Part shown: positions 1 through 64,000 of the stretch, piece by piece
Layout: each line of letters opens with the position of its first letter
Position numbering within the stretch: the first letter of the stretch is position 1
Virus record (IMG/VR): IMGVR_UViG_3300047994_000374
Location: 1-64,000 of that record
Reading direction: 5' to 3' (one strand)
Length of the DNA: 64,000 bases
Translations under genes and position numbers: made by a program
Notes under the pieces: generated by a model
The model's input: only the letters and a program-made list of their open reading frames with translations
What the model was told of the DNA's origin: nothing
The model's database searches: none

Positions 1-66
1 CTTTTTCTAAAGGGATCGAATTATGCGATACACTAATCGAATCTTGAGATCCAAGTACTTATCCGA

Positions 67-318
67 TTAATTTTCACCCCAAATCACATCATCTACTTCA
101 ACGGTAGGAATATAATCAGGATCACCAGCCAAAAACATTGCATCAAGCAAATCTGAAAGATCAGCTGCTTCATAGGCTTTTTCTTTAAGCCCCTTGTCAG
201 AACAATCATTCGCATACATCACTAGAGCTTCTTTAAAAAGTTCCAATGACTTCTGTGCACCATTTTCTTCAATCATTTTAACCAGAATTTTATCGAAACT
301 AATCATTTTCTTGCTCAC
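67..318 (-). CDS. hypothetical acidic protein
   Basis: ORF track; co-oriented with neighbours; no motif recognised. Confidence 0.6.
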   Translation of the reverse strand: MSKKMISFDKILVKMIEENGAQKSLELFKEALVMYANDCSDKGLKEKAYEAADLSDLLDAMFLAGDPDYIPTVEVDDVIWGEN

Positions 319-341
319 GACATGTATCTTTCTTTTTGTTA

Positions 342-707
342 TTAATTTTGAATATGAGGAATGATTGGAGTAAGTTTAAGTTTCATTTCAAACTCTTCTA
401 ATCTAATTAATGTATCTTTTGCTTGTTCGCTTGCATCACCAAAGTAAAAGTTATCGCTTATTTTTGTAAGAAAACTTTTGATTTTAGATAATGAAGCACG
501 ATCAAATGTATATTCTATTGGCTCATTGTCAAGGAGTTTGTGAATTTGTGATTGAATTTTCCATCCCAAACTATTATATTCTGCGCAAATGGATAAGATT
601 TCGGATATGTCCAGGGCATTGCTGTAGGGTTGATTGTCATCGTTGTCGGCTTCCGTGTTAATGAATTTGGTGGAATTTGGCTTTGCGGTCATGTAAATCT
701 CCTGCAA
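342..707 (-). CDS. hypothetical protein
   Basis: ORF track; GGAG 5' of the ATG. Confidence 0.65.
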   Translation of the reverse strand: MQEIYMTAKPNSTKFINTEADNDDNQPYSNALDISEILSICAEYNSLGWKIQSQIHKLLDNEPIEYTFDRASLSKIKSFLTKISDNFYFGDASEQAKDTLIRLEEFEMKLKLTPIIPHIQN

Positions 708-818
708 ATGTTTATCTCTTTATGTTTCTGGATCTTATAGGGCGCCCAACTGCCATTACAATCAAAAAAAATGTAGCAATTCCTCCTGTGTTTTATATAT
801 GAATACGAATTTATTGAC

Positions 819-1046
819 TTAGAAAAATGCCGCTAATTTAATTAAACGTAATGCATCTTCTTCTGTGTATTGGGTAAATTGATCGTGAGCCAATCTATAT
901 AATTTTTCACCATCACGATTTACATAAACTGCAAAATATCTAATATCCCCATCATCATAATTGCTATGCTTTTCACGATGGACCAATGATCCGCCCATTT
1001 TCAACCAATATTTTTCAATTTCAGGATGCATTATAAGAACGCCCAC
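819..1046 (-). CDS. tail-family protein, MHPEI subfamily
   Basis: MHPEI..YW...YTEE..; ends RLIKLAAFF; likely start at 1031 (TAATG overlap). Confidence 0.75.
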   Translation of the reverse strand: MGVLIMHPEIEKYWLKMGGSLVHREKHSNYDDGDIRYFAVYVNRDGEKLYRLAHDQFTQYTEEDALRLIKLAAFF

Positions 1047-1261
1047 ATTCGAATTATTCTCAGCGCTTCTTTTTCAGTATATTCTTCGCCAAAATTCTCA
1101 AATCGATAAATGATTTCGTTTTTCGAAGGAACAAAACGCCAAATACAAAAAATTGAATTACCATTCGGTTCATCATAATCCACAAATCTTAAATGGTCGA
1201 AAGTAACAAATTTTCCACCACGATTCTCCCAAAATTTTTTAATCTCTGGATGTGGAACCAT
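1031..1261 (-). CDS. tail-family protein, MHPEI subfamily
   Basis: HPEIKKFW...YTEKEA; ends RIIRMWAFL. Confidence 0.75.
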   Translation of the reverse strand: MVPHPEIKKFWENRGGKFVTFDHLRFVDYDEPNGNSIFCIWRFVPSKNEIIYRFENFGEEYTEKEALRIIRMWAFL

Positions 1262-1471
1262 TTACCAAAATGCTTTTATCTTAATCATCTTTCGTGCTTC
1301 TTCTTCGGTATAATATTTTAGATCATTATTATCAAATTTATATCGTAAAGTAGATGCATCAAAACATGCCCAAACCCACCGGCCATCATCATACAGAAAG
1401 TCCCAGAAGACAACGGTGTTTTGCATTCTACCTGGTTGAGCGAGCCAATAAGCTTTTATTTCTGGATGCAC
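1262..1471 (-). CDS. tail-family protein, MHPEI subfamily
   Basis: MHPEIKAYW...YTEEEA; ends KMIKIKAFW. Confidence 0.75.
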   Translation of the reverse strand: MHPEIKAYWLAQPGRMQNTVVFWDFLYDDGRWVWACFDASTLRYKFDNNDLKYYTEEEARKMIKIKAFW

Positions 1472-1473
1472 TT

Positions 1474-2001
1474 TTAATCTTGGTGAAGTTCTTTAGTAGC
1501 CAAGTTATAGTTATTAAATTTTTTGTCGGTTGTCACATCTTTAATTACTTTTAAGAAAGGCGGTAATTCTACTTTATCAGAGATCGAGGATAGTTCTATC
1601 TCAAGTATCGCTAAACCACTTAATGCGTTTTTAAAAATGTCCAATTCAAATACTTGGTTATTATACTTAAAAACAAACCGAGTTTTTTGAACCTCAGACT
1701 TATCTTTTCGAGCATCTTTTAAATGCTTTTCGTATTGTGCCTTGGTGATTTCATATTCCTTCTCTTCATGAACTCCAGGCTTGACGGGTTTCTTTTGATT
1801 GAAGTGATATTCAACATCTTCACCATTTAAGCCATGCACTGTTTTTCGAACACGAGCGGAAGGTTCGTCGCCTTCGGGTTCCAAATAGGTTTGTTCAATT
1901 TTAAGAATATCAATCATACCATCGAACATCTCGGACAACTTACTCCAAGATGATGGTACTTCAACAATGTATTTACGTTCCGCTTCTTCTTTAGTTCCCA
2001 T
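1474..2001 (-). CDS. CYTH-domain (triphosphate tunnel metalloenzyme) protein
   Basis: N-terminal ExERKY motif, IEQTYL, RVRK, KTRF, ELD and EIEL motifs. Confidence 0.85.
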   Translation of the reverse strand: MGTKEEAERKYIVEVPSSWSKLSEMFDGMIDILKIEQTYLEPEGDEPSARVRKTVHGLNGEDVEYHFNQKKPVKPGVHEEKEYEITKAQYEKHLKDARKDKSEVQKTRFVFKYNNQVFELDIFKNALSGLAILEIELSSISDKVELPPFLKVIKDVTTDKKFNNYNLATKELHQD

Positions 2002-2025
2002 GTATTAGTATAACCTTTTAGTCGT

Positions 2026-2149
2026 TTACAAGAAAGCCTGAATTTTTACAAGCGACCGTATCTTATTTTGTAAGTCTTTGGTAAATGGAATCCCTTCGCC
2101 CTGCCATTTCTTCTAAAGCTTTACCACAAAACAAACATGTCTCAAGCAT
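2026..2149 (-). pseudogene. internally deleted, frameshifted tail-family gene
   Basis: Starts MLETCLFCGK (CxxC); a different frame ends ..KIRSLVKIQAFL*; 124 nt, not a multiple of 3. Confidence 0.6.
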
Positions 2150-2150
2150 C

Positions 2151-2483
2151 TTAATAACCTCGTTGCCTGCATGAATAACAAATTAAAGTTCCATCTTCTT
2201 GATTTGGCTCGGCAAATTGAAAGAAGTTTGTGCATTTGCAGCAATAAAATCCGTCCAATCCTTTTTTATATTTGGCATCCTCCATGAAAACTTCCAACCG
2301 ATCAACTAAAGATAAGAGATTAATATTTACTAATTTCTCTTGAACAAGCCAAGTAAAATAAGAAGCAGTATTCGAGGTTCCCTGATCTGTTTTATCCGGG
2401 TCTGCAATATTGAATTCAGCTGAATGGTCTTGTGCCCATGATTTGATTAATTGGGTTAAGAGATTTTTGTTTCGAATGCTCAT
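2151..2483 (-). CDS. hypothetical protein with C-terminal Zn module (NQxDGTLICxxC family)
   Basis: CCKC...AEPNQEDGTLICYSCRQRGY, shared with 21222-21518 and 21722-22159. Confidence 0.7.
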   Translation of the reverse strand: MSIRNKNLLTQLIKSWAQDHSAEFNIADPDKTDQGTSNTASYFTWLVQEKLVNINLLSLVDRLEVFMEDAKYKKGLDGFYCCKCTNFFQFAEPNQEDGTLICYSCRQRGY

Positions 2484-2515
2484 AATTCCTCGCCGGTAAT
2501 ATAAGCAGTTAAGAA

Positions 2516-3070
2516 TTAAATGTCAATCTCATACTTATCAGTAAGTTCTTCGCCCAAATTTTCAACAATCTTCTTACGATAATATTCGCTTGAAGTATGT
2601 TCTGGTGAAGGAAGTTTGTCAATTTTACCAAGTTGCCGCTGTCGTGAGTATTTGCCAGCACAGCTTCGACCACAGAACCATCCGCCAACATTTCGCTTGG
2701 ATTTATCTCTCATAAGCCTTGGGGACCGCTCAAAGTCCTTATCGCACATTTGGCACTTGAGCTTGATTAGTTTTACTCGTCTCGTGTCGCCTTCAGAGTG
2801 CTCGGCTCGTGGAAGGATTTGAAGGTTTTCGATGCGATTGTCATTAAAGTCAAAGTTCTTATGGTCGATCGTTTCATCGTCACCAAGAGTTCTTTGTAAA
2901 TGTTCTTGGAGCAAAAATTTAGGGTATGACATAGTTTTATTAGTGCCATCATCCTTTTTAATAATAACTATTTGCCTACCATCTTGTTTCCGATAGGGTC
3001 CGAATATTTTATCAGCCTCTGCCTTTAAACAATAATCTTCGGCTAATTTAAGTATCTGCCCATAATCCAT
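2516..3070 (-). CDS. HNH endonuclease with C-terminal zinc finger
   Basis: TIDHKNFDFNDNRIENLQIL HNH motif; CQMC...FCGRSC. Confidence 0.85.
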   Translation of the reverse strand: MDYGQILKLAEDYCLKAEADKIFGPYRKQDGRQIVIIKKDDGTNKTMSYPKFLLQEHLQRTLGDDETIDHKNFDFNDNRIENLQILPRAEHSEGDTRRVKLIKLKCQMCDKDFERSPRLMRDKSKRNVGGWFCGRSCAGKYSRQRQLGKIDKLPSPEHTSSEYYRKKIVENLGEELTDKYEIDI

Positions 3071-3387
3071 ATGAATATACCAGATTACTGAAAGGTTATG
3101 AGCGTTCGAATACGATTAAGAAGCCTATCTTTTGTGATGGTTTGAAAATCAATTACATTTCCATCTATATAACAATACTTTGGCTTAAATTGTTCTAATA
3201 CTGATCCATCACCATCGCATTTATGAATAGATATAATGTTCTTGATTGGATTAGAGTGAGTTTTAACGATGGTATAAAGTGTTTCACCATCATAAACTCG
3301 ACAATCTTCTTTTTCTAATTTAAATGGAATGTCCCAATGATTGAACCAAATTAAATAATGAGTGAATTACCATTGTATTAATGCAAT

Positions 3388-4551
3388 TTAATGCAATGAC
3401 TTCTGAGGCAAATCAGAATGATTTGCCGCAAGGCTTAAACCAAGCCTTTTAATATTGATTGCTGCGTTTTGATCCCTGCTCATTGCGAAGTCACAAGCTT
3501 CGCAATGATATTCTCGCTCACTCAAAGATAAACTTTCTTTTATCTGTAAACACTTTGAGCATGTCTTTGATGTATTCTTCGGATCAACTGAGGTTACTTT
3601 CTTATCAGCTCTTTCGGCCTTATAAGTTAGCTTTTGAATAAAACTTCCCCAGCTTGCTTCTGTTATACTTTTTACTAAATTTGTATGACCTTCTTTAATC
3701 ATATTTTGAATATTAAGCTTTTCGAAAATGATTTCATCATTTTCTCTTAACAACTTTAATGATAACTTATGTTGAAAGTCTTCTTTAATATTATGAACTT
3801 TTTGATACGCTTTTGCTAATTGACTCTTCGCCTTGAAGCGGTTCTTGGAGCCCTTCTTTTTAAGGGCAAGCTTTTGATTAAGGAAAGCTAGCTTCTCTTT
3901 AGCAGTCTTGTAGGGCTTTGGATGATGGGACTGCGTCCCATCATCCGTGGTAATGAAAGAAGAAATACCTAAGTCAATAGCTACTGTCTTTTGAGTTTTA
4001 GCTAAAGGTTGAAGGGGAACCTCATCACAAGAAAGAATAAGATAAAACTTGTCAGCTTCTTTTTTAATGGTAACTGTTTTGCATCGTCCTTGAACAGGAC
4101 GATGCCACTTCACTTTGAGTTCTCCTGGAAGTCCAAATACTTTTAACTTTTTATTGGCAAGAAGTTTAACGCCTCGTGTTTTCAGATCGGCTTGAGGAAA
4201 AATAATAGAACGAAAACGATCTGCTGATTTATAGCGAGGAAATCCTGCTTTTTTGCCGGATTTCTGCTTAACTCTTCTGAAAAAGCTTTTATAGGATGCG
4301 TCTAACTTTTTAAGAACTTGCTGAAGGCTTTGAGCATAAATAGTATTAACTTGATCTTTAAATTCTTTTCTTATTTCTGGAAGTTCAGCAGACTGTTTGT
4401 TATAAGATAAACTTTTATGACATTTCTTATAATAAGAATTCCGCTCTTGCAGAGCGGAATTATACAGAAAACAACAAAAGTTAAAGTTATTTTGAATAAC
4501 TTTTTGCTGAGCTTTGGTTGGGTAAATTCTGTATTTAAAGGATAGTTTCAT
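3388..4551 (-). CDS. tnpB: TnpB RNA-guided endonuclease
   Basis: N-terminal YRIYPT; RuvC D (AIDLG), E (IFEKL), D (RDQNAAINI); Zn finger CSKC/CEAC. Confidence 0.95.
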   Translation of the reverse strand: MKLSFKYRIYPTKAQQKVIQNNFNFCCFLYNSALQERNSYYKKCHKSLSYNKQSAELPEIRKEFKDQVNTIYAQSLQQVLKKLDASYKSFFRRVKQKSGKKAGFPRYKSADRFRSIIFPQADLKTRGVKLLANKKLKVFGLPGELKVKWHRPVQGRCKTVTIKKEADKFYLILSCDEVPLQPLAKTQKTVAIDLGISSFITTDDGTQSHHPKPYKTAKEKLAFLNQKLALKKKGSKNRFKAKSQLAKAYQKVHNIKEDFQHKLSLKLLRENDEIIFEKLNIQNMIKEGHTNLVKSITEASWGSFIQKLTYKAERADKKVTSVDPKNTSKTCSKCLQIKESLSLSEREYHCEACDFAMSRDQNAAINIKRLGLSLAANHSDLPQKSLH

Positions 4552-4572
4552 GAGTTAATTTCAACTTTATTT

Positions 4573-4600
4573 AATATAATTATCATTTTTTATTTGTCAA
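4573..4600 (-). promoter_or_regulatory. sigma70-like promoter for tnpB1
   Basis: TTGACA-N16-TATATT on the minus strand. Confidence 0.55.
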
Positions 4601-4646
4601 TACATCCGCTGCCTTTAGGCAGCGGACTTTTGAGGGATGATAGATT

Positions 4647-5138
4647 TTAGTCATTGTATTGGACCATAGCGTGTCGAATTACGCATGCTTTATTAATAAA
4701 TACAACACCGCTAACTTCCGTTCCATCACCTACAGCTTGATTGGTATAAACAAGATCAATCATCGTATCATTCAAGTCATTCTTACGGATCAAATTAAGC
4801 TTCCAATACTCTGGCTTGCTTGCTTCTGACTTCAAAAAATCCGTCATACCATCATTATCCTCAATGAGCTTTGAATAGTCACCAAGAGGAGCAATATTTG
4901 GCAGTTCAAGCGTCAATGATTCAGCCTTATCTCTCAATACAGTAGATAGCTTTTCAGTAAATCGTTGTGCATTTTCATCAATCAATGCTAAAACTTCTGG
5001 AGCCATACCCATACCCTCAAGCAGTCGAGCTTCAAGTTCTTTGTATTCGTCTTCTGTAATTCCAATGTCCTTAAGTTTCTTTTGAAGATTAGGATCAAGG
5101 TTTTTGTTTTCTTTAGAGTAATCGTCAAGCCAGCTCAT
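4647..5138 (-). CDS. hypothetical acidic protein
   Basis: ORF track; GGAAAA 5' of the ATG. Confidence 0.7.
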   Translation of the reverse strand: MSWLDDYSKENKNLDPNLQKKLKDIGITEDEYKELEARLLEGMGMAPEVLALIDENAQRFTEKLSTVLRDKAESLTLELPNIAPLGDYSKLIEDNDGMTDFLKSEASKPEYWKLNLIRKNDLNDTMIDLVYTNQAVGDGTEVSGVVFINKACVIRHAMVQYND

Positions 5139-5153
5139 AATGTAATTTTCCTT

Positions 5154-5459
5154 TTATAAAAATGTTTGTAATTTAACTAATCGTTTAGTTTTGTTTATTA
5201 ATTCTTTATCAGGCTCCCAAAAATCATTTATTTCAAATAATGCCGCTTCTGAATAGTTCCCAGGATTTCTTTGATGTAGTGTACTTACACTCTTTTCTTT
5301 AGATGAACGAAATATAAATCTTTCATTATTAAATATGAATGTATAGGTGTATCCTGCGCTTTTTACCCACTTCGAAAAATGATGATCTTGCTCGTTAACT
5401 GAACATTGCGGACCATTAAAAGGTTTATCACATATAGGGCATTTGTCAAGTTGAATCAT
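5154..5459 (-). CDS. tail-family protein with N-terminal CxxC
   Basis: CPIC..C; ends RLVKLQTFL; ATGA-coupled. Confidence 0.75.
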   Translation of the reverse strand: MIQLDKCPICDKPFNGPQCSVNEQDHHFSKWVKSAGYTYTFIFNNERFIFRSSKEKSVSTLHQRNPGNYSEAALFEINDFWEPDKELINKTKRLVKLQTFL

Positions 5460-5653
5460 GTGAATGCCGGAAGTAGTAATGCTAATTTAAATTTATTACA
5501 AATTGGAACAAAACAACTTTTACAAATTCGATTTCTACCAGGATACATATTAATTACAGCGAAGACATCATGTGTATTTAATAATTCATCACACTCATCA
5601 CATGTCCAAGCTCCGCTCCATCTTTCAACTTTAATTACTTTAATATCTATCAT
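5456..5653 (-). CDS. tail-family C4 zinc-finger protein
   Basis: CDEC/CKSC; ends LLLPAFT. Confidence 0.75.
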   Translation of the reverse strand: MIDIKVIKVERWSGAWTCDECDELLNTHDVFAVINMYPGRNRICKSCFVPICNKFKLALLLPAFT

Positions 5654-5880
5654 GCAAATGCCTTCAATTTAGGATCCATTGCCATTCTAAATTTATCACA
5701 AATGGGACCAAAACATTTTTCGCACAAGTAAATTACTCCACCAAAAGATTTATTGAAATAAATCCTGGCATAATTTTTGTGCTGATATAAACGACTATCA
5801 CATTCGGCGCATTTCCAATCGTATGACATCATAACTACGTTTTGAGAGTCGCGGCATGGTATAATTGTAATTTCGATCAT
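5650..5880 (-). CDS. tail-family C4 zinc-finger protein
   Basis: CAEC/CEKC; ends DPKLKAFA. Confidence 0.75.
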   Translation of the reverse strand: MIEITIIPCRDSQNVVMMSYDWKCAECDSRLYQHKNYARIYFNKSFGGVIYLCEKCFGPICDKFRMAMDPKLKAFA

Positions 5881-6092
5881 GTGAAAGCTCTAATATTGGG
5901 ATCAAGTTTTATTCTGACCTCTTTAACAAAGAGCGGAATACAAGCATTGCATAAATTAAAAGCATAATCTGCAAACTGACAATAAGCATATTGAGATCCT
6001 TCTGCTATTTCAGAACTACACATACGACAATAAGATACGAGATGCCATTCTGTACTAGTTTCTGTTAAATTAACAATTTCAAATTGAATCAT
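5877..6092 (-). CDS. tail-family C4 zinc-finger protein
   Basis: CRMC/CNAC; ends DPNIRAFT. Confidence 0.75.
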   Translation of the reverse strand: MIQFEIVNLTETSTEWHLVSYCRMCSSEIAEGSQYAYCQFADYAFNLCNACIPLFVKEVRIKLDPNIRAFT

Positions 6093-6313
6093 GTAAATGC
6101 TCTTAATTTTGGATCCATCGCCACTCTAATATCTTTAAAAACACTGTCAATACACCCTCCACAAATATAAAATGTTTCGTCTCTATCGTAAGTTGCATCT
6201 CGAAAATGAAACCTTACGCACGTTGTTCCTACTTTAATGCGTTCTGTAAGTTTTTCGCAGCCTTCATTGGCACAAAAAATATATGAAATAGCTTCTACAA
6301 GTTCAATTTTCAT
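6089..6313 (-). CDS. tail-family C4 zinc-finger protein
   Basis: CANEGC/CGGC; ends DPKLRAFT. Confidence 0.75.
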   Translation of the reverse strand: MKIELVEAISYIFCANEGCEKLTERIKVGTTCVRFHFRDATYDRDETFYICGGCIDSVFKDIRVAMDPKLRAFT

Positions 6314-6513
6314 GTGAAGGCTTTTAATTTCGGATCAAATAGAAGCCGGACTTTCTCTACGAATGGTCCAAAGCAACCTTCACAAATAAGCATCCTACCA
6401 GCATAATAAGAATCAATTTCTCCGGCAACTTTATAGATGTTTAATTGACCATCACAAAAATCACATGAATAATAATCTTCTTCAGATGTTTCTCGAATAT
6501 TAAGATCAATCAT
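6310..6513 (-). CDS. tail-family C4 zinc-finger protein
   Basis: CDFC/CEGC; ends DPKLKAFT. Confidence 0.75.
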   Translation of the reverse strand: MIDLNIRETSEEDYYSCDFCDGQLNIYKVAGEIDSYYAGRMLICEGCFGPFVEKVRLLFDPKLKAFT

Positions 6514-6713
6514 GTAAATGCTGTAATTGCTTCGTCTAAGTTTAAACGAACTTCAGTTACAAAAGGTTTAAAACAATCAGCGCAAAGTTTCAAATTGCCG
6601 GCTTGACAAGAAATAATTGCCATTTTTTGACCTTTATTTAATGGTTTTTCGCACCAAAGACATTCACTATAGTGTTTGCCTGAACCTATTATAACTTTAA
6701 TGTAGCAGCTCAT
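6510..6713 (-). CDS. tail-family C4 zinc-finger protein
   Basis: CLWC/CADC; ends DEAITAFT. Confidence 0.75.
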   Translation of the reverse strand: MSCYIKVIIGSGKHYSECLWCEKPLNKGQKMAIISCQAGNLKLCADCFKPFVTEVRLNLDEAITAFT

Positions 6714-7120
6714 TTTAAAAACACATTAGGAAAGTGTAGTTTAAAAGTAGCAAGAGCTGCTCGATTATAAGACCCAAATGCAGCAGTTTCATCGGAAGTC
6801 AATTGTTTCGCAGTAATCCAAGCGACTTCCATATCCTCACACTTAGATGGTTCGCCTTCCCAATCTGTAGCATAAAAACAATAGGACATAAAGTCAATCC
6901 CATCAGGAGAATGTTTTGGTTCGAATTGATGAAAAATCTCTACGCAATCCTTTACAACCACTCCGGTTTCTTCTTTAGTTTCTCGAATGGCAGCTTCTTT
7001 AATTGTTTCTCCATCGTCTTGTTTTCCGCCGATTAATCCCCATTTGGTTTTATCAGATCTTCGCGTAATCCCAAGAATAAGACCATCTTTTATAATTAAC
7101 ATCACGGCTGCGTTTTTCAT
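6710..7120 (-). CDS. NUDIX hydrolase
   Basis: Nudix box GGKQDDGETIKEAAIRETKEETG. Confidence 0.92.
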   Translation of the reverse strand: MKNAAVMLIIKDGLILGITRRSDKTKWGLIGGKQDDGETIKEAAIRETKEETGVVVKDCVEIFHQFEPKHSPDGIDFMSYCFYATDWEGEPSKCEDMEVAWITAKQLTSDETAAFGSYNRAALATFKLHFPNVFLK

Positions 7121-7269
7121 AGGAATGCTTTCAATTTGATGAATTTAAGATCATTGGATAATTTTAAAAGTAGCCCAATCGGAAAGTAGTTTAGGACGAT
7201 GTGTGCAATTAGAATCGTTAGCGTTGCATGGATTTCCTTTTCCTTCTGGGAATTTCTGACAAACTTCAT
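7117..7269 (-). other. overprinted 50-aa ORF or orphan tail ending KFIKLKAFL
   Basis: Alternative frame of 7151-7381; its TGA overlaps the NUDIX ATG (ATGA). Confidence 0.45.
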
Positions 7270-7381
7270 AAAGATAACAGGTGTCACAAATATAATCGTT
7301 ATATTCGGTAAGAGCGTGTTCTAAATTCTCTTCTCCGTTTTTACAGCCATCACATTTACAATAATTACAAAATGGAATCAT
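7151..7381 (-). CDS. Cys-rich hypothetical protein
   Basis: Multiple CxxC; ATGA-coupled to the upstream gene. Confidence 0.7.
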   Translation of the reverse strand: MIPFCNYCKCDGCKNGEENLEHALTEYNDYICDTCYLYEVCQKFPEGKGNPCNANDSNCTHRPKLLSDWATFKIIQ

Positions 7382-7734
7382 CCGAAAACCATGATTTTTT
7401 TCATTCGTGCCATTACTTCATGATAAAGCTTTATAGGATCGGTAAAATTAAATTCAGTTTCCCAATGCAAGCTCAAAATATCTTCAAGCCAATCTTCATC
7501 ATTCCGCTGAATCCATTTTACAGTATTACTCGGTGTATTAAACTCAATCCAATTTTTGCCATCAATATTAAGTTGCATCCGTGACCACTCGGTGATTCGT
7601 ATATAATAGCACTCGTAATTAAGCTCATCCAAGCAGGCTGGGCAATAATATTCAGTTGGAAAATTATTTGAATTGACTAACTTGCCCTTACAAATTATAC
7701 ATGGTAATTTTGTCAGATCCTCAATAGAAATCAT
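7378..7734 (-). CDS. tail-family protein with N-terminal C4 ribbon
   Basis: CIIC/CPAC; ends RMKKIMVFG. Confidence 0.72.
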   Translation of the reverse strand: MISIEDLTKLPCIICKGKLVNSNNFPTEYYCPACLDELNYECYYIRITEWSRMQLNIDGKNWIEFNTPSNTVKWIQRNDEDWLEDILSLHWETEFNFTDPIKLYHEVMARMKKIMVFG

Positions 7735-8003
7735 GTGAAAGCTTTAATTTTTTCAGACTTTGCGTACACTCCTTTGTAAAGATCTCTAATCTCAGATTCA
7801 ATTTTACAGGGATAGGTCGAGAAGTTATCAGACCAATTGTATTCAAAATGTTTTAAATGGCGATAAGATTTTCTATTTTTAAAAGTGGAGTGTGTGCTTT
7901 GAATATACACCTCTAAAATCACTTCATTTGTGTTGTCATCCAAATGAAATTCAAGTTTGTATTGAATAGTTCTGTCTTCCAATGTTTTCGATAATAGAAT
8001 CAT
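7731..8003 (-). CDS. tail-family protein
   Basis: Ends SEKIKAFT. Confidence 0.7.
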   Translation of the reverse strand: MILLSKTLEDRTIQYKLEFHLDDNTNEVILEVYIQSTHSTFKNRKSYRHLKHFEYNWSDNFSTYPCKIESEIRDLYKGVYAKSEKIKAFT

Positions 8004-8053
8004 TTCAGGCTTTCAATCCAAAATATAAAGCTAAAATTTAAATATGCAAGGGT

Positions 8054-8218
8054 TTAATCGCGCAAAACGGAACATTTGCCATTACAACCGGCACAATCAA
8101 GTTCCATTTTGCCATCTCTAACCTTTTCTAAATCTTCAGGCTCTTCAAGTTCAAGATCATAAATGGTATTGCAATCATTACATCGGAACAGGAAATGGGA
8201 AATCAGTTCGGAAAACAT
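8054..8218 (-). CDS. small zinc-ribbon protein (54 aa, not in track)
   Basis: MFSELISHFLFRCNDC...CAGC...VLRD*. Confidence 0.6.
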   Translation of the reverse strand: MFSELISHFLFRCNDCNTIYDLELEEPEDLEKVRDGKMELDCAGCNGKCSVLRD

Positions 8219-8247
8219 AACTATATATCAAATGAGCGGTAGATTGA

Positions 8248-9201
8248 TTATTCTACTTTGAGGCAATGAGGAGAAAACCATATAACTTCACGACCTTTAT
8301 TTTCTAATCCGGGACTTTCTGTTTTTGATTGATTTGCCATACCGCCGACTGTTTCCCAATTATAAATCGTCCAACCTTCAGGAAACACATAATCATTATC
8401 ATATCCACAAAGGGCAATTCTTAATTTTGGATTATCACCATTCTCAATCGCCCACTTCATAACATCAGAAAATATATCTTCATCTTCTTGATAGAGCTTT
8501 TTTACTCTTCCCTGATGCTCATATGGGGGGTCAAGACAAATTCCAGTGATATCTTTTGAGACTAATCCTTTATTCTTGTAAGTAATGGCAGGCGAAACTA
8601 AATCTTTCCAATCTCTACAACAAATTCTAACTCTCTTTAATCGTTTTTGTAATGTTTCAAACCAAGAAATTGGTGTATGTTTAAGCCCTTGTATGCCTGA
8701 CCCCGCTGAAGATAACATTGGCATGGCCTTTAGCCCTCTTGTTTGGAGCCAGTTACCAGGGATCGATGCACATTGACCGTATATCCACCATCCGCCAAGT
8801 TTTAAATCATAAAAATTAGGGTCATTATTCATTTTGGTTTTAAATTCTGTGGTAAATTGTTCTAAAATCCATTTATGACGAGCGTGTAAATCGACTTCGG
8901 ACACCGGATAGTCACAATATTTTGCCAAACCTTCAGGATCATTCGAAACACATCGCCAAAAATTAACCAAAGCACAATCAATATCATTTACAGTTTCAAT
9001 TTTGGCTGGATGTGGGTTCGCTAAAAGAACCGCCAATGAACCACCAAAAGGCTCTACATAATTGGTTACTTGCCCCAAACCATTAAAAATAATAGATCCG
9101 ACCTTCCGCTTACCACCCCAATATGAGAATGGGGGTAGTAATTTACTATCTTTAGTTGTCATATTTAAGTATATAACCAAGCCAAATGATCTATTTACCA
9201 A
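8248..9201 (-). CDS. Dam-like (D12 class) N6-adenine DNA methyltransferase
   Basis: YWGGK, YVEPFGGS, VNDID, LDPPY; true start probably MTTKDSK. Confidence 0.88.
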   Translation of the reverse strand: MVNRSFGLVIYLNMTTKDSKLLPPFSYWGGKRKVGSIIFNGLGQVTNYVEPFGGSLAVLLANPHPAKIETVNDIDCALVNFWRCVSNDPEGLAKYCDYPVSEVDLHARHKWILEQFTTEFKTKMNNDPNFYDLKLGGWWIYGQCASIPGNWLQTRGLKAMPMLSSAGSGIQGLKHTPISWFETLQKRLKRVRICCRDWKDLVSPAITYKNKGLVSKDITGICLDPPYEHQGRVKKLYQEDEDIFSDVMKWAIENGDNPKLRIALCGYDNDYVFPEGWTIYNWETVGGMANQSKTESPGLENKGREVIWFSPHCLKVE

Positions 9202-10961
9202 GTCTAATCCAAAAAATTAATACATTCGTTCGTTCTGCTATTTTCTCGCATAATTTGATCTCTAAAGGTCAAGGCTATACGATGCCTGATGATCCTGAAG
9301 AGGATGCCCCAGATACCGAACGAGGTGAAGATTTGGGACTTTACAGTAAAATTCTTCAAGCGGGCAATCAAATCGCCGATGAAAACATTCGTACAGAAGT
9401 CCTTTTAATTGCTGATCTCTATAAAAAAGCACTTGAAGTTAATGGCGGATACAATTTCGTCAATAAAGCTATTTCAAACTCGATTAATTTACTTGATGAC
9501 GAAGATGACGACGAACAATCAGCCGTCGAAGATTTGCTCAATGAAGTTTCCAAAGATTTAAGAAACCGTTCGAAGTTAGCAGGCACCGCAACCACTGGCG
9601 ATTCAGCTGCCTCATTAAAAGCGCTACAAGACGCCAAGCGAGACTTTAATAACAAAGAGCTGGCAGAAGAACTTCAAGAGCAACGTGGACCTAACTTACA
9701 TGATGAGAATATCGAGGCTCCACCATTACCTGATGAAAAAATAAAAGACGACCTAACTAAATATGATGAAAAGGCAAAAGGCGTTTTCGATATGTCAGGT
9801 GGAGTCAATCAGGAAGTTGGACAATCAAAGGGCCGTGGGTATCGAACAGATCATAAATCGTTTAAAGATTGGACCGCGAGTTATGAAAACGAGCGACAAC
9901 GCTATTTAGATGAAGCTCGTCAAATCGAAGCAAAATCAGCACAAACGAATGGGCTCCTTGGCAAACATGATAAGCAAGCCCTAGAAAGAATTAAAGAACT
10001 CGTCACCGTATTAGAACGAATGAGAGATTTCACTTTCGTCGCAACTCAACTCGAAAAGAAATTTGCAGAAGCTCCGAGCACAGAAATCACCACTCAATTA
10101 GATGAAATTCGTGATAAAATTAGTGAAATGTCAAAGAAGCGCAATGAACTTAAGGCTAACATTCGTTCTTATGAGCTTCGAAATCAATTAAAGTTTATGG
10201 AAGAAGATTTAGCCACGGTGAAAGACCCACGCGCCAAGTTCCTGCTTCAACAGAAAAAAGAACTTCATGAACTAATGTTGGGTCAAGGAAAGAATAAATC
10301 GGAAGAGTCCAAGCTCCGACGCCAATTAATTGATGCGATGAGTGGCGGAAATGCTCTTACCGGATTAACTTTTTCAACCATGATTCAAAAAATTGAGGAC
10401 GCAAAGAATAGGCGCAAACAAGAAAACGCTGAATTCAAAGAGAAGAACACGACTACTATTCATAATAAACGAGATCAAGAAGGGCGTATTGAGGGCAAAT
10501 TAGATGGACTTGCAATTGCGCTTCAACAGACCATTGCCTCTATTAAAAATGATCTTCGCAAAAAGATCATAAAGAAGCTTTCATCTGATCCAAATGTCCT
10601 TGCCCAATTCGCCCCCTATCTTCAAAAAATCGAAGCTGTTAAAGGAACGCCAGCCGAAAAACAAGCAGATAAAGATTTGAAGTCTGCCCAATCCGCTTAT
10701 GCTGTTGAAGATCCGGACATTAAAAACTTCGTTGCTGAAAGTGCAAGATTATACAAATTCCGAGACACCATTAATCAATTACACATGGTGGGTATGTTGT
10801 ATGAGGAAAATGAATTAGCTCCCGCAGAAAAAGTGGAAATCACAAAGTTATATGATGAGGGTCGTGAGCTATTAGCATATTACGCAACTCGTCCAAAACC
10901 TTTTACTCAATTGCAAAAACCTTTATTTGCCATTGTCGAGCGATTAAAAAAGAAAATATAA
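9186..10961 (+). CDS. large helical/coiled-coil hypothetical protein
   Basis: 591-aa ORF rich in E/K/L/A; true start probably MPDDPEE; opposite strand to the arrays. Confidence 0.75.
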   Translation: MIYLPSLIQKINTFVRSAIFSHNLISKGQGYTMPDDPEEDAPDTERGEDLGLYSKILQAGNQIADENIRTEVLLIADLYKKALEVNGGYNFVNKAISNSINLLDDEDDDEQSAVEDLLNEVSKDLRNRSKLAGTATTGDSAASLKALQDAKRDFNNKELAEELQEQRGPNLHDENIEAPPLPDEKIKDDLTKYDEKAKGVFDMSGGVNQEVGQSKGRGYRTDHKSFKDWTASYENERQRYLDEARQIEAKSAQTNGLLGKHDKQALERIKELVTVLERMRDFTFVATQLEKKFAEAPSTEITTQLDEIRDKISEMSKKRNELKANIRSYELRNQLKFMEEDLATVKDPRAKFLLQQKKELHELMLGQGKNKSEESKLRRQLIDAMSGGNALTGLTFSTMIQKIEDAKNRRKQENAEFKEKNTTTIHNKRDQEGRIEGKLDGLAIALQQTIASIKNDLRKKIIKKLSSDPNVLAQFAPYLQKIEAVKGTPAEKQADKDLKSAQSAYAVEDPDIKNFVAESARLYKFRDTINQLHMVGMLYEENELAPAEKVEITKLYDEGRELLAYYATRPKPFTQLQKPLFAIVERLKKKI

Positions 10962-10970
10962 GGATATAAA

Positions 10971-11135
10971 ATGAACATCACCGAACGTAAAGCAAAAATA
11001 GTAGAGATTATAAAAGAAGCGGAATTGGATATGAACCTTGCTGATATCCAGGGTGATATGGGTTCTGATAATTATGCCGAAAAAGTCTATCATGTATTGC
11101 TTCAAAACTTAGAGATACCAGGTTTCGACGATTGA
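10971..11135 (+). CDS. small hypothetical protein (54 aa, not in track)
   Basis: AGGA 5' of the ATG; MNITERKAK...PGFDD*; stop overlaps the next TTG start. Confidence 0.6.
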   Translation: MNITERKAKIVEIIKEAELDMNLADIQGDMGSDNYAEKVYHVLLQNLEIPGFDD

Positions 11136-11746
11136 TTAAAAGGTGGTTTTGGTCAATTGTTTGCGAGCTATACACATCGCTCGTCTTATTTGGCTACGAC
11201 CTGCCGCCTCCCAAAGCCCTGTTCAATCAGCCTAAAGGACAATCAACAGTTCAATTTGTAGAAACACTTCGCGCCGACTTTACATTTAATTCTGAAGAAC
11301 GAGTTCAAATTCTTCGAGCTATCAAGGACATTGAGCGTTTTACCAATGATTTAATTTTATTTGAGATTGAATTCGATCTTAACCCAAGTGATGAAGAAAC
11401 TATTTACAATCAGTCAGTAATTATCCGCGCGCGTGAAGACCATCCTGCATTGGTTCCTTGGGATAATAAGAGCAAGGGAGTAAGGGCGTTAGGATTATGT
11501 TTTTCTAAAGATAATTATACCAAAAACCTTTATATCGTTCCCAATCGAATTAGTAATAATATTTTGTTTCGCACTACAATGATTCATGAGTTCGGTCATT
11601 TTATAGGACTTGGGCACGAGCCCAAACAATCCATCATGCACGCGGTCAATTACAATACAGTGCTTTACCCTACTTATATTGATGCAGCGGCTTTTGCTAA
11701 ACTTTATAATTGTAGTCCAGAAGAGTTCTGTTACTTCAAATTATAA
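11132..11746 (+). CDS. matrixin-like (metzincin) zinc metalloprotease
   Basis: HEFGHFIGLGH plus Met-turn SIMH; hydrophobic N-terminus. Confidence 0.85.
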   Translation: MIKRWFWSIVCELYTSLVLFGYDLPPPKALFNQPKGQSTVQFVETLRADFTFNSEERVQILRAIKDIERFTNDLILFEIEFDLNPSDEETIYNQSVIIRAREDHPALVPWDNKSKGVRALGLCFSKDNYTKNLYIVPNRISNNILFRTTMIHEFGHFIGLGHEPKQSIMHAVNYNTVLYPTYIDAAAFAKLYNCSPEEFCYFKL

Positions 11747-12121
11747 GAACGCCCGGATATTAATGATTTTTTGAAGATAAACTAATCTATCTTCGAATGG
11801 TGTAAATTTATTTTCGCGAATTATTTCTATATACTTCTTATATTCTTCTCCACCTTCCGTAATCATTTCACCGTTAAACAATTGAACCGCGACATAATTA
11901 TCTATCGCAGTTTCGGGCGTCGATGTGCAAGCTTCAACTAAAAAGTATTTATCATCAAAGAACATGTAATCCTGATAACAAATAACTTGATTAGTTGGCT
12001 GATAAATATAATAATAAAAATCGTTGCATCCAAAATTTAAACATCCGTAATGCATTTCTCCTTCTAAAGTTCCGGCTTCAGACTCAACAATAGGACCGCC
12101 ACAATGATGACATCTATTCAT
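11741..12121 (-). CDS. tail-family protein with N-terminal Cys cluster
   Basis: CHHC/CLNFGC; F.PFED..; ends KIINIRAFL. Confidence 0.72.
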   Translation of the reverse strand: MNRCHHCGGPIVESEAGTLEGEMHYGCLNFGCNDFYYYIYQPTNQVICYQDYMFFDDKYFLVEACTSTPETAIDNYVAVQLFNGEMITEGGEEYKKYIEIIRENKFTPFEDRLVYLQKIINIRAFL

Positions 12122-12465
12122 AGGAAAGCTCGTATTTTATATATTTTATCAACAAATTCACTTGAATTTTCATAAGGAACAAAAATATCTTCACGATATA
12201 TATTCTCATAATTAAGCTGAACGTTAGTCCAATTCGTCTCACTTAATTGAAATGTATCGATTTCTTTATTAGAATAAATTTGTAAATAATCACCATTTTT
12301 ATTAATTGCCCTATGATAATAAATAATTTCTTTCGTGGATTTTAGGCAAATAAATGCAATCTCACAAGTATTACAATCAAATTGTATTTCGTCCCGCATC
12401 GGGCGTGATTCTTTTAACTTACAAAAACAAGATTGACAAGTTTCCAATTCATCTGAAAAAATCAT
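12118..12465 (-). CDS. tail-family protein with N-terminal C4 ribbon
   Basis: CQSC/CNTC; FVPYEN..; ends KIYKIRAFL. Confidence 0.72.
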   Translation of the reverse strand: MIFSDELETCQSCFCKLKESRPMRDEIQFDCNTCEIAFICLKSTKEIIYYHRAINKNGDYLQIYSNKEIDTFQLSETNWTNVQLNYENIYREDIFVPYENSSEFVDKIYKIRAFL

Positions 12466-12466
12466 A

Positions 12467-13396
12467 TTAATATTTTAAACAATCAAAAGTGGAAACAAAT
12501 TTCTTCCAGTTATCTTCATTAGTAATTGAATTAAACTTCATTCGTTCAAATTCTTCTTTGAGGGCAGGAAAGTTTGTTTCGCCATCCTTCATTTCAATTT
12601 CTTCGGTTGGAACACTTTTAAATTCAACGAGCTGCCGATTGATATTAAAATTAGCTCTTGATTCTTCATTTTCCAAGAAGTTTTTAAGCAATTGCGGTTC
12701 CGCACACATCTCTTTAGCTTTTTTATCGGAGACCAATCGCTTAATACCATCCGACTTATCTCCCACTAAAGTTCGATATAGAGTGAAATGGTATTCAGGA
12801 GCAATGCGATCTTCCTTTTTAATTGGATTAAAGACGCGAATGTTCTTATAGCCTCTTTGGAGCAACTGGGTGTAGTCTGCGTCGTTTGAGATGACAGTTA
12901 GGTCTTCATCCTTCATGTTCTCACAAAGCGTTCCTATGGTATCGTCGCACTCATATTTAGCCGCTCGGACAACAGTGATGGGGAGATATTGAAGGAGATT
13001 GGTGATTTGATTAGCTTGGTCAATTACTCTGTCATAAGTGTCTTGCTTGGAGGATCGCTTAATAAGACGATCAGCTTTATATTCGGGAAAAAGATCATAA
13101 CGAAACTGTGGATGACCCTCAAGCGCGAAAAATGCCTTAACTGGTTGGAAGTTTTCGATATTAACCCGAAGACTACGAAAGAATGAATAGATGATATTGT
13201 ATTTATCACCATAACAAAATACTTCCTCTTCGTTCCAAGCCGCACCACATTGACAGTGAATGTCTCTATGAGCTGGATGTTTATCAGTATGATGTGAATT
13301 TTCTATATCACAATGTGCATGAGGAATTTTCGGACCAAATTGAACATTGGCTCGATGAATTTGGTTCATTGCATCGATTAATAATATTTTATCCAT
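12467..13396 (-). CDS. 5'-3' exonuclease / T4 RNase H-like flap endonuclease
   Basis: LLIDAMN, YKADR, ECDDTIG, SNDADY, LVGDKSDGI; His/Cys-rich insert near the N-terminus. Confidence 0.9.
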   Translation of the reverse strand: MDKILLIDAMNQIHRANVQFGPKIPHAHCDIENSHHTDKHPAHRDIHCQCGAAWNEEEVFCYGDKYNIIYSFFRSLRVNIENFQPVKAFFALEGHPQFRYDLFPEYKADRLIKRSSKQDTYDRVIDQANQITNLLQYLPITVVRAAKYECDDTIGTLCENMKDEDLTVISNDADYTQLLQRGYKNIRVFNPIKKEDRIAPEYHFTLYRTLVGDKSDGIKRLVSDKKAKEMCAEPQLLKNFLENEESRANFNINRQLVEFKSVPTEEIEMKDGETNFPALKEEFERMKFNSITNEDNWKKFVSTFDCLKY

Positions 13397-13623
13397 TAGA
13401 GAAACGCCATAACTTTCTTTAAGTGAAAAAAACCATGTTCCATAATTTCACTGCAATCACCACGATCAAAATATTTTACAAATGTTGCTCCACAAATAAA
13501 ATATTCAACGTGGTTCAAAAGTATTTCTCCCCAAACCTCCAAGTCATTATTTAACTTAGCTTTTCTTGCCATGATGACCAATACATCTACTTCTTGTTTG
13601 GATAGCTCTATTATGTAGTTCAT
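13396..13623 (-). CDS. tail-family protein, H-x3-HL subfamily
   Basis: CFIC-like (YFICG)...EHGFFHL; ends KKVMAFL. Confidence 0.7.
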   Translation of the reverse strand: MNYIIELSKQEVDVLVIMARKAKLNNDLEVWGEILLNHVEYFICGATFVKYFDRGDCSEIMEHGFFHLKKVMAFL

Positions 13624-13904
13624 ATAAATCCAGCCAATCCATTTTCATTTAAATGTTTCATTCCATGATAATAAACACCAGTATAAACATCATTGTAATC
13701 TTCTACAATGGATTGATTGCAAATAAAACAATCAATTTGAGTAATCACTCTATTAAGTTTATAGTCTGTTTCCGCTGATGCAAAACAAAAAGTATTTATC
13801 CACAGATTTTTTGGAAAATACCTACCTTTTACCTTACAAGATCTCATGGCTAATAGATATAAAATCTTACATTCTTCATCCGCTAATTTCATTCTTTCGC
13901 TCAT
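13620..13904 (-). CDS. tail-family protein, H-x3-HL subfamily
   Basis: CFIC...YHGMKHL; ends GLAGFI. Confidence 0.72.
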   Translation of the reverse strand: MSERMKLADEECKILYLLAMRSCKVKGRYFPKNLWINTFCFASAETDYKLNRVITQIDCFICNQSIVEDYNDVYTGVYYHGMKHLNENGLAGFI

Positions 13905-14218
13905 AAGAAGCCCATTAATTTAGATTCTTCAAGATGATTTTTGGCATGCTTTTTTATAACCATATAACCATGAGATGATAACGACCCGCCCATGTCACCA
14001 CCCCCAATTACATGGACTACTGTAAAATTATCTTCAGTAATTTGATTATTACAAATTCGACATTTTACAGAAAATAATCCAAATCTTTCAAACCAATATT
14101 TGACTTTTGAATGTTGATTTCGTTTGCGCCTCTCACGATTAGCAAGGAGGACTAAAAATTTATTAGAATCAGGCATATTAAAATCAGATCCTTGATAAAC
14201 TTTAAACATGTTCTTCAT
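13901..14218 (-). CDS. tail-family protein, H-x3-HL subfamily
   Basis: CRIC...KHAKNHL; ends KLMGFL. Confidence 0.72.
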   Translation of the reverse strand: MKNMFKVYQGSDFNMPDSNKFLVLLANRERRKRNQHSKVKYWFERFGLFSVKCRICNNQITEDNFTVVHVIGGGDMGGSLSSHGYMVIKKHAKNHLEESKLMGFL

Positions 14219-14265
14219 ATGAATGCCGCAAAACTACATTTTTCAAGATGTGTTTTCCCATGTTC

Positions 14266-15536
14266 GTGAATCACTCTGCCCTTAAGGGCGGAGCTTCTGA
14301 AACAACTTTTAAAGTTGTCGCAAGGCTTATACCAAACCGTTTAATATTTATAGCTGCATTTTGATCTCGATTGATTGTCAATCCACAAGATTGACAATCA
14401 TATATCCTATCCTTTAAAGATAAGTCTTTCTTGATCATTTTGCAACTGGAACACATCTTGGATGTGTTCCTTGGATCAACCTCTATAACAGAAACACCAG
14501 CTCTTTCAGCCTTGTATTTCATGAGGGAAACAAAGTTTCCCCAAGAAGCATCTGTAATGTTACTCTTTGATACCTTGAAGCCTTTGGCTTCCAGCATGGT
14601 CGAAATGTTTAACTTCTCTACATATACGGTATCGTTCTCCTTAACGAATTGATTGGCAATTTTATGTTGCCAATCATTTCGAATATCTGAAACTTTTTGA
14701 TGAGCTTTCTGCAACATGGAAAGTACTCTTCTTCTATTCTTGGAACCTTTCTGCTTTGCAGAAAGCTTCTTATTAAGAAATGCTAACTTTTCTTTGGCAG
14801 TTTTATAAGGTTTAGGATGATGGAATGATATTCCATCATCGGTTGTTATAAAGCTATTTATTCCAAGGTCAATGCCGGTTGTCTTTCCTGTTTTACTTTG
14901 CGCTAGCATAGGCACCTCATCGCAAAATGCGATGAGATAATACTTATCGCCTTCTCTTTTAATCGATACCGTCTTGCATCGTCCTTTAATCGGACGATGC
15001 AGAACAATGGAAACTTCACCAGGCAGTCCATAAACTTTAAGCTTCTTATTTGGAAGAAGTTTAACTCCTCCAGTAACTAAATCACATTGAGGAAACTTTA
15101 TGCTTTTGAACTTTGAGATTGGCTTATATCTGGGGAAACCCGGCGTTAAGCCTGACTGCTTTACTCTACGGAAAAAACCTTGAAATGCAACATCCAAAGT
15201 CTTCAATATGAATTGAAGACTTTGAGAATAGATTGAGTTCGTTTCTTCTTCAAAAAGCGCTTTGATATCAGGAAGTTGTTTTGCCTGATCGTTATAAGAA
15301 ACACCCTTATTATACTTTTTATAATGAGAAATTCTTTCTTGAAGAGCCGCATTATAAAGACCATTACAGAACGAGAATGTTTTAAACAACGCTTCGCGTT
15401 GTTTAACATTAGGGTATATTCGGTATTTATAGGAAAGTTTCATTTGTTATGGTTCAATATATCAGGGTTAAATATAATTTTTATTTAGTTGCCCATTCAA
15501 CCCCGCCTAAAGGCGGAGGTTTTCTGCTATCGAAGG
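14266..15536 (-). mobile_element. non-autonomous IS200/IS605-family element 2 (tnpB only), 1271 bp
   Basis: Inserted 3' of TTAT with no duplication; left-end hairpin 15501-15519; right-end hairpin 14274-14293 ending TTCAC. Confidence 0.9.
14271..15443 (-). CDS. tnpB: TnpB RNA-guided endonuclease
   Basis: RuvC D (GIDLG), E (YVEKL), D (RDQNAAINI); Zn finger; C-terminus SEAPPLRAE overlaps the right-end hairpin. Confidence 0.95.
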   Translation of the reverse strand: MKLSYKYRIYPNVKQREALFKTFSFCNGLYNAALQERISHYKKYNKGVSYNDQAKQLPDIKALFEEETNSIYSQSLQFILKTLDVAFQGFFRRVKQSGLTPGFPRYKPISKFKSIKFPQCDLVTGGVKLLPNKKLKVYGLPGEVSIVLHRPIKGRCKTVSIKREGDKYYLIAFCDEVPMLAQSKTGKTTGIDLGINSFITTDDGISFHHPKPYKTAKEKLAFLNKKLSAKQKGSKNRRRVLSMLQKAHQKVSDIRNDWQHKIANQFVKENDTVYVEKLNISTMLEAKGFKVSKSNITDASWGNFVSLMKYKAERAGVSVIEVDPRNTSKMCSSCKMIKKDLSLKDRIYDCQSCGLTINRDQNAAINIKRFGISLATTLKVVSEAPPLRAE

Positions 15537-15742
15537 ATAAATTTTTTCATAGGTAGCTTTAGAAATTTGTTTTATCCTGGCACCATCCGTAATATTCTGA
15601 TTGCAAATTCTACAACGAAAATAAGCATTTGCCCAAGTGATACGACGATAGAACCATTTTTTAATGGGCGATCCTTTGCGCTGTCGCTTTCGTTCTCTTC
15701 GAGCCAACTCTAAAAGAATATCATGTTCTTCGGAAGATAAAA

Positions 15743-16015
15743 TCATAGGAATGCAGCGATGTTTTTTAAATGTATGTCGCCATGTTCATAACCACGCTCG
15801 TTCCAATATTCGGGTTCAAATACTTGGTCGCAAATAAAGCATCTTGCTTGATAGTTGGATCCAGTCGAATCGGTCAATTCGTATTGCCACCAGGTTTCAA
15901 ACTCAAATATACTACCCGTTCGTTTTTTAAACTCTCTTTTTGTAATTTGAATCAAGTATTTTTGATTTTCAATATGATTCATTTTATCTCGATCGAACGT
16001 GCCATATCTGAACAA
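15743..16015 (-). CDS. tail-family protein, H-x3-HL subfamily
   Basis: CFIC...EHGDIHL; ends KNIAAFL; true start probably MNHIENQ. Confidence 0.7.
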   Translation of the reverse strand: MFRYGTFDRDKMNHIENQKYLIQITKREFKKRTGSIFEFETWWQYELTDSTGSNYQARCFICDQVFEPEYWNERGYEHGDIHLKNIAAFL

Positions 16016-16590
16016 AAATCTAATTCTTGTTTAATCAATGCTGGATCACTTGCTCCGCCACAAGAAAATCCATATCCATAACCATTCTTCTTAATAGTCC
16101 AGATATACATATTTTTACCAGCAAGTTCAACGGTAATTAAAATAGCATTCAAATCGTTTAATCGAATGTCTGTGATTGTAGGGTTTTCAATTCCAAAGTT
16201 CTTTAAAACTTCCGTCATAGAAAGAACATAATCCATTAAAGATAAGTCTGTCTGGTTTTTGATAAACATGACCAGACATTCTTTTTCGTCATTTGAATAG
16301 ACGGCTTTGATACCATCATTCGCAGGTTGTTGTTTTTGCCACCCAGTTCCGCTTAAAAGGAGTTTCCAATTATCCCCCACTACATCATTCGGGTTTGCCT
16401 TTGGAAGCGCCTGGACTTGATTTGGGGGTGGTAAAATGGTTTCCTTGGGAGGACTTGCATTTGCACACCCAACCAATAAAGCCAATCCAAATAACAGGAT
16501 ATTACTCTTCATCGTGCTCATCGTCACTATCGCCTGTTTCAAGCCCTTTAATGAAGTTTCTAATTCTACCATATAAGAAAATATAAACAT
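15979..16590 (-). CDS. putative lipoprotein
   Basis: Internal start MKSNILLFGLALLVGC (lipobox) followed by a Pro-rich linker. Confidence 0.65.
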   Translation of the reverse strand: MFIFSYMVELETSLKGLKQAIVTMSTMKSNILLFGLALLVGCANASPPKETILPPPNQVQALPKANPNDVVGDNWKLLLSGTGWQKQQPANDGIKAVYSNDEKECLVMFIKNQTDLSLMDYVLSMTEVLKNFGIENPTITDIRLNDLNAILITVELAGKNMYIWTIKKNGYGYGFSCGGASDPALIKQELDFCSDMARSIEIK

Positions 16591-16759
16591 TTACCAAAAT
16601 TGCAACAACTACTGAAATCACCAAGGCACCATAGTTGTTATAGCCGAATGCCAATAACTGAAGCATGACCATACCACCAACTGTCGTGGCAATAAATACA
16701 TTCACCAATACCGTCATCAAAATCAACGGTATTGCCATCAGTAGTTTGCCAAGTTTCAA
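16502..16759 (-). CDS. small membrane protein
   Basis: 2-3 hydrophobic segments and an acidic C-terminus. Confidence 0.6.
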   Translation of the reverse strand: MKLGKLLMAIPLILMTVLVNVFIATTVGGMVMLQLLAFGYNNYGALVISVVVAILVNVYIFLYGRIRNFIKGLETGDSDDEHDEE

Positions 16760-17031
16760 TTGGAACCTGAACCCTTAACATTCTTAAGTTCTTTAAGAAT
16801 ATCCTGCATGCTGTCCAATTTCGGGGGAAGCTTACCAACCGTAGCTGCATTAATATCACCAATCAAAAGGGCAGCCTCAATAGTAATGCCTGAGGCTAAT
16901 CCTGATGCTTTTGACATTTCAACTGCGTATTCTTGTTTATCGGCAACCACCTTTTCTGCCAATGATAATGACGCTTCGAGTTCAGATACATAACGCTTCA
17001 ATAGGGTCAAATCAACTGATGTCTTGCTCAT
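16756..17031 (-). CDS. hypothetical helical protein
   Basis: ORF track; coupled to the next gene. Confidence 0.6.
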   Translation of the reverse strand: MSKTSVDLTLLKRYVSELEASLSLAEKVVADKQEYAVEMSKASGLASGITIEAALLIGDINAATVGKLPPKLDSMQDILKELKNVKGSGSN

Positions 17032-17054
17032 AATATATAATCTTTCTATTTTGT

Positions 17055-17645
17055 TTAGTTAGTAAAATGACAACGATCACAATCTATAATTTTAAATTGT
17101 CCAGCTTTATCTTTCATAATGTTTCTTGGATGTAAATCTAACTGAACGACATGGCTGTTTTTTAAATTTTCAACAAAGAATTTAACCGCAGATACATCGA
17201 AGTCAAGTCCTTTTTTCATTCCATCAAGCATTTCTTCAATTTGATTGCTTGAATAATTCTTCATTTTATTTGCATCTTCATGAGATAACAGCGAATGAAA
17301 TACCTTCTCTTCATCATCTGATATAGGAAACAATCTTTCCATCATATGATAATGGAGAGCGTAATATTTTGTGGCTGTTGCATACGATCCTAAAAATCCA
17401 TAACCATCTACTCGAACAAAAGCGCCCATATTTTCATTACGGATCGAAGAGAGGGTTCGAGTCACTTTGCGATAAGCATTTTTAACATCGCTTTCACTTT
17501 CGCCATAGATAACCGAAAGCTTAATGACTTTATTTGGCTCATTCTTGATGATAAAAACTTGCCCATCTGCCCCTTGACCTATTTGTTCGCCAAGAATAAC
17601 CGGCACCTCTTCGTTGTGCTTTTGAATAAGCGTCAAGACATTCAT
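17055..17645 (-). CDS. protein kinase-like protein
   Basis: IGQGADGQVF, VIK, DLHPRNIM, KIIDCD. Confidence 0.8.
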   Translation of the reverse strand: MNVLTLIQKHNEEVPVILGEQIGQGADGQVFIIKNEPNKVIKLSVIYGESESDVKNAYRKVTRTLSSIRNENMGAFVRVDGYGFLGSYATATKYYALHYHMMERLFPISDDEEKVFHSLLSHEDANKMKNYSSNQIEEMLDGMKKGLDFDVSAVKFFVENLKNSHVVQLDLHPRNIMKDKAGQFKIIDCDRCHFTN

Positions 17646-17649
17646 ATGA

Positions 17650-18163
17650 TTACTTGGCGTCGGAAACTGATTTAACCGATACTACGCCATCATCATTCAC
17701 AACGGTAGTATTTGTTTCAACCGCTTTGTCTTCAACTTCTACATCTTTAACAGCTTCAATGACCACAACGCCATTTTCGACCACTACACTTGTAGTTTTT
17801 TCAGACTTAACTTTGTTCTTATTTGTCGCATCACTTACTTTTTTAATAGCCTTTGGTGCTGACTTCTTTGCTTTTTTTACCATGATATCTTTCCTTATTT
17901 GTTTATGTTGCTTCTGAGATAACGCCATTGTCTATTAATATTTGACGCATTTCTTCATCGTTTAAATTAATGTTATGAAATTGCTCGTAAAAAATAATTG
18001 CGGTTGATAATCCAAGCGGCTCATCTCCGATATGGTTATATATACCGCTATATTCTACAATTGTATATCGATTTCCCTCGATCTTTTCGGAAAACAAATT
18101 AATACGCTCCCCACAAATCAAGAAAGATAAATAATTTTTATAGACTACTTCAGGCGTTTCCAT
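17650..18163 (-). other. two hypothetical ORFs (17650-17928, 17903-18163)
   Basis: ORF track; the first is K/V-rich and low complexity. Confidence 0.5.
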
Positions 18164-18270
18164 TGATTTTTTACTTTCTTTTTGAGAGCAGAATATTTTT
18201 CGACCATATAAACGGAGCTAATAAAAGAATAAATAATTGTTTTGTTAATTAGTTTTAATAACATGTGTTT

Positions 18271-18618
18271 TTAAGTAAATGCATAAAGGGTTTGCAATCG
18301 TTCAGCCGTTAAAATAAGTTCTTTCATTAAATTATCACTATATTTAAATAGAATAAAATCTATTTTTATTACATCAATATTATTACCATAATTACGAAGT
18401 TTTGTGTAATTACTGACTTTACTTAATATAAATTGTTTATTTTCATTCATAAACAAATAGGCAAATTGAACATACCCATCTTCAAATCGAATGTAGGATT
18501 GCATTGCCTGGCAACTTGGAGAAATCAAATCTTCATTTGCTGGAATTTCATGTTCCCAAATGACTGATCCATTTCTATTCTTTTTAATAAAAGACGCTTT
18601 ACAATAACTACAATGCAT
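18271..18618 (-). CDS. tail-family protein with N-terminal CxxC
   Basis: CSYC; ends RLQTLYAFT. Confidence 0.7.
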   Translation of the reverse strand: MHCSYCKASFIKKNRNGSVIWEHEIPANEDLISPSCQAMQSYIRFEDGYVQFAYLFMNENKQFILSKVSNYTKLRNYGNNIDVIKIDFILFKYSDNLMKELILTAERLQTLYAFT

Positions 18619-18824
18619 TAATTTTCTAAGTGTTTATCCGTCCAGTTTGAATTAATATTTTTAAGTAATGTATCGTCAAATTCTTTTTCGGTCCAGCCAT
18701 TCGCATCTAAAAACATTAAGTATTGCTCGTGCCAATAGTGGATAGCTTTAGGTTCTTCAGCGGATACCATTTTTGTAATTAGTTTTTCGGCTTCCAAGGC
18801 TACGGTTTCGAAGTTTGTTCTCAT
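18618..18824 (-). CDS. small acidic protein (paralog of 36853-37059)
   Basis: FEtVaLEaEKL...FLDANGWT resembles FEQVSLEVEKL...FIEACGWS. Confidence 0.65.
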   Translation of the reverse strand: MRTNFETVALEAEKLITKMVSAEEPKAIHYWHEQYLMFLDANGWTEKEFDDTLLKNINSNWTDKHLEN

Positions 18825-18847
18825 GCACAGATACGAAATTGTGCATG

Positions 18848-19180
18848 TTATTTAGTCTCTTCTGGGAATTTGAAATTAGCTCCGGTCCAAGATAAACTAC
18901 CATTCCCTAAATTTGAAGTGACTATAGAATGATACTTGGCACTGATCTTTTTTAAACACGCGGATGCATCATTAGTAACATCCAAAGCTGACATCGAATG
19001 TTTTTCATGTGCTGCTTCAAAATAAATCAAAGCAGAAACCTCACTGTCAAGAACCATTTTGCACACTTTAGATTCTGTATTTACCGCAGCAATAGTATAT
19101 CCTAAAGAAAGCATTTCAAATACAACGCTTTCTTTGTAGAGAGGTGTAACAGCAGTAATGAAAACATAGAAACTACTCAT
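18848..19180 (-). CDS. hypothetical protein
   Basis: ORF track; ATGA-coupled to the deaminase gene. Confidence 0.6.
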   Translation of the reverse strand: MSSFYVFITAVTPLYKESVVFEMLSLGYTIAAVNTESKVCKMVLDSEVSALIYFEAAHEKHSMSALDVTNDASACLKKISAKYHSIVTSNLGNGSLSWTGANFKFPEETK

Positions 19181-19575
19181 AGATCGAATGTCCGTTCTCT
19201 ATTTGTCTGAGGGATCCATAGACCATATTGATTGTCTGAGATGGAATAATAAACTTTTTTAACTCGAGCAGATTTAATTCTATTTTGACACATAGAGCAA
19301 GGACGAGCCATAGCGAATGAACCATCTTTACGGGCAACACGAGCAACATAAAGGGTTCCATTGCGCCCAAGCTTACGCAACACCCTTCCCTCCGCATGAC
19401 TGTTTGGAAGCAATTCATAATGAGCAACAATAGATGAAAATTTTGTAGCTCCATTTTTTGAAGCAACTACAACTCCATCCTCGCGCACACCTACGCATCC
19501 AATATAAAAATGTCGATGATCATTGTCATCTGTGGGCAAAGCAGCACCACCCGCCATCGTAAGCATATCCAGCAT
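19177..19575 (-). CDS. cytidine/deoxycytidylate deaminase-family protein
   Basis: HAE...ARPCSMC zinc-binding motifs. Confidence 0.85.
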   Translation of the reverse strand: MLDMLTMAGGAALPTDDNDHRHFYIGCVGVREDGVVVASKNGATKFSSIVAHYELLPNSHAEGRVLRKLGRNGTLYVARVARKDGSFAMARPCSMCQNRIKSARVKKVYYSISDNQYGLWIPQTNRERTFDL

Positions 19576-19578
19576 AAA

Positions 19579-19932
19579 TTAAACCTTCATAAAAAAATTA
19601 AATATAATATAGGAAACAAGCCAAGCCCAAAATGTAATGACTACATCAGTCAAAGTGGCTAAAAGCGATTGAAAATTTTTCGCATCGATAGTATCTTCTT
19701 TATCATCTTTTTCTTTCCAAAGCTTTTTAATGTCAGCCAGAGTGGTATGTTTTGAGATAATAAGATTGACAGTTGCACCAATACCAAGCATGCCTACCGT
19801 TCCAATGCGTGGGGCAATGGGAAATTGACTGACGATAAACCAAGTTCAAAGAACTGGTTCAACGTAAGCTCGAAAGACAACATTGCAAATACTGCCCATA
19901 AATAATACTAGGCTTGTTAAAAGTTTGTTCAT
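19579..19932 (-). pseudogene. membrane protein gene with an in-frame TGA
   Basis: MNKLLTSLVLF...VEPVL*TWFIVSQFPI... continues in frame into ORF 19579-19791; TGA at 19846-19848. Confidence 0.6.
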
Positions 19933-19957
19933 AAAATTTATATTCTATCTTTTGATC

Positions 19958-20347
19958 CTAAGTTGTTATTATTTGTTTACGGCGAGCTTCGGTTTTAGCA
20001 GCGCAATCATCACACAATGTAAATATCCATCTAAAATTACGATACTTACCCACATTACCACAATACTCACAAATATGGGCGCTCATTCCTTCGGCTACTT
20101 GAATGGCTCCGTCAATAAAATCATTTGATGTAGAAGTATAAAATCTCAACGTTCCAAATTTACTTTTGATTTGTGTGGCATAAACCGCATCTTGTAAGTC
20201 AATTGGATAATCATTAATTGCATTTTCTATTGTGGCAGAAAGAATTTGAATAAGTGTATACCAACCATCACTCGCTTCAATATGGGTGAGCTTATGATAG
20301 GTCTTTGGGTATTTTGCTTTAAGTTGATCGAAGAGTTCTTGTTTCAA
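19958..20347 (-). CDS. conserved phage hypothetical protein
   Basis: DGWYxLI...QIKSKFGTLRFY...CEYCG...TLCDDC pattern. Confidence 0.7.
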   Translation of the reverse strand: MKQELFDQLKAKYPKTYHKLTHIEASDGWYTLIQILSATIENAINDYPIDLQDAVYATQIKSKFGTLRFYTSTSNDFIDGAIQVAEGMSAHICEYCGNVGKYRNFRWIFTLCDDCAAKTEARRKQIITT

Positions 20348-20601
20348 GAAAATATAATTAACTTTTGTATTTTTTTAAGGAGTTGTTCTGAATTTAAATT
20401 TTCGTAATCTAATTTTTGATTAAAGTAAGCTACTTGTAAAGATTTTTTCTGTGAGCGATGATTTGCTTCCAAATTGTATATTTCATAATGCCAACCATTA
20501 TCATTGTGATTTATTAAAATGGAAAGTTTTTCTTTAATGAATCGAATAGCAATTATATTGTGAATTCCATACTTTTCCCAAATAAAGTTGATATGGAACA
20601 A
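20344..20601 (-). CDS. tail-family protein
   Basis: Ends KKIQKLIIFS; ATGA-coupled. Confidence 0.6.
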   Translation of the reverse strand: MFHINFIWEKYGIHNIIAIRFIKEKLSILINHNDNGWHYEIYNLEANHRSQKKSLQVAYFNQKLDYENLNSEQLLKKIQKLIIFS

Positions 20602-20712
20602 AATCTTCGTATGTGCCGATCGTTTTTATGCAAGGCTCACATCGATAAACGTCCGTGGTGCTCTGATCGCTTAGAGATAGTGAAGACTTACAAAAGAAAC
20701 ATTTATAATCCA

Positions 20713-21126
20713 TTAATAGCTTATCACAATAAAAGATGCCACTGCTAACCCAATGCCTATAATCTTTTTTATATCCAAATTTTCATTGAGAAATATGACT
20801 GACAATATCAAAGTTAATAGGGGGTAGCTGGCAGTTAAGATCGTTACTTCGCCCGCATTGCCACTTTTCAAGGCGTAGAAATAACATAACGATCCTACGC
20901 CCATTGTCAAGCATCCTAATATAGAAAATAGAATGCCATAAAAATTCCAGGTATGATCAAATTTTAAAGTCAAAAGTCCAGGTGCTACCATTGCCCCAAC
21001 TGCCGCAGCAATTAAAAGAACAAGAACGGGATTGATACGATCGTTGGCAAGCTTATAAAAAAACGAGCCCAATCCATAACCCAAAATTGTCAAAATAATC
21101 AAATATACCGAATTCATATTTTTCAT
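20713..21126 (-). CDS. EamA/DMT-family small transporter
   Basis: About 5 hydrophobic segments; YFYALKSG.AGEV..L...P...LILSVIFLNE.L...KIIG. Confidence 0.85.
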   Translation of the reverse strand: MKNMNSVYLIILTILGYGLGSFFYKLANDRINPVLVLLIAAAVGAMVAPGLLTLKFDHTWNFYGILFSILGCLTMGVGSLCYFYALKSGNAGEVTILTASYPLLTLILSVIFLNENLDIKKIIGIGLAVASFIVISY

Positions 21127-21221
21127 GATCCACTAAAAAATCCACATAAAATTCCAACTGCAGCCAACATAATAGAAAACCACCATCCTATATTTTCTAT
21201 TTCGTCAGCATCTATTTTCAA

Positions 21222-21518
21222 TTAATATCCATTTTTACATGCCCAACAAATTAAAGTAATACCGTCTTTTTCTGATGGTATGGCAAATGGATACAGTTCT
21301 TTACACTTAATGCAAGTGCATCCATCCTTAAAATCTTGTGGTTTTGGAGGAGCAGGGACAATTTTTTCAGAGCTATCAGAATCAAAATAAAAAGGATTAT
21401 AACCAACAGCTCCAAAGCCAATATTACCGCCACTTCCCGTAACTGTTATCCATCCGCCATTAGCAGATCCGCCAGTAATAGTAGTTGACGGTGGCGGAAC
21501 TTTATTAGTCATTTTCAT
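21222..21518 (-). CDS. hypothetical protein with NQxDGTLIC-like Zn module
   Basis: CIKC...SEKDGITLICWACKNGY. Confidence 0.65.
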   Translation of the reverse strand: MKMTNKVPPPSTTITGGSANGGWITVTGSGGNIGFGAVGYNPFYFDSDSSEKIVPAPPKPQDFKDGCTCIKCKELYPFAIPSEKDGITLICWACKNGY

Positions 21519-21717
21519 TCCAACGATCTGTTAAATCATCTGCATTTCCGCCAAGCAGATCATCACTCATTTCATCATCCTCAGTAACTAACTCGCCATC
21601 ATCATCGAGCATATACCCAGTGTGAATAACTACTTCACCCTTTTTATTCGTCACGATTTGAAATGGAGTCTCATTTAAAACTTCATTAAGCGTTTCTTCT
21701 AATTCGATCAGTGTCAT
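21505..21717 (-). CDS. small acidic protein
   Basis: ORF track; D/E-rich. Confidence 0.6.
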   Translation of the reverse strand: MTLIELEETLNEVLNETPFQIVTNKKGEVVIHTGYMLDDDGELVTEDDEMSDDLLGGNADDLTDRWNEND

Positions 21718-21721
21718 AATT

Positions 21722-22159
21722 TTAATACCTTCGTTGTCTGCAGGAATAGCAGATTAAAGTGCCATCGGGTTGATTTGATGCTGAATACTGATAATACTCA
21801 TTGCATTTTTTACAATTAAGTCCATCAATTTGTGATATAGTGTTTGATAAGCTTACCGTAAATTTAATAGGTTCAATTTTATCAAATACTTCTAATGTTC
21901 TATGCGCATAAAAAATCTGAGTATAATTATGATAGTCGGCAGCATAATTATAATTTGTAAGCATTAGTTGGTTCAGATATGTGCCTTGGAGAGGAGCATC
22001 GTCATTTGGTTTCCACCCAATAACAACATCATCGCCGTTTTTAGATAGACCTACAATGGTTCCCACTTTTACGAACCAAGAAATAGAACTTGAAATTGCG
22101 CCTATACCATTAATATAAAATTTATACTTATCGCCAATTTGTGCGTTTTGTAAGTTCAT
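21722..22159 (-). CDS. hypothetical protein with NQxDGTLIC Zn module
   Basis: CKKC...SNQPDGTLICYSCRQRRY. Confidence 0.7.
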   Translation of the reverse strand: MNLQNAQIGDKYKFYINGIGAISSSISWFVKVGTIVGLSKNGDDVVIGWKPNDDAPLQGTYLNQLMLTNYNYAADYHNYTQIFYAHRTLEVFDKIEPIKFTVSLSNTISQIDGLNCKKCNEYYQYSASNQPDGTLICYSCRQRRY

Positions 22160-22163
22160 CTAA

Positions 22164-22727
22164 TTAACTATGAAGAATGTTATAATGTTCAATTTTCTTT
22201 CGAAGATCATCAATGGACACTGGCTTATATTCCCACGCATCAACGCCCACATTGATTTGACCACGCTGTGAAATTGGATTCGCCTGATGGGTGTGTCCAT
22301 ATATAAGCCATTTGTCTGTTTTGGGAGCCCGCCATTTACCAAAACGAACATCATCATATTCATCCCCAACAAAGGGGAAGTGATTGAGAACAAACTCTTC
22401 AACTTCCAGCTGTTGATGGACTTCTTTAAATCCAGCATCTAAATACTTTTGTTTTTCAATTTCAGCGTTCTTGTGCATTGGGTGACAACTGTCGTGATTG
22501 CCCGTAATTAGAATTTGAGTTCCGTTTAATCTTGATACAATGCTGCCAGTGAGAGCAGGCTTCCAACTAAAATCCCCCAAATTATAAACAGTGTCATCTT
22601 TACCTACAATTGCGTTATGATTTTCAATTAGTTTTTCGTTCATCTCTTCCATGGACGCGAATGGACGATTGCAATGTTCTATGATTCGTGCGTGAAAATA
22701 ATGAGTGTCCGAGGTAGCGTATATCAA
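22164..22727 (-). CDS. calcineurin-like metallophosphoesterase
   Basis: SDTH, LGDF, GNHD, NHFP, YGHTH. Confidence 0.9.
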   Translation of the reverse strand: MIYATSDTHYFHARIIEHCNRPFASMEEMNEKLIENHNAIVGKDDTVYNLGDFSWKPALTGSIVSRLNGTQILITGNHDSCHPMHKNAEIEKQKYLDAGFKEVHQQLEVEEFVLNHFPFVGDEYDDVRFGKWRAPKTDKWLIYGHTHQANPISQRGQINVGVDAWEYKPVSIDDLRKKIEHYNILHS

Positions 22728-22729
22728 TA

Positions 22730-23107
22730 TTAAAACCCTCCGCCGTAAGAAGCCAAATCAGCATGAGCAACATTCTTCTTCAGCCAAAGACCTGCAGCCT
22801 TCTTTGCACGAGTAGGAATATTGAGGTTATGAGTAATTTCATTCATAACGGCTTTTGAAATGGTATGCATTCCAATTTTACCATCACGATTATCAACCTT
22901 GACAGAGAAGGGCGATTCAACAAGTCGCCCAAGAGCCAGGAGACGTGCCATCTTGCGTTCGAAATTGTCTTGTGGGTTCAGCACGGAGACCTGATACTCC
23001 ACGCTTACAGATGCATTGCGATGGAATGAGCCGTTGATTTTAATAGCAACACAGCCCACCGGATGGTTATTACGATCCCTCAAATACATTACACGAAAGT
23101 TCTTCAT
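22730..23107 (-). CDS. hypothetical protein
   Basis: ORF track; GAGG 5' of the preceding stop. Confidence 0.6.
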   Translation of the reverse strand: MKNFRVMYLRDRNNHPVGCVAIKINGSFHRNASVSVEYQVSVLNPQDNFERKMARLLALGRLVESPFSVKVDNRDGKIGMHTISKAVMNEITHNLNIPTRAKKAAGLWLKKNVAHADLASYGGGF

Positions 23108-23108
23108 T

Positions 23109-23279
23109 TTATTTTACCTCAATTTTGTTTATAGCGAATTTTTTGTTTGTTTTGGAATTGCGAATTTTAATAATGGATTGGACTTCATCATAAGCATTCA
23201 TGGCAGAATCCGCTTCGATTTCCATCTCAACTTCTTCTTTTACAACATGCTGTATGACTACCGTGTATTTTTTCTTCAT
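23109..23279 (-). CDS. small hypothetical protein (56 aa, not in track)
   Basis: MKKKYTVVIQHVVKEEVEMEIEADS...IEVK*; starts 3 nt after a TTCCCATTT motif. Confidence 0.6.
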   Translation of the reverse strand: MKKKYTVVIQHVVKEEVEMEIEADSAMNAYDEVQSIIKIRNSKTNKKFAINKIEVK

Positions 23280-23291
23280 GGCAAATGGGAA

Positions 23292-23657
23292 TTAATTCTG
23301 TTCGAATTTAGTATCAGATGTATGAACCCAAATTTTTACGGATACATCTGAACTATTATTATTTTCAACTTTAACGATCATATCTTCGGGCAAAGTAAGT
23401 GTAGCCGTCCCAATGCAATGAGTAGTATCTTTACTTTCCAGAGATACTTTTCCAGTTCCCTTGTCAATAAAAGAACATGAAATTACTTCATCATGTGTGG
23501 TCCAAACTTCTGTAATTGATTTGTCAACAGGAAGTTCGACATTAAATTGCGCCGAACTATGCGCTTTTACTTCACGAACATGTGTCATATCATAGGCTAA
23601 TGCGATAGATGATACAAACAGAATAGATAAAATAATGGTTGCGATTGAATTTTTCAT
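23292..23657 (-). CDS. secreted hypothetical protein
   Basis: Signal peptide MKNSIATIILSILFVSSIALA; GAGG 5' of the ATG. Confidence 0.7.
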   Translation of the reverse strand: MKNSIATIILSILFVSSIALAYDMTHVREVKAHSSAQFNVELPVDKSITEVWTTHDEVISCSFIDKGTGKVSLESKDTTHCIGTATLTLPEDMIVKVENNNSSDVSVKIWVHTSDTKFEQN

Positions 23658-23779
23658 TTAAAAACCTCTAATAGATAGATAATCATTCCACTTAAACTGT
23701 CAAGTCTCTTTCATCAGGTTTTTGTAAACATCGTATAGGTAGCCATTTTCATTGTCAAATTTACAAACAACCTCACTAT

Positions 23780-23860
23780 CGCAATAGAGGAATCGAACCT
23801 AAGATGGCACTATGGCGCGTGATCTACAGTCACGCCCGCCTCCATAACGGTCTTACATAC
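23780..23860 (-). tRNA. degenerate tRNA-Tyr(GTA)-like sequence
   Basis: Anticodon arm CGTGA-CTGTAGA-TCACG, long variable loop, GGTTCGATTCC T-loop; acceptor and T stems pair poorly. Confidence 0.45.
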
Positions 23861-24958
23861 CCATGAATGGGGCCGCCAAAGCAGCCCACAAACTAGTATC
23901 ATTTCTAATCTTAGTGAAATGCGCGATCTGTTCTGCTCGCCACCAGCACAACATGCAGGCTATAAGCCAAGCCCAGTATCCTACGACTTGCCAATGCTCT
24001 TCGGAGGTGCCCCACGGCACGCAGGCAAACCCGAATGGCGTCATCGACCAATACAGACAGCCATCCTGCGACTTAACCGTGCAGTGCAGCTGTCCTGTAT
24101 GGCGATTGCGGTAAATCACGGCTTGCTGTAGACGCTGTGACCGCCCGCGCCCGTCTGTATCTGTATAATTATTTGACATTTTTATTTAATTTTTCTGCCA
24201 ATGCATCTTGACGATACTTTTTTTCTTCTACTCGCAATTCAAATACCTTATCGGCTAACATTTTTTCCGCACGCGCATCTAAAAATTCTACAATGCAATC
24301 AGGATCATTTTCAATAACATCTTCATAATCCATTAGATGTAATTTGATTTTTGTTCCAGAACTGCCCATTCGAAAACCCGTGATATCATAATAAGGTTCT
24401 TTCGATTTGTCTCGAATAAGGATGATTGGAGTTCCGTCATAATACATGGGCAAAGCTTCTGCAAAGAAAATATCTCGAGTGCCAACGACAACTTCAGCTT
24501 CGCCCGTAGGATCTTCCTTATTAAGTCTTTCGATAAGATCTTTAGTTTTCATTAACAAACATGTCCATATCCTTGACCCTCGCAATAGCACTGGGTAAGG
24601 ACAGGGGCTGATTGATACATAAGGCATCGAACATAGTTATTCACATCACAACATTGATTTGAGTAAATGATAACTGGTTGCGCTTTAACATTTGGAGTTG
24701 CTACGACAAGTCCAACGATAACAAATATAATTATACTAATAAGTTTTTTCATTTTAAAATTTTCCTTTATTGAATAACTGCCGACACAACTTTTTCATTT
24801 ACGATTTCAACACAAACGCGATCTTCACGCTTGTCTTCTGGCCAACCTAAAAATCGTTCGCCATTCACAGACACCAAGCGCCAAATTAGATTTTTAAGCT
24901 CGCTTTTATTTTGAGCATCTCGTTTGCCGAGTCCAACTAAATCAGATACATTAACCAT
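23853..24958 (-). other. four small ORFs (23853-24179; MKTKDL start at 24552 ending 24169; secreted Cys-rich 24552-24752; 24767-24958)
   Basis: ORF track; the last resembles I78/potato-inhibitor-like proteins (EDKREDRVCVEIVNEKV). Confidence 0.5.
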
Positions 24959-25393
24959 TTTGTAATTTCCTTTAAAACCAAAGTTGTGTGTAATATTTCG
25001 CGAACAGCTCTAAACCCTTACGGGCATTGTCTTCATTTTCTTTAAATCGTAATCCACCAATGTCAAGTCGTTGATTGGAAGCTAACCATTCAAATGCTCT
25101 TACCATTTGATTAAGTGTGTGTTTCCATTCATCATCGGACATTTCTACTGGACCACCACGTTGTAGCTCGGCAAATCGTTTCAGCCGAGGCAGTATAACC
25201 TTTGCCAAATGGGAGTCAAGGTTTGGAATATCTTCTTCCGTCCAGCCATAAACAATTTTGTCGTAAAGTTTAATGGCATGGTGTTTGAGACGATCGTAGT
25301 TGGCTTGAGTAAAGTGTCTTTTTTAATTTTATCATAATTATATCTTTTTATCATTTTTTATGACTAAATATATCAATATTTGAATATATTTTT

Positions 25394-25966
25394 ATGAAAC
25401 TTTCAGAATGGGCAAAAAGAAATGGTTTAACTTATCAAACGGCTCATCGCTTATTTAAGGCGAATAAACTGCCTGCCGAAGGGAGGCAGCTTGCTACTGG
25501 CACTATTTTAATAGATGATAACGACTCATATCAAAAAGTCAACCTCAAAACTTATATTTATTCTAGAGTATCATCTCCTACTAAAAAAGAAGATCTCCAG
25601 AGACAAGCCGAGAGGTGCTCAAAATTTGCTGAAGCTAATGGATGGGAAATAGAAAAAGTTATCAAAGAAGTTGGCTCTGGGATGAATGACAACAGAAAAA
25701 AGTTAAACTCTCTTATTGACAAAGAGCCTAAAAGAATTATAGTTGAGCATAAAGACCGTCTCACAAGGTTTGGTTTTAATTATCTTGAAAGAACATTAAC
25801 TTTACTTAACTATGAGCTTATTGTGATTAATCGAGATCAAGAAAATGAAGCTGACTTAATGAAAGATTTGGTAGCAATCATTACCTCTTTTTGCTGCCGA
25901 CTTTATGGTTTACGCCGTGGGAAAACAAAGACAAAAGAAATTAAAGAACAAATTTTAATTAAATGA
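25394..25966 (+). CDS. tnpA: IS607 TnpA serine recombinase
   Basis: N-terminal HTH (MKLSEWAK..G..YQT), catalytic YSRVSS, EHKDRLTRFG, RLYG. Confidence 0.93.
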   Translation: MKLSEWAKRNGLTYQTAHRLFKANKLPAEGRQLATGTILIDDNDSYQKVNLKTYIYSRVSSPTKKEDLQRQAERCSKFAEANGWEIEKVIKEVGSGMNDNRKKLNSLIDKEPKRIIVEHKDRLTRFGFNYLERTLTLLNYELIVINRDQENEADLMKDLVAIITSFCCRLYGLRRGKTKTKEIKEQILIK

Positions 25967-26427
25967 TCCGCTCGACTAAACATTATTTTCAAAACATTAA
26001 CTCAGGAAAACTTCAAGTTGTTTCTGAGTTCTTGTCGGCATATCGTTTAGCGACTCAGAACTATATTGATTATATTTGGACATCTACTTTTAAGGATGGG
26101 TATGGAGAAACTTGTTTCGACATACCCAATGATAAACTTAATCTTCCTAAATATTTAAACTATCAAGCTATTACTTTTCCTACTGAACTTTCTGCAAGGG
26201 CTTTATCTTCAAGTTTAATGCAAGCTATCGGAATAGTCAAAGGCGTTTTAGCATTTCGAAAGAAGACTTTATGGATCATTGAGAAGCGAAAGTCCGAAGG
26301 GCTTTCGACAGCTTATTGGGAAAGAAAACTCAAGCCCGTCTTTAAGCCCACATTAAATAATGCTTTTCAAGCAGAACTTTCCTCCAAGAATATTGATTTT
26401 CAAGAGGGCAAGAGTTTTGATTTATAA
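25963..26427 (+). pseudogene. tnpB: truncated IS607 TnpB (N-terminal part only)
   Basis: Coupled to tnpA; 154 aa with no RuvC motifs; about 170 bp left to the element end. Confidence 0.7.
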
Positions 26428-26606
26428 ATAATTCGCTTGACCTTTATAAAATTCCATTTGATTTCAGACATTTAAAGTTGAACGTAAAGGGCTTCTTCTG
26501 GAAAGAAGAAGGACTTTATGATTTAAATGGTGAGGAGCTTATAGTCCCTCATACTAAACAAAATGAATAATATAAAAAGATATGTTATTCATAACTCTGA
26601 AAATAC

Positions 26607-27716
26607 TCATAGTTGATTCTTTAAAAGATACTCGGGGTTGATTGATTTAAAAGAAAATTTGCTATCCACGGTTCGAACAACAATACCTTCTCGCAAAATA
26701 TTCTTATTGATTTGTGATTTACCTTTGCTCAATTCAACATAATGAGATGCGTCTCCAACAATAGGAGTCCGTGCAAGAATTGGAACCGTGGGCAATTCTA
26801 ACTGAGCGCATAACAAAGCAAATTCTGGATAGCCTAAGTATTCTTTTTTATTGAGATCATAAATACTAAACACTTTAAATTCTAATTCAGGTAATTTATA
26901 AATATTTCCTCGAATTTTAGGCCCAATGCACTCGCCCTGAATTGCAAGACTACGATCTAACTTTTTAAATTTATTATGAATGTCGTATTTTTCTGCAATG
27001 CCAAGTAAATGATGCGGTCGTGATTTACCTGTCTCCGAATTAAAGACCGTAATATTTCTGGAGCAAATTTGAAATGAACTATCCTTTCCAAATAATTTAG
27101 CGATCCAATTGCCGCCCTTACGAAAAACGAAAGTGGCAGATGAGCCTTCCATTTTCTCAGTAATGTAAGCATCTTGTCCAAGACGCTCTTCTAATTCACG
27201 GGAGAATTTTTGAACCCTTATCTCTTCTGTACGTGGTATGTCATTTGGAAAAGAGCCACGCTTGATTGGTTTAATGCCAAGCAACTTCCATTTGTAATAA
27301 GACAGTTTGTTTTCAAGCCAAGTTTTCTTTACTTGCTCTACAATTTCTTCTTCTGGCTCTGATTCGTATTTTTTAATCTTTAAAACTTCGGTGACATCTT
27401 GTCCAATAGAAAGTTTAGAAATATCAAATGCAGGATCGATCTCATTAATAACTGAAACAGGAAAAGCGATCCCCTGTGAGACCTGCCCACGTAATTTAAT
27501 AGTTTTCACACGATGTTTCTTTGATCGTAAGAATTCAAAGCAGGGATACTCAGGAACCAAACTATCGATTTCTATATAAATACATCGATCCCCGACTTGG
27601 AACTCCCCGCGTCTCACCACAAGCTCCCATCCCAATACCTCAGCCTTTTCAATAGCATCGGCTCCAGGAATAGGAGTAAGTGATTTGATCGTTTGAATGT
27701 ATGCTAATTCTCTCAT
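26607..27716 (-). CDS. RNA ligase, DRB0094/Rnl5-like
   Basis: N-terminal OB fold (PIPGADAIEKA..GW..VV..GEF), ITEKMEGSS motif I, QGE, REGIVVR, FKSIN. Confidence 0.9.
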   Translation of the reverse strand: MRELAYIQTIKSLTPIPGADAIEKAEVLGWELVVRRGEFQVGDRCIYIEIDSLVPEYPCFEFLRSKKHRVKTIKLRGQVSQGIAFPVSVINEIDPAFDISKLSIGQDVTEVLKIKKYESEPEEEIVEQVKKTWLENKLSYYKWKLLGIKPIKRGSFPNDIPRTEEIRVQKFSRELEERLGQDAYITEKMEGSSATFVFRKGGNWIAKLFGKDSSFQICSRNITVFNSETGKSRPHHLLGIAEKYDIHNKFKKLDRSLAIQGECIGPKIRGNIYKLPELEFKVFSIYDLNKKEYLGYPEFALLCAQLELPTVPILARTPIVGDASHYVELSKGKSQINKNILREGIVVRTVDSKFSFKSINPEYLLKNQL

Positions 27717-27722
27717 CTAACT

Positions 27723-28199
27723 TTAGTTCTCCAACATAATTTTCGTTACTTGCTTACCATCTCCCCAACGAAGCCGAGCAAACTTATCATTCTTGTTGCA
27801 GGTGCCTCGAGTGTAGCCCGTCAATAGGTCGCTTCCCTTTAGGTTCTTGCTACCACACCATGCTACACTCTCGTGGATTCGATTGAGAGCCACAACAGCC
27901 TGCTCACGGATGGACGCACACATAGCCTTGGTTTCATCCTTGTTTCGTGGATGAACCTGCCAGAGACCCAACGCTTGACCGTGGTCGCCCTTTACCTTAC
28001 AAGTAGCAATGTCACGCCTGAATCCACCGCTCTCCCAACGGCTTATTTTGAGGAGCGTCTCTGCTTCAGATGGATCCGTAGTAATAGAGGCGATAGCGGT
28101 AACAACCTCACCCATGACATCTTTATCATACGCCATGTTGTGATTCGTCTTGTCGATATAATGCGTTGCGAAAATTAAGAGTGCTGATTGTAAGTCCAT
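27723..28199 (-). CDS. lysozyme/lytic transglycosylase-like protein
   Basis: SRWESG and GLWQV resemble SLT motifs I and II. Confidence 0.55.
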   Translation of the reverse strand: MDLQSALLIFATHYIDKTNHNMAYDKDVMGEVVTAIASITTDPSEAETLLKISRWESGGFRRDIATCKVKGDHGQALGLWQVHPRNKDETKAMCASIREQAVVALNRIHESVAWCGSKNLKGSDLLTGYTRGTCNKNDKFARLRWGDGKQVTKIMLEN

Positions 28200-28216
28200 G
28201 ATGCTTCTCCTTTAAT

Positions 28217-29607
28217 TTAAATGCGATTGACATCCTCCATATAAACGACAACATTTTTGAATGTATGTCTATCTACACAGTTTAGTCGAACCCTTTTTAG
28301 TTGTCCATAAATTTCTACACTATCCACAAAAAGCTCTGCATTGTCTTCAGTTCGTAGGACAATATCTCCATGAGTTAGTAGTCTTGCTTCCCTATACTTC
28401 ATTAATTTTTTGTAATCTCGTTTAATGTTTTTTTATAAGCTAATAATTGTGATTCTGCGAGTGAAGCTTTCTTATGCAGTTCTTCTGTCAAAATGCTCAA
28501 TAATAATTGGGCAGCATCTATATGTTTATCGGCTTTTGATTCCCTGTTCCCGATTTTAATTTTCCAATTATTTTGTCCCGCACTGCCGCCCGTATAAGTT
28601 AAATTTACTTCATCATCTGCCCCAGTTAAAGTCATATGAACTTTCCTGATGCTTCGAATAATTGTTTCTAATTCCATTAATTTAATTTTGAGTGGTAATG
28701 TCGCTGTTAAAATGCGTTTCTAATTGTTTGCCTAATGTTGTTAGCTTATAATAAATTTTACCGTTCTGATTGATTGGCTCTAAAATTCCGGCGTTGACTA
28801 ATTTTTCAGTAGCAATATTAAATTCTTTTTTACGCATACCCGTTTGTTGTTGGGTAAATAATCCTGTTAATGGGTCGGAATCAATCATTTTTAAACCCGA
28901 GCAATCTAAGTTCTTCACATAATTCTAAATGTTTTTTAAAAGCCGCAGATGAATTTAATTCCCAAAAATAATGTTTTTGTAGAATAGATTTCAGGTCAAA
29001 ACGAAAATCGCTCGAATAAACGAAAGTATCCCAGTCTTTGGTATTTTCACGATAAATTGTTCTTACAAACAAATTTCCAATTTTAGTCCGAATCGAAAAT
29101 GACATATTACTTCTCGCGAATGGTTTCAACCCGCCGCACAGCCCTAAATGGATCTGGATCGGGAGTGTTCGTCGCATGTTCATTATAAAATTCACAAATA
29201 ATAATAGGTTTTAGATGCTCGGGGTCATTAAACAAATACTCAATTCGACAACCATTAGGAATACCAACTGTATTTGGATCTCCATTATCTGCCTCTTCTT
29301 GAGTGGAAGTATTGTTTTCAGTGGTATCAACCGGAACTGAGCATGCACAAAGAATTGTTGCCATTGCGATAAAAATTAGATTCTTCATTGTTGTTATTAT
29401 TATTTTCTTCTATATTGTTTTTAGTTAATGGAGATCGAGCGTTTGATTTACTTCTGCTTCAGCAATTCGCTTTGCCCATCTAATCATTGTATCAACTCGG
29501 TAAATGGGAAAGTTTTCGGAAATTAAAACCATTCGAATAAGCCCTAAATTTACGCCCGATCGAATAGATTTAGATACAGTTTTAATCGTTTCTTCTATCT
29601 TTTTCAT
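28217..29607 (-). other. cluster of small hypothetical ORFs including lipoprotein 29107-29388
   Basis: ORF track; MKNLIFIAMATILCAC lipobox-like. Confidence 0.55.
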
Positions 29608-29891
29608 ATAAATGATTTGATATTATAGTATCTTTTCAATAAGCTATAACCATCTTGTAGCGGCATATAATCTAAAAAAATTGTTTCATTTTTAATATGG
29701 TTAATGCTAAATCGATTATTATCTTTGTCTGCTACAATACAAAAAGTTCCGTCGTCAATTGTATAAAAACCATCTTCCCAAAAAAAGAATGCATGTTGTT
29801 TAATTCTATCGCATCTATTTCCAGTAATTCTTATACCACCTAACATCGTGGAAAATTCAGTCATGGTGAATTCGCAGATAATACAATTCAT
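29604..29891 (-). CDS. tail-family protein with N-terminal CxxC
   Basis: CIIC; YMPLQDGYSLLKRYYNIKSFI, like the 45994-47519 array. Confidence 0.7.
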   Translation of the reverse strand: MNCIICEFTMTEFSTMLGGIRITGNRCDRIKQHAFFFWEDGFYTIDDGTFCIVADKDNNRFSINHIKNETIFLDYMPLQDGYSLLKRYYNIKSFI

Positions 29892-30894
29892 TCGTGCTTT
29901 AACTTTTCCAGTAGCCCTGGTAATACTTCAGAGAACCGAGCGATATCCAATTGATTAAGGGTCGCTTCTTCTTCTGGATATTTGAGCATATGAATTCGGA
30001 GTTCTTCTTGAATATTTTCTTTGGTAATTTTAGATGAAACCATATCCGTTTCACATTCAATAAATAGTTTTTTAGCAGCGGCAGTTTTCATTCGGTGTTC
30101 TTGATACAAGAGTTCTGCTGCCATTAATCTTTCCAGAATATCTTTTTGATGTGCTTTAGCCACGAGCGAGTTCAATCAGAAAAAGTTTTCGCTCTTCATC
30201 TGACCAAGTGTTCCACAAGGCAAGCCCCTCTTCCGATACCGTAATCTCACGAACCGTTTCAAAACCACGACCTACCATAACATCTGACCACATTTTTGTT
30301 TCTTCACTTCGTTGCCGTTCAAAGTATTCCTTTTGACGGGTCTCAACGGTGATCTTGTGTGCCTTCTGACCTGGCTTGCTATTGCGCTGACTGATTTGAC
30401 ATTTAAACATTTAACTATCCTCAAAACTTTCTTCTGGTTTAATTTCTTTTGTTGATTCAAACGGCATCCAAATTCGAACTGCTAAAATGGTTAGGACTGC
30501 CGCTTGAAGAATTACTTTTATATCAATTAGGTATCCTTGGGTATGAACGACTTGTTGTAAAGTATAAGCACAAAGAACAGTGATACCGATCTCCAGCCAA
30601 AATAAACAAACCATCGCATTAACCACAAGAACATATTTATTTGGTATCTGCGTCCGCTTCAATGCGCTTACGACGAAGATGTGAATGAACCGAGGTATCT
30701 TCTTTGCTTACCGAACGATTGCTATGAGCCAAATTGCTTTCGTGAATTACATAGCTATCACCCGTATCAAAATCAACTACGCACTCTTCACTTGCGTTTT
30801 TAACTTTAGCATGAACTTCACCAACTTTACCGCGAAGTTCTTGACGAAGCTTCTCACCAACATAATTAACTAAATCGCCTACCATGAATAACAT
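29888..30894 (-). other. four small hypothetical ORFs
   Basis: ORF track 29888-30175, 30156-30410, 30411-30662 (membrane), 30637-30894. Confidence 0.55.
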
Positions 30895-30899
30895 ATCGT

Positions 30900-31175
30900 A
30901 TCTCGTTTCTTTTTTTAAGTTTGATGATAGAAGCCTATTAATTTTTCACAGGTAGGCTAATATCTTTTGGTCGCCCTGTTTCTAATCGTCCATTAAACAT
31001 TTATGAGGCAATTTTAACGGCGCCTCTTCCGTTTAGGCATTTAAGTTAAAGATAACCCGCATGCCAAATCTTTATTATTCTTCGATGTCCTCATTTTGAT
31101 TTTGGCTATTGGTCTGACCGTAGTCAGCAATTGTTATTAGTTTATACTAGTGAGCTAAAGCAAATTCCCACATAA
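30900..31175 (-). ncRNA. candidate structured RNA
   Basis: About 280-nt gap between genes with a C(UACG)G hairpin, an H-type pseudoknot and further stems. Confidence 0.3.
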
Positions 31176-31180
31176 TTTAT

Positions 31181-31480
31181 TTACTTCTTCTTGTTTTTAG
31201 AAGCTTGACCAGCGAGTTTTGCTTCGGTGGCATTCTTTTCTGAACGAGCCTGGTTGAACTCGCCTTTCTTTGAATCAAGCCACTTTTTAGCATTTTCGTC
31301 GCCGTTTTTGACCAAATCACGCGCAAAACGCTTCAAACTTGCCTTGTGGAACGCCTTTTCGGTCAATTTCCAGGCTCGTTTAAGGTTTCGACCGACAGTT
31401 CCAGTGCCGACTTCACCACGTCCTTGAGTTTGTTTTTGAACTTCTTGCTGCATCTGAGTTGTATCTTGAATTTGTTCCAT
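31181..31480 (-). CDS. small basic helical protein
   Basis: K/R-rich ORF with its own upstream intergenic region. Confidence 0.7.
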   Translation of the reverse strand: MEQIQDTTQMQQEVQKQTQGRGEVGTGTVGRNLKRAWKLTEKAFHKASLKRFARDLVKNGDENAKKWLDSKKGEFNQARSEKNATEAKLAGQASKNKKK

Positions 31481-31867
31481 GATATTTATCTTTCGAATTG
31501 CTTAATTTTGTAATTTGTTAATGAGATGTGAAATTGGTTTCGTCGTCGCATTTGAAAATATAACACCTGTTGTAAATCCGACAAGGGCTATAATGATGAA
31601 AGTTAAAATTTTATAAGTGCAGGTCATATCGTTTAGTTGATATTTAATTTTGATACAAAGATTAGTTTTCGTCCGTTATCTTTAGCTAAACAAATAAGCA
31701 TTTTTTAATCCAGTCAATACCCTGTCCGTCGTTCCACCATTTATCAATAAGCTTTTTAACTTCAGCTGCTGATTTTCCAATCGCAACCCCTACTTTTTCA
31801 CAATATTCGGTGGATACTGTTAATCTTTTCATTTGCTACTATTTACTTATATTGATAGGAGTTTAAT

Positions 31868-32593
31868 ATGCTTATTGCCGTAATTAATGAATCTACTTTA
31901 GTTTCAAATGCTGATTGTCAAACGATGTGCGCTGCGATCCAGGAGCAAATGAACCTTCATGTCGCACCAGCTTGGAATTCAAAACCTGCCACAATTATTT
32001 TCTATGCTGATAAAACAAAAGTTCCTGGTTATGCATGGGTAGTTAATATGATTGATAATGACGCTCAAGTTCAAGGGGCGCTTGGATTCCACGAAGAGGT
32101 TAGTGACAAGGTAGTTGCATACATAATGGCACAACCTATTCTTTCTAATGGCGGAACTGTATTAAATTTTGATTCAAAAAATCCTGGTGCTTATACCGTA
32201 TCTGGAACTTTGTCTCATGAAATTATTGAAATGTTTGGAGATCGTTATACTAATTGCTATTTTGATAATGGAAATGTTAGTTGGTGTGCCGAGCTTTGCG
32301 ACCCCGTGGAACAGATTGGCTACGGTATAATGGTGGATGGGAAAAATGTTTCAGTCTCCGACTTTTGTTTCCCCTCATTCTTTAATCCCTCTGCCACTTT
32401 AGCTTTAAATGCACCATTTAATTATTTGAATACAGTGAAGGTGCCCTTTTCTATTCTTCCTGGTGGATACGCAATTCAACGAACGGGTGGACCAGGAACT
32501 GAGACCCAGATAACAGGTGAGTTGATGCCCCAGTGGAGAAAAGATATCAAGCAAAGCGAATTCTCCCGCTTCAAACGAATTATTTCCCGTTAA
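31868..32593 (+). CDS. zinc metalloprotease-like protein
   Basis: AGGAG RBS; GALGFH, LSHEIIEMFGD, ELCDPVE, VSDF. Confidence 0.7.
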   Translation: MLIAVINESTLVSNADCQTMCAAIQEQMNLHVAPAWNSKPATIIFYADKTKVPGYAWVVNMIDNDAQVQGALGFHEEVSDKVVAYIMAQPILSNGGTVLNFDSKNPGAYTVSGTLSHEIIEMFGDRYTNCYFDNGNVSWCAELCDPVEQIGYGIMVDGKNVSVSDFCFPSFFNPSATLALNAPFNYLNTVKVPFSILPGGYAIQRTGGPGTETQITGELMPQWRKDIKQSEFSRFKRIISR

Positions 32594-33162
32594 TCTTTTT
32601 AGAACTCCAGTCGTGAAAATCAAATGTCGTTTTATTTGGCAGCATTCCAATCAATGGATGAGCTACGCAATTATGAACGAACCACCAAAAGTGATGTTTA
32701 TAAACTGGCTTATCCTCTTTTTTAAAAGTATTCACTCGCTTTTTGAATCGTTTCTCTGCTCCAGCCTCATCGGAACTTAAAAACTCTTCTTCTTTTTTCT
32801 TTTCAATTACTTTGCCCTCTACATCGACATTCCAAAACATTTTACTCTTCCCCTTTGCTAACTAACCAAGAAATTTGATATAAAGAATCAGCATCCAAAT
32901 AAACTTTATCTCCTTTATTGGCGAGATTGAGTAAATTTGCAATATGTCCAAGCTCGATTGCCATACTTTTCCAAATCATGTCTTCCAGCATTTGAACTTT
33001 AGCTTTTGAATTAAATAGTCTTCCCCAAAATGTTTTGCGCTCTTCTTCCATTGATTCGCGGTGGAGTTTAATCAGCGGCTCATAATGTTGACTGACGGCT
33101 TTTCTTGCCTCATAACACATTTCTTTTACTTTTTCGGGAGACATTTCAATAAATGGTGTCAT
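32580..33162 (-). other. two hypothetical ORFs (32580-32840, 32842-33162)
   Basis: ORF track. Confidence 0.55.
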
Positions 33163-33172
33163 TATTTTCTTT

Positions 33173-33418
33173 CTAAAAAGCTACTAATTTCATACGCCGT
33201 TCGAAATAATTTAATAGGTCTGGATATAATTTTTTGATGCGCTCTTTTGATAAAGTTATTTCATTATCGCTATTGTATTTTGTTAAGCTCTCTAGCCAAT
33301 CATGTGGCGATAGAAAACTATTTATAGAAGCAAGAGTTATGGCGTGCTCAATTTGTCTTATTATACTTTTTGATGTTCCATCGTAATGGTGTTCATATTT
33401 AATTTCAATATGTTTCAT
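33173..33418 (-). CDS. tail-family protein (terminal F)
   Basis: KLYPDLLNYFERRMKLVAF; paralog of the next gene. Confidence 0.72.
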   Translation of the reverse strand: MKHIEIKYEHHYDGTSKSIIRQIEHAITLASINSFLSPHDWLESLTKYNSDNEITLSKERIKKLYPDLLNYFERRMKLVAF

Positions 33419-33660
33419 TAAAAAGCCACTAACTTTATTCGTCTATTAAAATAATCAAACGCTTCTGGATAATATTTTTCTATTAACTTACTGTAATATT
33501 CTAGATTGAAATTTGGATTCGTAATTAAATTTTCTATCGCATCTTCCATTGAATCAAAAGCCGTGAAATATGTGAACATGTTATATTTTTCTTCTCGTTC
33601 CGCCAACTCTTTAGCTAACTCTGCAACATGTTCGTTTATTGTTTGTTGGAAGGTTTTCAT
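33418..33660 (-). CDS. tail-family protein (terminal F)
   Basis: KYYPEAFDYFNRRIKLVAF; TAATG-coupled. Confidence 0.72.
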   Translation of the reverse strand: MKTFQQTINEHVAELAKELAEREEKYNMFTYFTAFDSMEDAIENLITNPNFNLEYYSKLIEKYYPEAFDYFNRRIKLVAF

Positions 33661-33663
33661 TAT

Positions 33664-34254
33664 TTAGTAATATTGTATTTGTAGTCCAATGCTCTCGCCA
33701 CCCAACAATGTCTCAGGCTGATTATGCGGAGTGGAGAAGTCAGCCTGGATTAAATCTAAAGTCAAAGCTAATGAAATGTGCCGCTCGGAAATCATTGAAA
33801 AACCGATTCGTTCATTCAAGCCCAATCCGTAATGAGGATCGTGAGAGTTAAATTCCAGTGGGTCATTTGTATAAGCAGCTAATCCTATGCCCAGTCCAAC
33901 AAACAAATGATTTCCAATCCATTGCTGAACAGATGGGGCAATGACGGTCAAAAGGTGCGATTGCGACTCTTCCTCCGAGTAATAAGAGGTTCCCGTCTCT
34001 CGAAGTAACAAAGCGGTATCCTTATTTAAAAACCACCCCAAGCTCAATTGTGGAGCACTAAAGCCCACCTGACTAACATGATGAATATAAGTTCCATCGG
34101 GTGTTTGAAAGCTTTGGGTTAGCCCCTCTGCAAGTCCGACTTCAAATGTAAAGCCGTGTCGTTGTGGTAAGTTCCAATCAATATCCATAGCCTTAGCGGT
34201 AGAAGGCATAAAATAAATTGATAACGCTGCCAGTATAACAATTAAATGCTTCAC
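33664..34254 (-). CDS. outer-membrane beta-barrel-like protein
   Basis: Signal peptide, alternating hydrophobic strands, C-terminal IGLQIQYY. Confidence 0.6.
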   Translation of the reverse strand: MKHLIVILAALSIYFMPSTAKAMDIDWNLPQRHGFTFEVGLAEGLTQSFQTPDGTYIHHVSQVGFSAPQLSLGWFLNKDTALLLRETGTSYYSEEESQSHLLTVIAPSVQQWIGNHLFVGLGIGLAAYTNDPLEFNSHDPHYGLGLNERIGFSMISERHISLALTLDLIQADFSTPHNQPETLLGGESIGLQIQYY

Positions 34255-34795
34255 TTAATTTCTTCTCCCATAATCATTCTGAATTCTTTTTTTGTAAATG
34301 TTTTTCTTATTTTCTTAATTAGAGTGGTATAATAAAGTATCAAATTCTTTTTTCGCCGCGCTCTTACTTGCTCTGTCGTATCAATTGCTAAATCATTATC
34401 CGTTGAGGTGGAGAGCCATGTAGTTTTAATTTCGTTCTCCGCACTTTTTATTGACTTAAATCTTTTATAATAAGACGAGGGGCAAGCAACATCATCAAAG
34501 CTATAACCTGTCCAGTATCCTTTATTAACTTCGGAATAAATATAATAACAGGTTTTTTTCTTCAATGTTTCGACCAAAATTCAATGGCATTTTTTATATC
34601 ATACGAATTACAATCTTCTTCTTGACGAAGAACATTTAAATCGTTCTTAACCCCTTTAAGGTTATTGTTATTAAAATTATGATTTTTAATCAGGAATGCT
34701 TCTTCCGCTTCAGAAATTTCTCTGGTGCCATTATTAAATTTTTTAATGCTGCCAACACGAATTGCCGAAACTGAATTGTCATATTTATTTTTCAT
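34251..34795 (-). other. two hypothetical ORFs (34251-34577, 34562-34795)
   Basis: ORF track. Confidence 0.5.
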
Positions 34796-34825
34796 AGGGT
34801 TATTGTAATTCCAAAAGTGAATCTG

Positions 34826-35152
34826 TCAAGTAAAATTTAAAAGCAATTTCAATCTAGCTGTCGTGATATCAAATGGCGTATTACTCGGTAATTTTGTTGA
34901 ATTAACTTTATAATCCAAAACAAAACAAAAATCAGGGTTTAGTGTTATTTTTGGACTCTCTATAAACCAACAAATTTTTGCATCATTAGAGCCATAAAGC
35001 GAAAAGTATCGTTCCATAACGATCCCATCCGTATGAGTAAACGCGTAACGCAATTCACATACGCCGCAAAACGAAGACACGACCACGCCATCTTGATATA
35101 CTTTATCGCTATTCGATCTAAAACAATGAAGGCAAGTTTCAATTTTAATCAT
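34826..35152 (-). CDS. tail-family protein, LPxNTPFNIT subfamily
   Basis: CLHC/CGVC; LPSNTPFDIT; ends RLKLLLNFT. Confidence 0.75.
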   Translation of the reverse strand: MIKIETCLHCFRSNSDKVYQDGVVVSSFCGVCELRYAFTHTDGIVMERYFSLYGSNDAKICWFIESPKITLNPDFCFVLDYKVNSTKLPSNTPFDITTARLKLLLNFT

Positions 35153-35157
35153 AGAAA

Positions 35158-35484
35158 TTAAGTATAGGCAAGGAGCAATTCAATTCGTTCTTTTGAAATG
35201 TTGTATGGTGTATTGTTTGGCAGGAAAATTTCTTTATATTCTGCTGAATTAGTTTTACGCAATCTCAAGTCGCAAGTTAAAACATCAAGGTTAAAATTAA
35301 GCTTCCAAGTAATGGTTGTTGATTTGTAGTTGCCCTTTACATAATAACCATTCAAATAAGTTTTACTAATATAATTGTGAAATATGCCATTATCATATGC
35401 TAATTGACAGGGGTCGCATATCAATCCGCCAGGAGCAGATCTTAAGTCGCCGGAACAGGAGAAACAATTTTTAAATGAGTTCAT
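35158..35484 (-). CDS. tail-family protein, LPxNTPFNIT subfamily
   Basis: CFSC/CDPC; LPNNTPYNIS; ends RIELLLAYT. Confidence 0.75.
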   Translation of the reverse strand: MNSFKNCFSCSGDLRSAPGGLICDPCQLAYDNGIFHNYISKTYLNGYYVKGNYKSTTITWKLNFNLDVLTCDLRLRKTNSAEYKEIFLPNNTPYNISKERIELLLAYT

Positions 35485-35786
35485 GAGAATGTAATCAGTG
35501 TTTGGAGTTTTTGTTTAGTGATGTTTAGTGGTGTATTGTTAGGTAATTTGATAGAGGTATTTCCACCTCTATAATAACATTCCCTTACTTGCCCAAAATA
35601 ATTGGATATCCAAACGATCGTTATATTATCGAAAACTTTATACAAAATAGCTTCGTTATGTCCAACTTGATGCCTCAATAAACAATATTCGCACTCATGA
35701 TAAGAAATAACTGCATGGTGACCACCTTTGTTACATTGGTTAGGTCCGTCACAATTCCAACAAGTTATAAAGTTTTTTGCTTTCAT
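35481..35786 (-). CDS. tail-family protein, LPxNTPFNIT subfamily
   Basis: CWNC/CEYC; LPNNTPLNIT; ends KLQTLITFS. Confidence 0.75.
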   Translation of the reverse strand: MKAKNFITCWNCDGPNQCNKGGHHAVISYHECEYCLLRHQVGHNEAILYKVFDNITIVWISNYFGQVRECYYRGGNTSIKLPNNTPLNITKQKLQTLITFS

Positions 35787-35795
35787 TTAAGTTAG

Positions 35796-35865
35796 CGCCC
35801 CATCTTCGAGTTGAACGAAGGGAACTGAGCTTAGAAGGCTCTGTCGTAGATCCGCTACATGGGGC
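35796..35865 (-). tRNA. tRNA-Arg(TCT) with a short D arm
   Basis: Acceptor GCCCCAT/ATGGGGC; anticodon loop CTTCTAA; T arm CTTCG-TTCAACT-CGAAG; CCA not encoded. Confidence 0.75.
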
Positions 35866-35874
35866 ATATACATA

Positions 35875-37529
35875 TTAACCGATACTAAAACCACAAATAT
35901 TTTTAAATCGTTTTGGACATTTAATTTTCTTTGCCGTTATCATTTCCTTCTCTGTAGTCCTCTTCTTGCAAACGAATAAATACCAATTAGCTTTTAAATC
36001 ATAAGGATACAGTCCCCAATGAAGTTTTTCAATAACCGCCCACTTATAAAAGCCCGCCTCTTCAATATCGCCATAATTACCCATGACGGCAGCTTGGGCT
36101 TGTTTTAAAGTAGGATACCAGCCCACCGCTCTAAAATCAGATCGTTCTCCGTGTTCATTTGTATATACCCGCCCCGTAGATAGAACATAGATGGGTTTTG
36201 CTTTAGACCTCTTCATTTGGATTCTCATCAGGCAAAATATTTAATGAAATGGGAAACAGAATAAAGTTTGTTCCTACATTATCCCACTGACATTGCATAC
36301 TAAATAACTTTTTTGTTTCATTTAAATCATCACAAAGAACAGCAGGTCCATCATATTCATTGTTAGAAATGTAATGCAAGATTTTTAAACTTGAATGATG
36401 AGCTTCCTTTTCGAACTGAATTTGCTCCGGCTTGTGGTATAATTTTTGATTATAAATCATTCAAAACCTACCAACTTACTGTTTTACAAGTTGCTTTTAA
36501 GATAACAGTTTGAGCCTTTGCATCGCCCAAAATAATCTTCTCTTCATCTTCATCTGCGCCATTTATATCACAGAACGCCATTACAGCAATCCATCCAGCA
36601 CTTTTATTATGACAGTAGAATCCCGCAACCGACTGATTGAATTTCGTTGCCGTTAAACTTTGTCGTTCGCAAGTCCATGGAAAATTATCAAATGTATAAA
36701 ATAATCCGCTTAAACTTGGATCATCATCTGTCATAACTCTACCATCCGAATAGTCAGTTTCAAATGCCCAAGTCGTTCGGCTATGTAGTGTTTGTGCATC
36801 TGCCGAAACTGCAAAGCACATCAACATAAGACCAAACATCCATTTAAACATATTAGTTTCCACTTCCGACCAAGCTCTTCTCTACAAACGAATCAAGAGA
36901 CCAACCACAAGCCTCAATAAAGTTCTCAATCAAGAGGCACTGCTCTTCAATTGCTTTTGGATCTTCTTTTAGATCTTGCGAATAAAGCTTCTCAACTTCC
37001 AACGACACTTGCTCAAAAGTAATCATTTCAATTTTCCTGTTTCTACAAAGGTTTCCCAATAGGTTTTTAATTTATCCCAACTATCAACGCCCAGTGAATG
37101 ACCATCCGATTTACAGTCAATCATGAGTGTGCAAAAGATTTCAAACTCATTGGACTTCTGAATAGCTGAGCGCATCATAAAGTCAAGTTGAGTGTCTGAA
37201 AGTAAATGTTCAGCGCCAGGAGTCAATCCCCAAGCTTCAAAAAATTGTTTAACGAGTTCGAATTGCATTTAGTTATTAATTTCCCAATATATATTCCAGT
37301 CAAAAGCCAAAACTAATTTCAAAACATCATGGATATCTTTACGAACAACCCGACAACTATTGGGTAGTAAAACAATCCATCCACTCTCAAATGCAGGCTT
37401 ACATACAGTCATGCCTCGTTCTTCTGCCATCTCTTTAACGGATAAAGTCAATTGATGCAGAGTAGTTTTCTTATCCTCAAACATATCTTTTGTCTTTCGA
37501 ATGTGCAAATGGGAATTACCAAAATACAC
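35875..37529 (-). other. six hypothetical ORFs including secreted 36468-36863
   Basis: ORF track; signal peptide ..LMCFAVSADA. Confidence 0.55.
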
Positions 37530-37959
37530 GAAGTCTTAGTAATCTTTCAAATTCTTGCTGTGATTTGCATTCAATTTGCTCATCATTCAAATACCAACCG
37601 GCAACATCACCATTTAAATATTCGCAAGCTGGACCACATTCTCTATGTAGCTTGCCATTTAAATAATACTCTTTGTAATTAATATCTTTTGATCCGGCGA
37701 TTTTAAACATTTTAACGGTATAGATTATATTTTTCTCTATAATCTGTTCTGAATGATGAAATCCATCCCAATCATCCAGCCAATCATACTCTTCATAAAG
37801 ATCCATATCATGATAAGTTTCTTGGGCTAAAATCTCATCTGTTGCTTCTTTTTTCCAAGAAAAACGATCGATGATAGTATGTTTTTTATGCGTTCCGGAT
37901 TTAAACCGACCGCTGTTAAACATATCTTTGGCTACATGATTTCTTGGTAATTTTGACAT
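37516..37959 (-). CDS. tail-family protein with an LHRxxGPA repeat
   Basis: NGKLHRECGPACEY...WYLND; ends FERLLRLRVFW. Confidence 0.75.
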   Translation of the reverse strand: MSKLPRNHVAKDMFNSGRFKSGTHKKHTIIDRFSWKKEATDEILAQETYHDMDLYEEYDWLDDWDGFHHSEQIIEKNIIYTVKMFKIAGSKDINYKEYYLNGKLHRECGPACEYLNGDVAGWYLNDEQIECKSQQEFERLLRLRVFW

Positions 37960-37977
37960 GGTATTCTATTAATTTAG

Positions 37978-38059
37978 TGCCGCCGTGTGGAGTCGAACCA
38001 CTTAGTTAGAAACATTTCGTTTACAGCGAAACTTGTCTTCCGAGGCAAATCCCGTCGGC
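37978..38059 (-). tRNA. tRNA-Tyr(GTA)
   Basis: Acceptor GCCGACG/CGGCGGC (1 mismatch), discriminator A, TTTCG-CTGTAAA-CGAAA, long variable loop, GGTTCGACTCC. Confidence 0.72.
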
Positions 38060-38071
38060 CTATTCATATAA

Positions 38072-38099
38072 TATATAATAATTAATTAGCTGTTGTCAA
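38072..38099 (-). promoter_or_regulatory. sigma70-like promoter upstream of tRNA-Tyr
   Basis: TTGACA-N16-TATATA. Confidence 0.55.
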
Positions 38100-38294
38100 T
38101 AGCTTTAGGCATATTTTCTTTTGTTCGATTGCAATCCCAACATACAATATAATCAACGTCTCGCCCTGATTTAAAGTAATAAATATGCTTCTTATGCTTC
38201 ACGCAATAGTGAATCTGATATTCTTTATTCAATCTTTTTCCGCGTACCCTTCGGCAAATGCATCATTTTCTTTCTGTGCAGCTACGGCAGCTAA

Positions 38295-38636
38295 TCATGT
38301 GAATGGTATCAGCCTTCTAATTTGTTCAAGCGTAATTGTGAATGGGATGTTGTTGGGAAGTATAATTTGTTTTACGGTAGTATCGGAAAAATCAGTAAAA
38401 ATAACATATACAACTTCATTTTTAATATTACCATCATCTTCTAAAAAATCCCAGTCAATAATGCCGCCATTTTTTACTGGAAACTCCTTACTCATTGTAT
38501 TTGGCAAGTGGTATAGATTATCTTCGTCACTTTTTGGAATGGAATAAAACATCTTACATGGATCGCACTTGAACATAAAGTCCGCTCCATTATCATAATT
38601 ATAAAGTATCCCACCACATGAATAACAATCAATCAT
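38295..38636 (-). CDS. tail-family protein, LPxNTPFNIT subfamily
   Basis: CYSC/CDPC; LPNNIPFTIT; ends QIRRLIPFT. Confidence 0.75.
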   Translation of the reverse strand: MIDCYSCGGILYNYDNGADFMFKCDPCKMFYSIPKSDEDNLYHLPNTMSKEFPVKNGGIIDWDFLEDDGNIKNEVVYVIFTDFSDTTVKQIILPNNIPFTITLEQIRRLIPFT

Positions 38637-38938
38637 GAAAATACCAATAGCTTTTTAATTCGCTCTTCAGTAATATCAAACTCCGGAATAAAGTTTAGCT
38701 CAAACTGTTGGCTATTAAATATTCGATTTGTTGTGTCTGAAAAGAATGTGCATGAGATTACTTTATTATTAGTAATCTTCCATAATAAGGTGCAAGTTTT
38801 AAAGAATTTTTCTACATTCATGTACGTAACTGCGCCATTTATATAAACCAAATCCCATATATACAGGTTGCAACTTCGGCATGTAGTCCCACCTACTGTT
38901 TTAATAGGTATGGATTTTTTACAATTAGGACAGTTCAT
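38633..38938 (-). CDS. tail-family protein, LPxNTPFNIT subfamily
   Basis: CPNC/CRSC; IPEFDIT; ends RIKKLLVFS. Confidence 0.75.
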   Translation of the reverse strand: MNCPNCKKSIPIKTVGGTTCRSCNLYIWDLVYINGAVTYMNVEKFFKTCTLLWKITNNKVISCTFFSDTTNRIFNSQQFELNFIPEFDITEERIKKLLVFS

Positions 38939-39240
38939 AAGAATGTCAAAAACTTATGGCAGCGCTCTTTGTTGATCGAAAATGGCGTCGTCAGTGGCAT
39001 GTGAATTGTCTTTCGTGCATTCATGTAGACACACATGGTTATCACTTTGTTTTCCATTCGCCACTTGATTACTTCACCATCACACAATGTTTTACAGGCT
39101 ACCGCACCACCACTATGAAACATATCTCGCATCACAAATTGGCAGTTATCACAAGTATAATTGCTCTTTAGTTTTGGAAAGAGTGTCGCCTTGATTGTGT
39201 AGGATATTCCAAAGTCTTTGTTGCAGGAAGCGCATCTCAT
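38935..39240 (-). CDS. tail-family protein, LPxNTPFNIT subfamily
   Basis: CASC/CDNC; MPLTTPFSIN; ends RCHKFLTFL. Confidence 0.75.
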   Translation of the reverse strand: MRCASCNKDFGISYTIKATLFPKLKSNYTCDNCQFVMRDMFHSGGAVACKTLCDGEVIKWRMENKVITMCVYMNARKTIHMPLTTPFSINKERCHKFLTFL

Positions 39241-39530
39241 AGGAAAGCCTCTAATTTATCGAGTCGTTCTTTAGTTATGGTCATAGGTGTAGATGTGGGT
39301 AAGTCAATTTTTGTTTTTCTTGAACCGGTATAAATTGTTCGATAACATTCGTTTACCTTGTCGCCTTTCAAGGCAAGATGCCACTGAATAAAATCATCAT
39401 TTGTGAAATATTTTGAAACATAAATACAATTGGCATGATGTGAGAAATATATATCACACATATAGCATTGCCAAAGATTAGCTGCGGATGATGCTTGATG
39501 GGAATCTTTAGAACAATTTATGCAAATCAT
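39237..39530 (-). CDS. tail-family protein, LPxNTPFNIT subfamily
   Basis: CINC/CYMC; LPTSTPMTIT; ends RLDKLEAFL. Confidence 0.75.
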   Translation of the reverse strand: MICINCSKDSHQASSAANLWQCYMCDIYFSHHANCIYVSKYFTNDDFIQWHLALKGDKVNECYRTIYTGSRKTKIDLPTSTPMTITKERLDKLEAFL

Positions 39531-39912
39531 GTGCTATCATCACCATCAGCCACTCACTAAAGTCATGGGCTCTGACTGGAATCCCTGCGCTCTTGAATTT
39601 GGATACAATGTTCTTGGAACCCGATGGATTGAAGGAATGAACGATCACTTGTTTCGGTCGATTCGCTTCAGGTAGATTATAAAGAAGGTCAAAAGCCAGC
39701 ATCGATCCATTTCGCTCATCCATTCCGTAGGTGCCTTGAACATAATCACCTAAGTCATGATCAAAGCAGGCGAGATCAATATCGGTCCTCGCTTTAAAGA
39801 TGTCCATGGCTTGATCGTAATTATAGGCGTGAAGGAGCGTATGATCGGCATCCAAGTGCTTCTCTGCCAGGTCATGTCGATAATCTTCGTCGTCTATAAA
39901 AAGAATGATCAT
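39508..39912 (-). CDS. stand-alone receiver-fold protein, cyclic-phosphate-processing (cREC) type
   Basis: LFIDDE...FDHDLG...NG...VHSFNP. Confidence 0.7.
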   Translation of the reverse strand: MIILFIDDEDYRHDLAEKHLDADHTLLHAYNYDQAMDIFKARTDIDLACFDHDLGDYVQGTYGMDERNGSMLAFDLLYNLPEANRPKQVIVHSFNPSGSKNIVSKFKSAGIPVRAHDFSEWLMVMIAHDLHKLF

Positions 39913-39914
39913 TA

Positions 39915-40426
39915 TTAAACTGCAATCTTTTTGGTTAGATACAATACGAGTTCTTCGTCACGAGCTATGTTCCGTGATGCTTTAAGTTCAACTGCCATAT
40001 GGTAATACATTTTATTTGTGGCGTCAAGCAAATGATAGATGGAGGCAAAGTTCGCAATGAAGTTGTCCAAGAACTCATCGGACACTTTGTGATGAATGGG
40101 AAGAGGCGGATCGGAATTAGACTGAGCGCTCACTTTGAGTTGTCCTTTAAATAATTATCTAATCCTAAAAACTCAATACTATCTGCTGTTTGTTGTTTTA
40201 TTAATTTAAATTCTTCAATAGCTCTTCGTTTGAAATCTTTTAATCCATCTAACTCTTTTGCTATCTCCATTAAAGTTTTATGAGGATTAGCGGTTGTGAC
40301 GCCAAAAGCGGATGCACAAGCTTGGCGCCAATCATGAACTTCTTCTTTTGCTTTTTTAATATCATTAGGAAGTCCATAGGCATCATGAGTGTCTTTTTGT
40401 TTTTCTATTTCTTTTTTTGCGCGCAT
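39915..40426 (-). other. two hypothetical ORFs
   Basis: ORF track 39915-40133, 40130-40426. Confidence 0.5.
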
Positions 40427-40430
40427 TGTT

Positions 40431-40919
40431 TTACCAGAATGCTTTCAATTTTAAAAATTTTTCGAATTCTTCTTGTGAATTAACTGGAATTCTTTCACCT
40501 TGATACCACCACTCTTTTCTACCATAATCATAAATTACAGCGGGTCCAAGCTCTCGATGTTTATATTTTGTATCGTAAATATAATCGGTCCCAGTAAGTA
40601 AGTAAAAGATTGTAATACGACCGACCTGCCAATAACTAACGCAGTATACTAAACCATTTTCGATGATGGTTCTATTGGGTTTATATTTATCAGTATCGCT
40701 CCAATAACTATTCATGATTAAAAAAAATGCTTTCAGTTTCATCCATCGCTCAAATTCTTCTTGAGATTTAACTTCAATACGTTGCCCCATATATACCCAA
40801 GTCAATTCACCATTTGGAAGAATTACAGCTGGACCATCTTCCCTATGAATGATATTTTCACTTGAACCTTGAGTGATATAATAAACTATATCACCATTTG
40901 GATATGTATGGGATGGCAT
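40431..40919 (-). CDS. two LHRxxGPA tail-family units fused at a T8 run
   Basis: IHREDGPA...KLKAFF joined to MNSYW...HRELGPA...KLKAFW; 8-nt run at 40720-40727. Confidence 0.75.
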   Translation of the reverse strand: MPSHTYPNGDIVYYITQGSSENIIHREDGPAVILPNGELTWVYMGQRIEVKSQEEFERWMKLKAFFLIMNSYWSDTDKYKPNRTIIENGLVYCVSYWQVGRITIFYLLTGTDYIYDTKYKHRELGPAVIYDYGRKEWWYQGERIPVNSQEEFEKFLKLKAFW

Positions 40920-41243
40920 TTAATTTCTAATAGCCCAACCAATGGATAAAATGAGGCGAGGAACAGCAACTTCTTCTACAGAATGGGGCATAATGTCTGG
41001 ACGAAAGAACTTAATGCGCTTGGTAGAAAAGATCGTGTCCCCTTTGAATTTGTCTTCGCCTTTGAGTAGAATATTAAGGCGATAATGTTTTTTGTTGGGG
41101 ACAGGATCTGTATGAGTAGGAATGTGTGAATGGGAAGGATATTTGATTAAGTATCCATCACAAGAGAGTAGGGCGCTTTGCCATAGGGTTAGTTTGCGAT
41201 AACCTGTGCCTTGACGACCTTCTTGCCAATTAAGTTTGAACAT
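40920..41243 (-). CDS. 2OG-Fe(II) oxygenase-like protein
   Basis: HTD...RLNILL...PHSV...RLILSIG (HxD...H...R). Confidence 0.75.
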   Translation of the reverse strand: MFKLNWQEGRQGTGYRKLTLWQSALLSCDGYLIKYPSHSHIPTHTDPVPNKKHYRLNILLKGEDKFKGDTIFSTKRIKFFRPDIMPHSVEEVAVPRLILSIGWAIRN

Positions 41244-41988
41244 GGTTTGTTTCTAAATGATTTTTAATATATTCAATTCGTATGCCAAGATCATGATCAA
41301 TGCGGTCAAGGTTATATTGCTTCTTGGTGTTTTCAAGTATTAGATCTCTCCACTCTTGAAAATCTTTGATTGATCTCATCTTACCAAATGGCATATGTTG
41401 ACCCACCTGAGCAATAAAGAACGCTGCATTTACTAATATTGTTTCACGCCGTTTATTGCATATCATTCCCAAATTTTGATCCCAATAGTCCTCATAAATC
41501 TTACTCGCATAAAAATTATTAACTAACCTTTGATGCCCGCCTTTAGGATCTATAAAGTGTTTTTGAATAGAAAGCGTTCGCAATTCTCTTACTGCGCCTG
41601 CCAATGGAGGTGTTTTGGTTGAAAGATTTAAAGGCATTCCAAAGTCATTCATCACCCAGCGATTTGGATTTTGCATTTCAATTAAGTGGGAAATCTCATG
41701 AGCCAGTGATGGTTGCGAATATGGGATAAAGAAATTTTTATTATAACAACCCATTACATTATATTTTAACTTATCCTCATATACATATGCTTTTATATTT
41801 TTATCAAATGGTTTGGCTCCATCATAAAATTTAAAGATAGGATCATTGAAATGCTTTTTAAAAATATTTAAAACATTCGCATCTTCAATACCAAAGTTAT
41901 TTGAACTATTATCGATTAGCTCTTTAAAAGAAAAAGATTCGTATTGATCAATTTCTGGATCTAATTTTGATTGTCTATGTTGAATCAT
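41230..41988 (-). CDS. hypothetical protein with an HExxH motif
   Basis: SLAHEISHLIE followed by a downstream E. Confidence 0.6.
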   Translation of the reverse strand: MIQHRQSKLDPEIDQYESFSFKELIDNSSNNFGIEDANVLNIFKKHFNDPIFKFYDGAKPFDKNIKAYVYEDKLKYNVMGCYNKNFFIPYSQPSLAHEISHLIEMQNPNRWVMNDFGMPLNLSTKTPPLAGAVRELRTLSIQKHFIDPKGGHQRLVNNFYASKIYEDYWDQNLGMICNKRRETILVNAAFFIAQVGQHMPFGKMRSIKDFQEWRDLILENTKKQYNLDRIDHDLGIRIEYIKNHLETNHVQT

Positions 41989-42476
41989 TTTAAAAGCTCA
42001 TCAAGTTCAATCCACATAAACGCCTCTCCAAAACCAGTCAGGCGTTGGAGTGCGGATTTAAATGCAGGATACTCTTTTTTATACATAGACAAGAACTTAC
42101 TGTCAGTTGAGTTCCTACAATTGGCGAGACGATCTGCGAGCTTGATGGGGATTGCTTTTGTGTTTTGCGAAAGTTTGTTGAGGATGTTAGCGTTGCGAGC
42201 TTTTCTATTGTGACCAAAGCCACTAACAGCAAAAGCAAGATCAGCTATGACAGATCCGAACAATTCTTCTACTTCTGCTTTAGTAGTGTCAGTATCTTCA
42301 AGAGTATCATGAAGCCAAGCTGCACACATATAGTCTTCACTTGTGTAGCCGAACTCAACAAGAATGTTTCGAACCATCTCCAAGTGGTAGGAGTATGGTT
42401 CGGTTCCATATTGCTGAGAACCGTGAGCTTTGATAGCAAAGGCTTGGGCTTGTTGTTCTTTGGATGATTGGGTCAT
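41985..42476 (-). CDS. HD-domain hydrolase, RelA/SpoT/MESH1-like
   Basis: AHGSQ...PYSYHL...AAWLHDTLEDT...KLADRLAN. Confidence 0.88.
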   Translation of the reverse strand: MTQSSKEQQAQAFAIKAHGSQQYGTEPYSYHLEMVRNILVEFGYTSEDYMCAAWLHDTLEDTDTTKAEVEELFGSVIADLAFAVSGFGHNRKARNANILNKLSQNTKAIPIKLADRLANCRNSTDSKFLSMYKKEYPAFKSALQRLTGFGEAFMWIELDELLK

Positions 42477-42511
42477 GATTATGTTGATATGGATTTTTGT
42501 GAAATGGGAAA

Positions 42512-42944
42512 TTACTCTTTAAAACTCATTGCAAAAGTTCTTGTTGGCTGTCCGCGTGTATCATAAATGGTCATATTTTGAATGCGAATATAAATAAGAA
42601 TAACATCTGGTCCGCCAATTACAGCATAATTTATTTCATCATTATATTTATGATCGTCCAAGTATTTAAAATGTCGCTGAACATGACGTAGAGCAAAATT
42701 TATTTTTGGTTTTACTTTTACTTAAATCTTTTTTATATTGTCGAGATATCCTGCTAAAACTAACAGAGCACTCATCACATATTAATGATATTAACTTTTC
42801 TTTTTTATTGTCATTTGAGCATTTTTTAGAACAAAAAGTTAAGGAATTTTCGCCATAATGTTTGATGGTATATTTGTGATTTTTAAGGTCTCTACTAAAT
42901 TTTAGTTTACAATGAAAACACTGTAACTCTATTTGCTTGGTCAT
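42512..42944 (-). pseudogene. truncated zinc-finger (homing endonuclease-like) gene
   Basis: Two CxxC...FCSxxC repeats ending abruptly; a stop-free stretch in another frame runs to 42512. Confidence 0.5.
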
Positions 42945-43000
42945 GACATATTCCTATGAGGATATATATCAGGCGTTTGTAGAATGTTGTAGAGTCGATC

Positions 43001-43078
43001 TGGTCCCCGGTGTGGATACTGCCTCCACCTAAAACAATTTATAAGATTGTCACCTTGCTACTAGCCAGTCTACCGGGG
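43001..43078 (-). tRNA. atypical tRNA-Ile(TAT) with encoded CCA
   Basis: Acceptor CCCCGGT/ACCGGGG+A+CCA; ACAAT-CTTATAA-ATTGT; T stem GTGGA/TCCAC but loop GGCAGTA. Confidence 0.65.
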
Positions 43079-43122
43079 AAAATATACTACTTCGATGTCG
43101 TTTGATTATTTGGAAATGGGAA

Positions 43123-43749
43123 TTATTTCAAAATAAAATCTTTTTTAATTTGACAGTATGATAAAGTTCCAGACATAATCTGACCAGTTTGATTATCAAT
43201 TTGAATTAAAATTAATTGTAAAATTTGATATAAATCATCCATATCTATATAAAATTGATTTTTAAAATATTGATCGATAGACAAATTATGTCGTCTGGCG
43301 AGTTGTTCAAAATTAGCGTGATCAATTCCGTTTCGTAAAGCAATTACTGTATTGATAATTAATTGAGAGGTAAATGGATTAAAAGATTGAAATAAAGGAT
43401 TTTTATAACCAAAAGCTCGCATAATAAGTTTATCTAAACTTTCTTTTTCCTTAGCGCCAATTGCTGGAACAATTCGTAAAATTCTTTCAATGCCCATACA
43501 AAGACCAGCCGCTTCTAAAAAACACACTTGCCTACCAGTTCTATTTGCAAAATTATAATCTCTTATAAATTTTATCTCATAAATAATATTTTGCATATCC
43601 AAATATGCCTCTTTAAAAGATAAAACTTTTACCATGTCACAATCGCCTTCGTTTTTAAATTCGTTCCAACTCTTAATCACAACATACGCCACACAAATCA
43701 TAGCTGCAACTGGCACAACCAAAAACAATTTCATTGCCATTTCATACAT
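43123..43749 (-). CDS. possible HEPN-domain protein
   Basis: Helical; MGIERILR and LRNGIDH (RNx3H); likely start MVKVLSF at 43635. Confidence 0.45.
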   Translation of the reverse strand: MYEMAMKLFLVVPVAAMICVAYVVIKSWNEFKNEGDCDMVKVLSFKEAYLDMQNIIYEIKFIRDYNFANRTGRQVCFLEAAGLCMGIERILRIVPAIGAKEKESLDKLIMRAFGYKNPLFQSFNPFTSQLIINTVIALRNGIDHANFEQLARRHNLSIDQYFKNQFYIDMDDLYQILQLILIQIDNQTGQIMSGTLSYCQIKKDFILK

Positions 43750-45950
43750 TAAACGTTAATTCCATTAAGAATAAACTTATCAGAATCCATATCAATATAC
43801 AAATGAAAGTCATCATAGGAACAAGCAAGCTGATTATATAGATGGTCCTCACCGTATGTTTCATAGTCTTCGTCAGTTAGTTTCATAAGCTCTTGTTCCA
43901 TCTTCTCTTGAACTTTCTCAAACGAGATCTTCTTTTTGAATGTTCTCTCATACACACAATGATCGAAGTCATTGGTTTCAAAATCATACTCGATAGTCCC
44001 GTCATTGTTCGATCGTTCTTTCAAATAAGAAAGAGCCAATTCTTTTGGAGTAGGTTGCACAGAAGCATTTGCCCAACTTTTTAATTGATTGAGTTTTTCT
44101 TCTAAATCAAATCCATCATGAGCAACCTTCGTCATACAATAAAGATTGCCCTTTTTAATAATCAAAGTTCCACCAGTCATTTGACATTCTCCTTATTGCA
44201 ACATTTATCATGTCCCTTGTGATGAAATCCAATCTTATCACAAAGAGTTTTAAATCGTTCATGCCACTTAGTATGAAGTTGTTTAAAGAACAGTCCAACC
44301 AATGGAAGTGCCGACAAAAACATAAACAAAGCTTCAGTTTCTTGAATACACCAGTGCATAATACACCTATTTCCTACAAACTTCAATAAAGGGAATGAAA
44401 CCCGTTAATGTCATCAAAATAAGTATTAGCACTTATTTCTTACTTTTGGCACTGGGTTCTAAAGAAATGGGAATCACTTCTTCTTGAGCGCCATGAGTTG
44501 CTGGAGCTGATGATCATAGCGTTGAGCTTGACGTTCGTGCTTTCGTTCCACTGCCTTGAGCAATTGATGTCCCTTTTGCTCAATGAGAAAGGTAGTCAGA
44601 CTTTTAGTGGGCTTGGTTCCCTTTGGTCTTGGAGATATAACATGAGTGTGTGGATGCGTATGATCGTTGTGGTCATGATTATGTTCAACTGCTTCTGGTG
44701 ATGCAACTTCATTCTCTTCCACTTCAACTAAAATTTCTTTTTCATTCATTTGTTTTATTCTTTCTTATTTTGTATTTCTGTTTTGTTAAGTATATCTATT
44801 CTAAATAATTTAATAGCTCTGATTTATTCTTTTTTCTTATCTGTCGAATATAAAGCAAAATACATTAGAAAATTCATAAACCAAATTCCTGCGCAGCCCC
44901 AATCCATGTATTTTTCCCAGACTTTTTCATCTGGCAGCTTGGTTGATAATAAAAAGCATCCAACCAAAACCAAACTATTTACAGCTTGAATTGACCACAA
45001 TTTCTGCGTGTGCTTTGAAAAAACCACCCATAAACAAAATAACATAAGGACATCAATTAGTAACCAACTCATGCTTATTCTCGTTCCGTTTCTGTTGTTG
45101 TATAGGCGCCCGAAGCCTTATTGAATAGATGTGCTAACTTTTTCTCTTCTTCTTTGGCACGATAATCCGAATCTAACTCATAAAGAATAAAATCAGATGA
45201 TGCTTCGAACTCTCCAAACTTAACTGTATTTCCATAATCTGTAAAGCCAATCTTTTCAAAGTCTGGTTTTAAAGTTCCCGTTGCATTAAACAAATCAAAT
45301 GGAGCAACAACACAAGTCCTATCGCCACGGAACAAGATAACATGTTCTGATAGAAAATCAACATAGCCAGAACGAATTAATGTTCTTTGACGATCGAATG
45401 GCAGCGCTTCAAGTTCAATTAGCTCTTCTGCTGGTAGCGTTTCAAGACAACCCATATCAGTTTTCATTTTGATTTCACCATATAATCATCTAATTTATAA
45501 TAAACATTACTATCATTGTTTTTAGAAAAATTGAAAGAATTTCCCTCATTATCTTTTAAGAAAATAAAGCGATCATCCTCTCCTACAATTTCATATTTTT
45601 TATTTTTACTGAAAGCGTTCTTTTTATATGTTGATTTGAATAATGATTTAATGCATTTATACATTTGATTTTAGCTTGTCCAATAGTTTAATCGCGGCAT
45701 CCAATCTCTTATCAAACGCCTTTTCTTCCTGCTCCACCTCATACATCAACTTATAAAACATTTCTTGACCATCATCAAAAGCCCTATCAAGATTAGCGCC
45801 CATCTCTCTAAGTTTTGTTCGTGCCCTGCCACCAACACGCATTGCCCACATAGCCTTTTCCCCATCTCTATCGCTCTCTAATGCGCAAATAGTATCGGCA
45901 TAAGCAAGCACTGCCCACCATAATCGCTCGTCGGTATTTTTATCCTTCAT
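43749..45950 (-). other. seven hypothetical ORFs
   Basis: ORF track; includes His-rich 44474-44749 and membrane protein 44824-45072. Confidence 0.55.
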
Positions 45951-45993
45951 TAGTTTATCTTAATCATGGAAACGATCTGTGCAAGTAAAATTT

Positions 45994-46287
45994 TCAATTG
46001 AAGGCAACTAAATTGATCAATCTCTTAATGAACGCTACGCTATCATTAATGGGCACAAAAATATTTATTTTCATTAATTCCTCGTTGCGTTTAAACAATG
46101 TGGTGCTCGTATATTTACTATTGGAAGCCATCTCGTAACCCCCACAAGTTAAATTATAATCTATATCATTAGTATCTCGAGGATGAAGCCAAAGAGTAAA
46201 ATCATGCTCATCAATATTGCCAATGCATTCTTTGGTGTCTAAACGGATATTGAAAATTAGTTCTTTACCACACACGGGACACTTCAT
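45994..46287 (-). CDS. tail-family protein, CxxC/FxP subfamily
   Basis: CPVC; FVPIND; ends KRLINLVAFN. Confidence 0.75.
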   Translation of the reverse strand: MKCPVCGKELIFNIRLDTKECIGNIDEHDFTLWLHPRDTNDIDYNLTCGGYEMASNSKYTSTTLFKRNEELMKINIFVPINDSVAFIKRLINLVAFN

Positions 46288-46616
46288 AGGAACGCTTTCA
46301 ATGAATTAAACTTATCAACCAGCCAATCTAATTTATCCAATGGAATGAAATGATTGAATTTTAGTTTATCGGCATTTAAACTTGCCCTATAACCAACAGA
46401 AGTTTGCTCATCCAATTGATAAGGTTTTTTATGTGAAATAATCTCTATTCCATTTAAATAGGATATGTAGTAATAATAAATTTCATTTTCAGGATCATCT
46501 GCATGGTATGGCGTATGTATAATAGCCCTATGAAATTTGCTACCCGAGGAAGGAGATGTGCACCTATATACTGCAGGATTTCTGGTCATATTAACTTTGC
46601 AAATAGGGCACTTCAT
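46284..46616 (-). CDS. tail-family protein, CxxC/FxP subfamily
   Basis: CPIC; FIPLD; ends KFNSLKAFL. Confidence 0.75.
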   Translation of the reverse strand: MKCPICKVNMTRNPAVYRCTSPSSGSKFHRAIIHTPYHADDPENEIYYYYISYLNGIEIISHKKPYQLDEQTSVGYRASLNADKLKFNHFIPLDKLDWLVDKFNSLKAFL

Positions 46617-46897
46617 AAGAAACTTCCTAATTTTTGATAGCGCATTAATGTTAAGTAAGCAGTATGCACCGAAGTATATTCTTTTGTTTCTGCAATAATA
46701 ATTTCTGATTTTAAACTATCACCTTGCATCATCGTTCTGATATTCGTTTCATTTAAAATGATTGATGACCAAATAATAAGTTTCATTTCATTTATTTTTA
46801 ATGAATAAGTTCCATCACCAAAATAATAAAAGTCATGGCTATCTGGAACAAAACACCTGCTTGAATCCATATCCTTATCACAAGCAACACAATTCAC
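46613..46897 (-). CDS. tail-family protein, CxxC/FxP subfamily
   Basis: CVAC; ends RYQKLGSFL. Confidence 0.75.
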   Translation of the reverse strand: MNCVACDKDMDSSRCFVPDSHDFYYFGDGTYSLKINEMKLIIWSSIILNETNIRTMMQGDSLKSEIIIAETKEYTSVHTAYLTLMRYQKLGSFL

Positions 46898-47184
46898 GAG
46901 AAAGCCCCAAGCCTCATGTATCGTTTTAATAATTCAAAGGACTCTTCAACGGGCACAAATTTATTGAAAGTTATTATTAATTTGTGATGTCTCGAAATAC
47001 TAGTTGCTGCTTTAAAAGGATTTGCCTCATTAGATCTTAAACTATATCCTGTATCATATAAATCCAACGCATACTTACTATCTGATATGTGCAAGAAATG
47101 TTTGCTGCCCATGAAAGAACATTTAAGACTATTAGAATATAAATTGACGGGCGTTAAAACTTTAGAACATACGGAACAGTTCAT
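46894..47184 (-). CDS. tail-family protein, CxxC/FxP subfamily
   Basis: CSVC; FVPVEE; ends RYMRLGAFS. Confidence 0.75.
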   Translation of the reverse strand: MNCSVCSKVLTPVNLYSNSLKCSFMGSKHFLHISDSKYALDLYDTGYSLRSNEANPFKAATSISRHHKLIITFNKFVPVEESFELLKRYMRLGAFS

Positions 47185-47519
47185 AGGAAAGCTCGTAAGT
47201 TAGATGCTCGTTTCATGATTTCTTTTAGTTGATTGGGCGGTGTATAATTTGAAATAATTGTGACTTCTTTTTTGCAGGCGATATCATAATAAATTTTAGT
47301 TGTGTCGCGCTCTTTATTGGACATGATTGTGAATTGAAAAATACCGTCTGGATGATAAGAGAAACCGTAGTTTGGATTGATAGCACCGTCCCTTAGAAAT
47401 GTATGATCAATCTTCATGCAATGCTTCACTGAACTGTAGAATGGAATTTAGTGGTCACAGAACGGACATCTCCCACCTGACAATGGTTCGATTAGTTCTT
47501 TAATTGATTTTATATTCAT
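47181..47519 (-). pseudogene. tail-family gene with a premature TAA
   Basis: MNIKSIK...CPFCDH*IPFYSSVKHC...RASNLRAFL; TAA at 47448-47450. Confidence 0.7.
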
Positions 47520-47524
47520 TTTCG

Positions 47525-47896
47525 TTATCCAAATGTTTGGAGAGTTCTTATTTGATTGTCCGTAATAGTTAATGGGAAAACATAATCGATAAAAATTAAA
47601 TTCTCTACCAAATAGGCGCCTGCGGAATTTTTAATCCAATAGGAGCAAGTAATTTCTTTATCGCCTGGATGAATTCGCCATTCAACCTCATGACTTCCCG
47701 TATCTTTGGCGACAACATAAGCATACCCCATATGAAATATGTTAAAGTTATTTCGATAAATTGTTAGCTTACAGTTACGACATTTTCTTTGTATTTGTAA
47801 AATATTATCATTATCAAATATCACAGTCAATTTCACGCGACAAAGCGGACAAGTTTTACGACGATAGATGTTGCGTAAATTAATTTCTTTGTTCAC
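47525..47896 (-). CDS. tail-family protein, LPxNTPFNIT-related
   Basis: CPLC/CRNC; FPLTIT; ends QIRTLQTFG. Confidence 0.75.
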   Translation of the reverse strand: MNKEINLRNIYRRKTCPLCRVKLTVIFDNDNILQIQRKCRNCKLTIYRNNFNIFHMGYAYVVAKDTGSHEVEWRIHPGDKEITCSYWIKNSAGAYLVENLIFIDYVFPLTITDNQIRTLQTFG

Positions 47897-48213
47897 GAGA
47901 ATGTAATAAATGTTTTAATTTTATCGTTCGTAATATTAAATGGCAACGAGAAGTTTAGATACATATGTCGTTGCTTTTGAATTATTCTACAATCTAACCC
48001 ACCATTTGAGTTTGAATACCATTGAACGATATAGCTATCCATATCTTTTGTTATGCTGTATAGCTCTGTTTTGCTGATTGATTTTGATTTTGTTATGGTA
48101 ATATCACAACTATAACACGCCCGATTGCTTAAAGACCGGCGCATCTTCCCTTTACATACGGGACAAATTTCCGATTCAAAGATTTCTATGATGGTATCGA
48201 TAGTGATATTCAT
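47893..48213 (-). CDS. tail-family protein, LPxNTPFNIT-related
   Basis: CPVC/CYSC; LPFNIT; ends KIKTFITFS. Confidence 0.75.
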   Translation of the reverse strand: MNITIDTIIEIFESEICPVCKGKMRRSLSNRACYSCDITITKSKSISKTELYSITKDMDSYIVQWYSNSNGGLDCRIIQKQRHMYLNFSLPFNITNDKIKTFITFS

Positions 48214-48551
48214 TGGTATGTTAGGATTTTTTTAAGTCGTTCGATACTAATATCAATCGGCAGAGCAAATGGGAAATTAATCTTCCAATCAATATTTTGA
48301 CCAAAGACTTCCGTATAAGAACAAATTGCCGGATTCTCAAAGCCCGTAGACCAAATAATGATGTAGCGCTGCAAGTCTTTACTCATACGAATAGCATAAG
48401 TTCCGTCACCATAACACAACCTCACGATGCGAAACCTACACCGCACACATATTTTATGTATATCGCTACTATGCTTTTGGCTTTTGAGCGGTCGCCATTC
48501 TTTATTACAAAAAGGGCAATCATTTAGATTAAAGACTTCTTCAATGTTCAT
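48210..48551 (-). CDS. tail-family protein, LPxNTPFNIT-related
   Basis: CPFC/CVRC; LPIDIS; ends RLKKILTYQ. Confidence 0.75.
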   Translation of the reverse strand: MNIEEVFNLNDCPFCNKEWRPLKSQKHSSDIHKICVRCRFRIVRLCYGDGTYAIRMSKDLQRYIIIWSTGFENPAICSYTEVFGQNIDWKINFPFALPIDISIERLKKILTYQ

Positions 48552-48859
48552 TCAAAAGTAATTATCGTTTGAATGGTTGATTCTTTTAAATCAACAGGTA
48601 GCTCAAAGTCAATATCAAATGCCCGCTCTCTTTTAAAGATACCACATTGCACTTTATTAAAATCAGGCAAATAAGAATGCCAAATTGCGTAATAATTATC
48701 AAAATGCTTTATCATCTTATATTGTTTACCAATATTTGTGCGCTCAATGGTAATATCACAGTTCTTACACCGCAGAGGATAATAAACAGAGAACGCATTA
48801 GAAAATTCTTCATTGCAATTGGGACAGCACTTACTATCAAATATTTCTTTTAAATTCAT
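48548..48859 (-). CDS. tail-family protein, LPxNTPFNIT-related
   Basis: CPNC/CKNC; LPVDL; ends TIQTIITFE. Confidence 0.75.
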   Translation of the reverse strand: MNLKEIFDSKCCPNCNEEFSNAFSVYYPLRCKNCDITIERTNIGKQYKMIKHFDNYYAIWHSYLPDFNKVQCGIFKRERAFDIDFELPVDLKESTIQTIITFE

Positions 48860-49182
48860 GAGAATGTAAGAATTGTTTTGATCTTTGTTTCAGTAATGTT
48901 CATTGGAAGTTCATACTCGATGGTTTGAATGGGCGGAGGGTTAATTCTAATAAAGTTCGAGACGATATCATTCTCATCCTCACGCCAAATAACCGAATGC
49001 TCTTTAAAGTCCCTGAACATAAGATATCTACGCTTGGTCATATACTTCCACTTCCACCATTCAATTGTGAAGTGGCATTGCCAACAGTTCTTTTTGTTCT
49101 TCTTTTTACCAGAAAGATGCATTTTCTTATGGCAGATGGGGCAGTTCTTACGAGCGAATACATTCTTTAGTTTGATGGTCAT
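48856..49182 (-). CDS. tail-family protein, LPxNTPFNIT-related
   Basis: CPIC/CWQC; LPMNIT; ends KIKTILTFS. Confidence 0.75.
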   Translation of the reverse strand: MTIKLKNVFARKNCPICHKKMHLSGKKKNKKNCWQCHFTIEWWKWKYMTKRRYLMFRDFKEHSVIWREDENDIVSNFIRINPPPIQTIEYELPMNITETKIKTILTFS

Positions 49183-49332
49183 GGTTTTAATTTCGGGCGT
49201 TTCTACAATACGCGCATTGACAATCGCCTTCTTGCCACCACGAAGAGTTCATAATCAATTCGCAGATGGAGTGAAAATGATGTCGTAAGATGTAGTTGTC
49301 GAACTTGTCGGCGATGTGGATTAGGTATGATT

Positions 49333-50049
49333 TCATTTAGTTAAATATAAACTATGACTTACCGAATAATATGGTTCCGTCGAATGCTCTGTATATCCTA
49401 ATGGAAGAATAAAGTTAGCCACTTCATCCTTAATTGACCCGCGTTTAAACAAATGATTTTCTACTGTGATGTTTGGTTTAAGTTCGGTGATGAGTTGTTT
49501 GGCTCCGTTTAATAACCCAACTTCTGCGCCCTCGACATCTACCTTCATCCAAATTTTATTAAAAGATTTCGGATCATTTTCTTTTAAAAATACATCTTGA
49601 TACCAACTATCTAGTGTGGAAACCTTAATAAAGAAGTCAGGATTAGGAACTTGACTTGGCATTTTATCATAAAAAATTTGTGTAGTTGTGTCAAGATATC
49701 CTTCTTTATCATAGAATCCTGTATCATAAACGGTTCCTTTATCTTGCCATCCATTTAATCGCAAAGACTCTTTAAGAAAAATTTGTTCTTTCGCATCGCC
49801 ACAGCCAGCTTCAGGACTCCATGAATATGTTTTAGAAGCACCCTGGAACAAAGCCGTTAAAGTATATGAACCATAAGCAGCTCCAACATCCAATACGCAA
49901 TCGTTAGGCTGAATGTTCCAAATTCGTTCTCTAACATTCGCCTCATCAAAATGCGAATACCAACTTGGATGATTTTGAATAGAAGTAATGTAAGCTAATT
50001 TGTATGAGCCATCTTTATATTTAACATCTTGAATTAAATGATCTTGCAT
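49333..50049 (-). CDS. FkbM-family methyltransferase
   Basis: VLDVGAAYGSYT, MKVDVEGAE. Confidence 0.88.
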   Translation of the reverse strand: MQDHLIQDVKYKDGSYKLAYITSIQNHPSWYSHFDEANVRERIWNIQPNDCVLDVGAAYGSYTLTALFQGASKTYSWSPEAGCGDAKEQIFLKESLRLNGWQDKGTVYDTGFYDKEGYLDTTTQIFYDKMPSQVPNPDFFIKVSTLDSWYQDVFLKENDPKSFNKIWMKVDVEGAEVGLLNGAKQLITELKPNITVENHLFKRGSIKDEVANFILPLGYTEHSTEPYYSVSHSLYLTK

Positions 50050-50060
50050 TTTTATTTCCT

Positions 50061-50268
50061 TTATGGGGCTGGTGGTTGATATCTTCCACCAACTGAAGAT
50101 ACGCTACCATCACAAATTCCACCCCATGCAATTAATTCCGTGCCTGACCAAGTAGTTGCTGCATCTGCACAAAATCCAGATGGAGGGGAGAAAGCAGGTC
50201 GTAGTAGTTTGAGTCGTGCATCCTAAAACAAATAAACATATCGTTGCTAATATATTTTTATAATTCAT
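50061..50268 (-). pseudogene. collapsed lipoprotein with one Kelch-like repeat remnant
   Basis: MNYKNILATICLFVLGC lipobox, then in another frame WSGTELIAWGG...GGRYQP*. Confidence 0.55.
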
Positions 50269-50309
50269 TTCTCTCTTCTCGTTTACAATGGGGTGTATTA
50301 GGTATGATT

Positions 50310-50663
50310 TCATGATAGTGTTATTAATTTTTGTAGTCTATCGTAAGTAATATCAAATGGGGGAGCGAAATCTAACTGTGTGTGAATCTTCTTTTGTTTC
50401 GCCAACCAACAAGTAATTTTATGAGCACCGAAAATAGTATCATCTTCCCAGCTCAAAATAAATTCAGTGCCGCTTTGATCCCACATTGTTTTATAAAGAC
50501 CATGTGAATAATATGTATTGCCAATGTATTTTCGCTTATCTAAAACTATATTACATGATAAACATTTTTTGGTTTCATAAACGAGGAGCCCATCTTTGTT
50601 TTTAAGCAAGTGTGATTTGCAGAGCGGGCAACATTTATTTCTGAATAGTGTTTTGATTTTCAT
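50310..50663 (-). CDS. tail-family protein, LPxNTPFNIT-related
   Basis: CPLC/CLSC; PPFDIT; ends RLQKLITLS (F replaced by L). Confidence 0.72.
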   Translation of the reverse strand: MKIKTLFRNKCCPLCKSHLLKNKDGLLVYETKKCLSCNIVLDKRKYIGNTYYSHGLYKTMWDQSGTEFILSWEDDTIFGAHKITCWLAKQKKIHTQLDFAPPFDITYDRLQKLITLS

Positions 50664-50686
50664 GTTCTATTGCTGTTATTTAAAAT

Positions 50687-50761
50687 TGGAGCCCCCTGCC
50701 TGGAATCAAACCGGCACCCAAGACGTACAAAGTCCTAATTCTATCATTAAACTAAGGGGGC
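50687..50761 (-). tRNA. tRNA-Thr(TGT) with encoded CCA
   Basis: Acceptor GCCCCCT/AGGGGGC; TAGTTTAATGATAGAA D arm; anticodon loop TTTGTAC; T stem with a 1-nt bulge. Confidence 0.78.
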
Positions 50762-50773
50762 TGAACTTTTTAT

Positions 50774-50802
50774 AAGTTAATCATTCGTAGCAAAAAAGTC
50801 AA
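50774..50802 (-). promoter_or_regulatory. sigma70-like promoter upstream of tRNA-Thr
   Basis: TTGACT-N17-TAACTT. Confidence 0.5.
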
Positions 50803-51309
50803 TTAAATTTTCAATATTTTATTTGGATTTTCATCTAAATGCCTGACAATCTCATCAAAAGAAATGCTTAATTCTTTTTCCAGGAATTTTTTACTTATCG
50901 TCTTCAGTATTGGCGATGAGTTTAAGATCATTGATGATGGCAGCGAACAAACTACTAAATGCCTTGTGGTTGGGTGGACCGTAATAATAAATCCAGTCAT
51001 ATTATTGCACTTATTAAGATAAGCATTTTGATCATAAACTCTTCCTTTTCCAAGTTGTCCGGATGGAATTAGAGATACTTTATCACTTTTTGCCATGACA
51101 CGAGATTCATATTTATTACCCAAATCATCTTCTATATCGAAATGTTCATCTTTACTTTTATGCAAATTTGTGAAATTGCTACGCATAAGAGCCTCAGACC
51201 ATGGTGATTGCGCCCGACCGTCTGATAATATTTCTTCAATTTCTTTTGCGCTTAAGTTATCATACTTTGGTGCAGTGATTTTTTTTACCATATATACAGC
51301 TTGGATCAT
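50803..51309 (-). CDS. putative PD-(D/E)xK restriction endonuclease-like protein
   Basis: FDIEDDLGNKYESR spacing; directly downstream of an MTase. Confidence 0.45.
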   Translation of the reverse strand: MIQAVYMVKKITAPKYDNLSAKEIEEILSDGRAQSPWSEALMRSNFTNLHKSKDEHFDIEDDLGNKYESRVMAKSDKVSLIPSGQLGKGRVYDQNAYLNKCNNMTGFIITVHPTTRHLVVCSLPSSMILNSSPILKTISKKFLEKELSISFDEIVRHLDENPNKILKI

Positions 51310-51318
51310 ATATCATTA

Positions 51319-52150
51319 TCAATATCTTTCAAAAAATAACTTCTGTTTGAGGGTTAAAAATAATTCTTCACGAGATAAACTTTTTACTCCTGCTGTTTTG
51401 TTGACGATTTTAGAAAAATCTATATCGTTAATAAATTGAACGATATCTTTTGCGTATTTTTTTTCATTAAGCTTAATGAAATAATGAGATGATTTTGATA
51501 ATGTTTTAAATTCAAGAGACGCTTTGCCGGCTCTTCCGCCCACCCTACGGATAGCTAGATCTGCCTTATCTTTTTTGACAAAGGAAAATACATCATTGTT
51601 TAATGATATTTTGTTTATGTTTCTCGGCTTATCGGATCGTCGCCATATTTGGAAGCAACATGGAACATCATAAGACTTACCATCATATGTAAATGAATTT
51701 TTTGGCAAATCAAAGTTCTTAACCAGTCGAAAATATTTATTAAGTTTGTTTTGTAATGAACGCTTTTGAAATGTTTTTGGAATAACAAATGCAATTACAT
51801 CAGAAAATTCTGCAGCATGATTGAAAAATTTGACAGCCAAAGAACAAATTCTACCGAACGGTGGATTGCCAATTGTAATTATTTTTTTTGTCAGATGGCG
51901 CCAAAAAATCAAAAAAATCTAACTCAATTACATCATTAAATTTAGGATCCAAATCGATACCAAGCCGCAACTCTTCTGGCATTAGTTTTAAAAAAGATCC
52001 GGTTCCAGCCGAAGGTTCCAAGAATAATGTAAAATCATTTAAATTCAATTCTTGATTTAATTTATCATAACAAAATTGAGCCGTCGAGTCCGACGTATAA
52101 AATTGATCTAATTTTGATTTTTGTTTGTAAATTGTATTTTTAGTTGTCAT
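51319..52150 (-). pseudogene. N6-adenine methyltransferase split by a +1 frameshift in an A8 run
   Basis: DQFYT and FLEPSAGTGSF in 51851-52150; IGNPPFG in 51319-51912; removing one A from 51882-51889 joins them. Confidence 0.85.
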
Positions 52151-52212
52151 ATTTTTATACCAAATTAGTACTACGTATGTTTAAGTATGTTTAAGTTTTT
52201 CTATACACCAAG

Positions 52213-52401
52213 TCAAGTGAAAGCTTTAATCTTTTTGCATCTCTCGCTACAAAATCCGCTTCGTTGGCACATCTCTTCAAGTCTATTAAAAGATATCCCG
52301 ACGCCGTTAATGTAAGCATCATAGATAATTTTTTCATTACAAGCAAGACATCTTTCACCATACCACGCTCTAATATCTTTGACATCGGTATAATTTCTCA
52401 T
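52213..52401 (-). CDS. tail-family mini zinc finger (CxxC...CSxxC)
   Basis: CLAC/FCSERC; ends KKIKAFT. Confidence 0.75.
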   Translation of the reverse strand: MRNYTDVKDIRAWYGERCLACNEKIIYDAYINGVGISFNRLEEMCQRSGFCSERCKKIKAFT

Positions 52402-52550
52402 TCAAATGCACTCAATTCATCACATCTTTTACTACAATACTTAAAGCAATTACTTATACCAATTTCAGTAGCATAAGGGTCATATAATTTCTTACAAATA
52501 AGACATTCTGTTTCTACGCCAATATATGTGAAGTCATCGTCGTCATACAT
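52398..52550 (-). CDS. tail-family mini zinc finger (50 aa, not in track)
   Basis: MYDDDDF..CLIC...YCSKRCDELSAFE*; ATGA-coupled. Confidence 0.72.
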   Translation of the reverse strand: MYDDDDFTYIGVETECLICKKLYDPYATEIGISNCFKYCSKRCDELSAFE

Positions 52551-52553
52551 TGT

Positions 52554-52694
52554 TTATTCCCATCCGGAAAGTTCTTTGCAACGATTTGAGCAATACTTTT
52601 TACTCGTGTCTATTTTCCAATGCGGCGACTTAATACTAAAATGCTTCTTACAAATTGGACACACGCATCTGATTACATATTCAAAGATACTCAT
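52554..52694 (-). CDS. tail-family mini zinc finger (46 aa, not in track)
   Basis: MSIFEY..CPIC...YCSNRCKELSGWE*. Confidence 0.72.
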   Translation of the reverse strand: MSIFEYVIRCVCPICKKHFSIKSPHWKIDTSKKYCSNRCKELSGWE

Positions 52695-52885
52695 TGCCAA
52701 CACCTTAATTTACTACATCTTTCAGAACAATGCCACTCTTCATCGAAATTAAATTCATTGGTTTTCGATCGTAATTCAAACACTCCCTTGCATACTGGAC
52801 ACTCAACATTAACCATATAAATATAATGTTGGTTATAGTATCCGGAGTTCGTTAATATTTTATTGACCCATCCCACAGCTTTCAT
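52691..52885 (-). CDS. tail-family mini zinc finger
   Basis: CPVC/HCSERC; ends KLRCWQ. Confidence 0.72.
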   Translation of the reverse strand: MKAVGWVNKILTNSGYYNQHYIYMVNVECPVCKGVFELRSKTNEFNFDEEWHCSERCSKLRCWQ

Positions 52886-53064
52886 TCGAATCCCGAAAGT
52901 CTTTTACATCTTACTGAACAATAATCTTTCTTCCTCTTTATTTCATGGAGGTTAAACGCATCGTAAGTCATATCTACTTCAAATAAATTTTTACATATAT
53001 CACAGCTCATTGTAATAATATACGTAGGACCGTTAAGTTTGACGGATTTGTTTGACCACCACAT
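52882..53064 (-). CDS. tail-family mini zinc finger
   Basis: CDIC/YCSVRC; ends RLSGFE. Confidence 0.72.
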   Translation of the reverse strand: MWWSNKSVKLNGPTYIITMSCDICKNLFEVDMTYDAFNLHEIKRKKDYCSVRCKRLSGFE

Positions 53065-53232
53065 TCATCCCCACGCTCTCAAATCATAACACTTGAAACT
53101 ACAATACCCAACCGGAGGTAAAGCTTTCTTTACTTCATCGTATTTAAATCCGCCAAGCATACGAAGGTCCGTCTTACAAACCAAACAATTTGTTACTGGG
53201 GCTGCCGTATAGTATGTGATTGTAAAAAGCAC
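53065..53232 (-). CDS. tail-family mini zinc finger (55 aa, GTG start, not in track)
   Basis: CLVC...YCSFKCYDLRAWG*; overlaps the 3' end of the protease gene. Confidence 0.6.
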   Translation of the reverse strand: MLFTITYYTAAPVTNCLVCKTDLRMLGGFKYDEVKKALPPVGYCSFKCYDLRAWG

Positions 53233-53714
53233 CAACTCGGATGTTCATTGCAGAGTAAATCAATATCTTCTTTTGTAATATAATTTGACATCTTATCCAC
53301 ATAAGGATTCATGATACTAAAACGATTCATATGATCTAATCCTAATGCGTGCCCAGTCTCATGGATGACAACCTTTAAGAACCAATCCTCCGGCATATCA
53401 TTTAATTTTATCCAAGCGACATTGTTAGGACTATACCAAGTTGTCCAACCAAGTTCATCATCAAATGGGAAACCAGGAAATATATAGATGGTATTGTATC
53501 GTGGTGGTGAATGATTGCTTGCTCCTTGAACTCTAAATTGAAATTCAGGAGGATGCGTGATGATTAATTTTTTCCATTTTAGTACGCCTTCTTCAATTTG
53601 ATTTACTTGATGCGGTGTAAAATCAGAAGAGATATAGACGGTATATTTGGCAGGGATAGTTTCCGCGCACCCTGTCAATAAAATTAAAAATAGAAACAAA
53701 TAAACTAAACGCAT
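53193..53714 (-). CDS. matrixin-like metalloprotease lipoprotein
   Basis: Lipobox LLTGC; HETGHALGLDH; Met-turn SIMNP. Confidence 0.87.
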   Translation of the reverse strand: MRLVYLFLFLILLTGCAETIPAKYTVYISSDFTPHQVNQIEEGVLKWKKLIITHPPEFQFRVQGASNHSPPRYNTIYIFPGFPFDDELGWTTWYSPNNVAWIKLNDMPEDWFLKVVIHETGHALGLDHMNRFSIMNPYVDKMSNYITKEDIDLLCNEHPSWCFLQSHTIRQPQ

Positions 53715-53923
53715 TTACTTATAGTCTTGTTCTCCGCGCATCACCGCTAAAGTAATATCTGGCACTTCAGTGGCGCTCTTTACCCACACTTCATAGTCAC
53801 CGATGCTTGCATTCAATTTCTTATAGAAGTGGTAATCAACCGGAAACAAAGCTGTAAGTGCGCTAATGATATGCTTGCAGATTTCGTGGGATGATTGTGA
53901 TACGCGACAGATTTTAGTATGTA

Positions 53924-54115
53924 TCATGATATTTTTCTCAAAGTCTCTGGTGATAAATTTTCTCGGTATAAGTGTGTTTTAGTATTATCAAACCAAGCAC
54001 ACGCCAATAGAGTTGATTTTTCTGTTGCAGATGTTACCCAAGTGACAGTCATTTTAGGACCACCAGATTTTAATTGCACAACATCACCAATTTTGAATTC
54101 ATTTGTTTTAGACAT
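53924..54115 (-). CDS. YodC/DUF2158-like small protein
   Basis: FKIGDVVQLKSGGPKMTV...CAWF. Confidence 0.75.
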   Translation of the reverse strand: MSKTNEFKIGDVVQLKSGGPKMTVTWVTSATEKSTLLACAWFDNTKTHLYRENLSPETLRKIS

Positions 54116-55494
54116 TATTTTCCTGTTAATTTGTAATGAGTTTCTTTTAAGCTAATACTTTCTGAAGCCCTGTCAATGGGGAAAACGCCTTTAGAACAAA
54201 AGCTGCATCTCGTATAACGGCTCTTGAACTTATTGAAATGAACATATAGCTTCAGAAATAAATGGGTAATCTTCTTGGCACTCCTTGCAGCGTTCTTTGC
54301 GCTCAAGAAATTTACCTTTCCAATGAATAAGTTCTCGCCACCACCAGCGACGAAGCTTTGATAGCTTTGTTCGTTTGAATGGGATGACTTCTTCTTTGGC
54401 GCTTGAACGATATGGATTCACTTGACGCTTTTAAGGAGATCGATTTGAGCAAGAAGTTCGGTTCGACGGTCGTTAATATTATTCTGATAAACTCCTTCAA
54501 CCATCCATTCGATGTTGTCAATTTCATTTAATCGAATTTCTATTTCTTTGATCTTTAAATCGATTTTGTTTTGTTTCCTTGTATTAATTTTACTTTTCAT
54601 TTTCGCTTCTCTTTTTTCCAAACGCCCGACATAAGGACAATTTGATCATTATTTCAGTTGGCTGCTCTCTTTGAGATACGATAACCAATCAGTTCTTTTT
54701 TACGACCCTCGAAGTGCAGTGGGTAGTAAAGGTTGTTCTCCGGATCCAACCCAAACACTCGACCTTGTGTATCTACTTTGAGCCACTGGTCTTCGAATCC
54801 AAAGCGAAGGATCTTGTTGGTGAAGGATCGATCCGTGTCCAGCTCTTTGCATTCCTCTGAGTCGATGTCAAGCCAACGGGAGATCTTCACCGGTGATTGT
54901 GCGTCAAGATCTTTGGGTGAGATGCTAAGTGATTGCGCGTTATTGTATTCCATGGTAAGTTTGCTTTCTTAAGTTAGTGTTATTCTTTTGGTTCTTCTTT
55001 AGCTGGCTGAAGCTTGGTTCGAATGGTATCAACCGCCCACCGACCAACCTCAGCTCCAACAGCGCCGCACAAAGCCATTGCGAAACTCAATGCAAGGGTC
55101 TTTGAGAAATGCGGCTCTTTGTTATCATCGTCTGCGCTCATACTATAGTCAATCATGTTTCTTTTCTTTCTTTACTTGTTGTTATACATTTTGGTTAGCA
55201 TTGCAAATTCATACTGGCACACTAAGCATTTGCCGTGGATGTGGGGCTCTGCAGTATTCTCCAAGCACTCGCAATAGTGTCCCAACATGCGATCGGGGTC
55301 ATGTTTTTCATCGCAAGCGGGGCAGAGAATATATTTGTAGGCTGGCGTATAAGGAGGCTTCTTTTCTTTGATTCGATACTTAAATACATTGGCGGGAAGT
55401 TCTTTTGAACCTCGACCACGAATGAATGGAACGAATCTTGTAGCAACGCCAAGACTCAAAGCAGGTAGTGAGTATTCCAGTAGTTCAATTAACA

Positions 55495-55734
55495 TTATAT
55501 AAATGCTTTCAATTTTAAGTATCGTTTAAATTCTTCTTCCGAGTATTCTTTCCCAAACAGAAACCATCGTTTGATTGTGCCGTCTGTTGATTCGATGGCT
55601 GGACCCAACTCTCTATGAATGATAAAATCTCGTCCACGTTGTAAATACCACTGCTCGCCACATGATCCGGGTTCACTCCGATCGCTATCCCAATAAGAAA
55701 CTGAGTATTCCTTTCCATCTTCTATGATTTTCAT
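55495..55734 (-). CDS. tail-family protein with an LHRxxGPA repeat
   Basis: IHRELGPAIE...WFLFGKEYSEEEF; ends RYLKLKAFI. Confidence 0.77.
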   Translation of the reverse strand: MKIIEDGKEYSVSYWDSDRSEPGSCGEQWYLQRGRDFIIHRELGPAIESTDGTIKRWFLFGKEYSEEEFKRYLKLKAFI

Positions 55735-56314
55735 TCGATATATATAATTGGAATGCCCACGATTCGTTCAGGGAATTTGGATGAGGGACGAATAGAAAGC
55801 TTTGGCCAACTCAACTGTGAAGAGCATATCGAGCACGCATCTGACTTGCCCACATCATTATCGAACAAGCACAACCGAATGTCTGGGTGCAAGTCTCCAC
55901 ATCGATTGCAAACTATCTTGCCATCATCTAAACGATAACCAACTTTAGTCATGCGCACCCTTCAATGTAATAGGTATTCTGACATGCCCTGGACTCGTAA
56001 GTCATCAAAACAATCTTGGTGAAACGAGCCATGATCTCATACTCTGTTCCAACAAAAAAATAAGTCCGAACTTCTTTTGTTTTTTGATCATCTACTGACC
56101 CGCAAAAAACATGCCCGCGTTTGTCTTTGACACGCTGACCAAGTTCATAGCCTAAAACGAAAATTTCAAAAGGACTTGAAGCCTTATTCAAATACATCGA
56201 ATCAGCCTCTTGTTCCAATAGATCAAGCTCTTCATCCGACATGGAAGAAAGAGCGCGCTTCATTTTTTCGCTAAAAGGTTTCATTTCAATCATGGGTATA
56301 ACCTCGTGTCGGTT

Positions 56315-56343
56315 ATGATAAATCTGAATCTATTGGTCGTCAA
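56315..56343 (-). promoter_or_regulatory. sigma70-like promoter
   Basis: TTGACG-N17-TATCAT upstream of 55949-56293. Confidence 0.65.
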
Positions 56344-56365
56344 GTAAATTAAAAAAAATGAACAA

Positions 56366-56400
56366 GAAAAAAGGGTCAAAGGAAAGATCCTCTGACCCCT
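56366..56400 (-). terminator. intrinsic terminator
   Basis: Hairpin AGGGTCAAAGGA/TCCTCTGACCCCT followed by a U-rich tract on the minus strand. Confidence 0.6.
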
Positions 56401-56428
56401 TATACACACTCTATTCTTTAGCCGTGGA

Positions 56429-56617
56429 TTAGTTCAGAATAAATTGAGACCCGCACAACTCACAGCAGGTTCCCGTTTCATCCGACAAATGTTTGCACTC
56501 ACCACAAAAGAACGAAAGGAAAATTTTCGCAGCCCCAGTAGAATGCCGATGCCTTAATGCAAAGCGGCAGAGTTCTTCAATTTGCTTGTTGTCGTCTTCA
56601 GAGTTTCCATTAGCCAT
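56429..56617 (-). CDS. small Zn-binding protein (paralog of 58782-59090)
   Basis: IFLSFFCGECKH...CELCG versus ILLSFLSGECEH...CELCG. Confidence 0.65.
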   Translation of the reverse strand: MANGNSEDDNKQIEELCRFALRHRHSTGAAKIFLSFFCGECKHLSDETGTCCELCGSQFILN

Positions 56618-56762
56618 AGTTTCTTCTCTTTCTATTTATATCTGCATACCTTAAAAGATATCCAGCTTTTATTAAGTGATTTATTATTGATGGTTTTAAA
56701 TGAAACGAACTATCTTTTCTTCCTTCATTGCCGGTCCGGTGCAAAATTTCTCCTTTGCTTCG

Positions 56763-56850
56763 GTGTGGCGTTGCTTTCCGTCTCTTCGGATCTTTTAAGG
56801 CGCCCGACTGCCACTATTAATTGCCACTCAATATGTGTGGCGCTGCTTTC
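56763..56850. repeat. 16-bp direct repeat pair
   Basis: GTGTGGCGTTGCTTTC at 56763 and GTGTGGCGCTGCTTTC at 56835. Confidence 0.7.
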
Positions 56851-57010
56851 TGCCTCATTCACTATAATGCCTCAGTCTCAATGAGCAAATGGGAAAACGC
56901 TCTTCGTTTCTTTTTTTGTGGTATATGGTATATGTAAGCGATCATACGGCAGACGCGCAAAAGACCCGACATCTTTACGATATCGAGCCTGCGCAATTGC
57001 TATTTAGTTG

Positions 57011-57574
57011 TTAGGCTGCAATGCTACTGGGGCTTGGAGTAAGCTTCAGCACACCACCATTTCGACCACGAGACAGTTGCACATCGCTTCTGGTTCGTAG
57101 ATACTTGATCACATAATTATGACATTCATTTGTGGGCAAGTTGGTTTTTTGTGCGACCTGTAGCGTTAGCTCGCGTGTCTTGGTCATGGTTTCTGGACTC
57201 ATTTTACTGAGGCTCTCTGAAACCAATGCGATAATTTTTTGAGCATTGAATGAAGTGAATTGTGGTTTGATCTGATCCTTGCGAGAAATTCCACCACCTG
57301 GACCACGAATGCTTTGTAGATCATCTCGTGCCTCCAAATAGGTATCTACAATCGCCAGGGACAAGGTTGAACTGCATCCGTTTAGTTCGGATAGAGTTTG
57401 TGCCACTTCTTTCTTCGCAACGCTATGCTGCTTGGTCAAGGTGGTATCGATAATAATACCCGCTTGATCTGCCAGGTTTGCTGCCAACTTCCGAACCTTC
57501 GACATCGTTGTTTGTGCTTTGAGCATTTTATACCGTATCTCTTTCTTCGTTTCAAGTAAGACATGTTGAAGCAT
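57011..57574 (-). CDS. tandem winged-helix-like DNA-binding protein, paralog 1
   Basis: Two repeats ending YL..R.D(L/V)...RGPGGG / RGRNGG; start probably MLKAQ. Confidence 0.7.
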   Translation of the reverse strand: MLQHVLLETKKEIRYKMLKAQTTMSKVRKLAANLADQAGIIIDTTLTKQHSVAKKEVAQTLSELNGCSSTLSLAIVDTYLEARDDLQSIRGPGGGISRKDQIKPQFTSFNAQKIIALVSESLSKMSPETMTKTRELTLQVAQKTNLPTNECHNYVIKYLRTRSDVQLSRGRNGGVLKLTPSPSSIAA

Positions 57575-57669
57575 CGTTGCTCATCATATCGTTCTTTAAA
57601 TTTTTGTGGTGGGTTAAATGGGAATGGGAATAGTTAGAGGGTGATGTAGGAAATTGATTTGATTGCGCG

Positions 57670-57703
57670 AAGGCTCCTACATTACGGTATTTGTAGGAGC
57701 CTT
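57670..57703. terminator. stem-loop, probable terminator
   Basis: AAGGCTCCTACA-loop-TGTAGGAGCCTT between paralogs 1 and 2. Confidence 0.6.
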
Positions 57704-57718
57704 AATTAGATGAACCGA

Positions 57719-58273
57719 TTAACCAGTTGCTGTATGGGCGGCAGTTGCTTGTGCGCTTTCGATCTTGCGCAATCCGCCAAAGCGACCCTTGATAAGCTTG
57801 ATGTCTTTCCGCGAATGCAAGAGTTTGTTCACATTGTTCTTGCAGTCGGCTTCGTCCATCTTCACCTTGGCGGCGACCTTCGCAACCAAGTCTCGAGTCT
57901 TGAAACGATCTTCGGGTTTCACATTGTCGAGAATTTCTCCTGCTGCTGATTGAATCAATTTCGCAGTATCAGAAATACTACGCGGCTTCCGTTCCGGTTG
58001 TTTCGCCCCTACTCCACCGCCCGGACCACGAGCACTTTGAAGGTCCGCTCGTTGCGAGAGGTATGTATCGACGACTGCCATTGCCAACATCGGATTGCAA
58101 TCATTGAGATCGGTCAGCGTCTTTGCGAGACTGCTCTTCGTGATGCGCTCTCCTCGCTCACTCACTACATTGTCCAGGAGAGTTTCCGCCTGGTTTGCAA
58201 GCTTGGTAAAGATGTCGGTGACCTTGGTAACTGCCTCATTGTGTTTAGCCATTGTAATATCCTGCCTTTTCAT
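57719..58273 (-). CDS. tandem winged-helix-like DNA-binding protein, paralog 2
   Basis: YLSQRADLQSARGPGGG and LLHSRKDIKLIKGRFGG. Confidence 0.72.
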   Translation of the reverse strand: MKRQDITMAKHNEAVTKVTDIFTKLANQAETLLDNVVSERGERITKSSLAKTLTDLNDCNPMLAMAVVDTYLSQRADLQSARGPGGGVGAKQPERKPRSISDTAKLIQSAAGEILDNVKPEDRFKTRDLVAKVAAKVKMDEADCKNNVNKLLHSRKDIKLIKGRFGGLRKIESAQATAAHTATG

Positions 58274-58531
58274 TTTTTTGTTTTGTTTGTTTGACCCGCA
58301 GTTCGTATCGGGTGTCTATGGCTGTGGGTTTGATATGAATGGGAACCTTTATAAGTTAGTCGGTTTATGACACACTGAACTGTGCACGCGGTGAAACTTG
58401 TCTGCTCGTGCTGCCGGATCAAACGGAAACGGGTTGGCGATCTCACTTGACTTCTCCTCTAGACGGTTGTTGTAGGGGCAAACTGAACCCCTTACTTACG
58501 GCTCAGATGGTTATAGGTCAAGGGCTGAAAT

Positions 58532-58567
58532 AAAAAAGAGCGTGAACCAATTAAGATTCACGCCCCC
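58532..58567 (-). terminator. intrinsic terminator
   Basis: GGGGGCGTGAA-loop-TTCACGCTC followed by TTTTTT. Confidence 0.65.
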
Positions 58568-58590
58568 AAAACTACCGCAATCAACTTCTT

Positions 58591-59618
58591 TTAATTTGAA
58601 TTCATCGCTCTCAATATTTCTGCGTGAGCACGATGCTTGAACTTTCTCCAAGCCCAGTGAGCCAATGCGGGAACTTCATCCTCTGATACAAATCGAGCAA
58701 GGATGGTGCTTCGTTGTTCGTAAGTCAGCTCGTTCCATCTTTCTTCGTCGGAAAGGCGTCCGATCATCTTCGTTTCAAATTTCACCGCTCGGAATGATGC
58801 ACTTTGTCGACTCCGCACAGTTCGCATTGATTTGTTTCCTTGTCGAAAGAATGTTCGCATTCACCACTTAGGAATGACAACAAAATATCTCCTGCTTTCG
58901 GATCCTTTCTATGTTTGGTTGCATAGGTATGAATCGTGTCGAACAAGGCAAGATTGAAGCCTGCAGAACTAATTTTAGCTTTCTTCTGTTGCATGTGTTG
59001 GTTCCTCTGGGAAGAAACAGTTGATATCGGCACTGTGATAGTAGTCACCATCACGCCAAACGACAAGTGGATTTTGAATGGGTTCATCATCTAAAACGAT
59101 TCCACTCGTAAGATGATAGACCACAATCAGTTTCATCTTGTCAGCATAGTAGAACGGTGCCTTCGTTGGATTTGTAGTAGCAATCTTCGTTCCCTTCAAT
59201 AGTAAAACTTGATCGAACTGTTTGAATGGAAGAGAACTGATAGCATGAAAGCCTACATATCTCACTGGGCTTTACACTCTGCTACATAATCTTCACTGTC
59301 ATTAATAGTAGGCTCAACCGGATAACAAAACTTCTGGATGAGTTCTTCTTTTGAGATCTGGCTTTCATTATCACCAGCTCGATTAAAAGCGATTAGATCA
59401 TCAACCGAATCGTGAATGCGAGAGCTGGTTCCGATTTCTTCCACCCGCTCCAATTGCTTCTCGAGTTCGTCCATAGAGCTACGACCATACTCCTCCTTAT
59501 AGTATGCCTTAAACTCTTCCAGGCTCATACCATAAGTAATCGGAGCATCCACCACTGTGCTCCATTCCAAATACCAATCCTGTTGAGAATCAGTAAGCTT
59601 AATAATCATTCTACTCAT
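58591..59618 (-). other. four hypothetical ORFs
   Basis: ORF track 58591-58860, 58782-59090, 58975-59265, 59262-59618. Confidence 0.55.
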
Positions 59619-59701
59619 AAGTTATCTCTGTTCTTTTGTTTATAAATGGGAGCCGTAAGGGTATCCCAGGGCGCGGAATTTACTGCGATCGACCTTATCC
59701 A

Positions 59702-59887
59702 TTATAGAAAAGCCCGAGCGTTATAGCATTTTAAAAAACAAAAGCCTGTTCGTTCCGCCATAAACTTGGGCGACAATCGATTCACACAAGTAACGACGAA
59801 AATCTTCTTGCAGAGCTTGCAACACCATTCATCGCCCAACATTTCCTTTAGTATGTCATATTTAGTAAAGCACTTCCAATTTTTCAT
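59702..59887 (-). CDS. tail-family mini zinc finger
   Basis: CKLC/FCFLKC; ends YNARAFL; resembles 52213-52401. Confidence 0.7.
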   Translation of the reverse strand: MKNWKCFTKYDILKEMLGDEWCCKLCKKIFVVTCVNRLSPKFMAERTGFCFLKCYNARAFL

Positions 59888-60975
59888 CGGATGATTTTAA
59901 TTGGGGATATGGGATTGAATTTGATATTGTTCTCGCTCAACCAACTCAAGTATTCCGGATCAGGTTGCCCCAAAACATAAATAGAATTACGAGTGCGAAC
60001 AAGATTGCCGTCAGCATCTTGAATTTCAGATGTGGTTACGGCTTTGGTTGAGCCTTCTTTAAATCCCTGCAACCGCCTCACAGAAAGCTCTGGGGCGCTA
60101 TAAGGACTACTGTCAAAGACGACGGACCAATTATTAATTTTATATACAGGTTTGCTCATTTAAAAATTACTTTATATCCAATCTTTTTGAATAGTTTCTT
60201 TAATTCTGCTTCTCGTTTTTCGTCAGAGATTAAGAGTTCATCATTGACTTCGATCATAGCATTACATAGATCTGAATCATTTTGAACCGCACCCCTAACT
60301 TCAAGAAGTTTATTTGGCCACTTACTTTTTTCATATCGATTTGCATAAGAATTCATTCGCGAAGCAGGCGAATAATAATATGTAAGTTCTTTTGTAGTAT
60401 AACCACAAGATCGTCCAAGGAAACCCAAGCAACACATCTTGCCACCAGGCTTCCGCAGCATTGAATTATTTTTACCACGCCACCACATTTTACGATCAAT
60501 AACTAAAGTTTTCATTTTCTTTCACTCAACTTTTCTAACAGCCAATTCAAAACACCAGTCCAAGTTTTACCACAGAGAATTGATCCATAAGTATTCTCGT
60601 CAGCAAGCTCTTTGATTTCATTTAATACTGATTGCCTACCTTCATCCCAGCCTTGGCTTTTGGCTGAGTAAATTCTGCCGTGATTAGATAGATCGGAATA
60701 AGGATTTTTCACTTTGATTTCCATCCCTCTGAACGAATAATGGCATCCCACTCACGCGCAAGACTATACATACTCTTTTTATTATGATCGTCAATCGTAG
60801 CAGAAGATGAATGAGAATGTCCCAAATTATAACAAAGATTAGACATCATCGTTCCAACACGACGAAGCTCTTTGATTTCTTGACGCAATTGTTTTTTGGT
60901 TGCAGGTTTCATTTGATATGTCTCGCTTTTCATTTCTTCTTCATATAAGTTAATCATGAATGGGAATTGGCACAA
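59884..60975 (-). other. four hypothetical ORFs
   Basis: ORF track; ATGA-coupled. Confidence 0.55.
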
Positions 60976-61753
60976 GATTTTTAAAGACGCCGCAGACTTG
61001 TTCGCTTGTTACATAGGCGACTTGAAAGCGTTCCATCTGCCGAGTGTTGTCACGAAGAAGAGCATCACCACCATTCTCCAATGCTTCCGCACCAGTTGCA
61101 TCCAGAATGATACGCGAGTCAATCTTATTCGCCACTCGACATGCAATACGAGCCGGGAAGTTTGCTTTGATTTCGCCCTTGATAATCTGGGCAGAAGGTC
61201 GCTGGGTCGCAAGAACAATTGAAATACGAGCAGCCCTACACTTTTGAGCTAACCGAAGAAGCCGATTGTAAAACATATTGCCCTTGTCCTGCATAATCAA
61301 ATCAGCAAACTCATCGATCATCAAAACAACATAAGGCATATCTTTCATTGCGCTTCCATTACGGGCAAGCTCATATCGATTGTCCATTAGCTCAATCATC
61401 ATGTCCAATACATTGACTGCTTCCGCATACGAGTAATGAACCTTGACATTCGGAAATGACTTGTCGTAATGATGGAACTCTACATTCTTTGGATCGATAA
61501 GATGAATGATCGTGTTGTTGTAATTGAAAAGATTGGCAATGATATTGTGCATCAAAACGCTTTTACCAGAGCCAGTCGTTCCAGCAATGATCATGTGGGG
61601 ATTTTGCGCCAAGTCCATCCACACACGCGCGCCTGTGATTGATTGACCGAGCAAACAAATCAAGTCGCCATCAGGAACTTTTCGATTGGTAAAATAATCA
61701 AGGAGATGAACTGTCTTTCGAATCTGTCGCGAATGTAAGCTCATAGTGTACAT
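60950..61753 (-). CDS. stand-alone FtsK/SpoIIIE-type ATPase domain
   Basis: PHMIIAGTTGSGKS, IDPK, MIDEFADL, ATQRPS, IKANFPARI, GAEALE..GDAL; AGGAG RBS. Confidence 0.92.
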   Translation of the reverse strand: MYTMSLHSRQIRKTVHLLDYFTNRKVPDGDLICLLGQSITGARVWMDLAQNPHMIIAGTTGSGKSVLMHNIIANLFNYNNTIIHLIDPKNVEFHHYDKSFPNVKVHYSYAEAVNVLDMMIELMDNRYELARNGSAMKDMPYVVLMIDEFADLIMQDKGNMFYNRLLRLAQKCRAARISIVLATQRPSAQIIKGEIKANFPARIACRVANKIDSRIILDATGAEALENGGDALLRDNTRQMERFQVAYVTSEQVCGVFKNLVPIPIHD

Positions 61754-61794
61754 CTCCTATAAATGTGAATGATTAAAAGTTAAATGGGAAACGA

Positions 61795-62166
61795 TTAGGG
61801 CTGAAGGTTATAATCTTTAGCTACGTCGTTAAGATGCGCTTCCCAATGTTCAACAGGAGCGGCGTCATGAATTCTTTGAAGTCGCCCGATCATTAGGCGC
61901 ATCGTATCCGTCATTTCGATTCCACTTTTTGTCAAAGCATCTCGAACAATTGATGAGTCAGAATAATTCAATTCAATTTCTGGCGTATAAGCTTCATCAG
62001 AAATCAAACAGCCCACTGCACATTTCAAACCGCCATCACCACGATAAGCACAAGTGGCTTCCTTTGGCAGCGCTCGTTCCGGCTTACAAACGCTTCTCTG
62101 TTTTTGAAAAAGGAGATGCGCTTTTACTTTGTTAAAAACTTCTTGCATATGTTCTTGACTTGACAT
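61795..62166 (-). CDS. phage hypothetical protein
   Basis: CAYRGDGGLKCAVGCLI...LQRIHD; GGAGG RBS. Confidence 0.7.
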   Translation of the reverse strand: MSSQEHMQEVFNKVKAHLLFQKQRSVCKPERALPKEATCAYRGDGGLKCAVGCLISDEAYTPEIELNYSDSSIVRDALTKSGIEMTDTMRLMIGRLQRIHDAAPVEHWEAHLNDVAKDYNLQP

Positions 62167-62238
62167 GAGACCTCCTTTTCTTTTTGTTGGATTGTATAGT
62201 AAAGGCAGTTTAAACTCTTGCCCAGGATTTATTTAATA

Positions 62239-62766
62239 TCAGGCAGTCGCGGCAGCTTCATCAACAACCGGAGCGCTCTCAACAGCAGCATTCTTAACAC
62301 GACGAATGCCGACGCGCTTAACCAACTCCCACTCGGCACTTGCATTCACATAACGACGAACCGTATGGAGCGTCTTGTTTGCAGCGACGCCAGTTGATTG
62401 GCTCACACGATCTGCAAGCTGCTGAGTCGTCAATTGCTCTTCATCTGACTTGGTTGCAAGGATGGCTTCTGCTGCACCATTGATCATCTGCTCTTCTGCA
62501 GTGAAGGGACGCTTACCATCTTTGCGGTAGACGCCACCTGCGCGTCCCGCCTTAACCTCAAGATCATCACGCCCGGTCAAGTAAGCATTGAGCACCGAAG
62601 TCACGAACCCCGGATTCTCTCCAGTAGCTTCCGCAACGATCTTGGTCAAGGACATCTTGGTGACATACCCGCCCTCTTCAAGCTGTTTCTCAAGCTCGGT
62701 CTCGACATGCTGCGCAACGTTCACTGCAAGCTCTGCAACCGCGTTAAAACCATCTTCGTTTGACAT
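62239..62766 (-). CDS. tandem winged-helix-like DNA-binding protein, paralog 3
   Basis: YLTGRDDLEVKAGRAGGVYRK; second repeat degenerate. Confidence 0.7.
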   Translation of the reverse strand: MSNEDGFNAVAELAVNVAQHVETELEKQLEEGGYVTKMSLTKIVAEATGENPGFVTSVLNAYLTGRDDLEVKAGRAGGVYRKDGKRPFTAEEQMINGAAEAILATKSDEEQLTTQQLADRVSQSTGVAANKTLHTVRRYVNASAEWELVKRVGIRRVKNAAVESAPVVDEAAATA

Positions 62767-62866
62767 ATGTATATCCTACTTCTTTCTTATTTGTTATTGT
62801 TTGTGAGACTTGATTATTCTTGTCTCGAATTGTTATTGTACTTCTAATTTTTATGAAATGGGAAAT

Positions 62867-63963
62867 TTAATACTTATAAGTGTTACCAGGCGCATAAGAT
62901 AAATCGTAATATCCAATCAGCTGGGCGAATTGTCTTCGGTCTTCTTTACCGAAATCCAGCATAGCAAGGTCGTTCATATTGATCCCACCATGGTCCAACA
63001 GATATTGAACCATCTTATTGGCTTTGAATCGCAACGTGCCGTGCTCATCATAAACAATGGGTTGAGGCGGATGCTTCTGCCTCTTTGTGGGCTTGCCTCT
63101 CATTCGTTATCTCCATTTAACATTAACTCCATAAGTTCAGGCGAGATTGGATCGACATCATCCAGTTCAGCTGAATCAAGATTAGGCAAGCTATCAATAA
63201 GCTTTTGAAGGTTCTTGGCGCCCTCCGTCTCTTCAAATGGAACAACAAGCTTATATGTTTTACCATATGCTGTAATGGTTTCAGGGGCAGGCAAGTCGCT
63301 CATCAAATTAATTCGCCGAGTATGCTTTCGTTCTGATGCTTTATTAATGGGAAAGGAACTATTCTCCACAATTTTAATCGCTTCCTCTGCATGGCTAGCA
63401 TCGACGTCAATAAACGCTTCGTATTCTGTTGTGACTCGAATTTTAAATAATTTCATTTCGTTCCTTTAATGTCCATAGTTCAATCCAATCATATAAGTCT
63501 CGCCCTTATAAACGAACTCTTCATCCCAATATCCGCAACAACCGTGAGCCTTCAACTTATTGTATCGATGCCTTTGATTGCGCTTTGACTTCATTGCCAC
63601 TCGATAATTATCTTGGCACGAATCATCTGGACCCAATTCTTTGATTACCTTCCATGCCCAATCAACAATCTCTTTTGGCAAGTCTCGTTCCCAATCAAAC
63701 TGGGCGCGCTTCATGAGTTCGTAGTTGCGCTGCTGTTTCAACACATCTACCATATAACGAGCGATATGACTTTGACTTTCTGCAAATGAACGGAAGATCA
63801 ATCGCGTCAAGTTACTAAAAGCCTTGGGAGAAATATCGGCAGCCATGACACCGAACAAAGGTGTTAAACTATGAATCCAACGCCATTGATGCCAGCTCTT
63901 CCAATGACCGCATTCAGCTACAATCATAAGCTTATTGTAGTATTTATCTTTGTTGTAACACAC
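62867..63963 (-). other. three hypothetical ORFs
   Basis: ORF track 62867-63103, 63100-63456, 63466-63963. Confidence 0.55.
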
Positions 63964-64000
63964 ATCGACAGAGCCAACGGGCAGGTTCTTCGGATTAAGG

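What the first reader, a model, noticed from the sequence alone, without database searches (positions are those of the whole stretch)
819..59887. About 55 small proteins from unrelated-looking families share one C-terminal tail: a candidate tag-and-hub system
Seen in sequence: I count about 55 ORFs and remnants ending in [L/I/M/V/F]-x-[A/T/G/S/V]-F-x-stop, with W, Y or L occasionally replacing F. Examples are KLAAFF, KIKAFW, KLKAFT, NIRAFL, KLMGFL, TLITFS, KLEAFL, SLKAFL, ELSAFE and KLKAFI. A basic amphipathic helix usually precedes the tail (R/K-h-x-x-L-x-x-F). The bodies fall into at least 8 groups with no visible similarity to each other: MHPEI, C4 fingers, H-x3-HL, LPxNTPFNIT, CxxC/FxP, CSxxC mini-fingers, LHRxxGPA repeats and the 33 kb pair. 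The recognisable enzymes in the window lack the tail. Inference: the architecture is a variable body plus a constant docking peptide, conceptually like adaptor libraries that bring many targets to one machine. Candidate meanings from established motifs: (a) a membrane-targeting helix like the MinD MTS; (b) a sliding-clamp motif, since the spacing matches h-x-x-F-F of PIP boxes and QLxLF; (c) a protease-docking tail or degron (HbYX has a penultimate aromatic; Tsp/Prc recognises apolar C-termini). I do not recognise a described function for this tail.
Basis: partly seen in the sequence, partly recalled or inferred. Interest (0 to 1): 0.93.

Follow-up and report, generated by a model that had tools for sequence, protein, structure and literature searches.

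The report
Shared C-terminal tag on phage proteins
About fifty small, mostly unrelated proteins of a 394-kb phage end in the same short helix (…R-x-x-K-L-K-A-F-x-stop); the same ending is found on many other protein families, and on a dNMP kinase, in other large uncultured phages, so it behaves like a portable address tag whose partner is still unknown.

Summary
I find 49 intact ORFs plus 2-3 remnants, all on the minus strand between 819 and 59887, ending in [LI]-x-[A/T]-F-x-stop. The strict motif occurs 36 times against 0.84 in shuffles. There are none on the other strand and 0 of 61 ORFs in the next 23 kb. Codons vary, so conservation is at the protein level. The window is the start of a 394-kb phage contig from a peat-moss metagenome.

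The bodies are fewer independent groups than claimed, because the zinc-ribbon groups form one superfamily. At least six groups still have no detectable body similarity.

New evidence shows the tail is a portable module. The exact ending K-L-K-A-F-W-stop closes many unrelated ORF families in other, mostly large, viral contigs, whereas 120 hits in cellular genomes were all chance. One phage lineage has the ~17-residue tail added to a dNMP kinase that about 110 relatives lack. The K-L-K-A-F-W end follows 87 of 95 helix starts placed at the C-terminus, but only 1 of 134 internal ones.

AlphaFold places the tail as a confident C-terminal helix. The function is not shown. Docking to a common partner is the best inference, and the partner is unknown. 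No description was found in the literature.

The parts
819..1046 (-). tail ORF, MHPEI group, 75 aa, ends LIKLAAFF
1031..1261 (-). tail ORF, MHPEI group, 76 aa, ends IIRMWAFL
1262..1471 (-). tail ORF, MHPEI group, 69 aa, ends MIKIKAFW
   Evidence: a homologue with the tail is in another phage, L124:8615-8863
2026..2112 (-). 28-codon 3' remnant ending SLVKIQAFL, upstream frame broken by a stop
3085..3366 (-). 93-codon frame ending IRTLITFQ with no ATG/GTG/TTG start, 21 nt downstream of the TnpB gene 3388-4551; probably a truncated tail gene
5154..5459 (-). tail ORF, zinc-ribbon superfamily, 101 aa, ends LVKLQTFL
5456..5653 (-). tail ORF, CxxC-DPK group, 65 aa, ends ALLLPAFT
5650..5880 (-). tail ORF, CxxC-DPK group, 76 aa, ends DPKLKAFA
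5877..6092 (-). tail ORF, CxxC-DPK group, 71 aa, ends DPNIRAFT
6089..6313 (-). tail ORF, CxxC-DPK group, 74 aa, ends DPKLRAFT
6310..6513 (-). tail ORF, CxxC-DPK group, 67 aa, ends DPKLKAFT
   Evidence: homologues ending LDPKLWAFK are in L144
6510..6713 (-). tail ORF, CxxC-DPK group, 67 aa, ends DEAITAFT
7117..7287 (-). 56-aa ORF ending FIKLKAFL, overlaps ORF 7151-7381 in another frame; coding status uncertain
7378..7734 (-). tail ORF, zinc-ribbon superfamily, 118 aa, ends MKKIMVFG
7731..8003 (-). tail ORF, singleton body, 90 aa, ends SEKIKAFT
11741..12121 (-). tail ORF, zinc-ribbon superfamily, 126 aa, ends IINIRAFL
12118..12465 (-). tail ORF, zinc-ribbon superfamily, 115 aa, ends IYKIRAFL
13396..13623 (-). 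tail ORF, HxxxHL group, 75 aa, ends LKKVMAFL
13620..13904 (-). tail ORF, HxxxHL group, 94 aa, ends ENGLAGFI
13901..14218 (-). tail ORF, HxxxHL group, 105 aa, ends ESKLMGFL
15743..16015 (-). tail ORF, HxxxHL group, 90 aa, ends LKNIAAFL
18271..18618 (-). tail ORF, zinc-ribbon superfamily, 115 aa, ends LQTLYAFT
20344..20601 (-). tail ORF, singleton body, 85 aa, ends IQKLIIFS
29604..29891 (-). tail ORF, zinc-ribbon superfamily, 95 aa, ends YYNIKSFI; strain variant P0152 ends YYKIRSFI
33173..33418 (-). tail ORF, 33-kb pair, 81 aa, ends RRMKLVAF (stops one residue early)
33418..33660 (-). tail ORF, 33-kb pair, 80 aa, ends RRIKLVAF
34826..35152 (-). tail ORF, zinc-ribbon PFxIT family, 108 aa, ends LKLLLNFT
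35158..35484 (-). tail ORF, zinc-ribbon PFxIT family, 108 aa, ends IELLLAYT
35481..35786 (-). tail ORF, zinc-ribbon PFxIT family, 101 aa, ends LQTLITFS
37516..37959 (-). tail ORF, LHR-GPA repeat family, 147 aa, ends LLRLRVFW
38295..38636 (-). tail ORF, zinc-ribbon PFxIT family, 113 aa, ends IRRLIPFT
38633..38938 (-). tail ORF, zinc-ribbon PFxIT family, 101 aa, ends IKKLLVFS
38935..39240 (-). tail ORF, zinc-ribbon PFxIT family, 101 aa, ends CHKFLTFL
39237..39530 (-). tail ORF, zinc-ribbon PFxIT family, 97 aa, ends LDKLEAFL; AlphaFold model pLDDT 87, six strands plus helix 87-96
40722..40919 (-). first half of the fused ORF 40431-40919: LHR-GPA unit ending WMKLKAFF, followed by a run of eight T; with seven T it would stop here
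40431..40715 (-). second half of the fused ORF, starting at its own ATG: LHR-GPA unit ending FLKLKAFW
45994..46287 (-). tail ORF, zinc-ribbon superfamily, 97 aa, ends LINLVAFN
46284..46616 (-). tail ORF, zinc-ribbon superfamily, 110 aa, ends FNSLKAFL
46613..46897 (-). tail ORF, zinc-ribbon superfamily, 94 aa, ends YQKLGSFL
46894..47184 (-). tail ORF, zinc-ribbon superfamily, 96 aa, ends YMRLGAFS
47181..47429 (-). tail ORF, related to the zinc-ribbon group but without the finger, 82 aa, ends ASNLRAFL
47525..47896 (-). tail ORF, zinc-ribbon PFxIT family, 123 aa, ends IRTLQTFG
47893..48213 (-). tail ORF, zinc-ribbon PFxIT family, 106 aa, ends IKTFITFS
48210..48551 (-). tail ORF, zinc-ribbon PFxIT family, 113 aa, ends LKKILTYQ
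48548..48859 (-). tail ORF, zinc-ribbon PFxIT family, 103 aa, ends IQTIITFE
48856..49182 (-). tail ORF, zinc-ribbon PFxIT family, 108 aa, ends IKTILTFS
50310..50663 (-). tail ORF, zinc-ribbon PFxIT family, 117 aa, ends LQKLITLS
52213..52401 (-). tail ORF, CSxRC mini-finger group, 62 aa, ends CKKIKAFT
52398..52550 (-). tail ORF, CSxRC mini-finger group, 50 aa, ends CDELSAFE
52882..53064 (-). tail ORF, CSxRC mini-finger group, 60 aa, ends CKRLSGFE
55495..55734 (-). tail ORF, LHR-GPA repeat family, 79 aa, ends YLKLKAFI; AlphaFold model pLDDT 80, helix 66-78 is the most confident part
59702..59887 (-). tail ORF, mini-finger group, 61 aa, ends CYNARAFL

Best explanation
The tail is a portable C-terminal helix module of about 15-17 residues. 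Its consensus is [S/T]-x-E-E-[F/Y]-x-R-h-h-K-L-K-A-F-[W/x]-COOH, degenerating to R/K(-9), K(-6), L/I(-5), A/T(-3), F(-2). It is specific to a group of large, uncultured phages.

Shown: it ends about 50 small ORFs of this 394-kb phage and many unrelated ORF families in other viral contigs. It can be added to a standard enzyme. It is conserved at the protein level and not the DNA level. Its last six residues are kept only at a free C-terminus. It is predicted to be a well-ordered helix.

Inferred: the helix is held against each protein's own body and presents a constant end (basic residues, Leu, Phe, and the nearby carboxylate). One common macromolecular partner recognises that end, so many different small early proteins, and in one lineage a dNMP kinase, are brought to the same place.

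The partner is unknown. The leading guess is a component of the phage replication or transcription machinery, in the manner of the interchangeable clamp-binding C-termini of T4 gp43, gp33 and gp55. The reason is that tail genes lie beside helicase, helicase-loader, ribonucleotide reductase, sigma-factor, exonuclease and dNMP-kinase genes.
For: Enrichment and strand, region and size specificity. Protein-level conservation: F(-2) is coded by TTC 25 and TTT 19 times, and A(-3) by GCA, GCT, GCG and GCC. The last five residues are as similar between unrelated groups (39%) as within groups (37-65% in groups of three or more), while bodies are 18-37% identical within groups and not alignable between them. 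An IMG/VR scan for K-L-K-A-F-W-stop gave 81 distinct ORFs, of which about 55 are real ORFs in recurring families with at least 8 different non-repeat bodies. The same scan of cellular genomes gave 120 hits, all short chance frames. Across the foreign viral loci, 162 of 2564 ORFs carry the tail, including 59 non-repeat proteins in 44 body clusters and homologues of the window's MHPEI, CxxC-DPK and zinc-ribbon groups. Modularity: L091:2002-2643 is a dNMP kinase whose Pfam DNMK domain ends at residue 181 of 213. Only the 6 closest of 117 homologues (71% identity or more) carry the ~17-residue extension ending EFRRxxKLKSF[LI]. End dependence: 87 of 95 helix starts lying 15 residues from a C-terminus continue into K-L-x-A-[FL]-W, against 1 of 134 internal ones. 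Context: in about 9 contigs a 115-aa tail protein sits between ribonucleotide reductase plus a sigma-like factor and a DnaB helicase plus a DnaC-like loader, followed by two more tail ORFs. Precedent for interchangeable docking C-termini in a phage: PMC2988020.
Against: No partner was identified and no binding was tested. Both AlphaFold models place the tail as a confident helix contiguous with the fold (pLDDT 85 and 85-93), so a purely structural role is possible for those families. I could not read coordinates to see whether F(-2) is buried. About half of the window's tail ORFs belong to one zinc-ribbon superfamily, so part of the sharing inside the window is inheritance. T4-type clamp-binding tails are hydrophobic and acidic on flexible linkers, whereas this tail is basic (net +1.5 over the last 12 residues) and helical. 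The contig walk to 92 kb showed no clamp, protease or PDZ candidate, and 300 kb of the genome was not seen.
Confidence: 0.5

Rival explanations
1. The tail is only a structural element: a C-terminal capping helix that covers the beta-sheet of small beta-rich proteins. It is shared because these families descend from a common ancestor, or copied a good solution, and there is no common partner.
For: AlphaFold gives a confident C-terminal helix after a beta-meander in both the zinc-ribbon member and the LHR-GPA member. The two zinc-ribbon groups align collinearly without their tails (P = 5e-4). In the LHR-GPA repeat family a similar helix start follows the repeats in distant relatives such as Agrobacterium phage Atu_ph07. 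The conserved small residue at -3 fits close helix packing.
Against: The same tail is a lineage-specific extension of a dNMP kinase whose ~110 relatives fold without it. It also ends bodies that look all-helical or otherwise unrelated. The exact register to the stop codon (F at -2 in 46 of 49) and the loss of the K-L-K-A-F-W end whenever the helix is internal (1 of 134) are not expected for a packing helix. Between-group identity of the last five residues equals within-group identity.
Confidence: 0.2
2. The tail is a degradation or timing signal. A host or phage protease (ClpXP, Lon, FtsH or a tail-specific protease) recognises the C-terminal end and removes these early proteins on schedule.
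For: The strict dependence on the free C-terminus is typical of C-terminal degrons. The bearers are mostly small proteins in an early-looking, densely packed gene block. A basic-then-hydrophobic ending resembles the MuA-type ClpX recognition class (my recollection of Flynn et al. 2003, not tested here).
Against: Known C-terminal degrons are disordered, whereas here the tail is a confident helix with a conserved N-cap about 15 residues from the end. A dNMP kinase needed throughout replication is an odd client. Conservation of the motif across many contigs, presumably with different hosts, argues for a phage-borne partner.
Confidence: 0.12
3. The tail is a membrane-targeting amphipathic helix of the MinD or FtsA kind that parks the proteins on the inner face of the cell membrane.
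For: C-terminal position, basic residues next to Leu, Phe and Trp, helical propensity; Trp as the last residue in most foreign copies.
Against: The hydrophobic moment of the last 12 residues is the same as for other C-termini of the window (0.28 against 0.27). Membrane-targeting helices do not need a fixed distance to the carboxyl end. The helix is predicted with high confidence next to the fold and not as a free segment. The genomic context is replication and nucleotide metabolism.
Confidence: 0.06
4. The tail is a sorting signal for a phage-built compartment or for the capsid interior, analogous to encapsulin cargo-loading peptides. Tagged proteins would be packed into virions and injected, or concentrated in a replication compartment.
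For: It has the same logic as cargo-loading peptides: a short C-terminal peptide on unrelated cargo that is sufficient for loading (PMC11866011, PMC8229669). Encapsulin shells share the HK97 fold with phage capsids. Very large phages have room for many internal proteins.
Against: The sequence is unlike the known loading peptides. There is no evidence on expression timing or virion content. No shell-like or compartment gene was seen near the tail genes. This is a special case of the docking explanation and not a true alternative.
Confidence: 0.1

Closest known systems
Clamp-binding C-termini of T4 gp43, gp33 and gp55 (docking to the gp45 sliding clamp)
   Same: Short, highly similar peptides at the extreme C-terminus of unrelated phage proteins. 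They are freely interchangeable and all dock to one hub (PMC2988020). A hydrophobic-x-x-aromatic core is also present here (L at -5, F at -2, W at -1 in most foreign copies). Here too the bearers sit among replication genes.
   Different: The T4 tails are hydrophobic and acidic and hang on unstructured linkers. This tail is basic (+1.5) and is the end of an ordered helix with its own N-cap. T4 has three bearers; this genome has about 50. No clamp gene or clamp binding was examined.
PIP box and bacterial beta-clamp motifs (Q-x-x-h-x-x-a-a; Q-L-[S/D]-L-F)
   Same: Often C-terminal, with the same h-x-x-a-a spacing and basic flanks in many PIP boxes (general knowledge; review PMC9690074 listed, not read).
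   Different: No conserved Gln: position -8 is hydrophobic. In the window the last residue is usually not aromatic. The motif extends over a 13-residue helix.
Encapsulin cargo-loading peptides
   Same: A constant short C-terminal peptide on unrelated cargo proteins that is sufficient for targeting to one protein assembly related to phage capsids (PMC11866011, PMC8229669).
   Different: Different sequence and conformation; no shell gene was found next to the tagged genes; no evidence of encapsidation.
MinD / FtsA membrane-targeting sequences
   Same: A C-terminal basic amphipathic helix containing Phe.
   Different: No raised hydrophobic moment; a strict register to the carboxyl end; predicted to be ordered against the fold.
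HbYX and ssrA-type C-terminal recognition tails
   Same: Recognition depends on the free C-terminus. HbYX has a penultimate aromatic residue, as the window tails do.
   Different: In the foreign LHR-GPA arrays the penultimate residue is Leu as often as Phe (53 against 50) and the invariant residue is the terminal Trp. The ssrA-type L-A-A ending is absent. The tail is helical and not disordered.
LHR-x-D-G-P-A repeat proteins (weak Pfam DUF6745 matches)
   Same: Three window ORFs (four units) are members. This family carries the best-conserved version of the tail, and in several phages it has expanded to dozens of copies that all end K-L-K-A-[L/F]-W.
   Different: Most of the 19,705 relatives are long repeat proteins without the tail. 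The family has no known function or structure.

Membership tests
T4-type sliding-clamp-binding C-terminal epitope | Located at the extreme C-terminus of otherwise unrelated proteins | tested here: met
   F at -2 in 46 of 49 window ORFs; the exact ending occurs on many unrelated bodies
T4-type sliding-clamp-binding C-terminal epitope | Hydrophobic and acidic composition | tested here: not met
   Net charge of the last 12 residues is +1.5; R/K at -9 and -6, against 'hydrophobic and acidic' in PMC2988020
T4-type sliding-clamp-binding C-terminal epitope | Joined to the body by a flexible, divergent linker | tested here: not met
   AlphaFold places the tail as a helix contiguous with the fold at pLDDT 85-93
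T4-type sliding-clamp-binding C-terminal epitope | Binds the clamp | not testable with these tools
   No complex prediction or assay was available; no clamp gene seen in the 92 kb inspected
PIP box / beta-clamp motif | Q-x-x-h-x-x-a-a or Q-L-[S/D]-L-F consensus | tested here: not met
   The h-x-x-a spacing is present (L -5, F -2), but there is no Gln at -8, and the last residue is L/T/S in most window ORFs
MinD/FtsA-type membrane-targeting sequence | Amphipathic helix with a high hydrophobic moment, free to insert in the membrane | tested here: not met
   Mean hydrophobic moment 0.28 against 0.27 for other C-termini; the helix is predicted ordered against the body
ssrA / ClpX C-terminal degron | Disordered tail ending in L-A-A or a similar small apolar end | tested here: not met
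   The ending is A-F-x or A-[FL]-W and the tail is a confident helix
HbYX motif | Hydrophobic residue, then a penultimate Tyr/Phe, then any residue; docks into proteasome-type pockets | tested here: inconclusive
   The form is met in the window (A/T-F-x). In related phages the penultimate residue is L in 53 and F in 50 of 103 copies and the terminal W is invariant. The partner is not testable.
Encapsulin cargo-loading peptide | Short C-terminal peptide on unrelated cargo | tested here: met
Encapsulin cargo-loading peptide | Encapsulin shell gene nearby, and the loading-peptide consensus | tested here: inconclusive
   No shell-like Pfam hit among the proteins I scanned, but not every ORF was scanned. 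I did not compare against the consensus formally.
LHR-x-x-G-P-A repeat family (ORFs 37516, 40431, 55495) | H-R-x-x-G-P-A ... G ... W repeat unit | tested here: met
   A profile of the four window units finds 19,705 proteins at E 0.001 or better, mostly multi-repeat; weak DUF6745 hits for relatives
   hhalign with tails trimmed links only the two zinc-ribbon groups (P = 5e-4); all other pairs have P of 0.014 or more. A dNMP kinase also carries the tail.

The most novel reading that the evidence does not exclude
Large uncultured phages use a dedicated C-terminal address tag (…R-x-x-K-L-K-A-F-W-COOH) to send dozens of otherwise unrelated early proteins per genome, plus enzymes such as dNMP kinase, to a single phage-encoded hub, for example a replication or transcription platform or a compartment. 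This would be a linear-motif sorting system with no described counterpart in bacterial viruses.
Probability: 0.4. Interest if true: 0.9.

Novelty: new variant of a known kind. Interest (0 to 1): 0.8.

Why it matters
Most genes of very large phages are small ORFs with no annotation. A tag carried by roughly a third of the small genes in a 60-kb block of this phage, and recurring across many other uncultured phages, gives these proteins a common handle. Finding what binds the tag would assign a location or a pathway to many unknown proteins at once. The tag is short, portable and appears sufficient to be added to an ordinary enzyme in nature, so it could become a practical targeting tool. It also offers a simple sequence signature for recognising this group of phages in metagenomes. 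If instead the tail proves to be only a folding element, it is still an unusually clear case of one helix being reused by many folds.

Tried and rejected
1. DNA-level signal (promoter, ribosome-binding site or translational coupling element in gene ends). Rejected: synonymous codons vary at every conserved position, only 28 of 49 tail genes overlap the next start as ATGA, and other phages have the same tail with 3-nt spacers. The ATGA overlap does explain why the last residue is free in this genome (codon NNA).
2. Chance or composition. Rejected by shuffles, the opposite strand, internal windows and the neighbouring 23 kb.
3. Known families. Pfam and PHROGs give nothing for tail proteins. No PDB sequence match for the repeat family. 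No fold match for either model in the PDB (best E 1.5-1.8).
4. Cultured relatives. Megablast and tblastn against 50,697 phage records found nothing for the window, for the 591-aa ORF, for ORF 40431 or for the 115-aa tail family. Only the repeat itself is found, in Atu_ph07, a Celeribacter phage and three huge uncultured phages, and the Atu_ph07 copy lacks the tail end.
5. Word-seeded homology searches for ORF 55495 and for the zinc-ribbon alignment returned only this contig and one strain variant.
6. Pattern-based locus search with the zinc-ribbon alignment failed for lack of a conserved stretch. A metagenome search anchored on the methyltransferase found no relative, so no orthologue-based dN/dS was possible.
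7. The 'internal tail' in ORF 40431-40919 as evidence that the tail works internally. Rejected: it is a run of eight T that fuses two genes.
8. Walking the contig to 92 kb for a hub candidate found only unannotated small ORFs.
9. Literature searches for the motif, the repeat and DUF6745 found nothing relevant.
10. Helical-wheel reasoning about which face is exposed. Abandoned as ambiguous without coordinates.

Full report
**What the window is.** The window is the first 64 kb of a 394,192-bp contig, ERZ12293633 scaffold_73_c1, also held as IMGVR_UViG_3300047994_000374. It comes from Sphagnum peat-moss microbiome metagenomes (PMC9584203). It is about 35% G+C up to 56 kb and 42-43% after that. 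It is packed with small ORFs on the minus strand. The recognisable genes are phage-like: an RNA ligase, a 5'-3' exonuclease, Dam-type and FkbM-type methyltransferases, two TnpB genes, a serine resolvase and an FtsK-like ATPase. No cultured phage is related at the DNA or protein level.

**The observation.** With my own greedy ORF call (168 ORFs of 40 aa or more), 36 end in [LIMVF]-x-[ATGSV]-F-x-stop. The frequency of the same 5-mer inside proteins predicts 0.7. Two thousand shuffles of each protein's last 20 residues give a mean of 0.84 and never more than 5. A position matrix, scored leave-one-out, adds near variants. A scan of the ten residues before every stop codon in all six frames finds 49 hits at score 8 or more, all on the minus strand, and adds ORFs that my gene call had displaced.

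The total is 49 intact ORFs, two clear 3' remnants (2026-2112 and 3085-3366) and one weak remnant. All ten quoted tails are at the stated genes. Three contrasts support the specificity of the tail:
- It is confined to 0.8-59.9 kb: 43 of 152 ORFs there, against 0 of 61 in the next 23 kb of the same contig (Fisher p = 8e-8). That neighbouring stretch has equally small, equally dense minus-strand ORFs.
- It is confined to small proteins: 43 of 120 minus-strand ORFs of 165 aa or less, against 0 of 19 larger ones.
- The recognisable enzymes in the window lack it.

**Protein, not DNA.** Phe at -2 is TTC 25 times and TTT 19 times. Ala at -3 uses all four codons. Leu at -5 uses six codons. So the signal is not a promoter, a ribosome-binding site or a repeat. 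Twenty-eight of the 49 genes overlap the next start as ATGA. That forces the last codon to end in A, and it explains why the last residue is free in this genome (L, T, S, I…) while related phages keep Trp there.

**The motif.** Information content is concentrated at R/K(-9), K(-6), L/I(-5), A/T(-3) and F(-2). In many families an N-cap-like [S/T]-x-E-E-[F/Y] lies 15 residues from the end. AlphaFold models were built for a zinc-ribbon member (39237-39530; 23-sequence alignment; pLDDT 87) and for an LHR-GPA member (55495-55734; 30-sequence alignment; pLDDT 80). Both put the tail in a C-terminal helix after a beta-meander, and in the second model the helix is the most confident part. Neither model has a significant match in the PDB. 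I could not read coordinates, so I cannot say whether Phe(-2) is buried.

**How many kinds of body.** With the last 14-16 residues removed, BLAST splits the set into 32 clusters. Profile comparison joins the 'P-F-x-I-T' zinc-ribbon group and the 'F-x-P' zinc-ribbon group over 75 collinear columns (P = 5e-4). These, about 24 ORFs, are best treated as one divergent superfamily. The other groups show no similarity to it or to each other once the tail is cut (all P of 0.014 or more):
- CxxC-DPK, 6 ORFs
- HxxxHL, 4 ORFs
- CSxRC mini-fingers, 4 ORFs
- MHPEI, 3 ORFs
- LHR-GPA repeats, 3 ORFs with 4 units
- the 33-kb pair
- singletons

The last five residues are 39% identical between unrelated groups. 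Within groups of three or more they are 37-65% identical (100% in the two-member 33-kb pair). Bodies are 18-37% identical within groups.

**The apparent internal tail.** ORF 40431-40919 contains …W-M-K-L-K-A-F-F in its middle. The DNA there reads GCA TTT TTT TTA ATC ATG, a run of eight T. With seven T the frame reads K-A-F-F-stop and the next gene's ATG follows. This is two tail genes joined by a one-base difference in a homopolymer. Whether that difference is real or an assembly error cannot be told. It is not an exception to the C-terminal rule.

**Beyond this genome.** A profile of the LHR-GPA units finds 19,705 proteins, mostly long repeat proteins without the tail. The family has only weak DUF6745 matches, no solved structure and no literature.

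In several viral contigs of 70-130 kb the family has expanded to dozens of small paralogues. Every copy ends …[S/T]-E-E-E-[Y/F]-W-R-h-V-K-L-K-A-[L/F]-W-stop.

I then scanned IMG/VR for a back-translated K-L-K-A-F-W-stop. It gave 81 distinct ORFs. About 25 are short chance frames and about 30 are LHR-GPA proteins. The rest are real ORFs with clearly different bodies that recur in several contigs, many of them 90-480 kb long:
- a 115-aa family
- a helical '…D-L-Y-D-I-L…' family
- a '…C-K-N-D-x-E-Y…' family
- zinc fingers

All were short non-genic frames. The tail therefore looks phage-specific.

Across all foreign viral loci, 162 of 2564 distinct ORFs carry the tail. They include 59 non-repeat proteins in 44 body clusters. 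Among these are homologues of the window's own groups, tail included: MHPEI (L124), CxxC-DPK (L144), zinc-ribbon P-x-N-I-x (L154, L113, L138, L140) and zinc-ribbon F-x-P (L160).

**Modularity.** L091:2002-2643 (213 aa) is a T4-gp1-type dNMP kinase. The Pfam DNMK domain runs to residue 181, which is model position 229 of 232. The rest of the protein ends …D-S-A-D-E-F-R-R-I-L-K-L-K-S-F-L. Among 117 homologues, only the six closest (71-100% identical) have this ~17-residue extension, and in them it is nearly invariant. Apart from a few truncated fragments, the remaining full-length kinases (56% identity or less) stop at the kinase's last helix. A standard enzyme gained the tail in one lineage and kept it. 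This rules out the idea that the tail is simply the core helix of a single fold.

**Dependence on the free end.** In the foreign ORFs and repeat proteins, the helix-start motif lies exactly 15 residues from the C-terminus 95 times, and 87 of those continue into K-L-x-A-[F/L]-W. It lies 25 or more residues from the end 134 times, and only one of those does. Some internal matches are surely unrelated sequences, because the start pattern is loose. Multi-domain repeat proteins such as P0125 and P0052 show the same behaviour directly: they keep the S-x-E-E-F start internally but lose the ending.

**Context.** In about nine contigs the 115-aa tail protein sits in a conserved block:
- ribonucleotide reductase
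- a sigma-70-like factor
- the tail protein
- a DnaB helicase
- a DnaC/IstB-like loader
- two more tail ORFs

In the window, the 5'-3' exonuclease lies between tail genes. Together with the tagged dNMP kinase, this gives a loose link to replication and nucleotide metabolism.

**Interpretation.** The shown facts are as follows. The tail is a portable C-terminal helix under strong protein-level selection. It is specific to a set of large phages. It sits on many unrelated bodies. It is end-dependent and ordered.

The best reading is a constant recognition surface that brings different proteins to one partner. This has the same logic as the interchangeable clamp-binding C-termini of T4 gp43, gp33 and gp55 (PMC2988020) or encapsulin cargo-loading peptides. 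It is not a member of either class: it is basic and helical where the T4 tails are acidic and on flexible linkers, and it lacks the PIP and beta-clamp consensus.

Among the rivals:
- A purely structural capping helix remains possible for the beta-rich families, but it does not explain the kinase or the end dependence.
- A degron fits the end dependence but not the ordered helix.
- A membrane anchor fits least, because the hydrophobic moment is 0.28 against 0.27 for other C-termini.

No partner was found in the 92 kb of the contig that I could inspect.

**Limits.**
- Gene calls are my own ORF calls.
- The matrix was built from the same tails it scores, except.
- The IMG/VR scan was restricted to the W-ending variant with TAA or TGA stops.
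- Classification of repeat proteins used a simple pattern.
- No orthologue pairs were available for dN/dS.
- The AlphaFold alignments are shallow.

Noticed in passing
window 40719-40730 (inside ORF 40431-40919): A run of eight T joins two adjacent LHR-GPA tail genes into one 162-aa ORF; with seven T the first gene would end K-A-F-F-stop and the second would start at its own ATG. It could be an assembly error, a recent mutation or a slippery site.
   Followed up: partly
window 3085-4551: A TnpB gene (3388-4551, Pfam OrfB_IS605 plus the Cas12f1-like TNB domain) lies 21 nt upstream of a 93-codon tail-bearing frame (3085-3366) that has no ATG/GTG/TTG start, as if the insertion had cut off the 5' part of a tail gene. 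A second TnpB is at 14271-15443.
   Followed up: partly
window 25394-26427 (+ strand): A serine resolvase (25394-25966) is followed by a 154-aa ORF (25963-26427) that matches the start of 419-aa ORFs next to the same resolvase in other phage contigs (for example L009:7566-8825). This looks like an IS607-type element with a truncated second gene.
   Followed up: no
window 2151-2483, 21222-21518, 21722-22159: A second, different shared C-terminus: three ORFs with otherwise dissimilar N-terminal parts end in …D-G-[T/I]-L-I-C-[Y/W]-[S/A]-C-[R/K]-x-x-(x)-Y-stop after a C-x-x-C pair, that is, a common C-terminal zinc-finger module.
   Followed up: no
window 35795-35865, 37977-38059, 50687-50761: Three tRNA genes (Arg-tct, Tyr-gta, Thr-tgt) on the minus strand, each lying between arrays of tail genes.
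   Followed up: no
window about 56000 onward, and contig 64-92 kb (L283, L284, L285): G+C rises from 0.35 to 0.42-0.43 near 56 kb. The last tail ORF ends at 59887, and small minus-strand ORFs without any tail and almost without Pfam hits continue for at least 30 kb. The two blocks may have different origins or expression classes.
   Followed up: partly
L005, L009, L012, L014, L019 (IMGVR_UViG_3300042477_000802, 3300035663_000001, 3300044843_001040 and others): Massive paralogue expansions of small LHR-GPA repeat proteins (often starting M-Q-E-I-K), up to about 15 copies in 20 kb, interspersed with GIY-YIG endonuclease genes and a RecA-like gene that carries an inserted zinc-finger and DUF559 region.
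   Followed up: partly
window 60950-61753: A stand-alone 267-aa FtsK/HerA-type ATPase (weak similarity also to the poxvirus A32 family) in a tailed-phage-like genome; its role here is unclear.
   Followed up: no
window 9186-10961 (+ strand): The largest ORF of the window (591 aa) is on the opposite strand to nearly everything else and has no Pfam, PHROG or cultured-phage match.
   Followed up: no

What the first reader, a model, noticed from the sequence alone, without database searches (positions are those of the whole stretch)
5456..6713. The tail is selected as protein, but its last residue is set by ATGA translational coupling
Five consecutive C4-finger genes end AAG GCA TTT GCA TGA, AGA GCT TTC ACA TGA, AGA GCA TTT ACA TGA, AAA GCC TTC ACA TGA and ACA GCA TTT ACA TGA. 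Ala and Phe codons vary synonymously, which argues against a DNA recombination core. The final codon is NNA, so it forms the ATG of the next gene. Uncoupled members with a TAA stop (1262, 37516, 40431, 819) end instead in W or F. Inference: the penultimate aromatic and a free C-terminus one residue later are what matter, and coupling may produce array members in linked amounts.
Basis: partly seen in the sequence, partly recalled or inferred. Interest (0 to 1): 0.7.

Follow-up and report, generated by a model that had tools for sequence, protein, structure and literature searches.

The report
C-terminal KLxAFx tag on huge-phage proteins
About one in seven proteins of this uncultivated 394-kb phage, on several unrelated folds, ends in the same position-locked peptide (Lys-Leu-x-Ala-Phe-x-end); it is conserved as protein and looks like a shared docking or address tag whose receptor is unknown, while the ATGA gene overlaps only narrow the choice of the last residue.

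Summary
Six (not five) consecutive small Cys4 genes on the minus strand (5456-6713) end in ..AF[T/A] and are chained by ATGA overlaps. They are part of the longest such chain in the genome (8 genes, 7120 to 5154).

The tail is far bigger than the finding. At least 90 of 615 ORFs of this 394-kb virus record carry it, and 110 of 758 ORFs in an independent 448-kb phage. It sits on at least three unrelated N-terminal folds.

It is selected as protein:
- Ala and Phe never change between orthologues, while their codons do.
- The tail holds 12 synonymous and 4 non-synonymous differences; the gene bodies hold 77 and 105.
- The motif is 176 times more frequent at chain ends than inside proteins.

ATGA forces an NNA codon, but among NNA codons Leu/Ile (or Thr here) is chosen, whereas other coupled genes end in Lys. 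Most tails in the second phage are uncoupled yet still end in Leu/Ile. A final Trp is specific to one family.

Best reading: a trans-acting C-terminal docking or address tag with an unknown receptor. The main rival is an intrinsic structural helix. No literature, Pfam or PHROG match was found.

The parts
5456..5653 (-). Cys4 finger gene 1 of the array (65 aa), tail LLPAFT, ACA TGA; its stop overlaps the start of 5154-5459 in ATGA
5650..5880 (-). Cys4 finger gene 2 (76 aa), tail KLKAFA (GCA TGA). The orthologue in L019 ends KLKAFR (AGA TGA). This gene is missing as an exact 227-nt unit in a soil-metagenome relative.
5877..6092 (-). Cys4 finger gene 3 (71 aa), tail NIRAFT
6089..6313 (-). Cys4 finger gene 4 (74 aa), tail KLRAFT
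6310..6513 (-). Cys4 finger gene 5 (67 aa), tail KLKAFT. AF2 model: core pLDDT 83-91, last 7 residues about 60.
6510..6713 (-). Cys4 finger gene 6 (67 aa), tail AITAFT. Absent from relatives L019 and run X5.
5154..5459 (-). Last gene of the coupled chain (101 aa). Member of the ~100-aa MxCPxC...KLxAFL family, tail KLQTFL, TAA stop.
6710..7120 (-). NUDIX hydrolase gene (no tail), first gene of the 8-gene ATGA chain
7117..7150 (-). Out-of-frame relic of a tail (..IKLKAFL stop) fused by ATGA to the NUDIX start. It lies downstream of the stop of gene 7151-7381 and is also present in L019.
7378..8003 (-). Two further ATGA-coupled tail genes: 7378-7734 (KIMVFG) and 7731-8003 (KIKAFT)
819..1471 (-). 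Three paralogues (HPEIxxFW... family) ending AAFF, WAFL and KAFW, all with TAA stops
11741..12465 (-). Two members of the ~100-aa Zn-ribbon family, both ending IRAFL. 12118-12465 was modelled (pLDDT 86).
13396..14218 (-). Three coupled tail genes ending MAFL, AGFI and MGFL
15743..16015 (-). Tail gene ending IAAFL
18271..18618 (-). Tail gene ending LYAFT, TAA stop
29604..29891 (-). Tail gene ending IKSFI; the orthologue in L059 ends IRSFI
34826..35786 (-). Three paralogues (NTPFxIT..R...L..F[ST] family) ending LNFT, LAYT and ITFS
37516..37959 (-). MORN-variant-like protein ending RLRVFW, TAA stop
38295..39530 (-). Four paralogues ending IPFT, LVFS, LTFL and EAFL
40431..40919 (-). MORN-variant/DUF6745-like protein ending KLKAFW (TAA stop), with an internal second copy of the module (..KLKAFF..)
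45994..47429 (-). Five-gene coupled array of the ~100-aa Zn-ribbon family ending VAFN, KAFL, GSFL, GAFS and RAFL
47525..49182 (-). Five-gene array ending QTFG, ITFS, LTYQ, ITFE and LTFS
52213..53235 (-). Six small CxxC genes (CS.RC..L.[AG][FW]x) ending KAFT, SAFE, SGWE, RCWQ, SGFE and RAWG
55495..55734 (-). Single-unit MORN-variant-like protein ending KLKAFI
59702..59887 (-). Cys-rich 61-aa protein ending ARAFL

Best explanation
The tail is a short, position-locked C-terminal peptide. Its consensus is ..[R/K]-Phi-x-[K/N]-[L/I/M]-x-[A/G/S/T]-F-[L/I/T/S/W]-COOH, usually forming the end of an amphipathic basic helix. It is maintained by selection on the protein and has been placed on many unrelated, fast-evolving small 'head' domains in a clade of 400-460-kb uncultivated phages.

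My inference is that it works in trans as a common docking or address tag. Leu(-5), Phe(-2), the small residue at -3 and the free carboxylate one residue after Phe would plug into one shared receptor, so that dozens of different heads are delivered to the same place or machine. The receptor is not identified.

The ATGA overlaps are an ordinary feature of compact, tandemly duplicated phage gene arrays (termination-reinitiation coupling). They restrict the last codon to NNA. Within that set the protein still chooses Leu/Ile (Thr in the finger array), and families that need Trp stay uncoupled.

Shown: protein-level conservation, position lock, modularity, spread across the clade, and the association with overlaps. 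Inferred: trans docking, and equal dosing by coupling.
For: **Protein-level selection**
- Ala codons are used roughly as in the genome as a whole, and Phe is encoded by both TTT and TTC.
- Across 11 orthologue pairs, the last 6 codons carry 12 synonymous and 4 non-synonymous differences, against 77 and 105 in the bodies of the same genes (p = 0.017). Ala(-3) and Phe(-2) never changed.

**Position lock**
- The core motif is 176 times enriched at termini.
- K[LIM][KQR]AFx is exactly terminal in 15 of its 18 occurrences.
- Phe is at -2 in 108 of 111 foreign homologues.

**Modularity**
- BLAST splits the 90 tail ORFs into many families plus 51 singletons.
- hhalign finds no homology between the finger array and the ~100-aa family beyond CxxC.
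- The heads include a PARP-like Cys4 finger, a Zn-ribbon plus beta-meander with no known fold match and MORN-variant/DUF6745-like proteins.

**Flexibility**
- In the finger model the last 7 residues drop to pLDDT about 60, against 83-91 for the core.

**Spread**
- 131 representatives were found among 1.84 billion proteins, and nearly all end ..AF[L/I/S/T/W].
- 110 of 758 ORFs in the 448-kb record G001 carry the tail.
- 16 of 38 viral loci hit by a KLKAFL+ATGA DNA pattern hold two or more tails, against 0 of 80 loci from cellular genomes.

**Fast heads**
- In tail genes the bodies show more non-synonymous than synonymous differences (105 vs 77). In neighbouring non-tail genes the counts are 65 vs 202.

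**Coupling**
- 51 of 90 tail genes sit in 4-nt overlaps, against 59 of 525 other genes (OR 10, p = 3e-20). In G001 the odds ratio is 3.1 (p = 1.5e-5).
Against: - No receptor was found. The phage lacks PDZ, ClpS, the ClpX zinc domain, a beta clamp and a gp45-type clamp.
- The only complex prediction gave no answer.
- In the ~100-aa family AF2 places the C-terminal helix and tail with high confidence (pLDDT about 89-93). This fits a helix packed on its own domain and weakens the trans reading for that family.
- Tandem duplication alone could explain why tails and ATGA overlaps travel together.
- All the proteins are hypothetical and there is no expression or protein data. No RNA run was shown to hold the region; the one run listed is of unrecorded library type.
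Confidence: 0.55

Rival explanations
1. Intrinsic structural element. The tail is simply the last turn of a C-terminal helix that packs on each protein's own beta-sheet or zinc knuckle. All tail proteins would then be very diverged members (or domain-accreted derivatives) of one paralogous superfamily, and there is no trans partner.
For: - AF2 of the ~100-aa family gives a confident helix at residues 98-110 and a confident tail.
- The hydrophobic periodicity at -12/-11, -8, -5, -2 and -1 is what a packing face would look like.
- Most carriers share an N-terminal CxxC and a small size.
Against: - The same six residues sit on heads with no detectable homology.
- In the finger family the tail follows a Asp-Pro break and has low pLDDT.
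- The solvent-side residues R/K(-9) and K/N(-6) are nearly invariant.
- A purely structural helix would not be expected to require the chain to stop exactly one residue after Phe in about 97% of some 200 sequences.
Confidence: 0.25
2. Degradation or unfoldase tag. The tail is a degron or docking peptide for a Clp-type machine. Candidates are the phage's own tandem ClpP plus ClpR-like pair with a host unfoldase, or the phage's YjoB/VAT-like AAA ATPase. It would either time the removal of early proteins or use the variable heads as substrate adaptors.
For: - The phage encodes two tandem ClpP paralogues (E = 1e-46). One appears, by eye, to lack the usual catalytic Ser context.
- A classic AAA ATPase lies about 4.5 kb from them.
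- The three tail-bearing jumbo records tested each have the ClpP pair, and the one tail-free record has none.
- This ClpP has more than 500 close homologues, on contigs up to about 460 kb.
- A basic-plus-hydrophobic C-terminus recalls the MuA-type ClpX signal (from my own knowledge).
Against: - The co-occurrence rests on four records and is confounded by common descent.
- In E. coli, strong short C-terminal degrons end in Ala-Ala or Val-Ala, and bulky hydrophobic tags were not ClpXP or ClpAP substrates (PMC10862746).
- The phage has no ClpX, ClpS or ClpA N-domain.
- Twelve conserved residues are more than a degron needs.
Confidence: 0.12
3. Membrane-targeting amphipathic helix, like the C-terminal helices of MinD or FtsA. 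The tail would bring the small proteins to the inner face of the membrane.
For: It is a basic, amphipathic helix at the extreme C-terminus. From my own knowledge, the B. subtilis MinD end (..KIKSFF..) is similar.
Against: Invariant Ala-Phe and the strict end one residue after Phe are not features of lipid-binding helices, whose ends vary. The finger-family tail is only 6 residues after a Pro.
Confidence: 0.08
4. Nucleic-acid-level signal. The conserved bases serve reinitiation at the ATGA junction or recombination between cassettes, and the peptide is a by-product.
For: - Synonymous bias at coupled junctions: TTC in 30 of 50 against 26% genome-wide (p = 7e-7); CTA in 14 of 29 NNA-Leu codons against an expected 15% (p = 2e-5).
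- Junction repeats of 21-60 nt at 62-81% identity.
- Unit-precise gene loss at junctions in three relatives.
Against: - The same peptide ends uncoupled genes with TAA stops and intergenic gaps: 39 of 90 in this genome and 79 of 110 in G001.
- Amino-acid conservation exceeds nucleotide conservation.
- Ala uses all four codons.
Confidence: 0.05

Closest known systems
HbYX motif of proteasomal ATPases and activators (hydrophobic-Tyr-X-COOH docking into 20S alpha-ring pockets)
   Same: A penultimate aromatic residue, any residue last, and a requirement for a free carboxylate exactly one residue later. A short tail docks many different proteins onto one ring.
   Different: Here the aromatic is Phe (97%), not Tyr. 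Position -3 is small (Ala, Gly, Ser or Thr), not bulky hydrophobic. The carriers are small zinc proteins, not AAA ATPases. No 20S or HslV partner was identified.
C-terminal address peptides: encapsulin cargo-loading peptides, peroxisomal PTS1, and BMC encapsulation helices
   Same: One short C-terminal (often helical) tag shared by unrelated cargo proteins and read by one receptor or shell. Encapsulin shells have the phage-capsid HK97 fold.
   Different: There is no sequence similarity. No compartment or capsid-packaging evidence exists for this phage. The tags here cover about 15% of the proteome.
Viral adaptor families with variable heads and one constant C-terminal dock (poxvirus ankyrin/PRANC F-box-like proteins)
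   Same: Large tandem paralogue families with fast-evolving target-binding heads and a conserved C-terminal element.
   Different: PRANC is a folded domain of roughly 30 or more residues that binds host SCF. Here the constant element is a 6-12-residue peptide, and this is a bacterial system.
FtsZ conserved C-terminal peptide (..D-I-P-A-F-L-R..)
   Same: A Phi-x-A-F-L core used as a hub-binding peptide.
   Different: The FtsZ peptide has an invariant Pro and acidic flank and is followed by further residues. The phage tail is basic and ends right after Leu.
ATGA stop/start overlaps (translational coupling by termination-reinitiation, as in trpB-trpA and many phage operons)
   Same: The four-base overlap, the same strand, and long chains of small genes.
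   Different: Nothing unusual. Coupling itself was not measured.
Lineage-specific expansion of zinc ribbons in Bacillus phage G (about 35 copies; Iyer et al. 2021, PMC7824862)
   Same: A jumbo phage with tens of small zinc-ribbon paralogues of unknown role.
   Different: No shared C-terminal tag is mentioned in the passages found there. No sequence or fold match of note was found; phage G gp166 appears only at TM 0.30.

Membership tests
ATGA translational coupling | Stop codon of the upstream gene overlaps the start codon of the downstream gene (ATGA) on the same strand | tested here: met
   All seven junctions from 7120 to 5154 are ATGA overlaps
ATGA translational coupling | Translation of the downstream gene depends on translation of the upstream gene | not testable with these tools
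   No culture and no ribosome profiling. No RNA run was shown to hold the region; the one run listed is of unrecorded library type
HbYX motif | Hydrophobic-Tyr-X at the extreme C-terminus | tested here: not met
   Position -2 is Phe in 87 of 90 (Tyr in 2). Position -3 is Ala, Thr, Gly or Ser in 75 of 90. Only the geometry (aromatic at -2, chain end at -1) is shared.
HbYX motif | Carrier is a proteasome-associated ATPase or activator with a 20S partner | tested here: not met
   The carriers are 60-160-aa zinc-ribbon or MORN-like proteins. No proteasome partner was searched for or found.
ssrA-like ClpX degron | C-terminal ..L-A-A or similar (terminal Ala-Ala or Val-Ala) | tested here: not met
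   Tails end A-F-[L/I/T/S/W]. The defining rule is taken from PMC10862746.
FtsZ conserved C-terminal peptide | [D/E]-[I/V]-P-x-[F/Y]-[L/M]-[R/K], followed by a variable C-terminal stretch | tested here: not met
   Pro at -4 is rare, the flank is basic, and the chain ends after Leu. The consensus is recalled from my own knowledge.
Beta-clamp-binding motif | Q-L-[S/D]-L-F or Q-L-x-L-x-L | tested here: not met
   Gln is not conserved at the required position: -6 is K or N and -4 is K, Q or R. The phage encodes no clamp.
MinD/FtsA-type membrane-targeting helix | C-terminal amphipathic basic helix that binds lipid | tested here: inconclusive
   The amphipathic basic pattern is present. Lipid binding cannot be tested. 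The strict end and invariant Ala-Phe are atypical.
PARP/Lig3-type zinc finger (finger-array heads) | Fold match and zinc ligands | tested here: inconclusive
   Foldseek gives TM 0.5-0.62, rmsd 2-3 A and probability up to 0.97, but E is at least 0.27. Pfam shows only sub-threshold zinc-ribbon hits.
Any Pfam, PHROG or named family for the tail proteins | Match above the curated threshold | tested here: not met
   Searches gave no family above its cut-off. Sources name the homologues only 'hypothetical protein'.

The most novel reading that the evidence does not exclude
The KLxAFx-COOH tail is a proteome-wide address label of a clade of 400-460-kb phages. One phage-encoded (or universally conserved host) receptor reads the Phe and the free carboxylate. 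Through it, about 90-110 fast-evolving zinc-finger and MORN-like 'heads' are either loaded into a phage-built structure (capsid interior or another compartment) or used as interchangeable substrate adaptors for the phage's own ClpP/ClpR protease. This would be a bacterial-virus counterpart of PTS1, encapsulin cargo tags or poxvirus PRANC adaptors.
Probability: 0.25. Interest if true: 0.85.

Novelty: new variant of a known kind. Interest (0 to 1): 0.62.

Why it matters
If the tail is a trans-acting tag, one six-residue peptide organises about 15% of the proteome of some of the largest known phages. Finding its receptor would give a function to hundreds of orphan genes at once. It would also reveal how huge phages sort or deploy accessory proteins, and would provide a portable tag for phage engineering.

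Overlap coupling and protein selection share the last codon: ATGA limits it to NNA, and selection then picks Leu, Ile or Thr. The second codon of the downstream gene is likewise forced to start with A.

Tried and rejected
- **Cultured-phage relatives.** megablast and tblastn of the array region, a 591-aa ORF, the tubulin, a family member and the MORN-like protein against 50,697 phage records gave no match.
- **Alignment-based locus searches.** With the NUDIX protein it gave only a spurious 16-residue hit.
- **Family libraries.** Pfam and PHROGs found nothing for the tail proteins.
- **Fold searches.** PDB and AFDB held no fold match for the ~100-aa family. The ESM Atlas found only unnamed clusters.
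- **Complex prediction.** The job with four adjacent finger proteins returned 'no answer' (ESMFold2, pLDDT about 54) and is not used as evidence either way.
- **Candidate receptors.** The phage has no beta clamp, gp45 clamp, PDZ, ClpS or ClpX zinc domain. The 465-aa gene next to ClpP is not ClpX by Pfam.
- **Transcription signals.** The promoter and terminator scan of 4400-9400 was not above shuffles, and no terminator lies inside the array.
- **Literature.** Searches for the motif or the concept returned nothing relevant.
- **Cellular genomes.** The KLKAFL+ATGA pattern in 596 Gb of cellular genomes gave hits roughly as expected by chance (my own estimate of about 70). 71 of 80 examined are not ORF-terminal and none has two tails.
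- **Remaining protein search.** The last homologous-protein search, on the single-unit MORN-like protein, found only the protein itself.
Full report
**Context.** The window is the first 64 kb of a single-contig, 394,192-bp virus record (CheckV completeness 92%, GC 36%). It was assembled from moss metagenomes. Nearly all genes lie on the minus strand. The genome encodes a TubZ/PhuZ-like tubulin, a DnaB-like helicase, ribonucleotide reductase, an intein-bearing IMPDH, several TnpB genes, two tandem ClpP paralogues and a classic AAA ATPase. No cultured phage resembles it at the DNA or protein level.

**Checking the observation.** On the minus strand, 5456-6713 holds six, not five, consecutive genes of 65-76 aa with a conserved CxxC...CxxC pattern.
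- Every junction is ATGA.
- With the NUDIX gene upstream and 5154-5459 downstream, they form the longest run of 4-nt overlaps in the whole genome: 8 genes.

**The tail is genome-wide and clade-wide.** A simple ORF call gives 615 ORFs covering 94% of the genome.
- 90 of them end in [LIMVF]x[AGSTVCNP][FWY]x. This is a lower bound, since several real-looking tail ORFs were in the rejected set.
- The profile is: R/K at -9, K/N at -6, L/I/M at -5, A (or T, G, S) at -3, F at -2 (87 of 90), and L > T, S, I at -1.
- The core motif ends 51 of 615 proteins but occupies only 58 of 123,051 internal positions, a 176-fold difference. K[LIM][KQR]AFx is exactly terminal in 15 of its 18 occurrences.
- A profile of the commonest carrier, a ~100-aa family (MxCPxC...C..H...beta strands...Phi-Phi-x-R-Phi-x-K-L-K-A-F-L), found 131 representatives among 1.84 billion proteins. 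112 of them are foreign, and nearly all end ..AF[L/I/S/T/W]. All are metagenomic hypothetical proteins.
- A degenerate KLKAFL+ATGA DNA pattern hit 38 IMG/VR loci. 16 of them hold two or more tails, including records of 268-448 kb with GC 26-49%. The same pattern in cellular genomes gave hits at about my own chance estimate, none with two tails.
- I fetched one such record whole (G001; 447,763 bp; GC 31%). 110 of its 758 ORFs carry the tail.

**Protein or DNA?** The evidence points to protein.
- Ala uses all four codons in roughly genomic proportions, and Phe uses both of its codons.
- Fragmentary contigs of a relative 86-98% identical (L019, L058, L059) give 11 orthologous tail genes. The last six codons show 12 synonymous and 4 non-synonymous differences, against 77 and 105 in the bodies of the same genes (Fisher p = 0.017).
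- Ala(-3) and Phe(-2) never changed, while their codons changed four times.
- The last residue of 5650-5880 changed from Ala (GCA) to Arg (AGA), both NNA.
- The bodies of tail genes evolve fast (more non-synonymous than synonymous differences), unlike neighbouring non-tail genes (65 vs 202).

**What coupling does and does not do.** Tail genes are strongly enriched in 4-nt overlaps: 51 of 90 against 59 of 525 (OR 10, p = 3e-20). In G001 the figures are 31 of 110 against 73 of 648 (p = 1.5e-5). An ATGA overlap forces the last codon to be NNA, so W, F, Y and M are impossible there.

The last residue is nonetheless not left to coupling.
- Coupled tail genes end in L/I/V in 34 of 47 cases. Coupled non-tail genes do so in 6 of 52 and mostly end in Lys (p = 6e-10).
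- Uncoupled tails also end mainly in L, S, T or I.
- In G001, 79 of 110 tails are uncoupled and end in L (20), I (18) or W (9).
- A final Trp belongs to one family (..EFExxLKLKAFW, MORN-variant/DUF6745-like). That family always uses TGG TAA, so there the protein requirement probably excludes the overlap.
- Thr is the choice of the finger array specifically.

There is also a nucleotide-level footprint.
- At coupled junctions TTC is used in 30 of 50 cases, against 26% genome-wide (p = 7e-7).
- CTA is used in 14 of 29 NNA-Leu codons, against an expected 15% (p = 2e-5).
- The codon after the overlap must begin with A, which fits the MN/MK/MI starts of these genes.

Because arrays arise by tandem duplication, part of the tail-overlap association is inherited rather than functional.

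**One superfamily or a portable module?**
- BLAST clustering splits the 90 carriers into many small families plus 51 singletons.
- Profile-profile comparison of the finger array with the ~100-aa family finds only the CxxC.
- AF2 gives a beta-meander plus C-terminal helix for the ~100-aa family (pLDDT 86). It has no PDB or AFDB match; its only matches are uncharacterised proteins of an uncultured Caudovirales phage in BFVD.
- AF2 gives a three-stranded zinc finger plus helix for the finger family (pLDDT 84). It weakly resembles PARP-1/Lig3 fingers (TM up to 0.62, E not significant).
- A third group is MORN-variant-like.
- In the finger model the last seven residues, which follow a conserved Asp-Pro, fall to pLDDT about 60 while the core is 83-91. 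In the ~100-aa family the tail is confidently modelled (about 89).
- The shared element is thus only K-Phi-x-A-F-x at the chain end, preceded in most families by a basic amphipathic helix.

**Mechanism.** I take a trans-acting docking or address tag as the best-supported reading (confidence about 0.55). Five observations are hard to explain by an intrinsic structural helix, which remains the main rival (0.25):
- the same peptide sits on unrelated, fast-evolving heads;
- the helix has invariant solvent-side basic residues;
- Ala-Phe is invariant;
- the chain end is strictly fixed;
- in one family the tail is flexible.

The receptor is unknown. Several candidates were considered.
- **Clp machinery.** The phage carries two tandem ClpP paralogues. 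One appears, by eye, to lack the usual catalytic Ser context. It also carries a YjoB/VAT-like AAA ATPase. Three other tail-bearing records have the ClpP pair and one tail-free record does not, and this ClpP marks a large set of contigs up to about 460 kb. However, the sample is tiny and confounded by common descent. The tail is also unlike the Ala-Ala-ending degrons that dominate in E. coli (PMC10862746).
- **Sequence analogies.** HbYX, the FtsZ C-terminal peptide, the clamp-binding motif and the MinD helix each fail at least one defining feature (see the membership table).
- **Candidate receptor domains.** The phage has no PDZ, ClpS, ClpX zinc domain or sliding clamp.
- **Complex prediction.** The single available job, on four adjacent fingers, gave no answer.

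**Array dynamics.** Relatives differ by whole genes cut exactly at the repeated junctions.
- L019 and run X5 lack 6510-6713.
- A soil relative (X8) lacks 5650-5880 as a 227-nt unit with 10 nt of shared junction.
- The 30-nt 'gap' before the NUDIX gene is an out-of-frame relic ..IKLKAFL-stop still fused to the NUDIX start by ATGA, and it is also present in L019.
- So the junction (tail codons + ATGA + start) also serves as the homology at which cassettes are gained and lost, even though it is not a conserved recombination core.

**Novelty and verdict.** ATGA coupling and its NNA consequence are ordinary. The position-locked KLxAFx-COOH tail on about 15% of the proteins of a clade of huge phages appears undescribed:
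- no Pfam or PHROG family matches;
- no named homologue exists;
- no paper was found. The nearest parallel is the untagged zinc-ribbon expansion of Bacillus phage G (PMC7824862).

I class it as a new variant of a known kind (a C-terminal docking or address motif), with moderate-to-high interest that depends on finding the receptor.

Noticed in passing
window 5650-5880 and 6510-6713; L019:2735-2738: Relatives lack single array genes as exact units. L019 and run X5 lack 6510-6713. Soil run X8 lacks 5650-5880 (a 227-nt skip with 10 nt shared at the joint). The repeated tail/ATGA/start junction seems to act as the homology for cassette gain and loss.
   Followed up: partly
window 7117-7150 (minus strand): An out-of-frame relic tail (..IKLKAFL stop) lies between the stop of gene 7151-7381 and the NUDIX start, still overlapping that start in ATGA. 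It is also present in L019 with three substitutions. Likely the remains of a frameshifted tail; no obvious slippery site.
   Followed up: partly
G000 327779-328946 (L014:3779-4946, minus strand) and 321999-323315 (L013:17999-19315): Two tandem ClpP paralogues. The second has GEATDE where the catalytic Ser motif is expected, so it is possibly ClpR-like. A YjoB/VAT-like AAA ATPase lies nearby. The same ClpP pair is found in three other tail-bearing jumbo records, and there are more than 500 close ClpP homologues in metagenomes.
   Followed up: partly
L014:9703-9777 (G000 about 333.7 kb) and L001:2424-2499: ARAGORN calls a tRNA with anticodon CTA (reads TAG; labelled Pyl) and a tRNA-Leu(TAA). TAG is the rarest stop (30 of 615 ORFs). 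Possible late-gene stop-codon recoding was not examined.
   Followed up: no
window 3388-4551 and 14271-15443 (minus strand): Two full-length TnpB/IS605 OrfB-type genes (HTH, OrfB and Cas12f-like TNB domains). Two more paralogues lie elsewhere in the genome (173804-174928, 259026-260207).
   Followed up: no
window 40431-40919 (minus strand): This MORN-variant-like protein is an internal duplication. The first unit ends ..KLKAFF inside the protein and the second ends ..KLKAFW at the terminus. It is one of only three non-terminal copies of the strict motif (one other lies two residues from a chain end) and probably reflects a fusion of two tandem genes.
   Followed up: partly
window 33173-33418 and 33418-33660 (minus strand): Two paralogues end ..KLVAF with no residue after Phe. 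Elsewhere, 146309-146569 ends ..KMKAFWNE (two extra residues) and 96849-97160 ends ..KALL. These are natural variants that could be used to test the 'one residue after Phe' rule.
   Followed up: no
L003:14855-17041 (G000 118855-121041, plus strand): An IMP dehydrogenase gene interrupted by an intein (Hint plus splicing domains). A LAGLIDADG domain is also found in a 702-aa protein at L010:8715-10823.
   Followed up: no
L005:10822-12240 (G000 154822-156240, minus strand): A TubZ/PhuZ-like tubulin with a long basic C-terminal extension. It has no relative among cultured phages by tblastn.
   Followed up: no
whole genome, genes starting inside ATGA overlaps: The second residue of genes that start in a 4-nt overlap is only K, N, I, S, R, T or M (the codon must begin with A). 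This matches the MN/MK/MI-CPxC starts of the big family, so coupling constrains both ends of array genes.
   Followed up: yes

What the first reader, a model, noticed from the sequence alone, without database searches (positions are those of the whole stretch)
7117..7269. Orphan tail KFIKLKAFL left in front of the NUDIX gene
The 30 bp between 7151-7381 and the NUDIX gene encode ...SNDLKFIKLKAFL*, a perfect tail whose TGA overlaps the NUDIX ATG. It lies in another frame from the upstream Cys-rich gene and is open back to an ATG at 7269 (50 aa). Inference: either a new gene replaced the body and the tail was kept, or an overprinted or frameshifted product still uses it.
Basis: partly seen in the sequence, partly recalled or inferred. 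Interest (0 to 1): 0.6.

Follow-up and report, generated by a model that had tools for sequence, protein, structure and literature searches.

The report
Leftover gene end before NUDIX gene
The 30 bases in front of a jumbo phage's NUDIX gene are the leftover last ten codons of a lost member of the phage's large family of small genes that share one C-terminal tail; the piece is most likely no longer translated and now serves only as the leader of the NUDIX gene, so it is an ordinary gene remnant.

Summary
On the minus strand, the 30 nt between the Cys-rich gene (7151-7381) and the NUDIX gene (6710-7120) read LKFIKLKAFL* in the +1 frame. The TGA overlaps the NUDIX ATG. About 100 of roughly 617 genes in this 394-kb phage end in the same tail. 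On a tail profile the orphan scores 20 bits, rank 20 of about 21,800 stop-terminated positions.

The Cys-rich gene is a complete member of a widespread, uncharacterised phage family. None of the 28 aligned homologues has the tail. Nine further family loci in viral contigs show no tail-like peptide nearby.

The 50/56-aa overlapping ORF is not coding. Against a 96% identical relative it shows 1 synonymous and 14 non-synonymous changes upstream of the spacer. Synonymous changes in the Cys-rich frame are not suppressed.

No indel separates the frames in four lineages. No frameshift stimulator is present.

Similar relics recur in this genome and in related huge phages. One is an 18-aa head-plus-tail minigene.

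Best reading: a vestigial 3' end of a deleted or replaced tail gene. The spacer is conserved about as well as other intergenic spacers, so it probably persists as the NUDIX leader. A low-level +1 frameshift product is not excluded.

The parts
7117..7149 (-). Orphan tail: ten codons LKFIKLKAFL plus TGA, in the +1 frame relative to the Cys-rich gene. The TGA (7119-7117) overlaps the NUDIX ATG.
   Evidence: Profile score 20.0 bits, rank 20 of about 21,800. The best DNA matches in the genome are other tail ends (98478-98500 at 22/23; 372834-372865 at 28/32), and they start exactly at the K(-9) codon.
7121..7150 (-). 30-nt spacer between the Cys-rich stop and the NUDIX start. Inferred to be the present NUDIX leader.
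   Evidence: 3 of 30 positions differ from L003, against a synonymous-site divergence of 0.33 (binomial p 0.004). That matches other spacers (5/50). It is less folded than shuffles (z +1.4). No promoter or terminator was found, and no SD-like motif.
7151..7381 (-). Cys-rich gene (76 aa), a complete member of a widespread uncharacterised phage family. Its native end is ...HRPKLLSDWATFKIIQ.
   Evidence: 72 representatives at E<1e-3. Alignment A2 has ten invariant columns (eight Cys, plus A23 and P63), and proteins end 0-15 aa after the conserved W. No Pfam, PHROG or PDB match. Against L003: 13 synonymous and 5 non-synonymous codon changes.
7131..7154 (-). Mini-ORF MILNSSN*. Its ATG overlaps the Cys-rich TGA (ATGA at 7154-7151). 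Candidate head remnant of the lost gene.
   Evidence: Read from the sequence and kept in L003. Support is weak: 11% of genes with a downstream spacer of 10 nt or more have ATGA at their stop anyway. The analogue is the 18-aa head-plus-tail minigene in L026.
7162..7168 (-). TTT AAA A, the only place where a +1 shift could join the Cys-rich frame to the tail frame.
   Evidence: Frame 0 shows synonymous changes down to 7171. TTTAAAA is kept in L003. The next 0-frame codon is ATT, and the 0-frame stop lies 3 codons further on.
7150..7287 (-). Upstream part of the tail-frame ORF (56 aa from GTG 7287, 50 aa from ATG 7269). A spurious open frame inside the Cys-rich gene.
   Evidence: 1 synonymous and 14 non-synonymous changes against L003. 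The Cys-rich pS of 0.33 equals the locus mean of 0.33. No gene was called in this frame on L003.
6710..7120 (-). NUDIX hydrolase gene (136 aa) whose ATG overlaps the orphan tail's stop.
   Evidence: Pfam PF00293, E 1.4e-18. 68 homologues at E<=1e-5, with the same N-terminus in the relatives examined.
7378..7734 (-). Upstream 118-aa gene with its own in-frame tail (ARMKKIMVFG, 15.6 bits). Its TGA overlaps the Cys-rich ATG.

Best explanation
The orphan tail is the vestigial 3' end (last ten codons and stop) of a lost member of this phage's family of small genes that share a C-terminal tail. That gene once lay between the Cys-rich gene and the NUDIX gene, joined to both by ATGA stop/start overlaps as in the neighbouring arrays. 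Its body was removed by a deletion, or by replacement with the Cys-rich gene. The removed length was not a multiple of three, so both junctions survived but no start codon was left in the tail frame. The remnant is no longer translated as a tail. It persists as the 30-nt unstructured leader and former coupling junction of the NUDIX gene. Shown: the tail is real, it is foreign to the Cys-rich gene, it has no selected reading frame behind it, and the arrangement is stable in four lineages. Inferred: the deletion history, and the reason the remnant is retained.
For: 1. The tail matches the family profile at 20.0 bits, and the plus-strand control shows this is not chance.
2. The tail is selected at protein level in real genes. 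Third codon positions are free, and F is TTC/TTT at 50:46. A tail with no coding frame behind it is therefore a remnant rather than a DNA signal.
3. The Cys-rich gene is a full-length member of a tail-less family. Nine IMG/VR loci of that family have no tail-like peptide within 1.5 kb.
4. DNA similarity to other tails begins at the K(-9) codon, just after the Cys-rich stop.
5. The same kinds of relic recur. In this genome there are 2026 (28 codons, no start) and 3085 (93 codons, no start, next to TnpB). There are also frameshifted tails at 96163 (7-nt repeat x3), 97845 (C7 run) and 379151 (A8 run). Related huge phages have an 18-aa head-plus-tail minigene between two ATGA junctions, and two frameshifted tails.
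6. 57% of tail genes overlap the next gene by ATGA, against 12% of other genes. A relative has an intact tail gene directly upstream of its NUDIX gene (L004).
7. Against L003 the orphan shows 1 synonymous and 2 non-synonymous changes, and its profile score falls from 20.0 to 15.2. Eight real tails show 12 synonymous and 3 non-synonymous.
8. The spacer is conserved like other intergenic spacers (3/30 against pS 0.33, p 0.004) and is unstructured.
Against: No relative with the intact ancestral gene at this position was found, so the deletion is inferred and not observed. The window's copy of the tail is still a perfect consensus, and the spacer is more conserved than synonymous sites. That would also fit a tail that is still translated. 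The difference in substitution pattern between the orphan and real tails is not significant (Fisher p 0.09). The ATGA at the Cys-rich stop is only weak support for a head remnant (11% background). The role as NUDIX leader is untested, and only 40-50% of genes here have an SD-like motif, so its absence says little.
Confidence: 0.65

Rival explanations
1. The Cys-rich gene itself once carried the tail in frame in an ancestor of this lineage, after an earlier fusion. A 1-nt indel in the T4A4 run (7162-7169) then cut the tail off. The orphan would be the gene's own lost end.
For: The tail frame reads as a plausible complete module (LSNDLKFIKLKAFL, with an S-x-D cap) starting right after the T4A4 run. 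Only three 0-frame codons (IIQ) follow the run. Other tails in this genome are cut off by indels in homopolymer runs or short repeats.
Against: All 28 aligned homologues lack the tail and end 0-15 aa after the conserved W, as the window protein does. Nine IMG/VR family loci have no tail nearby. This history needs two events (fusion, then frameshift) where one out-of-frame deletion suffices. DNA similarity to other tails does not extend upstream of the K(-9) codon.
Confidence: 0.12
2. A fraction of ribosomes shifts +1 on UUU AAA A (Lys-tRNA re-pairs on the A4 run). This makes a tail-bearing isoform of the Cys-rich protein. It terminates at the ATGA and couples NUDIX translation.
For: The geometry is right: the tail frame is +1 and AAA_A allows re-pairing. 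TTTAAAA and the frames are kept in L003, and no indel occurs in X5 or X7. The tail is a perfect consensus, and the spacer is more conserved than synonymous sites.
Against: The A-site codon is a common AUU, and the 0-frame stop is three codons away, unlike known +1 sites (established knowledge: prfB CUU_UGA). There is no upstream SD-like stimulator. The downstream RNA is less structured than shuffles (z +1.4). L003 changes the hydrophobic -8 position from F to S and loses 4.8 bits, and orphan changes are 2 non-synonymous to 1 synonymous against 3:12 in real tails. Other spacers are equally conserved.
Confidence: 0.07
3. An overprinted gene of 50-56 aa (ATG 7269 or GTG 7287 to TGA 7117) is translated inside the Cys-rich gene and carries the tail.
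For: The frame is open for 67 codons and has start codons.
Against: In that frame upstream of the spacer, changes against L003 are 1 synonymous and 14 non-synonymous. The synonymous rate of the Cys-rich frame is not lowered: pS is 0.33 against a locus mean of 0.33, and 11 of the 13 synonymous changes lie in the overlapped part. No gene was called there on L003.
Confidence: 0.01
4. The tail-like reading is a chance resemblance, or a DNA- or RNA-level signal rather than former coding sequence.
For: The DNA pattern recurs at gene junctions (15 matches against 1 expected).
Against: Third codon positions across 100 tails carry almost no information, so the motif is a peptide and not a nucleic-acid signal. 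A 20-bit match is reached by 1 of 12,122 control positions on the plus strand.
Confidence: 0.01

Closest known systems
Vestigial gene fragments (pseudogene remnants) in the plastic, small-gene regions of large phages
   Same: A short 3' piece of a former gene is left between two intact genes, with no start codon and no selected frame. It sits in a region of fast gene gain, loss and duplication. This genome has several more such pieces.
   Different: The remnant can be recognised only because the family's last ten residues are so conserved. It keeps the exact stop/start overlap with the downstream gene, and it is as conserved as functional spacers.
Translationally coupled gene junctions (ATGA stop/start overlap; reinitiation after termination, established in bacteria and phages)
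   Same: The orphan's TGA overlaps the NUDIX ATG, as at 57% of tail-gene junctions. The Cys-rich stop also sits in ATGA.
   Different: No ribosome in the 0 frame now reaches the ATGA, because termination is 30 nt upstream. Any coupling would need reinitiation over a distance, or a relay through the 7-codon mini-ORF. This is inferred and not tested.
Programmed +1 ribosomal frameshift sites (prfB type)
   Same: A P-site codon can re-pair in the +1 frame (AAA_A), and a 0-frame stop lies nearby.
   Different: There is no slow or stop codon in the A site, no SD-like stimulator, no structure, and no selective signature in the shifted frame.
Overprinted (overlapping) phage genes such as lambda Rz/Rz1
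   Same: A second open frame lies inside a known gene.
   Different: The second frame evolves without constraint, and the host frame's synonymous rate is normal.

Membership tests
This phage's tail-bearing small-gene family (C-terminal [RK]-h-x-K-[LI]-x-A-F-x*) | The last ten residues match the family profile | tested here: met
   20.0 bits, rank 20 genome-wide. All of positions -9 to -1 carry residues common at that position in the family.
This phage's tail-bearing small-gene family (C-terminal [RK]-h-x-K-[LI]-x-A-F-x*) | The tail is in frame with a body ORF that has a start codon and evolves under purifying selection | tested here: not met
   The tail frame upstream of the spacer shows 1 synonymous and 14 non-synonymous changes. 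The selected frame (13:5) is the Cys-rich one, which stops 30 nt earlier.
This phage's tail-bearing small-gene family (C-terminal [RK]-h-x-K-[LI]-x-A-F-x*) | The stop codon overlaps the start of the next gene (ATGA), as in 57% of members | tested here: met
   TGA 7119-7117 overlaps ATG 7120-7118.
Cys-rich small-protein family (FCxxCxC..C...HA.T...ICxxC..Y..C...PC...C.HRPKL.S.W) | The invariant Cys pattern and the HRPKL..W end are present over the full length | tested here: met
   Ten invariant columns in 29 sequences (eight Cys, A23, P63). H61 and R62 are nearly invariant. The window protein is aligned end to end.
Cys-rich small-protein family (FCxxCxC..C...HA.T...ICxxC..Y..C...PC...C.HRPKL.S.W) | Members carry the phage's tail motif | tested here: not met
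   None of the 28 homologues does. No peptide of 10 bits or more lies within 1.5 kb in 9 IMG/VR loci.
Programmed +1 ribosomal frameshift site | The P-site tRNA can re-pair in the +1 frame | tested here: met
   AAA followed by A at 7165-7162.
Programmed +1 ribosomal frameshift site | A slow or stop codon in the A site, plus a stimulator (upstream SD-like element or downstream structure) | tested here: not met
   The A-site codon is ATT and the stop is 3 codons downstream. The fold z-score is +1.4. No SD-like motif was found.
Programmed +1 ribosomal frameshift site | The shifted-frame product is made | not testable with these tools
   No RNA or proteome data are available. All holder runs are on record as DNA or are unclassified, and all are kept as contigs.
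Overprinted gene | Reduced synonymous rate in the host frame, and constraint in the second frame | tested here: not met
   pS is 0.33 in the Cys-rich gene against 0.33 for the locus. The second frame is 1:14.

The most novel reading that the evidence does not exclude
The orphan is a caught-in-the-act intermediate of 'tail capture'. Junction-preserving deletions in tightly coupled arrays bring the family's conserved C-terminal module next to unrelated genes. A single-base change, or a low level of +1 slippage on UUU AAA A, would then attach the module to a foreign protein. This would explain how about 88 bodies with no detectable sequence similarity (Zn-ribbon proteins, YacG-like fingers, MORN-variant-like units) came to share one ten-residue tail.
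Probability: 0.12. Interest if true: 0.6.

Novelty: new member of a known kind. Interest (0 to 1): 0.3.

Why it matters
On its own the orphan tail is a small evolutionary scar, and it changes the annotation only slightly. There is no 50-aa gene here. The Cys-rich gene ends at 7151. The NUDIX gene has a 30-nt leader derived from a dead gene.

Its value is as a marker of how this phage's largest gene family turns over. Members are duplicated, frameshifted, fused and deleted. The stop/start junctions with neighbouring genes tend to survive. The conserved tail makes such events visible.

The family itself is the more interesting object and deserves its own study. About one gene in six carries the ten-residue C-terminal motif. 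The bodies are hypervariable. There is no Pfam or PHROG match. The family is present in several huge soil and moss phages.

Tried and rejected
- Nucleotide search of the phage collection with 6000-9500 found no match.
- Peptide-pattern scans of viral contigs found nothing useful. The Cys-rich protein gave none, and the NUDIX protein gave one irrelevant locus.
- The word search found one 93% homologue of the Cys-rich protein. The costly representative search was therefore used, because the protein was left open.
- There are no significant paralogues of the Cys-rich protein in the genome.
- Pfam and PHROGs on about 30 tail-bearing proteins gave nothing above threshold. The ESM Atlas gave no hit.
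- The AlphaFold model of a 110-aa tail protein reached only pLDDT 64.5. It was used only for the statement that the tail is predicted helical, and no fold search was run on it.
- Read laying listed only 40 of 126 substitutions, so the changes of X5 and X7 inside 7117-7150 could not be read.
- SD-motif analysis turned out uninformative, because only 40-50% of genes have such a motif against a 20% random expectation.
- Two literature searches found nothing on such a phage family.

Full report
**Setting**

The window is the first 64 kb of a 394,192-bp IMG/VR virus record, estimated 92% complete. Runs that hold it are moss metagenomes. Nearly all genes lie on the minus strand.

**The observation**

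- On the minus strand a 76-aa Cys-rich ORF (7151-7381) ends ...SDWATFKIIQ, with TGA at 7153-7151.
- Thirty bases further on, the NUDIX gene starts at ATG 7120-7118 (Pfam NUDIX, E 1.4e-18).
- In the +1 frame the end of the Cys-rich gene and the spacer read ...LSNDLKFIKLKAFL. The TGA at 7119-7117 overlaps the NUDIX ATG.
- That frame is open for 67 codons, with GTG at 7287 and ATG at 7269.

**Is it more than chance?**

- Listing ORF ends shows that dozens of minus-strand genes end in one motif.
- In a crude gene set of about 617 minus-strand ORFs, 100 end in it. The consensus is -9 R/K (80%), -8 hydrophobic, -6 K, -5 L/I (87%), -3 A (51%), -2 F (93%), -1 mostly L.
- I built a profile from the last ten residues and scored every stop-terminated position in six frames. 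The orphan gets 20.0 bits, rank 20 of about 21,800. The mostly non-coding plus strand (12,122 positions) has a single position at 12 bits or more.
- The motif is a peptide, not a nucleic-acid signal. Third codon positions carry 0.06-0.3 bits, Ala uses all four codons, and Phe is TTC/TTT at 50:46.
- The last codon ends in A in 71% of cases, only because xxA-TGA creates the next gene's ATG.
- 57% of tail genes overlap the next gene by ATGA, against 12% of other genes.

**Does the tail belong to the Cys-rich gene?**

- The word search found one 93% identical homologue on a 4.4-kb ENA contig with the same gene order (L003).
- Because family scans left the protein open, I ran the exhaustive representative search. 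It found 72 representatives at E<1e-3.
- Twenty-eight of them, aligned with the window protein, define a family with ten invariant columns (eight Cys, plus A23 and P63) and a conserved end, HRPKL-x-S-x-W. A further 0-15 variable residues follow.
- The window protein ends seven residues after that W. W-x-x-F-K recurs in several members, so frame 0 is the native reading to the very end.
- None of the homologues has the tail.
- Nine IMG/VR loci with family members, several on contigs of 200-400 kb, have no tail-like peptide within 1.5 kb.
- The family has no Pfam, PHROG or PDB relative, and no significant paralogue in this genome.
- The tail is therefore foreign to the Cys-rich gene.

**Is the tail frame translated?**

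Against L003 (96% nt identity, no indel):

| Region | Synonymous | Non-synonymous |
|---|---|---|
| Cys-rich frame | 13 | 5 |
| Tail frame upstream of the spacer | 1 | 14 |
| Orphan's ten codons | 1 | 2 |
| Last ten codons of eight real tails | 12 | 3 |

- Synonymous changes in the Cys-rich frame continue down to 7171.
- The synonymous divergence of the Cys-rich gene (0.33) equals the mean of ten genes at the locus (0.33). Eleven of its 13 synonymous changes lie in the overlapped part. An overprinted 50/56-aa gene is rejected.
- In the orphan's ten codons, L003 has L>V at -10, F>S at the hydrophobic -8 position, and a synonymous CTA>TTA. The profile score falls from 20.0 to 15.2.
- The orphan against real tails gives Fisher p 0.09. 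This suggests relaxed peptide-level constraint but does not prove it.

A join to the Cys-rich frame would need a +1 shift, and the only plausible place is TTT AAA A (7168-7162). The following codon is a common ATT. The 0-frame stop is three codons away. There is no SD-like element. The RNA of 7095-7185 folds worse than its shuffles (z +1.4). No promoter- or terminator-like site lies on the coding (minus) strand near the spacer.

**Stability of the arrangement**

Contigs from other runs cover the region without any indel:

- X3 is identical over 7083-7828.
- X5 has 13 differences over 6729-7210.
- X7 (a soil metagenome) has 66 differences over 6813-7416.

The out-of-frame state is therefore at least as old as an 11% nucleotide divergence. 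The table of substitutions was truncated, so the changes of X5 and X7 inside the spacer could not be read.

**Is the spacer drifting freely?**

It is not. Three of 30 positions differ from L003, where synonymous sites differ at 0.33 (binomial p 0.004). Two other intergenic spacers of the same contig are about equally conserved: 5 of 50, and roughly 3-4 differences plus one indel in 29. The constraint is therefore what one sees in leaders generally. It does not point to the tail reading.

**Context that explains the remnant**

With the last 12 residues removed, the 100 tail proteins fall into 88 BLAST singletons or small families. Bodies diverge fast while the tail is kept. The family also decays often. 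In this genome I found:

- a 28-codon tail piece without a start at 2026-2110, downstream of an unrelated gene;
- a 93-codon piece without a start at 3088-3366, abutting a TnpB gene;
- tails thrown out of frame by three copies of a 7-nt unit (96163), by a C7 run (97845) and by an A8 run (379151);
- a 162-aa protein (40431-40919) that is two tail-bearing units fused, with an internal tail followed by L-I-M where a stop and a start used to be.

The same tail arrays occur in other huge IMG/VR phages, among them a 447-kb contig. These contain an 18-aa minigene, MICPFNILQRYINLSAFL, made of a head and a tail between two ATGA junctions. They also contain two frameshifted tails.

A relative whose NUDIX protein is 60% identical has an intact 115-aa tail gene ending 7 nt before its NUDIX start.

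In the window, the Cys-rich stop itself lies in ATGA (7154-7151). The overlapping ATG opens a 7-codon ORF, which could be the head of the lost gene. ATGA occurs at 11% of comparable stops, so this is weak evidence.

DNA similarity of the orphan to other tails starts at the K(-9) codon, a few bases after the Cys-rich stop.

**Conclusion**

The most economical history is as follows. A tail gene lay between the Cys-rich gene and NUDIX, coupled to both by ATGA overlaps. Its body was lost by a deletion, or by replacement with the Cys-rich gene, and the length lost was not a multiple of three. The two junctions and the last ten codons remained.

The remnant is probably untranslated and survives as the NUDIX leader. 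I put this at 0.65.

The rivals are:

| Rival | Confidence |
|---|---|
| Own tail of the Cys-rich gene lost by an indel | 0.12 |
| A low-level +1 frameshift isoform | 0.07 |
| An overprinted gene | 0.01 |
| Chance or a nucleic-acid signal | 0.01 |

The rest is undetermined.

**What the tail does**

The tail's function remains unknown. A low-confidence model (pLDDT 64.5) predicts a C-terminal helix. No known family matched.

**Novelty**

A gene remnant at a coupled junction is a known kind of thing, so interest is low to moderate. The tail family that makes it visible is the more remarkable feature, and I have listed it under things noticed.

Noticed in passing
whole window and the rest of the 394-kb record; also L024-L031: About 100 of roughly 617 minus-strand ORFs (one gene in six) end in the same ten-residue tail, [RK]-h-x-K-[LI]-x-A-F-x*. 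With the tail removed the bodies fall into 88 BLAST singletons or small families. No Pfam or PHROG match was found. The same arrays occur in other huge IMG/VR phages, including a 447-kb contig.
   Followed up: partly
window 2026-2110 (-): A second orphan tail: 28 open codons ending ...RSLVKIQAFL* with no start codon. It lies between an unrelated 110-aa gene (2151-2483) and gene 1474-2001.
   Followed up: partly
window 3088-3366 (-), next to TnpB 3388-4551: A 93-codon open frame ending ...NRIRTLITFQ* without any start codon, abutting a TnpB (OrfB_IS605) gene. It looks like a tail gene beheaded by the insertion. A second TnpB at 14271-15443 shares no DNA similarity with the first.
   Followed up: partly
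G000:C1 96163-96290, 97845-97990, 379151-379260 (outside the window): Three family members have their tails thrown out of frame. The causes are three tandem copies of the 7-nt unit ATGAAAT, a C7 run and an A8 run. These could be real decay, phase-variable sites or homopolymer assembly errors.
   Followed up: no
window 40431-40919 (-): This 162-aa protein is two tail-bearing units fused. An internal tail ...MKLKAFF is followed by L-I-M, where a stop and the next start once were. Each unit has an HRE(D/L)GPA...W..G motif reminiscent of MORN-variant repeats. The 147-aa protein at 37516-37959 shares the motif (weak MORN_2 hit, E 0.024).
   Followed up: no
window 52213-53235 (-): An array of six 49-64-aa genes ending in a Cys knuckle (C-S-x-[RK]-C) followed by the tail. 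Three of the six give sub-threshold hits to the gyrase inhibitor YacG family (E 0.011-0.2). This is a lead only.
   Followed up: partly
window, 22 sites such as 8194-8201, 23284-23291, 37508-37515, 42503-42510, 43115-43122: TTCCCATT occurs 22 times, always on the minus strand (4.4 expected). Many sites lie shortly upstream of gene starts, which fits a phage promoter or other strand-specific signal. A second motif, GATATATAG, precedes gene 8054-8218 and many genes elsewhere in the genome.
   Followed up: partly
L004 3600-3645; L005, L006, L007 about 90 nt upstream of their NUDIX genes: A conserved non-coding stretch (...GTCTTCGGA...GAAACGAGTT...) lies upstream of the NUDIX gene in four distant relatives. 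In L004 a tail gene is inserted between it and NUDIX. It may be a structured RNA or a regulatory site.
   Followed up: no
window 6514-6728: A relative in run X5 lacks array gene 6510-6713 (joint 6513/6729 with 15 other letters). L003 likewise has one array gene fewer. The array varies in copy number between close relatives.
   Followed up: no
window 5154-9201 against L003: Synonymous divergence between the two relatives ranges from 0.09 to 0.50 among neighbouring genes, which suggests mosaic recombination. Array gene 5877-6092 has pN 0.25 (pN/pS about 0.7), so it is evolving very fast.
   Followed up: no
L026 about 7140-7192 (+): An 18-aa minigene MICPFNILQRYINLSAFL sits between two ATGA junctions in a related huge phage. 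It is a family member reduced to its head and tail by an in-frame internal deletion.
   Followed up: partly
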